Assembly (NCBI RefSeq): GCF_018977255.1
Contig: NW_024704742.1
Coordinates: forward strand, 79,672,001 to 79,736,000
DNA length: 64,000 nucleotides
Reading direction: 5' to 3'
Source of the DNA: Callorhinchus milii
Lineage: Eukaryota
This document shows positions 1-64,000 of this stretch, piece by piece. The first letter of the stretch is position 1. Every line of letters starts with the position of its first letter. Both the position numbers and the translations under genes were made by a program. Under the pieces are notes generated by a model. It worked only from the letters and a program-made list of their open reading frames with translations, did not search any database and was not told where the DNA came from.

Positions 1-992
1 TTGGTTTCATGTGTATTTTAAAAGCAGGAGTAACCATTCAGTCTGTGCCACCAATCAATTGATCAATCAATTCATCAATCAGTCTCTCCACCCACTCATC
101 CATTCATCTACCCATCCATCTCCAAGCCAATATAAAACTGACAAATATTTCAATCCACTGTGTGAGTCATTCCATAGTTAAAGCAGAATGGGTCCAGAGT
201 ATTACAGTTGTAAAAATACTGTGGTTGTACATTTTCATATATAGAATAATTGCCAAATACAATTATAATGCAGTAATTTTGTAATCAATCTCTCTCTTTC
301 AAATTTCTCAATCTATTGTCTATCATTTGTCTTCTGAGCCAGCGCATTCCACATTCTCAAAACCTTTCATGAAGATAATGTTTTCTTAATTCAATTGTAA
401 ACAGCTCTAATTTTAAGATCTCAATTCCATGGATGTTAAATTGTATGACAAATGGTCCAACAAATAAGACCAGGTGAGAGAGAGTGAAATTCCACCTAGG
501 CCCATATTTACTCTATTTATATGTAGCATTTCAGCTGCCTATTTGGCAAATTGTTGAATTCAGTCTCAACTTTGTAGTTAACCCTGTAATGATGAGTCAA
601 CAGACTCGCTAACATTCTGCTCAAGTGTAGATGTCATTGTGATCCATCTGATTTTGTGCGTGCACGAGAATATGTCTTTAGAAGTTTACATTCTCTGAGT
701 TGTTGGTCTCAGGTGGGGATGCATGGGGAGGCTAAATTGCCCCTGGTCTTTCTTGGAGTAGAGTAGAGAAAAACAGCTTCTACAACATATTATTAGAGCC
801 CTGGGATGCTGCAGTATTTCCAGTATGATTTTCAGTTTCCAGATCCTCAAAGTAAAAGCAACATGAATTATACAGAATATCAGCATTCACTCAATTTGCA
901 CATTAGAAAGAACTGGGACATCAATTAATTGTTTGATCATTGCATGAACTGTTTCTAAGAACTCGTAAGAATAGCATCAAATTTAATCTCAC

Positions 993-1080
993 CACATGGC
1001 CCCTCTCTGTAGTTTACATCATCTATGGCAATGTTTGCTTGACTGGTCATCGAGTTTTCATTGTAGCCCTCCAAAATGAT
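993..1080 (-). CDS. Exon: MAM domain part 4 ([29 protein letters not shown]). Either splices at G|gtgaga or reads on to a stop at 955-957
   Basis: ttcatttttgcag|ATC, phase 0. I.LEG ... IAIDDV....G.C is the canonical MAM C-terminus. Confidence 0.92.
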
Positions 1081-4000
1081 CTGCAAAAATGAACAGGAAA
1101 GTTTAACAAAAAATATTATACTTGCAATTAACAAAATAATGACAATACTTGAATTTGATAGAGCACATTATTATGTATCGATCACAAGATTTATTGTGGC
1201 GCGAAGGTGAACACGGCAGCCAATTTGCACACAGCAATATCCCACCATCAGTCACAAGTGAATGAATAATTCTATCTGTCAGGTTTTTGGCCAGGTCATT
1301 GGAAGAAGCTCCATTTTCTTTGAATACCGCCATAGGATCTTTAATGTCTACAGGTAGACAGGTGCAGCACTGCATTGGAATATCAGCCTAAATTAGATGA
1401 GTTCCAAGTCCTAACATTGGGCTTGAACCCACAACCTTCTGACTCCAAGGAGGAAGTGCAATCAACTGAGCAAGGCTGATGCACAATTTACAGGGAGCCA
1501 CCTCCCTTCCAAGCTAAACAACAGCTGTATGGATTAAAATACTTTACGAAGCAAAAACTTGTACCGCACAGCGTGCTTGGCATTGGTGAATCTGAAATTC
1601 ATTCATTCTGAGAGTGAATGATTATTCCGTTGTCTAGGAACCTAATAATTATGCAAGGAATAATTAACTGCAGTAAAATACAAACTAAATGCAGGTAATT
1701 ATCACTTGATGAAGAACATATTTACTTTATATGAAAAGTCACGGAACAAACACATGACATTATTGTATGCACATAAGATCAGAATAGAACAGGTGGCTAA
1801 TACCATTTTGTAACATGCCATTGTTTGCCATCTCTAATGCACTCTGCTCACCAATGCTGTCATTTGCCTATATGATTTACTCTTCAAATGTTATTTTGGT
1901 GTACACCTGGCTCAGTTCATAGCATTCTTGCTTCTGAGTCAAAATGCTGTGGGTTCAAACCCTATGTTGAGATTTTAAAATCATATAGTGTAAGCTGATG
2001 CTCCAATACAGTGGGGTGCATTGTTGGTGGTGCTATCCTTTGGATGAGACATTAAGCTGAGATCTCATCTGTGTGTTGAGGTGGACGTTAAAGATCCCAT
2101 GGTACTATTCAAAAATAGAAAGGATTTCCTCCTGGTGACCTAGTCAAAATCCCCCAAAATAAAATTGATCTTTCATGGCACAGTTGTGTATGGGACATTG
2201 CTTTGCACAAATTGGCTGCTGCTTTCACCTACTGAATTCACGATCACTACATTTTGCAGCAAATTCTGTGAAGCGATTTGAGACATTTCAAAAACATGAG
2301 AGGCACAACATTAAATAGACTCCAGCAATACCCCAATTCACACTCTTGGATCCCCAAACCTTGGCTCTTGCCAAGCTGTACCTAATTCTTTCCGGAATTA
2401 GGTAAGCAGGATGTATCCCTCCAGAGAGAGAGTGTGCATTCCATTCCAAAAATCTACCCTTGGAATTTCTATGTGTAGATGGAATACATGGAATTCTCAG
2501 TTTGGTTTGGATACACTTCAGCATGGTGATGGGTTTCTACTTGTGTCAGACATTTGGGTGACCAAAAAAAATTCAAGAATTATCATTATTATCTATGTCC
2601 ACAACTTCTCCGGAGTTTCTGAGGTTAGAGGTAAATAATCCAATGTTTTACATAAACACTACAAATTAATCTGAGCACAATTCACTCCATGTAGATTTAC
2701 ATGAATTCTACCCATGGCTTTTGCTAAATTGCAGACTGCCACCCATTCAATAAGAACATAAGAATATAAGAAATGCTAGACGAAAAAAGACCAAGGTCCA
2801 TCTTGTTTATCTTCCACCTTCTTGGCAGTCACATGCACATATGTCCCAAATTACATATGTGCTATATCCCATCATGTTAGTTCTTAAAATAAAACTATCT
2901 AATCTGTGTTTGGAAGAATAAACACTTACTGAATCAACGTTTCCCTAATGAGCCTGTTCCGTAGGTTCAGTATTCGCTCACTGAAATAGTATCTGTGTAG
3001 ATTCATTCTGAGCTCTTCAATTGCAGTCCTTGCCTTCTGATTTTACTATTCTGGACAAATTGAAAAAGTCCATCATGATCTATATTGTCTTTCCCCTTTA
3101 GAATCTTAATTTCAGCAATCATGTCACCTCTCAATTTTCTCTTTTCCAGTATAAACATGCCCAATTTATTTAGTCGCTCCTCATAGTCCAGTCATTCCAA
3201 TCCCTCCATCATTTTGGTTGCCCTCCTTTGTATCTTCTTGATTTCTCCAATAGTCATTTTGTACTGCAACAACCAGAACTGTACATAGTACTCTAAGTAT
3301 TGTCTCACCAATGATCTATACAGTGGCAGGATTACCCCACTATTTTAGCTTGCTATTGATCTTTTGATACATCACATCATCTGGTTTGCTTCATTCACTG
3401 CCACAGTGCATTGTTGGGAGAAAATTATTGTCAACAGGACCCCCAGATTTTTAATTTTGCATACATGTATTTTCCTTCCATTCAAATAATAGTCCCTTCC
3501 AGGATTTTTTGTCCACATGTGAAATATTTTACAATTCTCCACATTGAATTTCACCTGCCACCGATCTGCCCAATTCCCAAGTATGTTCAAATCTTCCTGT
3601 AACCTATCTTGTTCAGCTTCACAATCTGCCACCTTCATTAGCTTGGTCATCTGCGAACTTAGCCACTGTGCTTGCGAATTCAAGTTCCAGATGGTAGCAT
3701 AGCCACATGTAAATTGGCAATATACCCAATCTCCCATTCTGCTACTTGTGTTGATTACAGAATAATGATAAAAGGCTACGATTCGAAGAAGGATAATGCT
3801 GATGTTCTCACTGGAAGTGAACTCCTTTTTCTGCTCAGGAAGGCTGTTCATGTTGCCTTTAAGAGCACATGAAATCTTGCAGGATCTAATTAAAAAGACC
3901 TTCCAGGAAGCGGATTGGAGCCCTGTGCATAAATAATCAGGTAGAAGTTACAAGGCTGAATTCCAAAAAATAGAAATCAAGAGAATACCATCAATAGTAA

Positions 4001-7000
4001 AAAGTAGCCAAAATAAATTCATACAATCATACAACAGGAAACAGCAGGAAACTACAGGAAAGAGGCTATTCACCCCATCAAGAGCGATATTGTAATTCCC
4101 TACATGAGGCACCGCACATCCAAGTCTACTCTTCTGTATTTCTCCTCATGTCCTTTAATATTTGTTCTTCTTAAAGCATCGCTCCTATTCCCTTTTGAAA
4201 TTATTTATGTGCTCTGCTTCCACTGGAATTTATGGCCATATTCCAACCACCATCTGTGTGTTGGGTTTATGTATTCTCACCTTCCCTTTAGTTCATTTTT
4301 ATAACTTCCCATTGAATTTCATTCAGCTGCAAATAAACATTCACTACATTTTATGGTAAATCCTGTGAAGAGCTTTGAGACATTTTGACGATGTGATAAA
4401 GCGCTATATCAAATGAAAGGATTATGATTTTTATTTTGCGATTTTTTGTGAGGTTTGTGTCATCTCATTATTTAATTGTCTCCAATAGGTCACAACATAT
4501 AACTTCCACAGAACTGATCATAAATACAGCCATTACATTTTACGTTAAACCCTTTGAAGCACTTTGAGCTGTTCAACAGCATGATAAGGAACTATATACC
4601 AAATGTTGGGATTATTATTGTTATTTTACTTTTGGCATCTGTTTTTAGTTCCATGATGAAGACAGTAATATTTTTGCTCGATTTCATTTTTATATTTGAA
4701 ATGACAAGATTCTACTTTTTTTCTACAGTCGTACTAATTAAGAGCTGCTTTGTGCAAATATTTTTTGACTCATGACAAGAGAAAATACTGTGAATCTTAT
4801 GACAGAAAATGCGAGAAATGCACAAAAGCTAATAATAATAATAAAAATATCCTTGCATTTGCTAAAGCTGTTTATGTGAAAACATCACTAAACAATACAA
4901 ATTTGCATTTCAATAGTACCTTTCACATTGGGAAGACGTTCCAAATCACTCCACATTACTGCTGGGCATCCTAGTGCAGGTAGGACCCAAGGAGAGCATG
5001 GAGGGGAAATGTAGCCAAAAGTGCAGTCAAAGGGATAGGTCTTGAAAGAGGGGAGGGAGTGAGCAAGTCAGAGGGACTCCAGGATGGAGCCAATCCAGTA
5101 TCATCAAGCGCTTTGAGACATCCTCCCGGCATGAAAGGCACTATATAAATGTAAATGTATTGTTACCGCAGAGAAAAAGCCACACGACTTATCAAATCTG
5201 TGACAATGTTTTCCCTGCATTATCCATCAAATCTAATCCCACTTTCCTGTTCACTCCTCATATCCTCTAGTATTAGAATAATAATACTTGCATTTGGTAT
5301 GGTGTCTTATGACGTCTTTGAGATGTCTCAAAGCGCTTCACAGAGTATACTGTAAAGTAAATTGACTGCATATTTTATGTGAAAAAGTATTCCTTATTTT
5401 CAAGTATCTAATCACCCAGAGGATACAGTTCAAGAACCTGGTCATCACCTTCAAAGCCCCCCATGGCCTTGCTAACCCTACCTCTGTGACCTCCAAACCC
5501 CCAACCAACCTGTCCACCCCTCCACTCAGCGGACTCTGGCCCATTCCATATCCCCCGCCTTGCCCGTCCCACCATTGGCAGGCAGGTCATCAGACACTCT
5601 GCCCCCACCCTCTGGATCTCCATCCCACAGTGACTCCGCCTCGTCCCCCCCTCCCTTGCCACCTTCAAGACCCTCCTCTTCGACTGTGCCTTCAGTTACA
5701 CTCCTAGCCCTCCACTCCCTGCCCTCCACCCCTCCTGACGACAAACACCAACTCGGGTGCAGATCCCTGACTGTCCAGCGCCTTGGGATGTCCTCCTGAC
5801 ATGAAAGGTGCGACACAAATGTAATTTGTTGTTGTTGCCTTAAAAAGAATCTGCAGACTATGTCTCAACATCCTTTCTATCAACTCCCTTGACAGGCTGA
5901 GAGACTGGCCCATTTACCAGCCAGAAAAAAATGTGCATAAGCTTCATTGGAACATGCTGGTGGTTGTTTTTGACATATTGCCTCTTCTGAAGTGAAGAAA
6001 ATCACTTCTTGGGAGGTGGTGGGGTGGGGAGGGGGAGAGGGGGAGGGGAGAAGGGGAGGGTTCCAGGAAAAATCAGCGTCACATCATCTCCCTTTCAATA
6101 CTGTTTCTGAGTAGGTGGTGTCGGTGGAGAGAGGTTGGGGCGGGTGGGTGGGAGGTGGAACACAGGAGAAGATGTTGCCTGAAACACTAGACATTATGTT
6201 ATCTCAGTGGAATATAAAAAAACTGCTTGAGCATTTTAACAACAGTCGAATCCTGTTGACAAGAAAGATAAAAGATTGCATGGCTCGCTTCTAATTTTCC
6301 AGCAGAGCACCCGTGGAATCACACAGATTACATTTCTTTATAATTAGTAATTAACATGATGCATTGTTGCAGTCATTTCTGCTAGTTGCAAACAGAATTT
6401 AAAACTGTGCCTGCCTTTGCAGGCAGAGAGCAGCTTTCTCACATAATTTAGATGTCAAGATCTGTATAATGACACACAGGTTCATGGAGGAAGAGCATTA
6501 AACAGCAACAACTTGCATTTACATAGGCTGAGCAAGGCAGATGGACAGGGAAGTGACTTTAAGCGCAGTCAAACAGGCAGGTTTTCGGGTGGGAATTAAA
6601 GATTAATAAAAATGGGCGAAGCGGAAGGTTAGAGGCAGGGAGTCCTAGAGCTTAGGATGGAGACAGATGCCATCTTTATTTCTAATTGTCATTCATAGGC
6701 ACGAGAACAGCAATTTAAATCTTTCAATTTTAAAATTGATAGTATCTGGCAATGAGGCACAAAATCCATGCTGTCTGTCGTGTGGATTGAGAAAGGCCAA
6801 TTAAAGGCTATGTCAATCCATTCTATCTGAGAGGATGGGTGGTTGGGAGGGGTTGGGGGAAAAAAAATCTGAAACAAGGAACAATTACTGGTGGTAAAGA
6901 CTGTCATCTAACCTCCAAGAGGCTAAATTAACTCAGCTCAGGCTGCTTCAGTAATTAAAACCTTGCCTTCAACTCCAAAGAATGATTGAGATTATTGGAC

Positions 7001-10000
7001 GCTGGGGATGAACAGCAATTTCAGAGAGGGAATTTAAATTTGATCCAGATTCAGACTCTTTGAACTTATTTTGTAACAACTGAAATTTAGCTGCATTTAG
7101 ATTTGATTTCTTTGGAGAGCAAATATAACTAAACTTGTTAATATGAACCATTTAAAATTGGACCTCAGGAACTGAATATCTGGAAACGTTTGAATGTTCA
7201 GACCAATTGGATGCAATCACACATATCGATTGTAAATAATGAAAACCTCTATGCTTTCGCCTTCTGCAATGGACAATTGCAATGCATAGCCTAACGTCAA
7301 AGTGACAACTAGTTGTGCTTAAGAAACGAACCATACTAAATATTTAATTATATTATCCATTTCTCTCAGAAAGCTGAACTCTTACCTTTCAAACTTTCAA
7401 TCTTATGCACTTTTGCTTACAAAATATAGTCACAGCATTTTAAAATATAACCGATGACGTGAAAGGGGCTATACCAACTGTAAGGATTATTATAAAGTAT
7501 GTAAACTGTTCTTTGTAACCACCCTTTCCCCTCAAAATTTCTCAGCATTAAGAAATGCCACGAATTAAACTCTTTTATGAGCAGTATAATAGAGCTTATA
7601 TTGACACCTCGTGAACAACAGAAACTGTGATGGTAAGTGCATGGATCAAAATTTCTGCCAAGCTTTAACCAAGAAAGCTCATCAGAGCTATACCCGACCC
7701 TTGAAAACATCAGAATTATCGATCTTTTGAATGTTTGATGTATACAGAAATTACCGCAGGTCAGATTGCATATTCCGCTCAGGATTTTTTTTCTTCACTC
7801 CTCTTCCTCCACGACCATGAGGCAAACTTGATGTCAGTTACAAAAAGATCCTCACAAACTTTCCTGCACCAAGTGAGAATGTTTCCCCTGTAGAGTTAAA
7901 ACCAGTGGGTTGCTATACAAGCAAAATTGATTCTAGCTTTTGCCTCCAGTCATGCCTTAGCTGCAGAGAGAAGTTGGCAACTTTTTTTCTTCCTACTCTA
8001 ATTCCCATCACATTATATTCTTTCAAAATTTCAAACAGGTAGTCATTCGCCTGCACCTAATACAACATTTATTTTTCAGCCCAAAAAATCATCTTGGTTT
8101 GAAATTAGATATGAGTAATCCAAGGAGACTAAATGTGTTCACTCCCTAAGGAATAGCCAGATGCTATCATGGAAGAATGAGATAAAATAGGCCAAAGGCT
8201 CTTCTTCACAAGTATCACAAGTCAACAAGATTAATTTAGATGAAGAAGACCCATCTGATCTCATTCTAGCAGAATTCCCACCCTACTATCTTCCTATTGC
8301 AGCATCAATTTTTTTTAAATGAGTCCAGTACTCTGGTCTCAACCACCCTTCACGGCAATCTTTTCCAGTCATTAATTATCCTTTTTTGCTCATGCAAACC
8401 TTTTTGTGATGCAGACACACACTTTCACTTTTAATTTCATTGTCAGGAAAATGATAATGAATATTATACATAAATGCAGCATGTTCTTCAGACGTACAAA
8501 ATAATATTATGCAAAAGACTTATATCTACACTTACCAGAGAAGTATAAAGGTAATATACCATAACATTCTCAACCAATAATTATATTTTCTAATGGGTTA
8601 AACAAGGCCAACCAAGTTCCATTCAAATCTCTAATTGCTGTCCAGTACCAGGCTTATTCCTCACTATCTAATGCTAGTCCCTCACAGCAAGTCCCATTCA
8701 TGTTATTCCTTGGTTCTGAGTTCTACCCAAAACTCTGAAGTGTATATTAGGATGATATTTGTGGCCTTTCACATTACCACATGAAAACACCAAAAACTGC
8801 ACCCCCATAATTTTTATATAGGTGTGCACGAGCACAATGATAACAATAATCCTTACATTTGATATAGCGCCTTTCACATTGTGAGGATGTCTCAAAGCTT
8901 TTTCAGGAAATATTTAAAGTGTAGTGATTATTTTGTGGCAGCCAATCGCGCACAGTAATGTAACACAAACAGCCATGAAGTAACAATTTCATCTAAAGGA
9001 TTGTTAATCAGGTCACCGAGAGAAATTTCCTTCTCTATGAATGCGGAAGAAAAGTGCATTGGACGGTATATTTGAAGTCTGTGAAGCACAACAGATGAAA
9101 TATTCACACTTTTGAGATGGAATTACCTAGGTAGAAGATGGAGCTGGAGATTGGGGGCATAAGAAATAGTGAACAATACTATTATAGAAAATAACACTGG
9201 ACAGACAGAAGCCAATTCTCTTTTTGAGGGTTGTATATTTATTTGTTCCTTATACATTTGTTAAACGTATTCATCAACAGTAATCTGGATAAAACAACGA
9301 AAAGTTGTATCAGAGGCTCTATGTGAGAGATGACTCAGGTGGCTGGCTATCTTAAAACTGTAAAATAATATTTACAAATCCCCTCATCATTTTTTAGATT
9401 CCACACGTGAATCTGAATGAAAGGCATAGATAGGCTTGGCTTTTGATACAAAGCTGGCTCCAGGACTGCTATTGAAGTTAAATAAGTAGCATCTCTATGA
9501 CTGTGCTCGGATGAGTTGGACTACACAAGCATAACATTTTTGCCCATCTTTATCCATCCAGCTTCAAGGTTATGATTTTAACAAAATTCCTCTTATTTGT
9601 AAATGCTCTTATGCACAATTCAACTCTATATAATAAACCATATTCAGAAATGCACATAAAAGATATTTTTTGATTCAAAGGCTAATTCCCCGGAATCTCT
9701 GACACTCTGTCCTCTAAGTGCTGAAGTTTTCTGTAGGTACACCCCTGTGCTTTTTGAGCTGAAGCCATTAAGCAGCTATTAAAGCACAGTATGTCTCCAG
9801 TATTTCTTGGTTGTATATGGTCTGAATGTCAAAGGGAGGAAGACAGCTGGAAACTGTGTGAAATTAAAGAATGCAATACTGATATGTAAATGGAGGTAAG
9901 AAATGGAATATGTATTAAAATTAAACTATGATATTTAGAACTGAAAGATAGTTCTAAGTATCATACTATCATTTTAATACATACCACATTTCTTACCTCC

Positions 10001-13000
10001 ATTCTAATACATCTAAACACTGTAATTTGAAGCAGCAAGGTATCAAAATGTCTGATTATGTAAAATATTACTCATCATATCAAAACATGTTCAAAAGAAG
10101 AAATGCACAGGGAAAAAGAATGAGCCCAATCTTTATTCCTGTATTTCAAACCAGTTTTCAAATCAGGTCTGAGGGCAGCCAAAGTGTGTGCAGGGCATAA
10201 ATCAAGTTCTCATCTATCTTTCAGATGGACATCAAAGAGTCCATGACAATAACAACAATCTACGTTTATACATCGTCTTTCACATCAGTACTGAAATCGA
10301 AAACTATTGGCTTCTTGGCCAACAATTCCTTCAGTAAAGTGATCACTCACTCCATAGTTATTTGTGGGACACTGCTGTGCTCATAATGGCTGTTGCACTT
10401 GATTACAAATTATGTAGACATGTATACATTCAAAGCACTTTATCCCATCCAAAGAAGGGATAGTTATCAGTAAGTGCAAAAACAGTAACTCTGTTTTCTA
10501 ACAACTATCAAACTGGCACTCCCGTGCAGGAATGAAGGAAGGGCTGTATTTGCAGAGGTGCTGTCCTTTGGATGAATTGTTACGTTAGAAAATAAAATCA
10601 GCCAAATCTGTAAGGAAATAACGCTAATTCCTCTAACAAGATATCAGACTGTTTTATTATTATTCGTTCGTTATTCCCCAATATCCCGATGGGTCAGACC
10701 AAAGGCCGGTACAATCAACAGATCTTACAACAGAATAACACCACTATAGATATCTCGAGTTCAAGAGTTCAACACTGTGTCTTTCCAGCACACAAGCTTG
10801 ATTCTTCATGCTTTCAGTCTTCTTGCTTACAGCTTTCAATCTTCTATCTGATATCCTCAATCTTAGTGTTTCCAGCTCTCAGTCTTCCATCTCCGTACCC
10901 TTGTCTCCGCAGCCCGGGATGGCCCCATCTCCCGTATCCTTGTCTCCGCGACCAGGGACAGCTCCATCTCCCGTATCCTTGTCTCCGCGACGGCTCCATC
11001 TCCCGTATCCTTGTCTCCATGACCCGAGACGGCCCCGTACACAAAGTTATCGGAACTCTTATACCAATGTTCATCCAATCATGGTGCGAACATTAGATCA
11101 CCCGGTCGAAATCATGCTGGGTTCACGTGAACACCTCATGGGGTGTACGTGCCTCACACACACAAACACATTGTCCTTGAGACAGTCCGTTATCTTGTGT
11201 ACTTGCAGGGCAGTAGTACACATCTTATCCTTGAGACATTCACGTGATCCTGGGAAACTCATGAGTTTCAGTCCAGCTGCCCACAACACACTTAAAAGTT
11301 AACCCGTTCGCAGCATCTATTGCGATTCTAACATTATACAAAAAGTGTAAATTCTAACAGTTAAACCGAGGTTCTTTCTACTCATTCAGATGCACGTTAA
11401 CAATCCGGCACTACTCATAAAGAGAAGTGATTTTTTCTGGTGCCCTGACCAACAATTCCTCAGACAAAATTAGTCATTTTAATTCATGGCTGTTTACACC
11501 AAATTACAATATTGTTATAAATATTATACATAAATTCTTAATCCTTGTATTTGGTATAGAGGTCTTTCATGTTGGGAGCACGACCCCAAAACCTTCACCT
11601 GTACTGTAAAGTGCATTAGCAACATGCTGCAAATAGCATAAAGTGAATGATCAATTTTATTTGGGGGGATTGTTGGCCAGGACACCAAAAGAAACTCCCT
11701 TCTCTTTTGATAGTGCTACTAGATCCTTAAGGAACAGGCAGACGGGACCTCAATTTAATGTCTCATCTGAAGGACAGCATCTTCGACAATAATATAGTCC
11801 CCACACTGCATTGGACTCTCATCTGAGATTACATGAATTCAAGTCCCAACATGTCGCATAGCACTCACGGAGTTAGTGATGTGGAGAGGCCCACAGCAAG
11901 CTCACCAGCTGGAGAGCCTCTGAGGATCCCACTGAAAGAATGAAAAGGTGTTGAAAACCACCAACGCAGCCAGCTAGTAACTTAGAAAAACAATGACAAC
12001 TTGCATTTATATAGCACCCTTCATGCAGGTTATTGTCTCGAAACACTTAACAGTGATGTAATCTGATACCAAGCCAGGGAGAGGTAGTTGAAGAGAAGAA
12101 ACACATCCCCAGAGAAGGTGCAGGCCTGGATACCTTACAGAAGAGAGTTCAGCTCGCCCAAGGGTTGGAACTTTGCGATTTCATAAAATGGATTTGGCAT
12201 TAATCCAGGTTAAGAGCAGCAGAAAGCAAGCAGCAAGGACGTTCCCACTGAGAGTTGTTTACCATGTGTTCAGCTCCCTTGGTAATTAAATTTCTTGCAA
12301 AGTTCTTGGTTGGTTTCATAAGTATTGTAGGATTAGGAGTACCCAATCAATCTGTTGAGCCTCCTCTGCAATTTTATTTGTCCACAATGTGACATTTGAG
12401 AAAGAGCATTGAGACTTCCTCTTGACGTGAAAGGGGCAATGTTAAATGCAAGGATCATTATTATTTTTTCTATTGTAGTTAAATCCAGTCTATGATTCAT
12501 GCACTTTCTTTATAAAATGAAAATCCTGAAGACAGGCTGGATTGGCAGAATCTTGTGCAGTGTAACATGACCACATTGACAACTGTGCAGTCAATACAGT
12601 TGACAATCATCGACATGTCATGCCTGTGACATCCTTTCCCCCTCCAATCTTCAGTGGGATGATTGGATCGCAAGTCAAATTGGAGTCCTTCAGCAGAACA
12701 TGGATCATGTTATAGCATACCAGCTTAACTCAACAAAAAATCATTTAACAACAATTTTATACAGTGTCATATATGTTGGGAGGACGTCTCGAAAAGTCTT
12801 CTCAAACCAATTTTTTTAAAATGGTCCTTGACAAAGTGCCATTTTGGTGCCAAGCCAGTTGTGTTAAGTACCTTGGGACATCCTCCTGACATGAAAGGCA
12901 TTATGTAAATGTAACAACATGCTAATTAACACATCACATGTCAGAATATTCACTCCCATTATTAGGAATAAAAAAGGCGAAAAGCCAGTTGGTACATTTT

Positions 13001-16000
13001 TTATTGCTTGGACATGATGGTTCACAAACAATTCCAAAAACTAATATGCGAAAAATGTCAACCAGGCTCCAACAAAGCTGAGAAAATCTTTCTAATGAGA
13101 GGGTGCATCTCATCGATTCAGAACACAGCGGAGAGTGAAGGAGATTGCTGGCTGCACTTTAGCTGATTAAAAGTGCAGCGCTAATGAAGCAGAGCATCCA
13201 AGCATAAAGTAAATATCTCATATAATTCCTCTTCTAATCATTACTAAACAAAAACGAGCAGCATTGCACTATGCCAGCACTAACTCCGGTGTCTGAGAAA
13301 AATATTGTAATTATATTGTTCGCCATTAATGCAATCCTTTCTCCAATTGCCCCAGAATCCTACCTTGAAGTCCCGTGGGGCCATTATTTCTATCTCTGCT
13401 TTATTCCAGCCTTCACCTTTATTTCCATATTCTTGCCAAATTGGTTGTCCGGAAGGATAATCTAAATTGTACATCAAGAAAAGTAATTTTGAATTAAATG
13501 CGTCAGGCTTCCTTTACAAATATTTTATGCAGTTTGCCTCCTCTTCATGAAATGAGATTGTCATTGGTGTTTTAGAGTGCTTGCTGAGGCTTTGAAATAA
13601 TTATTATTTAACTAGCTTTCTCAGGTCCAGATCCGGAAATGAGGATATTAACTACTTAGATGTTTACAGATCAACTTCACTTTGTGCACCCACTAACATA
13701 CCCCGACACCTGGAACAGAATAGGTCCAATGGTTTCAAGCAATTATTTGCCAACTCACATTTGCAAATCTATTTCACGTGAATTGCACTCAGGCTTACAC
13801 TATGAGGCCATCCTGTATTAAAATTAAAATGAACATAGAGGATTGTGGACATTTTTCAAATTCAGTCTTTATTTTGAAAATGGTTCTTTTAAAAAAATGG
13901 TAAAATGTTGTTCAATTAAATCTGAATTTAAATTTTTTTGCCTAATTCTGTGCTATCTTAAATTGCAAGAGTAAATGTTTGAAGAGGCTAATACCAGGGC
14001 TTAGAAGCTGTGGTCATACTTCAGATTTGTTAGTTAGGATATAAATTGAAACAGAATTTTGCTAAACATGGGAGATGTGTCTCTGTGCTGTGGGCAAAGC
14101 GGAAACTGGGCTGGAGAAGCTTTAGTAGGGAGTAGAGCGAGAGGGGTGAGCAAAGAAACTCTGCAAAGGGCATTTACTGTGAAGTGCAATCAACAATTGT
14201 GTATTTGTAGGCCAACACATCATCCAATTTGCACACAGCAATGTCTGACAAACAGTCATGAAGTAAATGACCAATTTATCTGGGGGCCAGGAGTGGGAGT
14301 GTTACCAACTGAACCAGGCTGTCGAAAGGAACAACAACAAAATACAGTACCTATATATAGTACCTTTAACATCAGAAGGACTTCACACAAGGCATTGGAC
14401 AGTTAAGTGTTTGCATCAGAGCAAGGGGTTTGAATCAAGAGGGATGGAGGATAGGGGGTTGGGAGGTTGTTTTGTTTACAAACTGTTCAACAACCAGTAT
14501 GTTAGCCTAGCTCATGGTTAAAGAGGAAGGTCTCGAAGGAGGAAAAGGAGGGGATGAGGCGGAGGCATTTGGGGATGGAGTTTCAGAGGGTGGAACAGAA
14601 AAGCTGAAGGCTTGACCACCAATGGTGGGGCGGGCACTGTCTCACATCGCAGGCCACCGAGACCCTCATATATGCATTTGTAACATCCAGACTTGACTAC
14701 GCAAACTCCCTGCCTGTTGGCCTCCCCAACACCTCCCTTCATAGGCTGCAGATCATCCAGAAGTCTGAAGCTTGTGTCCTCTCCTGCACCAGGCTCCATG
14801 ACTCTATCAACCCCATCTTTGCCCAACTCCACTGGCTTCCCATCACACAGAGGATACAGTTCAAGAATCTGGACCTTACTTCCAAAGTCCTCCATGGCCT
14901 TGTTCCCCCCTACCTCTGCATCCATCTAACCCACTACCAACCTGCCCGCTCCCTCCGCTTAGCAGGCTCTGGCCTGCTTCACACCCCCCACCCATAGGTG
15001 GGTGGGCCTTCGTCTAACCCACTACCAACCTGCCCGCTCCCTCCGCTACGCCCCCTCCCTTGCCTCCTTCAAGACCTGTCTCAAGACCCTCCTTTTTGAC
15101 TGTGCCTTCGGTCACCCACCTTTCCCCCGCCACCACTCTCTCCAAACCTGACCCCCAGCTCGGATCCAAAACACTAATTGTCCAATGCCTTGGAACATCC
15201 TCTTGACGTGAAAGGGATTATACATATGTAATTTTGTTGTTGTTTTTGATGACCGAAAATGATCCCAGCAAACCAGCAATCAAAATTTATGGCTCTCACC
15301 AGGTTTAGTAGGGGAGAGTGAACGGAGGAATTGAAACAAAAAATTTAAGACACATTTTAATAAAGAGTGGAGGGTGACAAATGTGTCATGTGATGCTGTA
15401 ATTAACAGTATAACTTTTACATTATAAAACATAGCGTTGCATCCAGGATATAATAGATTGTGATAATTAGCACATCACACACCCATATTTTGCATCCCTG
15501 AATGCATTTGCCCAGATTAGCAAAAATATTCATCACGGTAAAACAAAAATAAGCAGTTTAATTTTTTTTAATAAAAATTCAAGAGGCTACAAATATTCTC
15601 AGGATCACATTTATAAACATTTTCACCCCAGCAATTACAATCATTAACCTACTCTCTGTGATACCAATATTCATTGAACTCCATTTATTCATGAGAAAAT
15701 CCCACACCATGCACTTAAATATATCCCTTGCAGGGAAGCAAACACAGTATAAATTATCTATGAACTCCTTGAGAGATGAAAGACGATCTCACATTATTTT
15801 GCTTACAGACTGTTCAACAACCAATATGTTAGCCTAGCTCAGTAGTAGTTGGACTCTCGCCTTTAAAGGTTGTGGGTTCAAGTCCCGTGTTGGGACTTCA
15901 AACTCCCAATGTAAGCTACATTTTAATGCAGTGCTGCTGGTTTGCTCCATTGTTAGAATAATAATCCTTGCATTTGATATAGCGCCTTATCACATCTTCA

Positions 16001-19000
16001 AGGCGTCTCAAAGCACTTCACAGAATATACTGTAAAGTGAATTGACTGTATATTTTGTGGGCAAAACACGGCAGTGTCCCACAAACAGTCATGGATGGAG
16101 TGATCAAATTAGTATTATTATTATTTTTGAAAGATTTATTACCCCCGGAAAAGCGATTCGCCAATCGACTAACAACCAGGTTCCTACTTACTGCGAAATA
16201 AATAGACATGTGGAATAAGGAAACTTGCCCAATGTTTTGTCCTGCTGGGAATCAAGTCCAGGTCTATCGCTTGCAAGGCTAGCACTCTAACCACTGAGCT
16301 ACAGAACACTTATCTCATAGGATTGTTGGAGGTCCTACCCTACAGATGAGACTTTAAGGTCCTGTTTGTTTAGGTGGATTTTAGAGATCCCATGGCACTA
16401 TTTGAAAGAAAAGGGAGATTTCCTGCTGTGCACAATTTGGCTGTCGCAATTGCCTACAAAATGCAGTCACTAATTTTGCAGTATATAATGTGTAGCACTT
16501 TGAGACACTCTTGACGTGAAATGTGCTACACCAAGGGAAAAAAAGGATTTTTTTTAAAAAACAGGGATAGATGTAAAAGCTCACAGTAAACATCAAACCC
16601 TGGGATTTCTGAAAGGGCAAACAGCAGGGTAATGCTGGTGATATTTTCCTAGCTCTTCTTACCTTCAGTAGCAGAGATTATATAGACTCGGAGAGGTCCC
16701 ACCATGATGCCTTGAAATAAGCTGTGTATGTGGAAATAAAAGCTGAAGCATGCACGTTGGGTACCAAGGAGCACTGGAGATACCAAATATGCCTTTTGAT
16801 TTTCTTTCAGGCCTGTGGTTTCTATGTACACATATGATCCTGTCAGTGGGAAGAGAGCACAACGCAACTATTCAATAATGCAACACTCGGCTTTCATTAT
16901 TTTCTGGATTAAGTTTGAGCATCTTATGCAGTGCTTAGCACACGTCAAAACATTCCACTATCACCTTGATTTCCAAAACCTGATGATAGCAGTGTTCTCA
17001 TGCACACTGTCAAGAGTGCCTACAGAATACCTTAACATTACCTCATTCAGCTTGTGAATGTATTTCTCGAGTCCCAAATCCTCAGCTCTGTACTAGTAAG
17101 TCATGTTAAAATGAGCTTGCCATCTTGCATTTAATAGCCTGCACACTAAGTTATGTCGATCTCAAGGATTGTAAAAATTGTTTTGATACAGCACAGATTT
17201 CAATGGGTTATGCAATGATTGCAATACTATCATGAACAAATAGTGCAATACTATAGTGTATTACAGTGCCATACTGTTACTATTTTGATGCTGACAGTAC
17301 TCATGAATCTCCTTTTTAGGCTATCAAATAAAAAATTATCTGATTTTATGTCACTTAAAAGCACAAGACTGAGTTTATGGAACTACAGGGCCAAATTTTA
17401 TTATGTAGCATTACATACATAGAGTCTACAGCACTGAAACAAGCTACTTGGCAGAATTGATCAATGGCAATATTTATACTCCACATGAGAATCCATCCAT
17501 CTATTCTAATCCCCCTTCCCTAGCCTCCCCATATAGATCTCTATTCCTTTCATGCATGCATCAAGATTCCTCTTAAATGATTTCTGCTTAAAACATAGCT
17601 TCTGGCAACGAGATCCACATTCTCACTTACTCTGTGTAAAGAATGTCTTCCATAGATCTGTTAGTGGCTATCTTATACTTGTGCCCCTTTATATGTACTC
17701 ACCAACATGTGGAAACAGCCTATTCATGTTTATCTTATCATACCGCTTCATAATGTTAAACATCTCTATCTATTAGGACAGTTTTTCAAAATGTCTAGCA
17801 TTTGACCTCCCACTCATAAGGAAATTGACTTTCTGTGATATTATTGATAGTCTGCATTTTCTAAAGGGGAATTTAAAATAGCAGTGGAAGTCTGTCTTCG
17901 GGGAAGTCAAACTCCTGTTTAGCTAGGCATACAGAAAAGCAAACAAAATTAACATTATAAATGTTTTTATGGTCATTCTGTGAACTATGTTTCACCAATA
18001 AATAACTGGAGTTCCAAAATGCTCTCCTTATACTTTATGCAATGTTACTGCAAAATAAATCTCAGCCAAGTCAGATCCCATCCTCACACAACATCCACCC
18101 ATGTAAAGCTACCAGCAGGATGGTTATTAGGAACTCTGATGATTTTCCACTCCATAATTCAGGGGCACTGAAGCCAATTGTAACATCTCAATATCTGCCT
18201 TGTATAAGATCAGCTCAAGCAAAACGGGATTCAAACCTGCAACTGTCTGCTCTAGTGCATTTTTTATCCACTAGACCATTCCTTCTTATGTTTTATTGCT
18301 GATTTTATCCCCCCCAAGAGCTGATACATTTGCCATCTCAAACAAACTTCCTGAAATCTTTCTGTTTCAATCATTTTTTTAGCACACGTGAAACTAGACC
18401 TCAAAACAAATTTTGAAACACCACAACTGTATGTAAATCCTAGAAAAAACTAACCACAACATTATAATAATATTTTTGCATTTGATATAGTGGCTTATCA
18501 TGCTTTCTAAACATCTCAAAGCACTTCACAGAATACACTGTAGAATGAATTGACTGTACATTTTATTGGTGAAACACGGCAGCCAATCGCACACAGCAGT
18601 GTCCCACAAACGGTCGTTGATTGAGTGACCAATTTATCATTATTATTTTTTGGAAGGAATTATTACTCTCAGAAAAGTGATCCGCCAATCAACTAACAAC
18701 CGAGTTCCTACTTACTGCTGGGTAAACAGGTGTGTGGAGTAAGGAAACTTGCCCAACATTGTGCCCTGCCAGAAATCAAACCCAGGTCTCTCGTTTGCTA
18801 GATGAGTGTTCTAACCACTGAGCTAGAGGACTTCATTATACACCTGATTTCTAAGTCTTTATGATGAATTATCTCATTAACATTATCGAGGATGTTTTGA
18901 AAATCACTATTTATGAGTTGTCCATTTCTAATTTACCAAATTGAGCTTCACAAACTTTAACAAACTGTGAACATTTACTTGACAGCTCTTCTCTCTGAAT

Positions 19001-22000
19001 CAGTTCTACGTCATTGGTTGCTAGACCCTCTGTTTTCATTCTCCCCTGTCGGTATTGCAAGCTGTTTTCTTTCCTAATAGCAGCTGGATCCACTAAAACA
19101 AAGTCTGTATGCACACATGTTTCAACTCAGTTGGCTTCCTAGATAAAATGTGTACATTACTAACACCGGTCAAACTACTTCACTAGCCTTGCTATTGCTC
19201 ACTCCATCTCACAGTAGCCATGTTTTCTTGTGTTGGCTCTACGTCCTATGGGGCCTAGTTATTGCTGATAATATACATTTTTAATGTTGTGCATGTTGCT
19301 TCAGAGAACAGTGTCAAAACATCAATGTGCAATAGATGCAAAAGGATTTATAAATACTGTAGGAAATCCTGCAGGTGAGCCCTCTGCTCCAATGACACTC
19401 AGCACCAATATCCTGCCAGGTGCTAGAATCTTCCATTTCTGCAATTCAACTTCAGAGAAGTTAGGAATTGGTATCAGACTTTGAACAGATTTCCAGTAAG
19501 TTAGCTTCCATTACATCTAGTTACCTACAGGATTTACTGTCCTAAATCCTTTTGAGAATCTCACAAATCAAACCCAATACAGCCACTTGAACATAAACAG
19601 TCCTATAAAGAAACTCAAAAGAGCACCTAGCCCCCACCCCTAGAAAGCTTACTTGCCAAGTACAAAAAGTTTTTCGTAATTACTTAATGCCAGTCTGAAA
19701 GGTCATGTTAACAAGAACACTTTGACAAATGTTCATTGAGTACATTGTATATCACTGGCTGTTATAGGTCAAAGTTACTGCTGTTAAAGTTCTGCAAAAT
19801 TAAATAGACTTAACACCAGTCTGACTATCATTTAGAATTTTCAAACTCGTTAACATTAACAATGTAATTCAAGAAATAAACAAAACTGCAGTAAGGAAAT
19901 GACAATATATCAACAAGTTGAATACAGTGTAGTTGAAGAAAGATGAAAAGCTATCTGGAATTAAGAAATTATGCATTGTGTTGCTAGCACTTTTAACTAA
20001 CAACATTTAAATTCATTCACTGGTTAATATTTCAAAGCACCATCTGTTTCATTACAATTGCAATATATTTCAAGGAATCTATGATGCGTAAATGCTTGGG
20101 TATAAATATTAAATAAGAGACCTTTTAATGGATTGGAACATCATCAAGTATGAATTGCTTTAAAATTAATGTTCCCAAAGAGGCGTACATAGGGCATCCA
20201 AACATGAACCATGTGTTTTGAATGACACATCACCAAACACATTCATACTGATTTTCATCCTCTGACTTTCAATGCACAAACCTATTTCACACACCATCCT
20301 GATAAGACATATGGAGGTATCCGCCAATTCGTGAAAAAGACACTAAGATATGTTTATATATAATATACAGTGGAAGCCGCTTTAGCTGGACCCTGGTTAA
20401 CCTCGGACACCGGATAAAACAAACAAAAAGTCCAGCAACGATTCGTTTGTATTTTCACCTGTTTTAAATAATGTGGATAATTCAAACCACAATCCAGTTA
20501 ATCCGGACAAAATGACGCACTGGTTGCTGCTGAGTATACTCTCTCTGTGCCTCAAGTGGCTCCATTCAGCAATGTGTGGCTCCGGGATGAAGATGGGAGG
20601 AGTCAAATTGCCATTCACAAGCCCTCTGGGCTGTCATTCAGTGAAGGAGTGGAGGAACAGGGAAAAAACAAGGGAGGAATTGAGAGGAGTCAAATCATGA
20701 TTGATTGATAGCTGCAGCCTCTTATGAATGAGTGGAGTACCCATTAATTCACAAGCGGCTTCAGGTTGTCAATCACCTCGGAGCCATCACTAATTGGTCT
20801 CCTTCCTGTCCAATAGGAACGGCAATGGGAAGAAGGTGATGCCACTGCTCCTCAACTGGGCAGGAAGAGGTAAGGCAACTTTGATGAACCTCGGGGCACC
20901 ATTCATGTCAGGAACCTAAGGTTTTCGCGCTGCTGCCTGAACACCAAAGCTGGGGTGAAAATGAATGGGGTGGGAGGGGAAAGATGATCAAAAGCGTGGC
21001 CAAAGAGGTATATCTTGTTAGCAGAGGAGGTCATAGAAACAAATAGATTTGAATAAACAAAGATTGATAAAGAGAGCGAGAAATGAAAAGGTTGAAATCA
21101 ATCAAAAAGGCTTGTTGGACCAAACTACCTATTTTCTGTTCCTGAAAAATTTAACAATAACATTGGTTATATTAGCACCCATATTATTGAAATCTCACAA
21201 AGCGCTCAAAAGGGTAATTACTGTCTAGTGACTGTAACCGATATACAGCAAAGTCCCACAATTAACTATCAAGTGAATGATCAATTTTATCTGGAGCAAT
21301 CGCTCCATGTCGGGAACTCAGAAGGTTGTAGATTGAAGCCACACATTGGAATATGGAATCACACAGTCTAAGGTGATACTCCATTGCAATGCTGGGGCTG
21401 TGTTGTATTGTTGGAGGTGCCATTCTTCAAATGAGACATTAAACCACGCCCCCCACCCCCGGGATCACATCAGGGAACACCATGTTCCTATTGGGTTGGC
21501 TGCCCCAGCCCCAGCCTATGGGCTAATATCGCCCACCTTACCGCTCGCTCCCGGTCCCCGCGTGCGCACTATGGCTGCCGCTCTGAACCTCACCTCCTCC
21601 CTCCCTCCTCCTCTCCCACCTCTGCATCTCTCTCGCTCTGTCCTCCACTCTCTCCGTCCCTCTCACCTTCTATCCCCACTTGACCCTCCCACAACCTCCC
21701 TCTGTTCCAGCTTGGGAATCCTCCACCGGGCTCACCGCGGCACTTGGCGTTGGCTGTCCAGCAGCAGCCACACCAACTGCCCCATTCCCCACCACACTCG
21801 CCAGCCACCCCGGACACAGACCCGGGGAGCCAACCTCTCCTCCCTCATCCCCATCCCCCCCACCCCTGCCTCACAACCTGGACCCCTCTCCCTCCCCACA
21901 CACCCTTCTGTCAACCACTCCCTCCACATTATAATAATAATAATCCTTGCATTTGATATAGCGCTTTTCATGTCGGGAGGACGTCCCAAAGCACTTCACA

Positions 22001-25000
22001 GAACACACTGTAAAGTGAATTTGACTGTATATTTGTGGGCGAACGTGGCAGCCAATTGCGCACAGCAATGTCCCACAATCAATCATAGATTGAAAATGAC
22101 CAACTTATTATTGTTTTTGGTTTTGGAGGGATTATTATTAGGCTCTGTGTGGAGTAAGAAAACTTGCCCAAGGTTTCGCCCTCTGCCTGGAATTGAACTC
22201 AGGTCTCTCACTTGCAACGTGAGTGCTCTAACCACTGAGCTACAGGACTCCACATTGGACTACAAAACATCCGCTCCCTCAATAATAAGGCCCTGATCAT
22301 CAACGATCTCATCCTTGATGAGAGCGCTGACATCATGGCCTTAACTGAAACCTGGCTCACCCCAAGCAACACCTTCCCCCTCATGGAGGCCACACCACCC
22401 GACTACACCTCCCACCACATCCCTCGCCCCAACCGCCGTGGCGGTGGTGTAGCCCTTATCTCAAGGACACCAATTGTCCTATCCCCCTACTCCTCTGGCT
22501 CTTTCCCCTCTTTTGAGCACATCACCCTCTCCCACCTCTCATTCAGAACTTTCCTCCTCTACCGGCCCCCTAAAACCTCTCCCACCTTCATCTCCGATAT
22601 TTCTACCCTCCTAACATCTCTCTGCCTCTGCTCTGATCGCCTTATCATCCTGGGCGACTTCAACTTGCACTTCACCCCTCCTGCTCCACCTCCTCGGACT
22701 TCTCCCTCCTCTCCTCGCTCAACCTCTCCCTCCACATCAACTCATATTCACGGCCACCCACTCAATTTGGTGATCACCCGGGGCCTCAGTGTCTCGGATG
22801 TCACCATTAACGACAAGGCCATCTCTAATCACCACTTCATCTCCTTCACCACCTCCACCCCCCTCCCTACCTCCGCCAGACCCACCACCATCTTCTACCG
22901 CCCCTGGAAGAAGTTACCCCCACAATCCCTAACCGCTGCGTTGGAGTCCTCTGAACTCCTCTGCCTCAGGCCTTCATCCCTCACTGACCCCTCTTCTGCT
23001 CTCACCCGCCTCCACAACACCCTCTCCTCCACACTTGACACTCTTGCCCCCATCACCTCCCGTACTTTCTCTTACTCTCACTCCTCCCCCTGGTTCACCA
23101 CCCACCTCCGCTCACTGAAGAGGCAGGTGTGGGCCGCTGAACGCACCTGCCTCAAATCTGGACTAACGGTCCACCGGCAAATCTGGCTGGACCTCCTCAA
23201 AATCTACCACTCCACTCTAGCCTCGGCCAAGGCGTCCTTCTACTCCAGGATAATCCTGGAGGCGAACAACAAACCCAGGCTTCTGTTCTCCACCACATCC
23301 CGACTCCTCCGTCCCCCCCGCCACCCCACGCAGTTCATCTCCTTCAACCTTCACTACGAGGAGATGCTGGATTTCCTTGAATCCAAAATCAAGGGAATCC
23401 GCTCCGCGGTTACTGCCCTTCCAACTTCCACCCATCCCCCACCCTTTCCCTCCCACACTCCAACTCCCACCCATCCTCACCTACACACCTTCGAACCCGT
23501 TTCCCCACCCTCTGTCACCAAACTCATCCTGTCCTTGAAACCCACCACCTGCTCCCTGGACCCCATCCCCACTCCACTCCTTATCTCCCAGCTCCACCTC
23601 CTTGCCCCACTTCTCACAGACATCGTCAACCTATCCGTCTCCTCTGGCTCTGTTCCCATTCCCTTCAAAACTGCCACTGTCACAGCTATCAAGCTACCGG
23701 CTCATCTCCAACCTCCCCTTCCTGTCCAAGGTTCTCAAAAGAGTCGTCACCTCCCAGCTGCGCTCTTTCGTCTCCACCCACTCACTTTCCGAACCCCTCC
23801 AGGCAAGATTCCATGCTGCCCATTGCACGGAAACTGCCCGGGTCAAGGTCACTAACGGCATCTTGACCATCTGCGACCAGGGTTCCCTCTGCCTCCTCGA
23901 CTTATCGGCCACATTCGATACGGTCGACCATTCTATCCTCCTCCACCGCATGACCTCCCACCTCAACCTTCAAGGCCCAGTCCTTGAGTGGTTTAGGTCG
24001 TACCTCTCCCACCATCTTCATTTTGTCTCTGCAAACGTTTTTCCCTCCAGCCCCCGCACTGTCTCATGCGGTGTCCCTCAGGGCTCTGTCCTCGGTCCCC
24101 TCCTCTTCACCCTCTACATGCTCCCCCTCGGTGACATCATCCGCAGACATCGGGTTAACTTCCACATGTATGCAGATGACACCCAACTCTACCTTTCCTC
24201 CTCTACCCACAACTCCACGACCACCGATGTCCTGACAGCCTGCCTGTCCGACATCGAGTCCTGGACGAGAGACAACTTTCTTCAGCTCAAAGTGCGCAAA
24301 ACTGAGGCCCTCCTGATTGGCTCACGTCAGCGCCTCCGCACCTCAGGCGCTGACAGCATCGGCATCCAAGGCTGCACTCTCCACCTCTCAAAGCCAGTCA
24401 GGAACCTCGGGGTTCTGTTCGACCCTGAGCTGTCCTTTCTCCCTCATATCCGCGCTACAACTGGCACCGCCTTCCACCATCTCGGGAACATCGCCAGACT
24501 ACGGCACTACCTCACCCCTCACGCTGCTGAAACTCTGGTCCACGCCTTTATCACCTCAAAGCTGGACTATGGGAACTCTCTCCTCGCCGGCCTTCCCGGC
24601 ACCTCCCTCCACAAGCTGCAGGTCATTCAGAACTCTGCAGCTCATGTACTGTCCCGCACCAGGCTTCGGGACCACATCACTCCCACCCTCGCTCGCCTCC
24701 ACTGGCTCCCCATCCCCCAGAGGATCGAATTCAAGATCCTCATCCTCACCTACAAGGCCATTCACGGCCTTGCATCCATCTACCTCTCCGACCTACTATC
24801 CACCCACGTACCTGCCCGTATCCTCCATTCCTCTGGCTCTGGTCTGCTCCACATCCCCCGCCCTAACCGCCCTACCATCGGCGGCCGAGATTTCATCCTC
24901 TCAGCCCCTAAGCTCTGGAACTCTATCCCCCAGTGCCTTCGCCGCCTCCTCCCTTTCCTCCTTCAAGGCCGGTCTCAAGACCTTTCTCTTCAACCGTGCC

Positions 25001-28000
25001 TTCAGCTCCCCTCTTGACTCTCTACCCCCTCCTCGCTCCCTCCCTTCCCTCCTCTCACCCTGACCATTTCCCCCCTGCTCGGGTCCCGACCCAATTGTCC
25101 AGCGCCTTGGGACGTCCTCCCGACGTGAAAGACGCTCTATAAATGCAATCTTGTTGTTGTTGTTGTTGTAAACCAAGGTCCTGTCTGCCTGTTCAGGTGG
25201 ACGTTAAAGATCCCATGGCATGATTCAAAAAGAGAAGGGAATTTCCTCCGGTGTCCTGGCCCAACAAATTCGCAAAATAAAATTGGTCACTCAATTGCTG
25301 CTTGTGGGACATTGCTGTGCACAAATTGGCTGCTGCATTTCACTCACATAATACAGTCAATCCACTTTACAGTATACAAAACACAAAATACTGCAGATGC
25401 TGGAAATCTGAAAACAAAAACAGAAGTCGCTGGGAACGCTCAGCAGGTCAGACAGCATCTATGGAGAAAGGAAAGTGAGTCAACATTTCGGGTCGCTGAC
25501 CCTTCGTCAGAACTGGAGTATGTTGGGAGGGAGAGACTTTTAAAAGCTAACAGAGAGGGAGGAGGCAGGGCAAGGAAAACGAAGGAGAAAATGAGGTAGA
25601 GGACAGGGAATGATGGGTTAAAGAGGTGTTAATGATGCAAATCAAAGGGGGGGATTGCAACAAAGCAGGGAAATAGAGGGGTTAATACTGCAGAACAAAA
25701 GGGGGGAGAAAAAAACTTTCAACAAAACAGACAGATCAGGGAGAGAAAAGGTGTGTCTGGGACCCAGATGATGTGGTAATGATCACAGAAGAGGGGGAGG
25801 TGGGAGCTGAGCTGTTATAGTCTGAAATTTTTAAAATCAATATTGAGGCCAGAGGGCTGTAAGGTCCCTGGCAGATAAATGAGGTGCTGTTCCTGAAGCT
25901 TGCACTGTGGTTCATTGGAACACGTAGGAGACCGTGGATGGAGGGGTCAGAGTGTGAGTGGGAGGGAGAGTTGAAGTGGCAAGAAACCGGAAGCTCAGGG
26001 TTGAGCTTGCGGACAGAACGGAGGTGTTCGGCAAATCCAAACAAAGGAAGGGATTGCAACTTTACAGTATATTCTGTGAAGCGGTTTGAGCCGTCTCAAT
26101 GATGCGATAAGACGCTAAAACAAATGCAAGGATTATTATTTTTAAGCATGGTGAGGGTGTCCGTATGTGTCAGACATCCCACTAACGAAAAAAAGTTAAA
26201 TAGCCTCTCAACATGTGACCGGATTCATATAAGAAATAGCTGCTTGGGTGAGATACCATGATGCAAGCTCATCCTAGCCAGAGGCTGTGTTTTCAGCAGA
26301 GGATAGAACTAAGATTTGAAAATTTGCAGAAAGGAGGGAAAACAAAAATAAAATAATTTGCCTAAAAATCTTTCTCCCACAAAATAATCACTACACTATA
26401 TGTATATATATATACATATATATATAAAATATATAGTCAATCCTTGGAAGCTCTTTGAGCTGTTCCAAACAGGAAAGGAATGATATCAAAGGCAAGGATG
26501 ATTATTATAATTATCATTTCTGAATAAATATGAACTCAAAAATGCTTAGAGTGTCAGATGTTTTTGAGCGACAGTGTGTTGAAGCCCTAAGCTACTCCAA
26601 CACTTCATTTTGGTGATCCTTTCAACACTTAACATCTCCATTTCAATGGTACTATCAGGGGCAGTTGCTGAATGGATTCAGTTCACTTTAATATACCTTC
26701 CAGCACTCTCTTTCAACAAGTAAAGGATGGTGTGACAGGAAGATAAACCCTGTACCTTCTCTCTATGGATATTGGTGTTCTACTTATGTGTAAAGGAGGG
26801 TGTTTTTTTCACTTATTTAAAAAAGCTGCTTCAACAGATGTAGCTACAACAACAACTTCCATTTATATATGTATATATAACAAGGGTTGGACTCCATTCA
26901 GGATTGTTTGAAGGTCCAGTCCTAATGCTAATTGGACACCAGTGACCTGCTAATGAATTAGCACCAGTATAGAGCTGGGTGCTAGAGAGAGGTGGGGGAG
27001 CTTTGCACAAGGGTCTGTACAAAGCAATAGCTTCATTATCTAAATCTAAATAAAACCAACCTTTTTTTGTTAAAAACTTTTGGTCCAAGTTTGTTTTCCA
27101 GGCATGACCTCCGTCCTCCTACAGATAGCTATTTACTGCCTAGACCCAGGATTGTATGTGAACACACTTTAAAGAAGCACAATGTCAAAAATAAAATAAA
27201 AAGGCTTCTTACATCACTATGATTTTGAGAGGCAATTGTGACTAAGGCTCACAGCCTAATTGTAGACTGTTCCTTTAAAATGTCACTTTGTTAATGTTTC
27301 AACACAAAAGGAAAGCACTATAGGATTATAATGTACTTTTTAAATATTTATCCCCCTCCTACAAGAACCTTGTAATTTTCCCAGTGAACATTTGTGTTTT
27401 TTGAGATGATGGAATTCAGTAATTAGTTAAGGGATAGTTGCTACTTCAGGCACCTATTATAACCATCAAAGACTCAGATCCCACCTACAGAATGGATAAA
27501 TGCACAATGAAGTCTCTTCACTTTCCTCTTCCAAGTTTGGTTGTCCAAGTAGACATTAATCAAAAGGAGAAAGGTGTGTACTGATTCCCCTCTTTCACAC
27601 CCAACTTCCCTCTCAGTCTATGACCTCAATCTATTCACTAATTGCCACTTTTACTATATCTTTCCATTATCTCTCTGAAGTTACACATACTGACAGTCCT
27701 AACTGCTGGCCACTCACTTTGGTTGCTTGCTTTCTTGCTCACGCTCTGTCTCGTGTCCATGGGCTCCAGTAGAAGGTAATGTGTTGTAAGGCAGCAGGGA
27801 CTCATAAAGGCCACCACATCATCACTCCATGCTCATCAGCCATGCACAGAATGCACTATTTATAATAGGCAGTGTAGTAAGCATTGCTGTACAATTAACA
27901 AGTCTCAAGTTTACCCAATGACTCCCCCTTAACCCTAAGTGGGTCCACAGTACTCCAGGGTGCTGCTGATGACAGTACAGACTGCCTGACTCAGCGACAC

Positions 28001-31000
28001 GACCTGGAAGGACAAACTAGTTATTGGGGGCAGAGGGTCCTCCTACTCAGTTCCAGTTAACACTGCAAGCCAAAGGCCTAATAGGTAGGGTGGTCCTAGA
28101 TGGACAAGCAGCAGAAAAGCTTGTCAAACAATGCTTTCAATGACAAGCTGTGCAGTTTTAGCTGGTGAAACTACAGCAATTTTCAACCATGCATTCAGCC
28201 ACCCTCCTACCTCTCTGCCCTCCCTCATCCCAACCCTGCTCCCCAATGCTCGGGTCCTGCTCCCTGACTGTTTAACGCCTTGGGACTTCCTCCCAACATG
28301 AAAGGTGCTTTATAAATTTATTAATAATGTATAATCAACAATTTTGTGGTTGATGTTGTACCAAACTCTATTGCTAGTAAACATGGCTATTGTTCTCCAC
28401 ACTGCCTCTTACCTGGTCTGACCTTCTGGTGGAATGACTCACACTTCCAGCTTCACCCCTCTTGCTGCCATTCACGCACAGCCTCATAGCAGAGAGCAAT
28501 GGGAAGAGAGATGCAGCTGGGAGATCAATCATTGATCAAATGATTGATCAAGGCGTCAATCATAGCCTGAGCCCCACTGGCCTCCAAGGTCCCCTCAGAT
28601 CTCGGGGCCCAAAGCCATGGCTTACTTGGTTTATTGGTTAATCCGGCCATGGGTATCAAGAAGGCATCTGTGTAGAGCTTTATCTCACTCAACCGAGAAA
28701 GTGGTGCAGAGCCCACAACAGACTAACTCTGTGTTGTGTGTGGATGAACAATCTTGATCATACAAATAGCTCTCATTCCATTACTATTAACTTCATAAGC
28801 TGCAGATCATCCAAAACTCTGCAGCTCATGTACTCTAGCCGACCAGGCTCTGTGACCCCATCACTCCCAACCTCGCCCAACTCCATTGGCTCCGCATCGC
28901 TTAGAGGATCGAACTCAAGATTCTCATCCTCACTTTCAAGTCCATCCATGACCTTGCCTCCTTCTATCTCTCTGACCTGCTGACTCCCTACCAACCTGCC
29001 CGCTACCTCCGTTCAGCAGGCTCTGGTCTGCTCCATGTCTCCCACCCGACGCCCTACTATCGGTGGTTGGGCTTTCAGCCTCTCTGCCCCCACACTCTGG
29101 AATTCCATCCCACAGTCCCTTCACCTCGCTTCCTTCCCTTGCCTCCTTCAAGGCCGGTCTCAAGACCCTCCTCTTCGATCTTGCCTTCAGTCACCCTCCC
29201 ACCTCTCTGCCTTCCCTCATCCCTACCCCACCCCTCCCCTATACTTGGGTCCTGACCCTTGACTGTCCAGCGCCTTGGGATGTCCTCCCAACGCGAAAGG
29301 TGCTCTATAAATGCAATTTTGTTGTTGTTGTTGCTGTATTACTGTCTGGTGCAGCACTGGGCCCTTCCAAATCAATAGATTGCAGGTTTGAGCACTAGTG
29401 TGCGTTGGTTTAGCTGATCTCAGTCAGAACAATGCATTATCCATAAGGTAACACTAGCCTGTCGATGGACAGCCACAATCAGATCACAGTCTCACATTTC
29501 ATTCAGCTAATTAAACATTAAATGTTACAGTCAACTAATTAATAATTACAAATTAGACAGCTAATTAACTATTAAAAGTTACAGTTTTCTATTAATGTAT
29601 AAGCTACACACTTAAATGAATAAACGATGGCTTCAAATAGTAAAGGAATCAAAGCTGCTCCTATAAAGTTTGTTTGTACAAAGGATATCTTGTAACTGCT
29701 AGCTTGGGTTATATAAAGTCATGATCAGATTAGACAAACATGCCATTTACCTGAGGTCCCTATGGTGTGGTCACTGCCTGGCCCCATTCCTGTGGTAGTT
29801 CTGTTTCCTGACCATCTGCTCCAGTCAAAGTCATCCCCTTCAATATTAAGTTGATAGCCGCAGCTTGGCTCCAAATCACTATCAAAGTCACAGTCAGCTG
29901 CACTTCTGCCACCCTCTATAAGGAAAGGAAAGCAAAAGACTTTGGATTGGATGCCCCTGTAATGTTTTCAACCATAGTATAAAAATAATAATAAATTGGT
30001 CACTCAATCCACAACTGTTTGTGGACACTACTGTGCGCAATTGGCTGCCACGTTTCGCCCACAAAATAAGGGGTCAATTCACTTTACCGTATATTCTGTG
30101 CAGGGTTTTGGGACAACTCAAAGATGTAATAAGGCTCTTTTTGAAATGCAAGGATTATTAGTATTATAGTCAGGAGAATGACATGATATGGGCTGCAGAT
30201 AGCTCCAGTTAATATGTTCCCAAATCTTCAAAAATATTGTTTGGATGTTTCCCTTTATATTCAATTGTGTTTTTCTAAATTTGCTTATAAATTTGACTCA
30301 GTATGATTGGGACTCAGAATGTATTTTGTTGTAATAAATGCAATGGTTTTGTTGCAATACATTCACACCATATCCTGTATTTCCAATACACTATGTTAAT
30401 TTTCTTTTCTCAGAAAAACAATTTTGTCAATGCATTTCCAACAATACCGAAATACATTCCACTACATAAATGACCTGCTTGAGGCACTCAGCTCTGAATA
30501 GTAATGTACAAAGAGAAATGCATCTTTCAGGACTGGAATGTTGATGCCAAATGACTCCCTGTAAGTCAGTGATTCATGGTAGAAATCATGAGCAGCTAAC
30601 AAATCAAAATTTGTGAAATAAGTGAGTACATATAGCTCTTAACAAAAACGGTAGAAAAGGAAGGTAACAATCTCAGAACCAATTCAATCTTCCTTTCTGT
30701 CAAAATTGGAAATGCAGAATAAAAATGTTCACCGAAAATAACCAACAACAACAAACAACAAATTGCAATTATATAGTGCCTTTCACATGGACATCCCAAG
30801 GTGCTAAACAGTCAAGGGTTTGCACCCGAGCTTGGGGTTGGAATCAAGGGAATGGGAAGATGACCAAAGGGACAGTCAAAGAGGAAGATCTTGAGACAGG
30901 CCATGAAGGAGACAAGGGAGAGGGGTGAGGTGAAGAGATTCTGGGATGGAGTTCTAGAGGGTAACGGTTTAAGAGTGAAGGCCCAATTGCAGTTGCTGGA

Positions 31001-34000
31001 GCAGGCCAATGCATGCCGAGTGGAGGGAGCGGGCGGGTTGGTAAGATTTCAACTCGATCCTCGGGGGATGGGGAGCTCCCGAAGCCTGGTGTGGGAGAGG
31101 ACACAAGCTGCAGAATTCTGAATAATTGTGGAACCAAGAAGGTTCCTCTCCATGATTGCAGGATTCAGACTGATAAAACACTAATCAGCTCTTACTTTGA
31201 ACAGCTCTACATTGTCCTCACAACACCAAATCCACTCAATTACTCGCCGTAGTGATTAACCTCAGTGCAATGCTGTTTTTATGTTGTTTACCTCCTTTAT
31301 CCCAAAACATGACTTGAATGCTCCTGAATCCTGCTTTTATTCGCTGCATACAGTGGCTTGCATTTTGAAGTATCTGTGATGTATTTGTAGCCATATAAGT
31401 CATGTTACCAACCAAATGTTGGATTAAGATTATATTGCTCTGCGGAAGGGAAAAAAATAAAATCTTGAGCACTAAAATTGATATTAAACAGTACTTTTTC
31501 AAATAAACCTGCAGAATAATACATTGTTTCTCAGCATATAGGGATTAAATTGCATTGCTATGAGTGACAATCTTGTTCTGAAATCATTTGGCTGAGGCCA
31601 AGTTGCTCTTTTTATGATACTGTTTTTTCTTCACCTGGAGTCAGTTTGACAAAAACTGGACAGGAGATGAAGAAAAACATTAGAATGATAATAAAAACAG
31701 TTGTCGCCCTCCAGAACTCCTGCTCTATAGGCTGCAGATCATCCAGATCTCTGCAGCCTGTGTCTTCTCCCGCACCAGGCTCCATCACCCTCTCACCTCC
31801 ATCCTCACCCAACTCCACTGGCTTCCCATCACACCGAGCATACAGTTTAAGATCCTGGTGCTCACCTTCAAAGCCCTCCATGGTTTTGCTCCCTACTACC
31901 TCTGCGACCTCCTAACCCCTTCCCATCCTGCTCGCTCCCTCCACTCAGCGAGCTACGGCTGCTTCACATCCCCCGCCTCGCCCGCCCCACCATTGGCGGG
32001 CGGTCCTTCTGACACTTTGCCCGCGCTCTCAGGAATTCCATCCCGCAGTCCCTCCGCTTCGCCCCTCTCTTGTCTCCTTCAAGACCCATCTCAAGACCCT
32101 CCTCTTCGACTGTGCTTTTGATTACTCTGCTTCTCCCCTGTCCTCCACCCTTCACATCCCAACACCAAGCTCGAGTCCGAAACTCTCCAGTACCTTGGGA
32201 CATCCTCCCTACATGAAAGGAGCTTTAGAAATGTAAATTTGTTGTTGATGTTGCTGTATTCTAATATCTTGAAACACCAGTCTTCAATAAACTTCCAGGG
32301 ACTCTCTTGAATGGATTGCCAATAAAAGTCAAGGTGAACACAGTAGCTCTTCAGTGCACTAGCTTTAATAGGCTGACCTGATGTTCAGTCACAGCTGATC
32401 ACAAAACACTCCTGCAAAGCTGATTAAACTTCACTTCTGCTAGGTTTCCCGCTGGGCATGTTTCCAGCAAGTAAGAACCAGTGTCGCAACAGTGATCCTC
32501 ACAACCAGTCTAAGAACACAAGAGAATGACTTTCAGTCCTTACAACAAATCTCTCAAAGGAAATTTTCTAAATAGATTCTCTAATAGTAGAGGGCTCCCC
32601 AGAGAACTTGATCTGCAGGTGGATGTTAATGATCCTGTGGCAACCACTCGAAAAGAGAAGGGAATTTTCTCCCCAGTGGCCCGGCCAACAATCCTTTAGA
32701 TTAATTCTCCACCATTTCCGGCACCTCCCGCGTGATCCAACCACTAAACATATCTTTCCCTCCCCTCCCCTCTCAGCATTCCGAAGGGACCATTCCCTCT
32801 GTGACTCCCTGGTTCATTCCTCCATCACTCACATTAGTTGCTGTCCTCCCCCCAGCACCTTCCTATACCAACGCAGGAGATGCAATACCTGTCCTTTCAC
32901 CTCCTCCCATACCACTGTCCAGGGCCCCAAACACAGTTTTCAAGCGAGACAGTGATTTATGTGCATTACCACCAATGTAATTTGCTGCATTCACTGCTCA
33001 CAATGTGGTCTCCTCTACATTAGGGAGATGAAACATAGATTGGGTGATTCATTTGCCGAACACCTTCATTTTGTCCGCAAGCACAACCCTGAGCTTCCAG
33101 TTTCTTGCCACTTCAATTCTTCCTCCCTCTCGCACTCTGACCTCTCCATCCACGGTCTCCTGCGCTGTTCCAATGAACCTATCCCAGAGAGGATCAATTT
33201 CAAGATCCTCACCCTTGTATTCAAGTCCTCACTATGCCCTGAGGCTCTGGAACTGCCTTCCTCACTCCCTTCATTTTGTTCCCTCCCTTCCCATTTTCAG
33301 GCCTCTGCTGAAGACCTTTCTTTTCGACCGCGCCTTTGGTCATCTTCCCACCCCTCCCCCTGGCTCGGCCACGGGATCCGTTACTGTAAAGCGCTCTGAG
33401 ACGCCGTCCGGCGTGGAGTGCGCTATATAAATCCAAGTTGTTGTTGTCATTGTTATTGAACCACAGTGCAAGCTTGAGGAACAGCCTCTCATTTATCTGC
33501 TAGAAACCTTACAGCCTTACAGCCCTCTGGCCTCAATATTGATTTCAACAATTTCAGTCCATAACACCTCCCTTTCCCCCCACTCTGTGACCGTTACCAC
33601 ATCATCTTGGTCCCAGACACACCCTTTCTCTCTCTTGTCTGCCTATTTGCAATTGTTGCAATTTTTTCCCCCTTTTGTTTTGCAGTATTAACCCCTTTAT
33701 TCCCCTGTTTTGTTGCAATCCCCCCCTTTGTTTTGCATCATTAACACCTCTTTAACCCAACATCCCCTGTCCTCTAACCCATTTTCTCCTTCGTCTTCCT
33801 TGCCCTGCCTCCCTCCACCTCCCTGTTAGCCCTTAAAAGCCTCTCCCTCCCAACATGCCACAGTTCTGATGAAGGGTCGTGGACCTGAAATGTTGACTCA
33901 CTTTCCTTTCTCCATAGATGCTGCCTGACCTGCTGAGTGTTCCCAGCGTCTTCTGCTTTTGTTTCAGATTTCCAGCATCTGCAGTGTTTTGCGTTTTATT

Positions 34001-37000
34001 AGACCTTTAGATTAGTTGATTATTCACCCCATCCCATGGCTGTTTGCAGGACTTCGCTTTGCACAAAAGGATTGTCACATTTGTAGCAAAAAATGATCTT
34101 CATTTCTTTGAAGCACTTTGTGATGTTTCATCGTTAGAGGGACAATAGGAATAAATCTCCTCTAGTTTTATTTTGCTGTGGTGGGAAGGGGAGAAAACTA
34201 TTGCTATTCCAGTTTCAATTCTCCTGGACAGGAAACCAACTACACCAACAAATTAAGCCATTTTCCTCTCTATTAAAGAAAATCTGCCTGCAAAATAGTA
34301 AAATAGGAGTGGAGTTGTGCAGATCAGAAACCCAAGATGGCCCAAAGCAATAGGCAGCTGTGACTCTGGGATTCAAGGGAGAGTCGGTGCTGATTGATAA
34401 CTGATTGGCAATAATTGCAATAATTCAGGAACAGGAAGAAATGTGCAATGTCTCAAGAAACGTAATAGTCAGCATAAGGAATGCATTAAGAACAACTTCA
34501 AATTTCACCCCATACTTATCATTTTATAATAACAATATAATAATAATAATCCTTGCATTTGATCTAGCGCTTTTCATGTCTTCTAGACATCTCAAAGCGC
34601 TTCACAGAATATGCTGGAAAGTGAATTGACAGGATATTTGTGGCTGAAACACGGCAGCCAATTGCACACAGCAGTGTCCCACAAACAGTCGTGGATTGAA
34701 AATGACCAATTTATTATTGTTTAGTTTTGGAGGGATTATCATTAGGCGTGTGGAGTAAGGAAACTTGCCCAAGGTTTCTCCCTGCCTGGAATTGAACCTA
34801 GGTGTCTCGCATGCAAGACGAGTGCTCGAACCACTGAACTACATGACTCTAGGACATAGGCTGCTGATATCAGCAGATCACTGCTCTCTGTGATTGTGTA
34901 TATTTTTAATTCCTAGATCTGTGGGTTGCAGAGGTCAATCAAGTTCTTGTAGTCCGTCATCAGGCAAATCTATTTTTTTTAAATCCAGCAGCAAGATAGT
35001 CTTACTTTGCCTTCAAGTGATGCAGAATGATGAGTTGAGTGTGTGGCAAAGGAGAGATGACGGAGGGCTGGCATTCAGTTCCTGATAATACAGTGGGCTC
35101 CGTGCCAGAACATTGTGTAATCAAATGCAGAGTTCAACTGAAAGTTAATACTTTTTCAAATATTACTCAGGCTGAAAATTAAACCTTATTTGCAATGTAA
35201 CCTCACAAAAGTAGAGAGGTAATCTAGAGAGAATCAAAGCTTGATTCAAATCAGAATTAGTTTTATTAATATAATGGATTCTCACCTTGAGACTCAAATT
35301 TATTTCAATATTCTTAGCATATGGCATCAGGGTTAGGGGGCAAGAAACCCAAACTCTACTTTAAACCTCAATTTACTTTTACACTACTAATTACCTACAA
35401 CTGGTAATCAGTGTAATAGTCCATGGCTTCTAAAATGCACATCACCAAAGGGATTACTAATGTGACACAGGCAATTTCAAGGACACTACTCTCTATGCAA
35501 CGCAACATTTTACATTTGTACCAATTAGGCAGTGTTTCTTTAGTGAGTGTCCAGTAAGAATGCATGATTTGCGTTTTCAAAGGAGACCACGCAAGATTAA
35601 TGGAATAATATCAGTGGTAATTCTAGCACTACCCTATCAAGAAATGGACTAATTGAATAACATTAATAAACACACTACGTAAGCCCATTTTAATTTAAAC
35701 AATTACTTTATTCAAGTACCACAAGGTCAGAATTGTGGTATTTCTAAACATATCCAGTTCCTTATTTAAAGAACATCGCTAAAATATATTGTACAAACAC
35801 CTTGCCTTTATAAATAATAGTGAAGTTTATACACGACTGAAAATGTTTGGAGCCCATACCTTAAATTCCACTTTGTGAAGCTGCTGTTTGACAACTTTGA
35901 ACTGTTGTTTTGCAGGATATATCATAATATATTATAATAGTAAAGCAGAGACTTCCTTTCTCCCACACCCACACCATAGTCTTGATTATCAGAGGGGCCA
36001 AACCACTGCCATTTTAAGGTGCAACACACCTGCCTAGATCTCTTCTGCCTGCAGGACAGACCAAAGGATCATTGAAAGAACCTGCACCGGGAAACCAAAC
36101 ACCCAGTTTGTTCTGAGCACAAATGTGTAAAAATGAAGACTCTATACAGGAGAATTTGTTCCAGGTCAGGTGGAGAGAATACATTTCAGCGTCTTGGGAC
36201 GTCCTTGACGTGAAAGGCGCTATACAAATGTAAACTTGTTGTTATTGTATCCACTCGAATACTGCTACTCTCCACAGTTGCTCAACCCAGAGCAATTCAG
36301 AAGGGAGCTGTAATTTTGTATCTCTGGGCTACAAAATGGAGGAGATCCACTAGATAGACTGAAGTGGAGTCCAGTCTAAAGTATTTCAGCTGGTGACCCC
36401 AGTATAAAGGATATATTATATTATATTGTTATATATAGGTCAATCATACAGCTAATGATGCCCTTTTCTCTTCCAGGATCAGCACATTTCAGACTAGTTC
36501 ATAAAATGTGAGTGAGGGTGCCAACTTCTCTGCTCCTCTCCAACTTTGAGCTATATATACATATACTATATATACATATATATTACATATTATGTATATA
36601 TATTTAAAAGTGTGGTCCAGGACTGTTTGTGGGACATAGCTGTACAAAATTGGCTGCCACATTTCGCCAACAAAATATACAGTCAATTCGCTGTGAAGCG
36701 CTTTGAGACGTCTCGACGATATGATAAGGTGCGATACCAAATGCAAGCATTATTTTTGTTACAATTTACAGTTACCAGTAGTGTAATCACACTTGTTTGG
36801 TATGTGCTATGTAAAGGTTTCAGCTGCACATCTTGCAAACGATTACTCATTGAAATTTTTAGGAAGAGATGATCAGGTTTCCATTTGATGATCTCCATGT
36901 GTCCGCATGTCTTCCACAGGACAACATGTCCTTCTCATAAGGTAAGCACGGGAGATCACTCAGTGGTATGCATAAGTCTGCTCCATGTTAGTTAAGTAGG

Positions 37001-40000
37001 AATGAAACATCAAAGTAATTATCCACCCACCCACACATCCATCCATCCATGAAAGTAGTGGTATGGATATAATCCAATATACAATTAATTCCCCGTTTAT
37101 GTTTAATCTGCACTGAGGAAACTGGATAACAATTGCCATTATTTGACTCTTGTATCAAAGTTACCGAATTGAGATCTGTCTTTGAAAGACTTAATTTTCC
37201 AAACCTTCCAAAGTATAATTCAAAATAAAAATTGAAAGAAAAACAAAAGTTTGTTAGCTGCTGGCCACAATTTGGATGAAAAGCAATTTTTAACCTTAAA
37301 AAGTTCAAATATATTGAATCCATTAAAATTATACTGATCCCTTTAAAATTATACTGAACCTGCGACCTTCTTAAACCCTACCTACCTGCTCCGTCCCTCC
37401 GGACGGCTGACCCTGGCCAGTTTTTTGTTGTTGTTGAACCTGTTAAAATTATCCTGAACACATTAAAATTATACTGCTAACTCTTGTCCACAGGTTGAAT
37501 TGTTTTAGTCATACCAGAAACAGTACTGTTGCAAGGGATGCTGACAGCAGTAGAAACAATGGTATGAGGTCAATATATAAAATATAAGAAATGGAAAGGA
37601 TACAATGAGCACTTAAAACTGGAAGCAGGGGTGGCTGGCTCCCCGAAAGGGCTCAGGATTTTCAGGTGAATTGGAGGCACCAATTTGTGGGGACATCGAT
37701 TTGTGGAGCCACCAATTTGGCGTAAAACCTCTGCACTTGAAAACCTTCGTCAGAGCTTTAACAGGGGGGCTGGATCCAGGCAGCGATTGGTTATCGTAGC
37801 TGTCGCTCATCAGGGAGGGCAGACTTGGAGCGATGTTTGGCTGATATGATCTGTCACTCACCCAAACTGTGTGCTCTGTGTAAAGTATCGGGAGCCAATT
37901 ATGTGGGTACTCGGGAAATTTCCCGATTTCCCATACAGTTAGTCCACCCTGACTGGAAAGTATATAATAATCTTTGCATTTGATATAATGCCTTATCGCA
38001 TCATCAAAATATCTTAATGTGCTTTACAGGATATTCTGTACAGTGTATCTGCAGATATGGCAACCATTTTATGGCAACCATTCCACAAATAGCCACATGA
38101 AGTGAGTGACCAGTTTTATTTGGAGAATTGTTGGCAGGGACACTGAGGAAAAGCTTCATTAGTCTTTCAACAGGAGACAGAACTTTAATGCCTCATCTGA
38201 AGGACAGCACTCACAAAATCACAAGATTAGTTTGGATTGAGCAGGCCCTTCGGCCAATCTGATCTCATCCCTCCAAAATATCCATGCTACCACCCTCTTA
38301 TCACATCATTAAGCTGCTCTGAAATTGTAGCACTCCCCCAACACTGCACTTGAGTGTCAACCTAAGACCTTAAAGTCCTAATGTGGAGCTTGAACCCACA
38401 ATCTTCTGACTCAGAAGCGAGTGTTTACCAACTGAGTAGGTAATATGAAAAACATCATTCTGCATGGGTTCACCATCTTATGATCAACAACCTATTTACA
38501 TAAACTACTAATGACTATGCATGGATCACTTAACAGATTTTGAAAAAGATTTTAGATTGAGATTGAAGTGCAATATTCTCATAACAATATATTTCTTGCA
38601 TGGTGTTGCAAATATTTTGTTGTGATTCTTATTTAAATTATTTTTGACTTTCAATATAATTTCTGAGGAAGTTATTCAAATGTAGTTTCCCTTTATTCCT
38701 GATGTTATGTTAATTTTAAGATTATAAATTAGTTTACATCTGTAACGAATGGTAGGAAAAAAGTAACACGTATCATTAAAGGTGAAGATTTTGCTCAACT
38801 CTAGCAATGTTTCCGAAAGATAGTGTTGAACCAATAAATGATGATTTGGCTTTGACCAAGTTCAGACATTAAAGTGCAATGCGCAGGAAAAAAGCAGATC
38901 TGTTTACCTCAGGCTTTGAAGTGTTATTGGAATTTCTTCTGCATGTATCTTAGGGTATTTTCCCTCCATACAGTGCTGAGAGGAGTTCTGCATTGTCAGA
39001 AGTGCTGTCTTCTGAATGAGACAAGGGGATAAATAAAGGGCCCCATCTGCCCATTCAAGTGAACATCGAAGACTTTGTGGCACTAATTGAAAAAAGCGAA
39101 GGGGATTTCTTCTGTTTTCCTGGGCAACACTCCTCCAGATAAATTGGTCATTCACATTATGCCTGCTGATTGGGTTCATTGCTGTGCGTAAATTGACACT
39201 GCATTTGCCCGCAAATATACAGTCCACTACCCAAGACAAAAATTACTTGTGAAGCACTTTGAGTTCTTTTGATATGATAGGCACAAAATCAAATGCAAGG
39301 ATTGGACAATTTATTTCTTGGTTCCTTTCCCTGAGCTCAAAGCCACGACAACATAATAAGCAAGCTGCACTTTAATTTGTTGTGTTTTTTGTCAATTGAG
39401 AATAAATCTACAGTCCAATCCTACTTTATTACAACAGTGTTAAAGCCACAACACTAGCTGTGATTCTGTACTCTATTGACCTTATATTTCATACTAATTC
39501 ATTCTATATTTTGAAACTGACCTTGATCTGACCCATTTTCTCCACCATAACCACAACATATTTGTCAAGATCTGAAGTGCTTTTCTTGGTTTCTTGTTCT
39601 AGAATTTTTGCATCCTCCACAATAGATTGGGCAGCAATTAAATCCAGGTGAATAGACTGCAACTTGTCGGTCTAATGGATGCAAAATTAAAAATTATAAT
39701 CTTATTATCAACTTCGCATAGATAACACATTTAAAATCAACATTGAAGAATTCAGAACCACATTTGGCTCATACAATTAAAATTTGTTTTGGCATCAACT
39801 TAAAATACTGAGTAATTGTGTGTTGTGTGTGTCTGTGAGGTGTGTGTGTGTGTATATCTTGCATGTTTTCAAATATCAGCAGTCAATTGTTTTTAAATCT
39901 GAAATATTACAATGTAATTGTTGCTTTCACTAAGTGAGTGCATCTACAATTAATTACTTACCTACCCTAACGCTAATTTGCTTATTCTACAATATTATAT

Positions 40001-43000
40001 TGAAGCAATCATCTACAGCAGCAACTTTCACTTACATAGCACCCTTCACGCAGAGTGGTGTCTCAGAGCACTTAACAGTGGTGGAGCCTGACTCCGAGCT
40101 TGGGGGAGGAGGGGGGGAGGTGGCCGTCAGCACGGTTGAAGAGGAACGTTTTCAGGCGGGACTTGAAAAAAGGGCGAAAGGAGGCAAGGCGGAGTATTGA
40201 GGGAGAGTTTTCCAAAGTTTTGGGGCGTAGTGGCTGAAAGCGCAACCTCCAATGGTGGGGCGGAGGGTGCGAGGGGCAAGTAGGAGGCTGGTTCCAGTTG
40301 AGCGGAGGCACCGGGTGGTGGATTGGGAAATGAGGATGTCAGGGAGATAGGGAGGTGCCAGGGAGTGAAGGGATTTGAACATGAGTGTGAGGATCTTGAA
40401 GTCGATCCATTCAGTGATGAGGAGCCTGTGGAGTCTGGCCAGAAATGGTGAGATGTGGGTACAGAGCCCTGTAGCTCAGTGGTTAGAGCACTCGCTTTGC
40501 AAGCGAGAGACCTGAGTTCAATTCCAGGCAGGGCGAAACTTTGGGCAAGTTTCCTTACTCCACATGCCTAATAATAATCCCTCCAAAACCCAAAACAATA
40601 ATAAATTGGTCATTTTCAATCTACGACTGTTTGTGGGACATTGCTGTGCGCAATTGGCTGCCGCGTTCGCCCACAAATATACAGTCAAATTCACTTTACA
40701 GTGTGTTCTGTGAAGCGCTTTGGGACGTCCTCCCGACGTGAAAAGCGCTATATCAAATGCAACGATTATTATTATTATTATTATTATTAGAGTTTGGTTC
40801 ATGTCAGGATACGGGCAGCAGAGTTCTGAATGAGCTGGATCTTTTGAATCGTGGAGCTGGGGAGACTGGCGAGGAGTGCATTTGAATAATCCAGGTGGGA
40901 GATGACAAACGTATGCACAAAGATTTCGGTTGCATTTGGGGTAAGGTACGATTAGAAGCGGGCAATGTGGCAGAGGTGGAAGAAGGTGGTCCTGGTCAGG
41001 GACCAGATGTAGGGAAGGAAGGACAGCTGGGGATCGAATGGGACGTCTAGATTGCGCACTGATTCGGTGAGTCTGAGGGAGAGCCCAGGAAGGTTGAGGA
41101 GTTTAGATCCGTAAGAGTGAAGATGTTGATGGAAGCCAAGGAGTATGACTTCCGTCTTGTCAACATTAAGCTGCAGGAAGTTTGCACTCATCCAGGCCCT
41201 GATGTCTGCCAGACAAACTGATAGAATATGGGCGGACCTGGAGTTGGTACTGGAGGATGCAAAATAGATTTATGTGTCATCTGCATACATGTAGAAGTTT
41301 ACCTAGTGCCTGCGGATGACATCGTCAAGAGGAAGCATATAGATAAGGAAAAGAAGGGGGCCAAGCTGGAGCCCTGGGGTTCCTCGCAGGTGACCTGGCG
41401 GTGGCGGGAGGAGAAACCATTTATCGAGGTGAAATGCCTTAACCGAGACAGTCGGTTAGGTAAGACTCAAACCATGGTGGATGAGGGAGGAGAGGTGATG
41501 GAGGATGATGTTGTGGTCAACTATGTCAAACGCGGCAGAGAGATCCAAGAGGACGAGGAAGCAGTGGGAGCTTTGGTGACAGAGAGAAAGGACATAATTT
41601 GTGACTTTGACAAGTGCTGTCTCTATAATAATAATAATCCTTGCATTTGATATAGCATTTTTCATGTCTTCTAGACTTCTCAAAGCTCTTCACAGAATAT
41701 GATATAAAGTGAATTGACTGTATATTTGTGGGCGAAACGCGGCAGCCAATTGCGCACAGCAGTGTCCCACAAACAAACTGTTGTGGATTGAAAATGACCA
41801 ATTTATTATTGTTTTGTTTTGGAGGGATTATTATTATAATTTATGCTGTGGACAGAGCGAAAACCAGACTGCAGGGGCTTGCAGAGTGAGTGGAGCCCCC
41901 GGGTAATGGAGTAGAGAGTAAGCATACGACCAAAAAATAACCATTAGAAAAATCGTGGAAGATATTTGTCCTCAAAAAAGCAGCTTAATAATATGTTTTG
42001 ATCATCTCCTATAAATTTTCAGTGAGGGTTTGTGTTAAGGAGGGACCCAAAAGTGCAAGCTTCCATGCAATATTTGTGAACCAATCTTTCCCCATTGTTC
42101 ATAAACATGGGATATGGCTCACCCATTCACTTTCAAAAGACACAACTTGTATTAACAAAAATGTCACGTTTACTGATGTTGTCATGATGAATAGAATACT
42201 GAGCTTCTCTGAGGATTTTACATTCCTTAAATAACGACAGCTCCCTTTAAGTAATGCTGCGTCAAGAAAAAAATAACTAGCCCACATCTTTGGAAGTGTC
42301 AAATTCCTCAGTTCATAAATATATCATAAGCAGAATCTAGCGTTGAGCTCTGCCAACAATGTATTTTTTTGAGGTTATGCAGACTCCTATGAAGACATGG
42401 ACCATCAAATGTGAGATGGAGATAAAAGGCCTAAAATTGCATTTAGATTTAGCCTATGAGACTATTTAGCCTGAACATTTCATTTTACACAGAACTGTGG
42501 ATCCAGCCTTAATTTGGTTTTCTGAAGTTCTTGAAATGAGCCACTTTCTATTTGTAACAGAGAATTTAAGAATTTTCCACAATTCTGGGTGATTTTAAAT
42601 GTTAAGCAAAAATAGTCTCACAGACTGAGATAAATTTCATGCCTAAAGTGCTCACTGCCCACATCACTCTTGGCTTGCTTTCAGAAGATGTATGAGAACA
42701 TCCCAGTAGAGGCTCCTTACTGATTGCTTTGGTAGCCCCAAAACTGAACCCCATCCTCTGCGTAGCACAGTCCGGTGCTTTCAGTGAGATTGAGAATCCA
42801 ACAGAACAGGGAATTAATAATAATTCTTCCATTTGATGTAGTGCTTTTACCAAGGAATCAAAATGTCTCAAAGCACTTCTCAGGATTTGCTGTAAAGTGT
42901 AGTTACTTTGGCAGCCAATTTGTGCACAGGAATGAACAATAATAACAACAAATTACATTGTTTAGTGCTTTCATATCTGGAGGACATCCTAAGGTGCTAG

Positions 43001-46000
43001 ACAGTCATGCATTTGGACCCGAGCAGGGGGTTGGGATAGGAGGGGTGTAGGGTAGGGATAGGAGGTGGCCGAAGGCACAGTCAAAGAGGAGGGGCTTGAG
43101 ATGTGCCTTGAAGGAGACAAGGGAGGCAGCAAGGAAATGGACTGTGGGATGAGTTTCAGAGGGTGGGGGCAGAGAGGCTAAAGGCCCAACTACCAATGGT
43201 GGAGCAGGCCGAGTGGGGGACGGGAGGCATGTTGGAGCCTACTGAGCACAGGGAGTCGACAGGTTGATATACAATAGTAGGTCACAGAGGGAGGAAGGAG
43301 CAAGGCTGTGGAGGGCTTTGAAGGAAAGGATGAAGATTTTGAATTCTATCCTCAGGGGATGGGGACCCAATGGGACCGGGAGAGAGTGGGGGTGATAGGG
43401 TCACAGAGTCTTGTGCAGGGAGGACATGAACTGCAGAGTTCTGGATGATCTGAAGCTTGTGGAGGGAAGCGTCAGGAAGTCTGACAAACAGGGAGTTGAC
43501 GTAATTGAACCTAGATGTAATAAATGTGCAGATGAGGTTTTGGGCAGCTTGAGGGGAGAGGCAGTGGTGAAGCCAGGCAATGTTACAGAGGTGGGGGAAG
43601 GCAGAGGGGGTCATGGCACATGGGGGAGAAAGGACAGTTGAGAGTCGAACGAGATGCCAACGTTTCGAATTGGCTCAGTGACGTGGAGTGTGCATCCATG
43701 CATGGTGATATTGTCAATTCCTGAGGCATGGAGGCACTGGCAGGTGTCAATCAGGAGGACTTCTATCTTGTTGATGTTCACCTGGAGATAGTTAGCTCTG
43801 ATGTCTGACAGACATTCTGTCAGAACAACAGTGGTTTTGTAGTCAAGGGTGGAGGCAGAGTTGGGTGTCATCCACATACATGTGGAAGTTGACCCATGTC
43901 TCTGGATGATGTCACCAAGAGGGAGCATGTACATGTTGAAGAGCAAAGCTTTAGGGTTAGGACACAGTCCTAAGGAACACCACACAAGACAGTGCGTGGG
44001 CTGGAGGAGAAGCCGTTTGTGAAGACAAATTTTAAGATGGTGTGAAAGATAGGATCTGAACCAGCCAAGGACAGTACCATGAAGTTTGAAGTGAGAGGAG
44101 AGGCAGTGGAGAAGGATAGAGTGATCAATGACCAAAAGTGAATGACCAATTTTATCTGGGGGATAATTTGCCACAACACAATACTCCCTTCTTTTCTCAA
44201 GTGCCATGGGATCTTAAAAAAAATCACCTGAACAACAGGAGATGCTTTAATATTTCATCTGAAGGATAGCCCCTTTGACAGTATATTGCTCTCCCTGGAC
44301 TGGAATGCAAGTCTAGACTATGAGCTCAAATACCTAACATGGGGCTTGAACCCACATTCTTCTGACTCAGAGGTAGGAGTGCTACCAACTGATCAAGGCT
44401 GACACCAGATATAGCAGGAGCATCTTTATCAATTAATATTACTTTATTATCTCTGACCTCCAAAAGCCAGTCCATATCCCTATTTAATTGTCTCTTAGAA
44501 GACCATAGGAACATCCCTGTGGAAAGCAAATCATTCTATCAGTGGTATTCAGCAGTTTCATAGGTGATCCACATTGCCTGTAATGAGTCCTTTAAGTGCC
44601 TAAGAACTGAAGTCATTAATCTACCTTTGCCATATGCGATCAATAAGTACAAGCAAATATTGACCTAGTGAGCTCTTATGGCTGAGATTATCATAGTAGC
44701 AGGAGATTGCACAAATTCTATTAAGATAGTCATTATAGCTCTTCTTACCATACCACTTTGTAATAAATTGAAACCATTGAATGATATGATATTTAATATA
44801 TTTGTTGGCAAAACTACAGTAATTATCATAGGCAGAGGAACCACATTAGATTCCTATCACTGTAGTATTGGTTTGAGCAACAGAGGAGACCCACTCCCTG
44901 TGCCTTCAATTTTATATATCATATGACCTTTCAAGATTTCATCCAGACAAGACCTCAGCCGCAAGACAAAGTCTGTCCTACTTTTCCATGAAGAAACTAA
45001 TGTTCACTTCAGAGACCCATTTTGTCAGTGGCCTCCAGTAGTGGTGCAGTTGGAGCTCTTTTTCGACCCCAAATTGCTTAAACTATGCTTTCATTTAATA
45101 TAGCCTAGCTCAGTTGATAGCAGTCTCACCTTTCAGTCAAATGTGTGTCGGTTCAAGTCTCACTTCAGGACTTGGAGCTCACAGTGCTTTGGATGTCCTT
45201 TGAATGAGACATTAAACCAAGGTGCCATTTTTCAGTTCAGGTAGACATTAAAGATCCCATCGGTACTTCTCAGATGTCAAATGACCTGAGCTTGTCGGAT
45301 AAAAACTGATCAACTGGTAATTAGCCTCGTGGGGTGGGGGAGAGCTAAGTTTCCTTGTAGCTGATCTGGCTCCAAGGTGACCTGCTTGGCAACAGAATGT
45401 CAGAATAAAGCCAGCCCTCTGTAGCTCTTTCCTGAGCCAGGCATCCACCTGAAGAAGCAGAAAGACCCTCAATTTAACAGCTTATCCGACAGTGTAGTGT
45501 TCCTAGTATCCCAATGGTCACTTGTGTCTTGCCAACCTGAAGCTAATATTCTCCAGATTTAGGTAAACAGGGTGCTTCCTTCCAAGTACTGAAGGTGCAT
45601 TCCATTCTAGGCAAAGACATTTTCCAGTGTAGGTGGCAAACATTAAAGTCTCAGTCTGGTTTCATTGCACTTTAGCATGGTGAAGGGTTTCCGCATGTGT
45701 CAGACAGCTGGCTGACCATAACAAAATCCCACTATTCATAAAGAGAGGCTTTTCCAGTGTCATGGACAATGAGTTAAATTGGTTATTCATTTCATGGCTG
45801 TTTGTGGGATCTTGCTGCTTTGCTAATAAAATAATTCACTATCATTGTCAGAAAGTACTGTAAATCACTATTGTTTCAGCTTGTTAGGCTGCTTTAAGAT
45901 GTAAATTCTTTCTTTCTTCAACAAGATGGAGATGAAAGTGAATGAATTTCCTGGACATTTGTACGATAACTTTGGAGAGCACTTCTTGCAGTACTTGCTG

Positions 46001-49000
46001 TCAGGTTAGAATAAAGTCCCGGCAAACTGTTAGCAGACTTTGGAAAGTGCTGGTTTCAATGAATAATGTAGTTTTCCAATGGGAGAATAAAAGTCTTCTT
46101 TGTCTGCAATTATTTTTACAACACAAGAGCTCCTAATAGATCTTCGGAATGGAAAAATTGTAGTATGGTGTGATACTTTTGAGCAATGAAATAGCTGATT
46201 GAACAGCAGTAGAGGTTTTAGAGGTAGGGGACATTTCCATCAGTCTGTGCTTGGAAGGGAAATCAATCCAGTGCCTGTCACTATCCAGTGACCTCTACTA
46301 TGTACATGTGAAAGAGTATTTCAGTGCCTTGGGATGTCCTCCCAACATGAAATGTGATATATAATGTAAACTTGTATTGCATGTTATCCAATGAATAACG
46401 GAAATAATGAAGTTGGGAGCGGAGTCAGGAGAGCGCGGGGCGGAGCCGAGGCCTAGCTGCGGGTATAAAGCCCAGTCAGGTGAGGAGCCACTCAGTCGGG
46501 AGCGGAGTCAGGAGAGCGCTAGAGGGGTAAGTGATGGGGCAGCGCGATTCACAAAGTGACGTCGGCGTAACGTCACGATTTAAAAAAACAGCGACAACAA
46601 CAATAACAATGTCCTCGCAGCCCCTGCCACTGCCATCCCAGCCATGACCACACAGCCTGCGGGCTGATGCCGTCCCTCTGATCGCTCGCTCCCGGTCTCT
46701 GCGTGCGCTCTGACCCGAGCCTCCCCTACACTCTAAATTTCTCTCCTCCCACACCCTCTATCCGCTACTCACCCTCTGTCCTTCTCTCCCACCGCCTTCC
46801 CCGCCTTCTCTCTCTCTCCTCGACCCCATCACCACTTCCCTCTGCTCCAGCCTGGGCATCTCCGCCGGGCCCATCGTGGCTCCCGGCACTGGCTGTCCCA
46901 GAGCAGCAACCCCAAGTGTCCAATGATTCACTCCCTCCGCTCAAACCGCCTCCTTAGGGCAAATGCAACTTCCCCTTCCCTCATACATACCCTCCCCAAC
47001 TCTCCACTCACATCACTCTCCACAACCATCTCTCCTATACACCCCAAAATCCTCTCCGCATCACTTTCTCCTCCCTCTCCTTCCTCCCCTCCCTCCAGCA
47101 AACCCACCCGCATTTCCCTCCAAAATGTCCGTTCCCTCTCAAATAAAGCCCTCACCATCCATGACCTCATCCTGGACAAGCACCTTGACATTCTTGGGCT
47201 CACAGAAACCTGGCTGTCCCCCAATGACCCCATCCCCCTAGTGGAAGCCTCCCCTCCAGGATACACTTTCCACCACACTCCCCCGTCCAAACCAACGTGG
47301 CAGTGGGGTGGCCTTCATTTTCAAAGCCTCCCTTGGTCTCACCCCCTACTCCTCTGGTTGCTTCCCCTCCTTCAAACACTTCACCCTCTTCCATCCCTCT
47401 CTCCCTATGAAAATTCTCCTTGTCTACTGACCCCATAAGCCCCTCGGCTCCTTCCACACAGACATCTCTACTCTCTTTCCTGTCCCGAGCACCTGCTCAT
47501 AAAGGCACCTACCCACAACCGTGGTCATGCCCTTGACCTCGTTATCACCCACAGCTATGACATTTCCGACTTCAGCATAGTGGACAAGGCCATCTCAGAC
47601 TACTTGCTCATTTCCTTCTCCTCTCACATCCCTCTCTCTTCCACCAAGTCCTCAACTATCCTCAACTGCCCTTGAAAAAGGCAACTCCATGAGACCCTCA
47701 CAAAGGCCCTCACATTATCAAACATCCTATCCCTCTGGCCTTCCACCTTCGGAGATCCTGAAGCAGCCGTCCAGATGCTCCATGATTGCCTCTCCTCCAC
47801 CTTCAACTCCCACGTCCCCTAAAATCCAGGACCATCTCCAAACCCACCCGATCCCCCTGGTACAACAACCATCTCCATCACCAAAAAACCCAAATCCAGC
47901 TACTTGAGCGCAGTTGGCGGAAAACTGGCCTGACAGTCCACCGCCAACTGTGGCTCGAGCATCTCCACAGTTACCGTCGATCTTTGACATGCGCAAAGAC
48001 GGCCTTCTACTCCAACATCATTTTTGGAGGCTAAACACACTAAAATCCTTTTTTCCCACCATCCACTACCTCCTCCATGCCTCACCTCAGGCCTCCTCAA
48101 TCTTCATATCAAATGCCAAGTGCGAGGAGGTCATGGACTTCTTCTCTTCTGAAATACTTAACATCCGCCAGGCAGCCTCATCCACCTGCCCCTTGTCACC
48201 CACCACCATGCCCTCTCTGTCCCCTTAACCCTCCCCATCATCTGCTCCTACCACGACCCCCATCCTACATTCCTTCCTCCCCATCTCTCCCTCCTCCCTC
48301 TCACCTACCATCACATCTATGAAACCCACCACCTGCTGCCTCGGCCCCCTCCCCACCAACTTACTGGTCACCCAGCTCCCCCTCCTCTGCCCACTACTGG
48401 CTGACATCATCAACCAGTATCTCTCCTCTGGATCAGTCCCTGCCTCCCTCAAAACTGCTGTCATCACCCCCCTCCTCAAAAAATCTTCCCTCGATCCCTC
48501 AAACCCCAGCCATTACCACCCTATTTCTAACCTGCCCTTCCTCGCTAAAGTCCTAGAATGCGTTGCTGCCAATCAACTTCGCCCACACCTCTCCTCCCAC
48601 TCCTTCTTCGAACCCCTCCAGTCCGGTTTCCGCCCTGCCCACAGTACAGAGACTGCGCTTGTGAAAGTCACAAACGACATCCTCTCTATCTGTGACCAGG
48701 GCTCCCTTTGCCTCCTTGTCCACCTGGACCTCTCTGCCGCGTTCGACACAGTCGATCACATCATCCTCCTCCACCGTCTTTCATCCGCATCCACCTCAGT
48801 GGGACCGCACTCGACTGGTTCGAGTCCTACCTCACAAATCGCCAGCAGTACATCTGCACAAACGGCTTCTCCTCCCACTCGGTTACCTGCTGGGCACCCC
48901 AAGGATCCATCCTTGGCCCCCTCCTCTTTATGATCTACATGCTCCCTCTCAGGGATGTCATCCACAGACATAGGGTACATTTCCACATGTATGCGGACGA

Positions 49001-52000
49001 CAACCAACTCTATTTTTCCACCTCTCTTTGTGACCCCCAGTCCCCTGATGTTCTGTCAGCCTGCCTGTCAGATCTTAGGGGCTGGATGTGCGCAAATTTC
49101 CTTCAGCTGAATATTGACAAGACGGAAGCCATACTCTTTGGCTCTCATCAACGTCTAAAATCTCACAGCTCTCACCTCCTCCACCTACCTAACCTCCCCT
49201 TAAAACTCTCCGAACCCATACGCAACCTTGACGTCAGGTTCGACCTCCAATTATCCTTCCTCCCGCACATCCAGTCCCTCACCAGCAACGCTTTCTTTCA
49301 CCTCCGACACATCGTCCGTCTCCGCCAATACCTCACTCCGAAAGGCGCTGAATCCCTGGTCCATGCCTTTGTCACCTCTCGACTGGACTATTCAAATGTC
49401 CTCCTCGCCGGTCTCCCCTCCACTATCATCCACAAAATCCAGATTATTTAAAACTCTGCCGTCCGCATTCTCACCCGTATCAAACTCCGCTCCCCGATTA
49501 CCCCAGTTCTTGCCAGACTGCACTGCACTTCAAGATCCTCACCATTGTCTTCAAATCCCTCTACTCCTCTGCACCCCCCTAACTCTCTGACTTCCTCTCT
49601 CCTCAAAACAGTGCCCATTGCCTTCGTTCCTCCGGGTCTGGCCTCCTCCTTGACTCCGAGTCCTCCGTTCCACCCGCAGCAGCCGTGCCTTCAGCCACTA
49701 TGCCCCGAGGCTCTGGAACTCCCTTTCTCACTCCGTTTGCCTCGCTCCCTCTCTACCTATTTTCAGGTCTCTGCTGAAGGCCTTTCTTTTCGACTGCACC
49801 TTTGGTCACTTCCTCCCCCTCCCCCTCCCCCTGGCTCGGCCCCGGGATCCATTACTGTGAAGCACTCTGAGACGCCGTCCGGCGTGGAGGGCACTATATA
49901 AATCCAAGTTGTTGTTGTTCTATTTGCACTGGTGAGCAGGCATGTGTTGAGGAAACAAAGTTAACAAGGTTAGATCCAGCTTTGAAACTTTAATCATATA
50001 TTTCCATTAATTGTGTGGCCATTATCTAATGCATAGTCTCCAATTCATAAAGTAACATACCTGGTGAGGACTGTAGGTGAAAACAAGTTAGTGGTGAACT
50101 AATAGCTCCTGGTTCAGTTATGAGTAGCATGTGGTTCTAAAATTCTCTGTTTATATAATTGCAGCTAAATGCTTAGCACTTGGATTCAAAATATCTTGCA
50201 TCTGCTTTCACTTTTCAATTTTGTCTTCTTTCTCATACACTGCTTATCAATTTTAATTCTGCTTTTGTCCCTCTCCCTTTGGAACTCCCTGCCTCTATCC
50301 CCCCATCTCTCTCCCCTCTCCCTCTTTCCCTCTCTGTATGTCTGTCTATTTATCTTTAAATGTCATCTTATGGCCTACCTCTTCAAACATGCCTGTAGTC
50401 ATCTCCTCCTTCCCCTTGCTTAGTGCACCAAGGATTAAAATATGCTTTGAAGAATAATTTTAACTGCATACACGCAAATCATAGTTATTTTAGTGATGTC
50501 GCCATGAAACTTCAATTCCCATTCTACTACCTGTTCTCAATTATCATGTCATCTCTGTGAACTATAAAATATTTAAATCCGCACTTGCAATCTAGCACCA
50601 TATCAATTTAGTTTAAAAACGTTAACTCAATGAACTTACTGCTGATTTTGTATCATACATAGTTCTCTGAATATCGAGAAACTGCCCACCAATGGCTTGA
50701 AGGGGGAAAGCTCCTTTCAGCCTCTGTTGAATGGGTACTGCTCATGTGTTGTTCCAACATATGTAAGATGTATGATGCCTTAACCCCATTCAGTAAAATC
50801 ACATTTGAAAGTACCTGCTTCCAAGTCTCTGAAAACAGAGCTTCCACTTTCTGCTTTGTTAAGGAAAGTGTCAAATCCAATCCATCAGTAGACATAAGCT
50901 CAGGCGTATTGTCTATGCTCATTACGTTTGAAAGAGCGCTCTCCTTTATAGCCATAGAGAGAACTTCATGGCAACTAAAACAGAGAATAAGTGTACTTAA
51001 ATAATGGTCATGTAACATAAATTAATATAAAGGGCAAACAATAAAGAAAATAAACTTCACACTTGAATAGCAGGTTTTTACAACCTATATGTTTCCTTCA
51101 GTGCCTTCAAATAGCATTAATACACTTGGGGTCACCAGCATTGTGGAGAATAGTTTTATTCTATATTGTTACCAGGAGAGGATGTGCACTGTCACAACAT
51201 TTTAACTGTGATATAAAAACCAATACCATATCCAACAGCCCTCTGAAAAATACTATTCATCTTCCAGTGGTTTAGTTTCCTTCAATAATACTGTCTTTCA
51301 TTGATTATGAATGTCAAAGTTGTCAAGTTTCTCTCTGCGGTGCAAGAAATCTGCATACCTGGATAATTGTTCATTTACAATGTTAGTTGAAACCTCCAGA
51401 CTCTGGTTTGCTGCAGACACCAGTTTTACAGCATCTCTGGCCACAGTGACATTATGCTGCAGCCCCTGTTCAAGTGTATGAACGGTCTGGAGTAGCATTC
51501 GGCTCCCATACTGCAGATCACGTACCTGTAAGATATACAAGATGGAGAGCTGATTGATATACCTCAGTGACTCAAAGCAACAGATGCCAATTTGTACAAT
51601 TACAGAATTACATCTGCAGATGGCAAGACAAAGTTGCAAATGCCTTTTGTTTCTGTATTTTATTAAACCAGTTATATTTTAGGTGTCAGTCTGGCTCAGT
51701 TGGTAGCACTTTCACCTCTGAGTCAGATGGTTATGGGTTCAAGACCCACGATGGGACTTTGAACTCTGTGCTGACACTCCAATGAAGTGGTGAAACTGTG
51801 TTGCATTGTTGGAGATGACATCCTTTGAATGAAACATTAGACCAGGACACTTATGTACTTTCCTGTGGATGTTAAAGATGCCATGGCATTGTTCAAAAAA
51901 AAAGGGAGTTTCTGCTAGTGTCATAGCCAAGAATTTCCAAAATTGGCCATTCACTTCATGGAGGGTTTTGTCAGCACTTTTTATATATGCAGTCAAACAT

Positions 52001-55000
52001 GTTAAATAATAATATTAATCCTTGCATTTGATATAGCGCTTTTCACGTCTTCTAGACGTCTCAAAGTGCTTCACAGAATAGACTGTAAAGTGAATTGACT
52101 GTATATTTGTGGGTGAAATGCAACCACCTCTATTTAATGTTCACCTGCTGTCAATAACCACTGCTGTAAACACCTTTTTTTTAGGTGTGCCCCTTTTCAG
52201 TGGCCAGTTATAAGTTAATTTAAGTGTATTTGCGGGTAATGCATTATCAATTTCCGCAGGCTTGCTTGTAGACTCCCACTGGATTCCTAGTGCAATTACC
52301 AACACTGCGCTCAGCAGCCCACTTGATGCCTCTAACCTTCCACCACACCAGTGAGGCGGAGTTGGTAAATGCGCTAGAAGTCCAGCAGGAGTATGCACAC
52401 TTGCCCATGGAAATTTTAGGTTCGTGGAAATTTTTTTTAAAAAATTCTGCCCTAGGCAATGAGCAAACTAACCCTCACTCAAAGGCCATCCTTACATAAA
52501 GGCCACTTTGGTCCTCTCCCCTGAGCGGTTGCTGAAGACAGATGTTGACTATATAATGGGACATAATGTATATGAAATGACAAGGAGAGGTAGAAAAGCA
52601 TAGATATTTTTAGCTCATCTTTAAATAAAAGTCTGACATACATGAAAGAATGATTGGAGATGGAGTGACTGCAGACATACACAGAAGAAATGCAGGGTTT
52701 ATAAACACTTGAGAACATGAACCATAATGTCCACTTAATGATTCATTGACCAATGCATCTTTTACCCCAAAATATATTACACGTCAACAATGCTTTTAAC
52801 ACTTCACACTTCAACATTGCTATCAAATGGTGGTCCACTTTCGGTGGTTTTGGCAGCAATCACATGTGGCAGAATTTGAAATGAAAGCTTGGCTACTATA
52901 ATAATAATAATAATCCTTGCATTTGAGATAGCGCTTTTCATGTCTTCTTAACGTCTCAAAGCGCTTCACAGAATAGACTGTAAAGTGAATTGACCGTATA
53001 TTTGTGGGCGAAACTAGTGATGTATGATCCTTAGAAAAGCATGGACATCAATATAATCAATTTATAGTGAGTTTATCCACGGTAATGTACAGAGGTAAAT
53101 ATGACACAATAAGGTGTAATATAAAATACAAGGATTATTATTATTATTTTGTGACTAGTTTTCTTTTTCATATTTTATTCTTTGCATTTATATAAAAGCT
53201 ATCAAGTGATATAGTATGATAGATTAACAAACGATTCCATAAAGCTGGGAGTGCTTTTGCCAGTGTTTTGGAGCTGAATTGAGGAGCTCAGTAAGTGTAC
53301 ATGTATTCAACAATTGCTGTTGCATTCATCTCTGTTAGCTCATTGAAGAGAATTCTTCTGATATAAATGTTATATTCGTTCTCAAGTGGATTGGGCTGAT
53401 GTGCACTGGATACTGGCAGAAGTTGCTATTTTTCACTGACTTTGACTTCTGTTACAATTTATCACATTGACTTCTGCATAGCTCTATACACTGCTGTTTT
53501 AAATGATCTTTTCAAACGGCAGTGTGTTCTCAGTTTTTTCTTGATTGAATATTTCTTGATTTATGGCATTAATCAATCAATAAAATGTACTTTGTTCGCT
53601 GAAAATAAAGGTTGGCCACCACTGGCCTAGAGTAAGCTCAAAGTTATGACATGGGGCTTGAACCCACAACCTTCTGGTTCAGAGGTGAGAGTGCTACCAA
53701 CTGAGCCAGGATATTCATAACAACAAAATCAGCAGGTTATAGCATATTTTTGCAATGAATTGGAGAGCAAAGATGCTCACCAAAGAATGAGAGAACCGGC
53801 CAAGGACCAGAATCACCATTTGTGAGACTTTACAACAACCTGGTGCAGCATGCCATTTAAACAGCGCTCAAGGAGGAAAGATGCCTCTTGGCTGAATCTC
53901 ATAGAGGAGGTGGTGTGAGCGAGCAATACACTGGAATTGATGAAACTAGTCAACAAAGCAGGATCTATGAATAATCCAGTGTAGCTGTCCCAATCTGTAT
54001 TCCATGATGAATGGTTGCTCAGTTTAAATTGCAACAGCCCATTAATGAGCATGAAATTGTGACTGTGTCTCGCCTCTAGCTTAATCAACAAGGGGGACTT
54101 TGTTTTTGATTAACCGGGTGTCTGACACATGCAGAAACCCATCACCATGCTTAAGAATATCCAACCAAACTGAGAATAAAGCAACAGCAGTCACGGCAAC
54201 TGGGCAAGTGACTGGTTGGGCTATCAGTTGGCTGAATACAGAGCATCTCATAGCTCCTATGCACTATACGGCTATGATAAAATTAGTAAATGAAGGGGGA
54301 AATTGGGAGAATGCACCTGACAATTCAAGCTTAAGTAAAGAACATGAGCCATAATTAGACAATAGACTTCAGGAAAGTTAGGATTCAAACGTACCCTCGA
54401 GTGGGCTGGATTCTGTAAAGAAATGTACGATACTGTTCATTTGTCTTGGGGAATATACAGCCACTGAACCCTGAAGATCTCTGACTAAGTTTTAAAATTT
54501 GTCATGTCCACACCAGACTATGCCAGTTTACCAATTCTTCCCTCCACAAGCTGCAGATTATTCAAAATTAGCTTGTGTCCTCTCCTGCACTACGCTCCCT
54601 GAACCTATCACCCCCATCCTCACATGGCTCCGTTGGCTCCCCATCCTCCAGAGGACTGAGTTCAAATTCCTTGTCCCCCTATTAAATACCAACCACCCCT
54701 CCACTCTCCAGACACAGGCCTGTTTCACATACCCCACCTGGCCCACCCTAGCATCAGCGGTTGGCATTTCAGCCTTTCTGCTCCCAATCTCTGGAACTCC
54801 ACCTCAGAGTTCCTTCGCCTCACCTCCTTCTCAGATCTGCCTCAAGACTTTCCTCTTTGATTGTGCCTATGGTCACCCTCACCCCCCCTTGACCTATATC
54901 CGTCCTCAATCCAACTCTCAGATTCCTCCTAAAGTGAAAGTTACTATATAAAGATAAATTTGTTGCTGTGAACAAACATTCTTTCACTGTTCACAGGATA

Positions 55001-58000
55001 ACAGCGTTAGAAAGTGCCTCTGCTGGAGTGTGAGTCCATTCATTACACAGGTGTCTTGGGAATCTGTGGATACTGGAAGTGCCATATTCGTCTTACTTTC
55101 AACACAGACTGGATATATTCTAGAGAAACCTGTGAGACAGTCATGGCAAACCAGTTCGCTCTCTGTGTGCATAGGAAGCTGGTACTTTGCAATGGAAGTG
55201 ATAATAGCGGTCACTCAATGGCACAGAAGCAAGACCAGTGGCCACCTTTTCCATGGACCAGTTTTAACGGGGCATCTGCCTAAAAGACTGTGCTTAATCA
55301 CCACTTGAGAATAATAATAATTCTTGCATTTGATGTAGCACCTTATGACTTCATTGCAATGTCTCAAAGCTCTTCACAGTATATATTGCAAAGTGAATCG
55401 ACTATGCTTTGTGGACAAGACATAGCAGCCAATTGCACACAGCAGTATCCCACAAACACTCGTGGATTGAATGACTAAACTGTTTTTGTCCTGTGTAAAC
55501 TCACAGCTTTACACACACAACTAATTTAAAGGAACTCTGAATTATCACAAAAAGGTAACTTGCTCTTGTGCTTCGTGGCCAATTTAGTTTAATTTTTGAT
55601 ACTTTACTGCTAGCAGTTTTAAAATGCAGACAGATAATGGATTATGATACATTAATAAGTTATTCCATGAAGTCTAGGACTGGCACTATGAAGTAATTAC
55701 AGTGTAAGGAAATCAGCAGAGCGTGATTTTATTCACAAGGGATGGAGCTGCCACATAGTGAGTGGCCTGAAGCTCAAATAGAATAAATACATAAGAACGA
55801 AATGAGTTCAGATAGGGATCCAAACATTCAGTAGTGTAACAGCTGTCAACCAACCATTAAAGGATGCCAAGCTACAGCACACCAAGGGATACAAAAGATC
55901 ATTGAGTGTTGGAGCCGTCAGAAATAATCCAAACTTTAACATTTGTGTTTGACTAGTCAAGTGTGGACACATTAACAAAGATAGAAAACTGGTCTAAAGC
56001 AAGCATGTGTACATCATTTTGATGGGCACTTCTACAGTGATATGAGAGCTCTGATTAACTGAAGTCATGTTTCCAACACCAAGCAGCAAAACATTCTTGC
56101 TGGGTTTGGTGCATCATTTCAATGACTTTCTCATTCCATTTCCATCACAAACAAAATCACAAGAAGATTCAGATGAAGAGGAAGAACACTTGATATCAGC
56201 CTTAGTGTGATTCCCCACAGTAATGGCTTCCCATCGCAGCAACAAGCTGTTTCTTAAATAAGTTGTGCCCTGGTTTTAACTCTTCCTGATGACCTCTCTC
56301 TAGTCATTGACTACTCTCTGTATAAAAAACAACTTCATCGTGTCTGTCCTAAAAAAAATTCACAACCCTTCTTTCTGAACCTGTGCCCCTTGATAAACTA
56401 TTGAAAAGTATTGTTCTGCATTTACTTTCCCTATTTTGTTAAATACATATACTGTATACCTTCATAAAAGTACTATTTACTCATTAGTCTTACTTAGTTG
56501 GTATTGCTCTCAATTCTGAGTCAAAAGGAAGAAAGCCTCATAATGGGACTTTGAGCTCATAATCTAAGTTAAGATGACACTCCAATAGGTACTAGCGGAA
56601 CACTGTATTCTCAGAGATAGCATCCTTCAGATGAAATGATAAACCAAGCTCACACCTTTTGGTTCAGGTGGATGTTAAAGATCTTTCATGGCAGACGGAC
56701 ATTTCTGTGTGCAAATTGGCTGCTGCATTGGCCTACAACATACATAGTCACTAACAGTAAAATTTACTGCAGGGGTCTTCAACTGGGCGATCACAGCTGG
56801 TGGCATTTCGCACACACTCAATTAAAACAAGAAAAAGTTGCAATGTTTAGTGCAGTTTAAACATTAAAGTTTATATTTTTATTTCGAGATACATGAAATA
56901 CTTTGTGTGTCTGGCTTCGTTCTCAACCGGATCTAATAACTATGCAGTTCTATTGCTTCTTCCTCTTGTCGTTTTGATCACACTCAAGAGCGCCGCCTAG
57001 TGGTGATCGACCAATGGAGACCCTGAAGCATTTAAACCTGAAGAAGCATTATATCAAACACAAGGATTATTAGTTCAGGTAATTCTTTTCAAAGCTAAAA
57101 ATCATCAGTTAATTTAGCCATTTCTTAGAGGCCATCTGTCCACCACAGGGAAGCAACCTCATGACTTTCCTCTGAACTGCCTCCAGCACCTGAACAGTCT
57201 CCTTCTGTGCTGGCAGCCAGAACTGTACCCTGTGTGAACCTGACCAGAACAATGTAGATCTTCAGCATGACCTCTGGAGATCTGAACTCTACAGTGTTGG
57301 CAATGTGCCTGGCATCTTGTTTCTCTTTGTTTCCAGTTTAATTTGAATTCGCTGAAGTCCTTGCTACAAGAGAACATAGAGGGCCCCAAAAGACGACTGC
57401 ACATCATCTAGGTGTCAGGTTCCAAAAAGTCAAAAATAAATCTACACTAATCTTTCTCTTATTCCCTTCAATCATTTTCATTACCAAATATAATGGCTGT
57501 GTATTTTCTCTTGAATTTACTGATGCAAACTGACTCTATCACCTTCCTGGCATTCCACATATTCATCACTCCACTTAAAATAATGAAATTTGGACTCTCT
57601 GTTCACCTCCCTCTTCTGAGCTTGAGTTCCCTGTTTTACCTTTATTTCTAACCATGTTAAGATGTTATTAGATCATTTTTCCCTTTAGGATTTTCAATAT
57701 TTCATTAAGATCTTCCCTGAAGGGAAACACAGGTAGCAGAATTCAAGACCTCCTGCAAATCTACGAAATATATATTTCTCTATTCAGAATCTTTCCACAG
57801 CAAAGGTGGGCCTTTGTTTCATATGCCAGGTTAATTACTGTGATTGCCCTAAATTGGGTTAACCAATTGTAGCAGCAGAAATTGTACAGATATTTCCCCC
57901 ATCTTCAATGAACTGGTATATCCCAGGGGATTTTCAGGGATTATTCATTTGATCAGGGACAATTCATGTCACAAATTACGGTAGTGCCAAAGGCAGCATT

Positions 58001-61000
58001 TTGTCATTTGCAGAAGGCAGGAGGTATGAAGGCAATTGTTTTTATACAGTAGGTAATATAGTAACACGGTCATACACCTCAAACGGGAGTGTAAGCATGA
58101 AGCAACATATAGCCATCATGGGGTGCCACATTCAGTGAGTGTGGTAGCTTCAGTGCGCTGGCAGTTTAACTAACCAAATCTCAAGCAGCTTGCATGCTGA
58201 TAAGCATTGTGTATTAGGCAATATGCCATTCACTTCATGCCCGTTTGTGCGGCATAGCTGTGTGCAAATGGCTGCTGCATTGGCCGACAAAATACAGTCA
58301 CTAAACGTTACGGTATATACTGTAAAGCACTTTGAGACGTCCTCCTGATGTATAAGGTGCTACATGAAATGTAAGGATTTTTTTGTCTAATTGTGCTGAG
58401 TGAGGTCGCGTACATATGCATATTTTTTCAACCCACCTCCCATTGCCTCTGCAAAACTAACAATCCATTTCAGAATTTGGAAATGTCTTCCAAGCAGGCT
58501 GTTCAATTTTTTCCCCCACAGGCAGGAGAGAGACACTATTCAGGCTTACTTACTTGGCCTTGACTGAGCACCAATGTGTGTCATGATTTCAGCTCTCCAA
58601 GGATCCTCATCATCAACATTTACAGCATGCCCAATGAACACCTGGAATTAACATACCTTAGAGCTGGAGCACTACCTGTGGCAGTGAAGGTAATTGCAGT
58701 TATCACCTTGAACAGTGAGCTCCTTTCCACATGTCACAAAGGGGAGGGTGGTTACAGGTACTGTGTAGTACATAAGGTCAAAAGTGTCCTTAGCAGGGGA
58801 GAGGGACAATACCGTAGAGGAGAGGAAAAATCAGGTTCTGAAAACCTAAGAGCTATGAAAATCACTGGAAAATCTGATTGTGAAATTGGTTGGAAACTGT
58901 ACAAATATAGATGTGGCTACAATTCTAAGTTGATGAGCAGAGATGGTGCCAAGCATCGTGTGATATTACATTCATTAGGTAATAGCTAATTTTCCCCTGG
59001 CTTTTCTTTTTTATCTTCAATATTCAAGAAATTGGTGCAGTTTCATTTTTGAATGCGGAGACTGATGAACTGATAGCTCTTGAGGGAACTATAATTATGT
59101 GCTCAAGCCAAAACTAGCTACTGAAACCTAGTTCTGATATGTCAGTTCAATTTATCATTGGGAGTAAATGAGTTACTGCCAATAAAAAGATACCACTCCC
59201 ACAGATCAGTGCATATTTAGTGTCTTTAAGTACCTTTAATGATTCCCTGCAGGAGGAATCCCCAATGTCTTAAAAATATTTTTTTTTAAAAAAATGTTTC
59301 ATTAGGGTCACATTCAAGACAAAAATCACACACAGGAAATGAAATGTTTACGGGCATCCTGTGGTATCGTTTACATTTCGAAACACAGGTGATTTATACA
59401 CAGTGCGCACAGAGTACTACACATCATTCCACAACCAGCAGATCTTTAAAGACTTCAACAGCCACGTCGTCAAGAGAGTAATGTACTCAACGTACTTCTA
59501 GTTCAGATGGCTGATAAGATTATTCTTGCGGCTGGTAGGGTTGATCAGAATGCGGGATAAGTTTGGTCACTTCTTAATCTTGTCAGTAGGTGGGATCCTC
59601 AACCATGCGGAAAATAACAGTTCTATCTGTGTCATCTCTATGTTACATGCTTCCAGCCAACTGATCAATGAACCAGTATGTATATCTGAAACCAACCCAA
59701 TAGGGCTGGTTTTAATATCTTCAGACAGACATAAACAAGCCGCAGCACATTTAATTTGCCTCCAAAGGTCTATTTCATTTTCCTTTAACGTAATTGCTAC
59801 TTTCTGTTTCAAATTACTTGGAAAAGAAAGCTTTAAAAATGTATGTGGTTATCGTTACAGTATCCAGGGTAGCATACAATGACAAATTTAGAAGATTCGT
59901 GTTTGAATGCAGTTATATGTAAACAATATATTGTTTAGTGCTCTGAAACACATTGCCCAGTGCTCTAGCTGTGTTAGTAGAATACAGAATTCCTACGTGC
60001 AGAATGTTTGTTTGAATCCCAGCCTTAACTACCCACAAAAAAAATTGCTTCAGGGATTCTTGGTTGACGAATTGCATGAAATGCTTTCTGCTAGCAGAGT
60101 CCCATCTCTCAGAAGAAAAAACAAAGAAAATAGCAAGGAGGCAGCCTATTTCATCAGGAAATATTGCTCACCATGTCAAAACAGTGTGAGGCAGACAGCA
60201 ATAAACAAGGTAAACAGAATGCTAGGTTATATTGCCAAATCAGTTGAGTTCAGATCCCCAGAAGTCATATTCAAATATCTAGTGCTCTGGTCAGGCCACA
60301 CTTAGAGTACTGTGTACATTTCTAGTTGCCACAACATAAAGCGGATGTGCAGACCCGAGAGCCAGTCAAACAGAGCAATGAGGATGATCTCCCACGTTAG
60401 AGGAATGAATTTTGAGCAACAATTACACAAACTAGGGCTCTTCAGTCTTGAAAGGAGATGTCTGACAAGACATGTTTGGACATGTACAAAATTTTAAATA
60501 GGATTGAGAAAGTAAAAGCAGAACAATAATGTTGAATGCACTAAGACACAACAACAAGAAGCAAATTTAGAGTTGCAAAGGGCAATTTCAGGCAGGTATT
60601 AGGAAGTATTTATTTACCTACAAGGTAACTAACGGCTAGAACAGGTTATCAGAAAGTGTAGCTGGGGTCAGGACACTGGAATCATTTTATAGCTTGATGC
60701 TGTGAAGGGAGGACAGTAGGATGGATATTCTGGAAAGATGAGATCAGATGAGCCAAAGGGCCTTCTTCATTCAAACCAACCATGCTATCGTGTGAGGAGC
60801 ACAAAAAGACTGTGATGTGTGTCACTGAGCAATCATTGAATAGGACTAACTGGTCCCATTCTCCCAACCTGAAGGAGGACAGCAATTGACAAAACTCAGT
60901 AAATGGGTTTATGCATTAAGAGAAGGGACATAAAATAAGTGATCCACGTCGAGCCTTTATCATATGATTGTTCAGTCACTACGCCCTGAGGCTTTGGAAC

Positions 61001-62687
61001 TCTCTCACCCAATCCCTCTGTCTTTCCCCCTACTTCCCCTCTTTTAGATCATGATTGAAGATCTTCTTCAATTGTGTTTACGGCCACCTCCTCCCTACTG
61101 CCAGCTCGGCATCAGTCTCCGCTGCTGTTAAGCGCTTCGAGACACTGCCCAACATGAAGGGTACTATATAAATGCAAGTTGTTGTTGGTATATCGTGCGC
61201 AGAGGGCACAAAACTGGAGTTTTAAATGTTGTATTTGTTGTGTTATGCAAAAATAAATGCCCACATTAAGAGTGAATGGACAAATGCTACCAATTTCATG
61301 TAGCTTGAAAGGGTGGCAATTCAAGTGCGGATGCAAATACGTTTAAATTTAAATAAAAATGCAATGGTCGAATACACTATCTCAATAACGGCTCCTTCTC
61401 TAAGACAGTACTTTACAAATATCATGACAAGAAAATGCATATTTGTACAGTATTGAAGGAATACCAGCTTGAGTTTAAAACAGGCTGAGAAAAATAACAA
61501 GCATTTCAACTTTAATTTTTTTGGTCAGCTAGTTGTCTGACACATGCAAAAACCCATCACTGTGTTAAAGAGTATCCAAACCAGACTGAGTGTTCCACAT
61601 ATATATGCCACTTACACATGGAAACTTTCCTGTGTCTACAGTGGAATGCACAATCTCTCCCAGGAGGGATGCACCCTGCTTACATAATTTCAGGGAATGT
61701 TTTGCACAGGTTGCAAGGGCCAGCCAAGGCTTCGAAAGCCCAGAGTGTGTGCTAGGGTAGTGCTGGAGTTTAAACAGTTAAAACTACACAGCTTGCCACT
61801 GAAAGCACTGCCTGACAAGTCCAGCTAGGACTATCCTACCAATTAAGACATTGGCTTGCAGGATTAACAGGAACTGAATCAGAAGAATCTCTGTCCCCAG
61901 TGATTCGTCTGTTCCTGCAAGTCTTGCAACGAGCCAGGCTGGCTCAGGAACTTAACTATCGAGACCATCACAGAGGATTGACTCGATTTCGACAGTCCTT
62001 TACCCCATTTACCTCCGCACTGAGGAGGATTGTCACTAATTGGTCATTTGATCATCTTTAAAATGAATCTATAGTAATAGCACGATGACAGCTGATTGTG
62101 CCCTAATATACCCACATACTTGCTTTCAAATAATAATAATCCTTGAGTTTAATATAGTGCCTTATCACATCATTAAGGCATCTCAAAACATTTCACAGAA
62201 TATACTGTAAAGTGGATTGACTTTTTGTGGGCAAAATCTCAGCTATGCCACCTCAAGGACTTTGACAGCATTGGTCTTCTTTGTAGTAAATTTCAAAGTG
62301 GACTTAGTGAGGTAGTCAATCTGCCTCCTGAACCTGGGACAGGAAAACGTGAGCAAGGGGAAAGAAAGAACATAAGATTCAAAAGACAGACGTTCACTCT
62401 GAACAGAAGTAAATCATTTACCTCAGCTAATAATCTGGGAAGGGTGTCTGTATGTGCTTCAGTTGCCACTTTCAGTAAAGTGGAGGTATTGGCTGCAAAT
62501 GTCTTCCAGTAACCTTTAAGTTTATTTGCCTCATTCAGAGATGCCCGGCTTTCAGTTATGATCTCTGTTAACTTTCTGTCTTCAGATTGTAACTGTGTGA
62601 GCTGATTAGCTTTCAGGTGTAGAGCCTCCAATTCCTTGAAGTAATTGTGGATCAGATCTATTAAACTCTTTGTGCAAGAGTCACATT
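993..62687 (-). CDS. Multi-exon gene, incomplete in window: laminin-alpha-like coiled-coil protein with a C-terminal MAM domain. Exons: 62687-62422, 51525-51359, 50974-50815, 50723-50640, 39671-39522, 31439-31292, 29915-29751, 16839-16663, 13461-13364, 1080-993
   Basis: All exons have AG/GT boundaries with matching phases (1|0|2|0|0|0|1|1|1|0|1) and join into one stop-free frame. The product has heptad-rich helical sequence, several N-glycosylation sequons (NTS, NVT, NQS, NMT, NAS, NRT) and canonical MAM motifs. Confidence 0.82.
1190..1480 (-). mobile_element. Deu-core tRNA-derived SINE
   Basis: Reverse strand shows a tRNA-like head (ctcagttg...gttgtgggttcaagcc), the core gatcctatgg and tgctgtgtgcaaattggctgcc; matches many other copies in the window. 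Confidence 0.7.
1905..2315 (+). mobile_element. Deu-core tRNA-derived SINE
   Basis: Head ggctcagtt...gggttcaaacc, core ggtggacgttaaagatcccatgg, and L2-like tail tgtgaagcgatttgagac. Confidence 0.75.
2751..3665 (-). mobile_element. CR1 LINE 3' fragment (RT C-terminus and 3' UTR)
   Basis: Translates to [30 protein letters not shown]...AVNEANQM, with a (TTCTTATG)-like tail at 2751-2772. Confidence 0.85.
5405..5835 (+). mobile_element. L2 LINE 3' fragment
   Basis: [16 protein letters not shown] motif, then the gcgccttgggatgtcctcctgacatgaaagg tail and (TTG)n. Confidence 0.8.
10583..11359. mobile_element. Solo LTR, probably Gypsy-type, inserted in a Deu SINE
   Basis: Termini cGTTAGAA ... TTCTAACA form inverted repeats (the 5' TG is mutated). 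4-bp TSD GTTA at 10579-10582 and 11360-11363. The host SINE resumes exactly afterwards. Confidence 0.7.
10886..11037. repeat. Tandem repeat, about 4 copies of a 32-39 bp unit, inside the LTR
   Basis: The core ccatctcccgtatccttgtctcc recurs four times. Confidence 0.9.
13364..13461 (-). CDS. Exon: MAM domain part 3 ([33 protein letters not shown])
   Basis: atttag|AT ... AAG|gtagga, 98 nt, phase 1 to 0. Carries the W...GN.G..W..A.I MAM motif. Confidence 0.92.
14330..15250. mobile_element. Back-to-back L2 3' fragments (minus about 14330-14640, plus about 14640-15250) with an internal 35-bp duplication
   Basis: L2 tails at both ends. tctaacccactaccaacctgcccgctccctccgct occurs at about 14925 and 15013. 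Confidence 0.75.
15957..16308 (-). mobile_element. tRNA-Ala-derived SINE inserted in a Deu SINE (about 15830-16550, plus strand)
   Basis: Head tgtagctcagtggttagagtgctagccttgcaag and (ATT)n tail. The host SINE continues on both sides. Confidence 0.8.
16663..16839 (-). CDS. Exon: MAM domain part 2 ([38 protein letters not shown]...[12 protein letters not shown])
   Basis: cactgacag|GA ... AAG|gtaaga, 177 nt, phase 1 to 1. Carries G.Y.YIE, A.L.SP, C.SF.FH and L.VY MAM motifs. Confidence 0.93.
18465..18832 (-). mobile_element. tRNA-Ala-derived SINE
   Basis: Collinear with the copies at 15957 and 40464. Confidence 0.8.
20368..20510. mobile_element. Possible Tc1/mariner (Tigger-like) DNA transposon end
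   Basis: TA|CAGTGGAAGCCGCTTTAGCTGGAC start with internal ccggataa/ttaatccggac repeats. No partner end was found. Confidence 0.3.
21447..25168 (+). mobile_element. Near-full-length L2 LINE (APE endonuclease + RT), frameshifted
   Basis: APE motifs LQNIRSL, LTETWL, GGGVA, ILGDFN; RT motifs [33 protein letters not shown]. (TTG)n tail and TSD TAAACCA at 21440-21446 and 25169-25175. Confidence 0.95.
21930..22250 (-). mobile_element. tRNA-Ala-derived SINE inserted in the L2 ORF
   Basis: Splits [12 protein letters not shown], flanked by a CACATT duplication; has a tRNA-like head and (ATT)n tail. Confidence 0.92.
25377..26058 (-). mobile_element. Penelope-like element 3' fragment (GIY-YIG C-terminus)
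   Basis: [27 protein letters not shown]; 13-bp TSD ACTTTACAGTATA at 25364-25376 and 26059-26071. Homologous to 32704-34003. Confidence 0.85.
28790..29335 (+). mobile_element. L2 LINE 3' fragment
   Basis: [24 protein letters not shown] motif with the L2 tail and (TTG)n. Confidence 0.85.
29751..29915 (-). CDS. Exon: MAM domain part 1 ([49 protein letters not shown])
   Basis: tttccttatag|AG ... CAG|gtaaat, 165 nt, phase 1 to 1. Carries the MAM signatures CDF..CG, DDFDW and GP..DHT.G. Confidence 0.93.
30745..31120 (-). mobile_element. L2 LINE 3' fragment
   Basis: (CAA)n tail on the plus strand and [13 protein letters not shown]. Confidence 0.75.
31292..31439 (-). CDS. Exon: end of laminin domain II-like coil ([49 protein letters not shown])
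   Basis: ttttttcccttccgcag|AGC ... GAG|gtaaac, 148 nt, phase 0 to 1. The ending resembles the 'ASKIQVSM.F.G'-type motif that precedes LG1 in laminin alpha chains. Confidence 0.85.
31705..32255 (+). mobile_element. L2 LINE 3' fragment
   Basis: [18 protein letters not shown]...ARSLHS followed by the L2 tail. Confidence 0.85.
32704..34003 (+). mobile_element. Penelope-like element (GIY-YIG endonuclease region), inserted in a Deu SINE and interrupted by an L2 3' fragment (33180-33456)
   Basis: [56 protein letters not shown] at 32693-32703 and 34004-34014. The inner L2 is flanked by TGAACC. Confidence 0.9.
34540..34850 (-). mobile_element. tRNA-Ala-derived SINE
   Basis: Collinear with 40464-40788. 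Confidence 0.88.
35860..35901 (-). CDS. Possible small in-frame exon ([14 protein letters not shown])
   Basis: caacag|TTC ... AAG|gtatgg, 42 nt, phase 0 to 0, coil-like. The polypyrimidine tract is poor. Confidence 0.25.
37626..37951. mobile_element. hAT-type non-autonomous element (MITE)
   Basis: Termini CAGGGGTGG / CCACCCTG and an 8-bp TSD ACTGGAAG / ACTGGAAA (7 of 8 match). Confidence 0.7.
39522..39671 (-). CDS. Exon: coiled coil ([50 protein letters not shown])
   Basis: ttttgcatccattag|ACC ... AAG|gtcagt, 150 nt, phase 0 to 0, heptad pattern. Not present in the ORF track. Confidence 0.8.
40020..41920 (-). mobile_element. 5'-truncated L2 LINE (RT region) interrupted by two tRNA-Ala SINEs
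   Basis: [38 protein letters not shown]. SINEs at 40464-40788 and about 41625-41840. Confidence 0.9.
40464..40788 (+). mobile_element. Young full-length tRNA-Ala(TGC)-derived SINE
   Basis: A box TAGCTCAGTGG, anticodon arm ctcgc-tttgcaa-gcgag, B box GTTCAATTCC, partial Deu core, L2-like tail and (ATT)n. Confidence 0.92.
42937..44130 (-). mobile_element. 5'-truncated L2 LINE inside a Deu SINE (about 42810-44405, minus strand)
   Basis: [36 protein letters not shown]; the host SINE halves flank it. Confidence 0.88.
46411..46580 (+). promoter_or_regulatory. Putative Pol II promoter at the L2 5' end (GC box, TATA box, Inr, CRE-like palindrome)
   Basis: GGGGCGGAG 46437-46445, TATAAA 46464-46469, TCAGTC Inr with its A at 46494 (30 nt from the TATA start), and GTGACGT-N7-ACGTCAC at about 46556-46576. 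Confidence 0.6.
46411..49919 (+). mobile_element. Apparently full-length L2 LINE, degenerate
   Basis: [49 protein letters not shown]; several stops and frameshifts; (TTG)n tail; CpG-rich 5' end. Confidence 0.93.
50640..50723 (-). CDS. Exon or frameshifted exon tail ([28 protein letters not shown])
   Basis: Ends at a consensus donor GCA|gtaagt in phase 0. Needs either a 91-nt intron (50724-50814) or a 1-nt frameshift upstream. Confidence 0.55.
50815..50974 (-). CDS. Exon: coiled coil ([19 protein letters not shown]...[11 protein letters not shown]); 3' boundary uncertain
   Basis: Strong acceptor ttctctgttttag|T in matching phase 2. The candidate donor CAG|gtactt is weak and the frame stays open beyond it. 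Confidence 0.7.
51359..51525 (-). CDS. Exon: coiled coil ([55 protein letters not shown])
   Basis: ttacag|GTA ... CAG|gtatgc, 167 nt, phase 0 to 2. The heptad register continues across the junction with the previous exon. Confidence 0.85.
51683..51965 (+). mobile_element. Deu-core tRNA-derived SINE
   Basis: Head tggctcagttggtagcact...gggttcaagacc and core gtggatgttaaagatgccatggca. Confidence 0.75.
56988..57004 (-). promoter_or_regulatory. CTCF-like binding motif
   Basis: The minus strand reads ACCACTAGGCGGCGCTC, close to the CCASYAGRKGGCRS consensus. CpGs are retained in an AT-rich unique stretch. Confidence 0.5.
57140..57330 (-). mobile_element. CR1 LINE fragment
   Basis: [23 protein letters not shown], homologous to the copy at 60190. 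Confidence 0.65.
60190..60790 (+). mobile_element. CR1 LINE 3' fragment
   Basis: [24 protein letters not shown] ... [29 protein letters not shown]. Confidence 0.85.
62422..62687 (-). CDS. Exon: end of LE repeat and start of laminin-alpha-like domain I coiled coil ([23 protein letters not shown]...PRLLAE)
   Basis: Acceptor ctcttcag|AA, donor GAG|gtaaat, 266 nt, phase 1 to 0. CDxC followed by an amphipathic helix resembles the LE/domain I junction of laminin alpha chains. Confidence 0.85.
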
Positions 62688-62824
62688 CTGAAGAGTGGAC
62701 AGGCAGAGGAGGAAAAGGTGTTAATGAGAACTGTAATACTGTATGTCTACACATGCATGCTAAACTACATTAGAAAGCAAGTATCAGGATCAAAACACAA
62801 ACAGGCTTTGGTGATGACACGGTG

Positions 62825-63220
62825 ATAGCCTAGTTCAGTTGGTAATATTCTCAACTCTGAGGCAGAAGGTTGTAGGTTTAATTCCTACATCAGGACATTG
62901 AGCTCACAGTCTAGACTGACACTACAATGCAGTGCCAGAGGTGTGCTGCATTGTCACAGGTGCAGTCCTTCAAATGGGACATTAAGCCAAGGTCCTGTCT
63001 GCTGCTCAGGTGGACGTTAAAGATCCAATGGGGCTACTCAGAAAGAGAAGGAAGTTCTTACTATTGCTCTGGCAACAATCCTCCAGGTAAAATTGGTCAT
63101 TCATGTCACAACTGTTTGTAAGACATTGCTGTGTACAAATTGATCACAACATTTTGAAGTAAATCCTGTGAAGTACTTTCAGACTTCCTCCTGATCTGAA
63201 TGTGCTACATCAGTTGCAAA
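62825..63220 (+). mobile_element. Deu-core tRNA-derived SINE; an opposite-strand copy lies at about 63380-63655
   Basis: tRNA-like head and the caggtggacgttaaagatcc core. Confidence 0.75.
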
Positions 63221-64000
63221 AATACAACTTTTATAATAATGTACCTAATAATGTAACAATTTTGACAATTATAATAAGAAATTCCCACAAGATGTATATA
63301 TTGTCAAAGCCTAAACCACGGAGCCCAAAACAATAATAATCTGACACTTGGTAGGTATAGTACCTTTACGTCGGCTGACAAATTTTATTTGAGTTAATTG
63401 TTGTCCAGAACATTGGGAGAAACTCCCTTCTCTTTTCGAACAGTGCTATGGGATCTTTAACATCCACCTGAATAGGCAGAAAAAACCTCTGTTTAATATT
63501 TTATCTGAAGAATGGCATTTCTAACAATGGAGCACATCCCATCACTGTATTGGAGTGTCATCTAAGACCATGTCAGTTCAAGTCCTGACATGGGGCTTGA
63601 ACTCACTACTTTCCGACTCAGCGGAAAGAGTGCTATCAACTGAGTCAGGCTGACACAGATGCACCATTCACCTATGCTTCTGTTGAGCATTTTCAATGTT
63701 TGGATTTAACAGTGAGTAAACTTGTGAATAAACTTGACAGCAGCGACTTGTAAAAGGACTTGAAAGGATGGAATCCAACTTGTACTTGAATGTGTCTTAC
63801 GCTAATTAGCTGACATTTTGTACGGACTCCAATCTCCTGCTGGAGAAACTCTTTCAATTTCAATTCAGGAAAAACAGAATTGAGATCGGCAACCACGACA
63901 TGAGTCTGAAGCACATCCCAGCATACACAGATTCTATATTTAGAAATCCTTTTCTGTGCTGCAGTATCTTGCAGCAATGCTGCCATTTATTTACCACTTC

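Follow-up and report, generated by a model that had tools for sequence, protein, structure and literature searches.

A putative laminin-family gene of Callorhinchus milii with a MAM domain predicted inside its long-arm coil

Five alpha, four beta and three gamma chains, each of a fixed build, are held to make up the complete laminin family of vertebrates, and to our knowledge the coil of their long arm is seen as a plain rod that is interrupted only by the small knob of the beta chains. A stretch of 64,000 nucleotides from the elephant shark Callorhinchus milii (contig NW_024704742.1, positions 79,672,001 to 79,736,000; the window, with positions counted from its first letter) raises the question of what kind of chain is encoded by a locus that seems to combine a laminin-like coil with a MAM domain, and where in this chain the MAM domain lies. 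The original prediction, made from the letters of the window, was a derived laminin alpha paralogue whose receptor-binding LG end had been replaced by a MAM cap. Our preferred reading, to which we give a probability of roughly 60%, is that of one gene of ~160 kb on the minus strand (C1:79.642-79.80 Mb) that would encode a non-canonical laminin-family chain with the MAM domain within its coil. As far as the sequence can tell, both the exons and the domains hold up, the locus belongs to the laminin family, and it looks like an extra matrix gene of this family beyond the five canonical alpha loci.

Splice-site and frame analysis of the whole window confirmed ten minus-strand exons with AG acceptors, GT donors and compatible phases that splice into one open frame of 495 residues, just as originally proposed. 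Coil exon 1 (62422..62687) opens on a split Glu codon that is followed by CDSC and 84 further heptad residues, and ends in phase 0. Coil exon 2 (62252..62320; 23 codons, phase 0-0) is the least certain of the series, with a poor acceptor and stronger AGs 7 and 13 bases upstream that break the frame, and its omission leaves the reading frame intact. Coil exon 3 (51359..51525) opens in phase 0, and the split codon whose first 2 bases close it is completed by the first base of coil exon 4 (50815..50974), which itself ends in phase 0 and is followed by coil exon 5 (39522..39671; 50 codons, phase 0-0). Coil exon 6 (31292..31439) carries 3 N-x-S/T sequons, runs into ...[16 protein letters not shown] and ends with 1 base (phase 1). 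From there the frame passes into MAM exon 1 (29751..29915; phase 1 at both ends), MAM exon 2 (16663..16839), MAM exon 3 (13364..13461) and MAM exon 4 (993..1080), the last of which closes 1 base before its donor. MAM exon 3 is absent from the stop-to-stop frames of at least 50 aa and was recovered by a phase-constrained splice scan.

The first half of the coil, encoded by exons 1-6, measures 319 residues from CDSC to ...FWDKG, close to the predicted figure of about 325. Its contrast of hydrophobic residues at heptad positions a/d lies 4.8 SD above 200 shuffles, with control values of 8.9 SD for a beta4 coil, 15.3 SD for a gamma1 coil, 0.0 SD for the LE region and -0.7 SD for the MAM part. The laminin-type EGF repeats (LE) that should precede such a coil end 8 kb 5' of exon 1, beyond the window, in an exon that closes with ...GGC TGC AAA G|GTAGGT and joins exon 1 in phase. 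Since exon 1 begins with AA, the Glu of ECDSC is the split codon GAA, and the peptide across this junction reads ...G-C-K-E-C-D-S-C.

The claim of a complete MAM domain with four cysteines stood up to an exon-by-exon scan in which the four MAM exons cover, in order and in frame with the coil, positions 1-157 of PF00629 with 4/4 cysteines kept. All scores are those of single exons. MAM exon 1 matches positions 1-43 with cysteines 1 and 2 (20.4 bits, E 5e-4), MAM exon 2 matches positions 42-99 with cysteine 3 (32.0 bits, E 1.3e-7) and is the sole exon above the 26.4-bit cut-off by itself, MAM exon 3 is weak but lies at its expected place in the profile (positions 102-130; 13.2 bits, E 0.079), and MAM exon 4 matches positions 128-157 with cysteine 4 (13.9 bits, E 0.048). 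Together they form a domain of 176 residues with phase 1 at both borders, and a crude scan gave splice scores of 4.9-6.3 for their acceptors and 6.5-8.0 for their donors. Among solved structures, MAM exon 2 is closest to 8YT7, the MAM domain of a scavenger receptor SR-C-like protein (E 2.7e-6); the next nearest solved chains, RPTP mu (2C9A) and the MAM domain of neuropilin-1 (5L73), come with non-significant E values. A search with MAM exon 2 against proteins of 103-2000 aa gave no near-identical annotated protein (0/6 candidates scored), and the best match of this exon within the genome is the MAM exon of a receptor phosphatase gene on C2 at 33% identity (E 0.17, non-significant).

Does this domain belong to another gene? 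We considered a separate MAM-type receptor phosphatase gene and rejected it, given that all four loci with MAM plus phosphatase lie on C2, C3, C10 and C18; no phosphatase exons were found near the locus studied here. MAM exon 2 is the only MAM match at this locus in a whole-genome profile scan, and 5' of MAM exon 1 a crude scan saw no first exon that resembles a signal peptide. Together with the phosphatase loci elsewhere and the matching border phases, this makes it unlikely that the MAM domain is another gene's. Elsewhere on the same chromosome, 6.7 Mb off, C1:86,405,748-86,437,162 (minus strand) holds at least 6 MAM-matching exons, presumably of a multi-MAM gene and unrelated by distance. 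Two plus-strand frames of 538 and 492 aa (window 22239-25017), within the intron that separates MAM exon 1 from MAM exon 2, look like ORF2 of a non-LTR retrotransposon, and their contig depth, thousands-fold in 4/4 runs examined, marks this stretch as a high-copy repeat. On two other contigs, canonical alpha loci lie 0.2-0.35 Mb from MAM-type receptor tyrosine phosphatase genes (C2:115.82-116.27 and C3:30.51-31.17 Mb); these alpha loci have LE, Laminin_I/II and LG matches and the phosphatase genes a MAM exon followed by phosphatase exons, and we take the two pairs to match the human LAMA1-PTPRM and LAMA2-PTPRK neighbourhoods.

Where the chain ends is the point at which our analysis departs from the original prediction. 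The donor that closes MAM exon 4, G|GTGAGA, is good, which means that the gene continues past position 993, and four phase-compatible exons beyond the start of the window carry the frame on over 227 heptad residues (z 7.8) that end in ...K-C-E-stop. Exon 11 (L019:3006-3150, minus strand) lies 7.8 kb beyond the window start, has a pyrimidine-rich acceptor and starts with the 2 bases that are needed, though its donor is weak (AAG|GTCTTT); exon 12 (L019:1598-1842, minus strand) and exon 13 (L020:2832-2948, minus strand) are phase-matched coil exons, and exon 14 (L021:336-511, minus strand) is the last coil exon with its terminal Cys-Glu-stop. The resulting chain of 14 exons comprises 2171 nt without an internal stop, all of its junction phases match, and it is spread over 92 kb; an AATAAA follows 374 nt past the stop codon. 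The complete coil of 319+227 = 546 residues compares with 580 and 575 residues in the beta4 and gamma1 references, contains 10 N-x-S/T sequons (four of them in the downstream part) and is entered by the MAM domain about 58% along its length. With a phase-1 donor on its last exon and four further coil exons up to Cys-Glu-stop, the MAM domain is thus predicted to be a four-exon phase-1/phase-1 cassette inside the coil and not a C-terminal cap, and the idea that it replaces the C-terminal end of the chain has to be given up.

The predicted absence of LG domains, by contrast with the cap, is supported. Between the MAM exons and 79,635,000, only two frames have Pfam matches, a coil exon and a reverse-transcriptase fragment, and none is an LG exon (scan of 150 minus-strand frames out of 160 with at least 50 aa). 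Further down, over ~50 kb from 8 kb below the stop (about 79,584,500-79,634,300), no LG exon and no Pfam match at E<=0.001 was found in any of 150 minus-strand frames (out of 193 of at least 52 aa). A genome scan with Laminin_G_2 (127 matches; 150/176 candidates scored) likewise gave no match within about 0.78 Mb, the nearest lying at C1:78.83-78.86 Mb.

On the other side of the window, the suggested look past position 64000 revealed LE and L4 exons and probable pieces of LN immediately 5' of exon 1 and on its strand, with the last LE exon in phase with it, and the assignment to a laminin-type gene is thereby upheld. The EGF_laminin profile has 148 matches genome-wide, of which 8, all above the cut-off, lie 8-44 kb 5' of exon 1 on its strand (C1:79,742,899-79,779,009, minus). 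When minus-strand open frames of at least 50 aa in the 100 kb flanks on each side were scanned against Pfam, LE matches appeared in 3/141 and 9/146 upstream frames, the short arm has about 16 LE repeats overall, and one of the 146 frames proved to be a Laminin_B (L4) exon (30.1 bits, E 5e-7). A Laminin_N match is found in a single frame among the 141 (positions 47-77, E 5e-4, below cut-off), and pieces of the LN domain follow each other in order at about 79,801,2xx, 79,799,5xx (...TWWQS), 79,787,8xx and 79,786,7xx; local matches to the LN profile span positions 2-73, 71-108 and 245-303, and the first LN exon has no match in the PDB at E<=1. The last exons of a choline-transporter-like (SLC44A-type) gene on the minus strand form the 5' neighbour (L017:7970-8323 and L018:1976-2152, i.e., C1:79,823,970-79,828,152; Choline_transpo Pfam E 2.5e-14 and 1.6e-5) and provide a usable synteny anchor. 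With the last exon of this neighbour at 79,823,970-79,824,323, the laminin-type gene should start between about 79.801 and 79.824 Mb.

One frame of the short arm stands apart from simple LE repeats. This frame of 237 aa (L013:2473-3183, minus strand; C1:79,778,473-79,779,183) encodes two LE repeats and a truncated LE, followed by an insert that is not LE. Its best database matches are laminin beta4/beta1 with 37-42% identity across the LE part, without a near-identical annotated protein among those of up to 2000 aa, and its best solved matches are the LN-LE structure of beta1 (4AQS, E 3e-21) and LE5-LF-LE6 of beta2 (5LF2, E 3.5e-16), with the truncated LE plus insert aligning to LE5-LF of 5LF2 over query residues 110-168. 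The non-LE insert has no match in Pfam, LAMININ_IV_B included, and may be an old, poorly profiled LF-type domain. We note that ~90 residues of the insert align with the insert of a laminin-like chain of Corticium candelabrum.

Is the chain an alpha paralogue, as originally proposed? The CDxC motif was taken as a mark of alpha chains, but the C..C..C knot at the border from LE to coil has the same spacing in beta, gamma and alpha-like reference chains and therefore does not discriminate the chain type. The Laminin_I/Laminin_II signature appears at five loci of the genome (C3:30.54, C3:35.08, C18:14.95, C2:115.84 and C2:117.97 Mb), which presumably are LAMA1-5, and not at this gene. Profile searches were expected to return both Laminin_I/II-like and MAM hits, of which only the latter appeared in our per-exon Pfam scan; the coil exons gave no significant Laminin_I/II match in what is a weak exon-by-exon test, and a single exon showed sub-threshold matches amid many generic coiled-coil families. 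Neither did the Pfam families LAMININ_IV_B, LAMB1 and LAMB4 match in any frame scanned. Profiles built on beta and gamma coils scored the two halves of the coil at -8.1 to 5.2 bits and the joined coil at -14.2 and -2.5 bits, with shuffle maxima of 3.1-6.8 bits; they score each other's coils at -1.3 and 5.4 bits and, as they miss even these, cannot separate laminin coils from noise. The tail looks beta-like: its Cys lies one residue from the end of the chain, where 7/7 beta references end in C-x-x and gamma references have ~9 residues after the Cys. Further beta-like features are the LE/insert exon, which is closest to beta chains, and the interruption of the coil. The proposed alpha paralogue is half supported: the short arm has an LF-like insert plus an L4, and two alpha loci out of the five give the only in-genome matches of the L4 exon (E 0.004 and 0.25), but the absence of LG domains and the beta-like tail speak against it. 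Judged by these features, the chain type is mixed, with an apparently alpha3/5-like short arm and a beta-like tail.

Among the 12 sequencing runs listed for window 29751-31439, no run on record as RNA contains this stretch; 5/12 contain this stretch or part of it, of which 4 contain most of it and one presumed-RNA run, X1, contains 0.10 of its words. Across window 13300-33299, none of the 15 joints listed for four runs (X1, X2, X6 and X7) corresponds to a predicted splice junction (0/15; repeats dominate, with 4833 further joints). The one clean piece from the presumed-RNA runs is an X1 contig of 191 nt at depth 3.35 (29782-29972), which reaches without a splice from 57 nt inside the preceding intron into MAM exon 1 and covers most of this exon; it may be pre-mRNA, DNA carry-over or the sign of an unused acceptor, and counts neither way on expression. 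For coil exon 1, no relative emerged from proteins of 154-2000 aa (0/108 candidates scored), no paralogue from the genome itself, and no true relative from 1.84 billion representative proteins, where four matches of 38-45 bits are judged to be spurious leucine-periodic ones because two are LRR proteins and two have sub-threshold or borderline families only. We estimate a product of about 2200 aa, for which a gene model could already exist and yet have escaped a protein search that ended at 2000 aa. In the full-text literature, we found no laminin chain with a MAM domain, Callorhinchus included; texts that mention laminin and MAM together bring in MAM only for a comparison of folds or inside the DOI of a reference, and among the matches listed on the laminin gene family of the elephant shark none concerns an extra chain. 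The original impression of an unfamiliar architecture therefore agrees with the lack of a description in print and of a true relative of coil exon 1.

These observations leave room for other readings of the locus, among which we regard as unlikely, yet as the one to be taken most seriously, that the laminin-type gene is real and that its MAM cassette is not constitutive but skipped, confined to a minor isoform or a decaying relic. Exon 6 with its 1 terminal base and exon 11 with its 2 initial bases join in frame without the cassette, the coil of 546 aa without MAM already has the normal length of a laminin coil, and the X1 contig shows no splice at the acceptor of MAM exon 1, which it crosses. 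Against this, the four MAM exons are open, keep four cysteines and good splice sites and cover the whole Pfam profile in order; in a relic decaying across 29 kb, one would not expect such integrity to survive. The least probable alternative in our eyes is the earlier model in which the protein or its main isoform ends after the MAM domain, the chain is an alpha paralogue and the downstream coil is separate. Retention of the intron after 993 would bring a stop after 12 codons, with an ATTAAA 5 nt into the intron, and this model can also invoke the alpha3/5-like short arm, which has an insert and an L4, the latter with its nearest in-genome matches at alpha loci. It has to set aside, however, a consensus-like phase-1 donor (G|GTGAGA) and the phase-matched, pyrimidine-rich acceptor of an exon 7.8 kb on, and it leaves unexplained why four downstream exons should give a canonical coil length and a beta-like near-terminal Cys. 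Nothing like a start or signal exon turned up that could open an independent coil gene downstream, and exons that encode only a coil with N-glycan sequons make little sense by themselves.

Only slightly more probable, and still quite improbable overall, is that the whole locus is unexpressed or a dying lineage-specific laminin duplicate whose odd architecture has no function. The lack, among the 12 runs listed, of one on record as RNA that contains the stretch would fit such a fate, as would coil exon 1 without a relative in the libraries searched and the absence of a near-identical annotated protein of up to 2000 aa for the MAM exon or the LE/insert exon. A dying gene is difficult to reconcile, though, with 14 exons over 92 kb that have open frames, matching phases and canonical splice sites, with LE cysteine patterns good enough for 8 above-cut-off Pfam matches and with an intact heptad pattern, and an existing model of ~2200 aa may simply lie outside the range of proteins searched (<=2000 aa).

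Under our preferred reading of a single laminin-family gene with an internal MAM cassette, the short arm of the chain would run, from N to C, through LN, LE, a truncated LE with an LF-like insert behind it, further LE, L4 (Laminin_B) and LE again, and the long arm through the C..C..C knot, a coil of 319 residues, a MAM domain of 176 residues, a coil of 227 residues and Cys-Glu-stop, without LG. Were the MAM cassette taken away, one phase-1 intron of the coil would remain in its place, a layout expected from exon shuffling; the shuffling of extracellular domains is classically recognised by modules inserted into phase-1 introns. The chain would be secreted and, with its 10 N-x-S/T sequons, probably glycosylated; its heptad region of 546 residues could pair with partner chains in the way of laminin subunits, and the cysteines of the knot and the near-terminal cysteine could form interchain disulfides. 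We imagine that the beta-sandwich of the MAM domain loops sideways from the rod, like the L-beta knob in beta chains or L4/LF from LE rods, and would thus offer a lateral site of adhesion or oligomerisation. Because LG domains are absent, the chain probably cannot act as the receptor-binding alpha subunit of a classical laminin. The literature describes the L4 and LF inserts of laminins as beta-sandwiches with a fold similar to MAM domains (PMC5338690) and a ConA-like jelly roll shared by MAM and LG domains (PMC6526912), and on this basis a sandwich domain that loops out from a laminin rod seems to have a precedent in the short arm.

A bolder and more tentative proposal, which we hold to be somewhat less probable than an even chance, is that cartilaginous fishes (at least chimaeras) keep a thirteenth type of vertebrate laminin chain that is absent from mammals. 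Its short arm would be of the alpha3/5 kind and its tail beta-like, LG domains would be absent, and an exon-shuffled MAM domain in the coil of the long arm would, in a laminin-like trimer, project sideways as a lateral cross-link or receptor site. A nearby receptor phosphatase gene of the MAM type may have been the source of the MAM domain; in this genome, two canonical alpha loci still lie 0.2-0.35 Mb from such genes. If true, this would mean that the laminin coil tolerates large inserts and that the laminin family explored builds that were lost in mammals, and basement membranes could contain a lateral, MAM-mediated cross-link or receptor site unlike that of any known laminin. The locus would then also illustrate cleanly how a phase-1/phase-1 cassette can be shuffled into a gene for a coiled coil, and its product, as predicted from sequence, is a candidate new basement-membrane component for the tissues of sharks and chimaeras.

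Among known systems, the laminin beta chains (beta1/beta2/beta4), in which the L-beta knob breaks the coil, are among the closest. They share with the predicted chain a probable LN domain, LE repeats, an insert after a truncated LE, the C..C..C knot, a coil of ~550-580 residues with a non-helical interruption, the lack of LG domains and a Cys within the last three residues. The interruption is here a MAM domain of 176 residues instead of the cysteine loop of roughly 30 residues that forms the L-beta knob, and L4 (Laminin_B) is present here but absent from beta chains. The L-beta knob lies about 38% along the beta coil, compared to 58% for the MAM domain. The short arms of laminin alpha3B and alpha5 combine, as this one does, a large insert after a truncated LE with a later L4, whereas our chain differs from alpha3B and alpha5 by the lack of LG1-5 and of the Laminin_I/II signature and by its short, Cys-containing tail; according to PMC5338690, inserts of this kind are found in beta chains and in alpha3 and alpha5, and an insert followed by a later L4 is the alpha3/alpha5 pattern.

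Another counterpart is the Corticium candelabrum protein XP_062516372.1, named 'laminin subunit alpha-3-like, partial' at its source, which is collinear with five successive upstream exons, the truncated LE and ~90 residues of the insert included, at 35% identity over 177 residues (E 9e-26). This model of 836 residues is partial and does not cover coil and C-terminus, and its available part contains no MAM domain. RPTP mu, neuropilin, meprin, enteropeptidase and SR-C-like proteins, finally, have the same complete MAM profile with four cysteines, but there the domain stands beside Ig, FN3, CUB, LDLa or protease modules on a membrane protein, whereas here it is predicted to sit inside a laminin coil.
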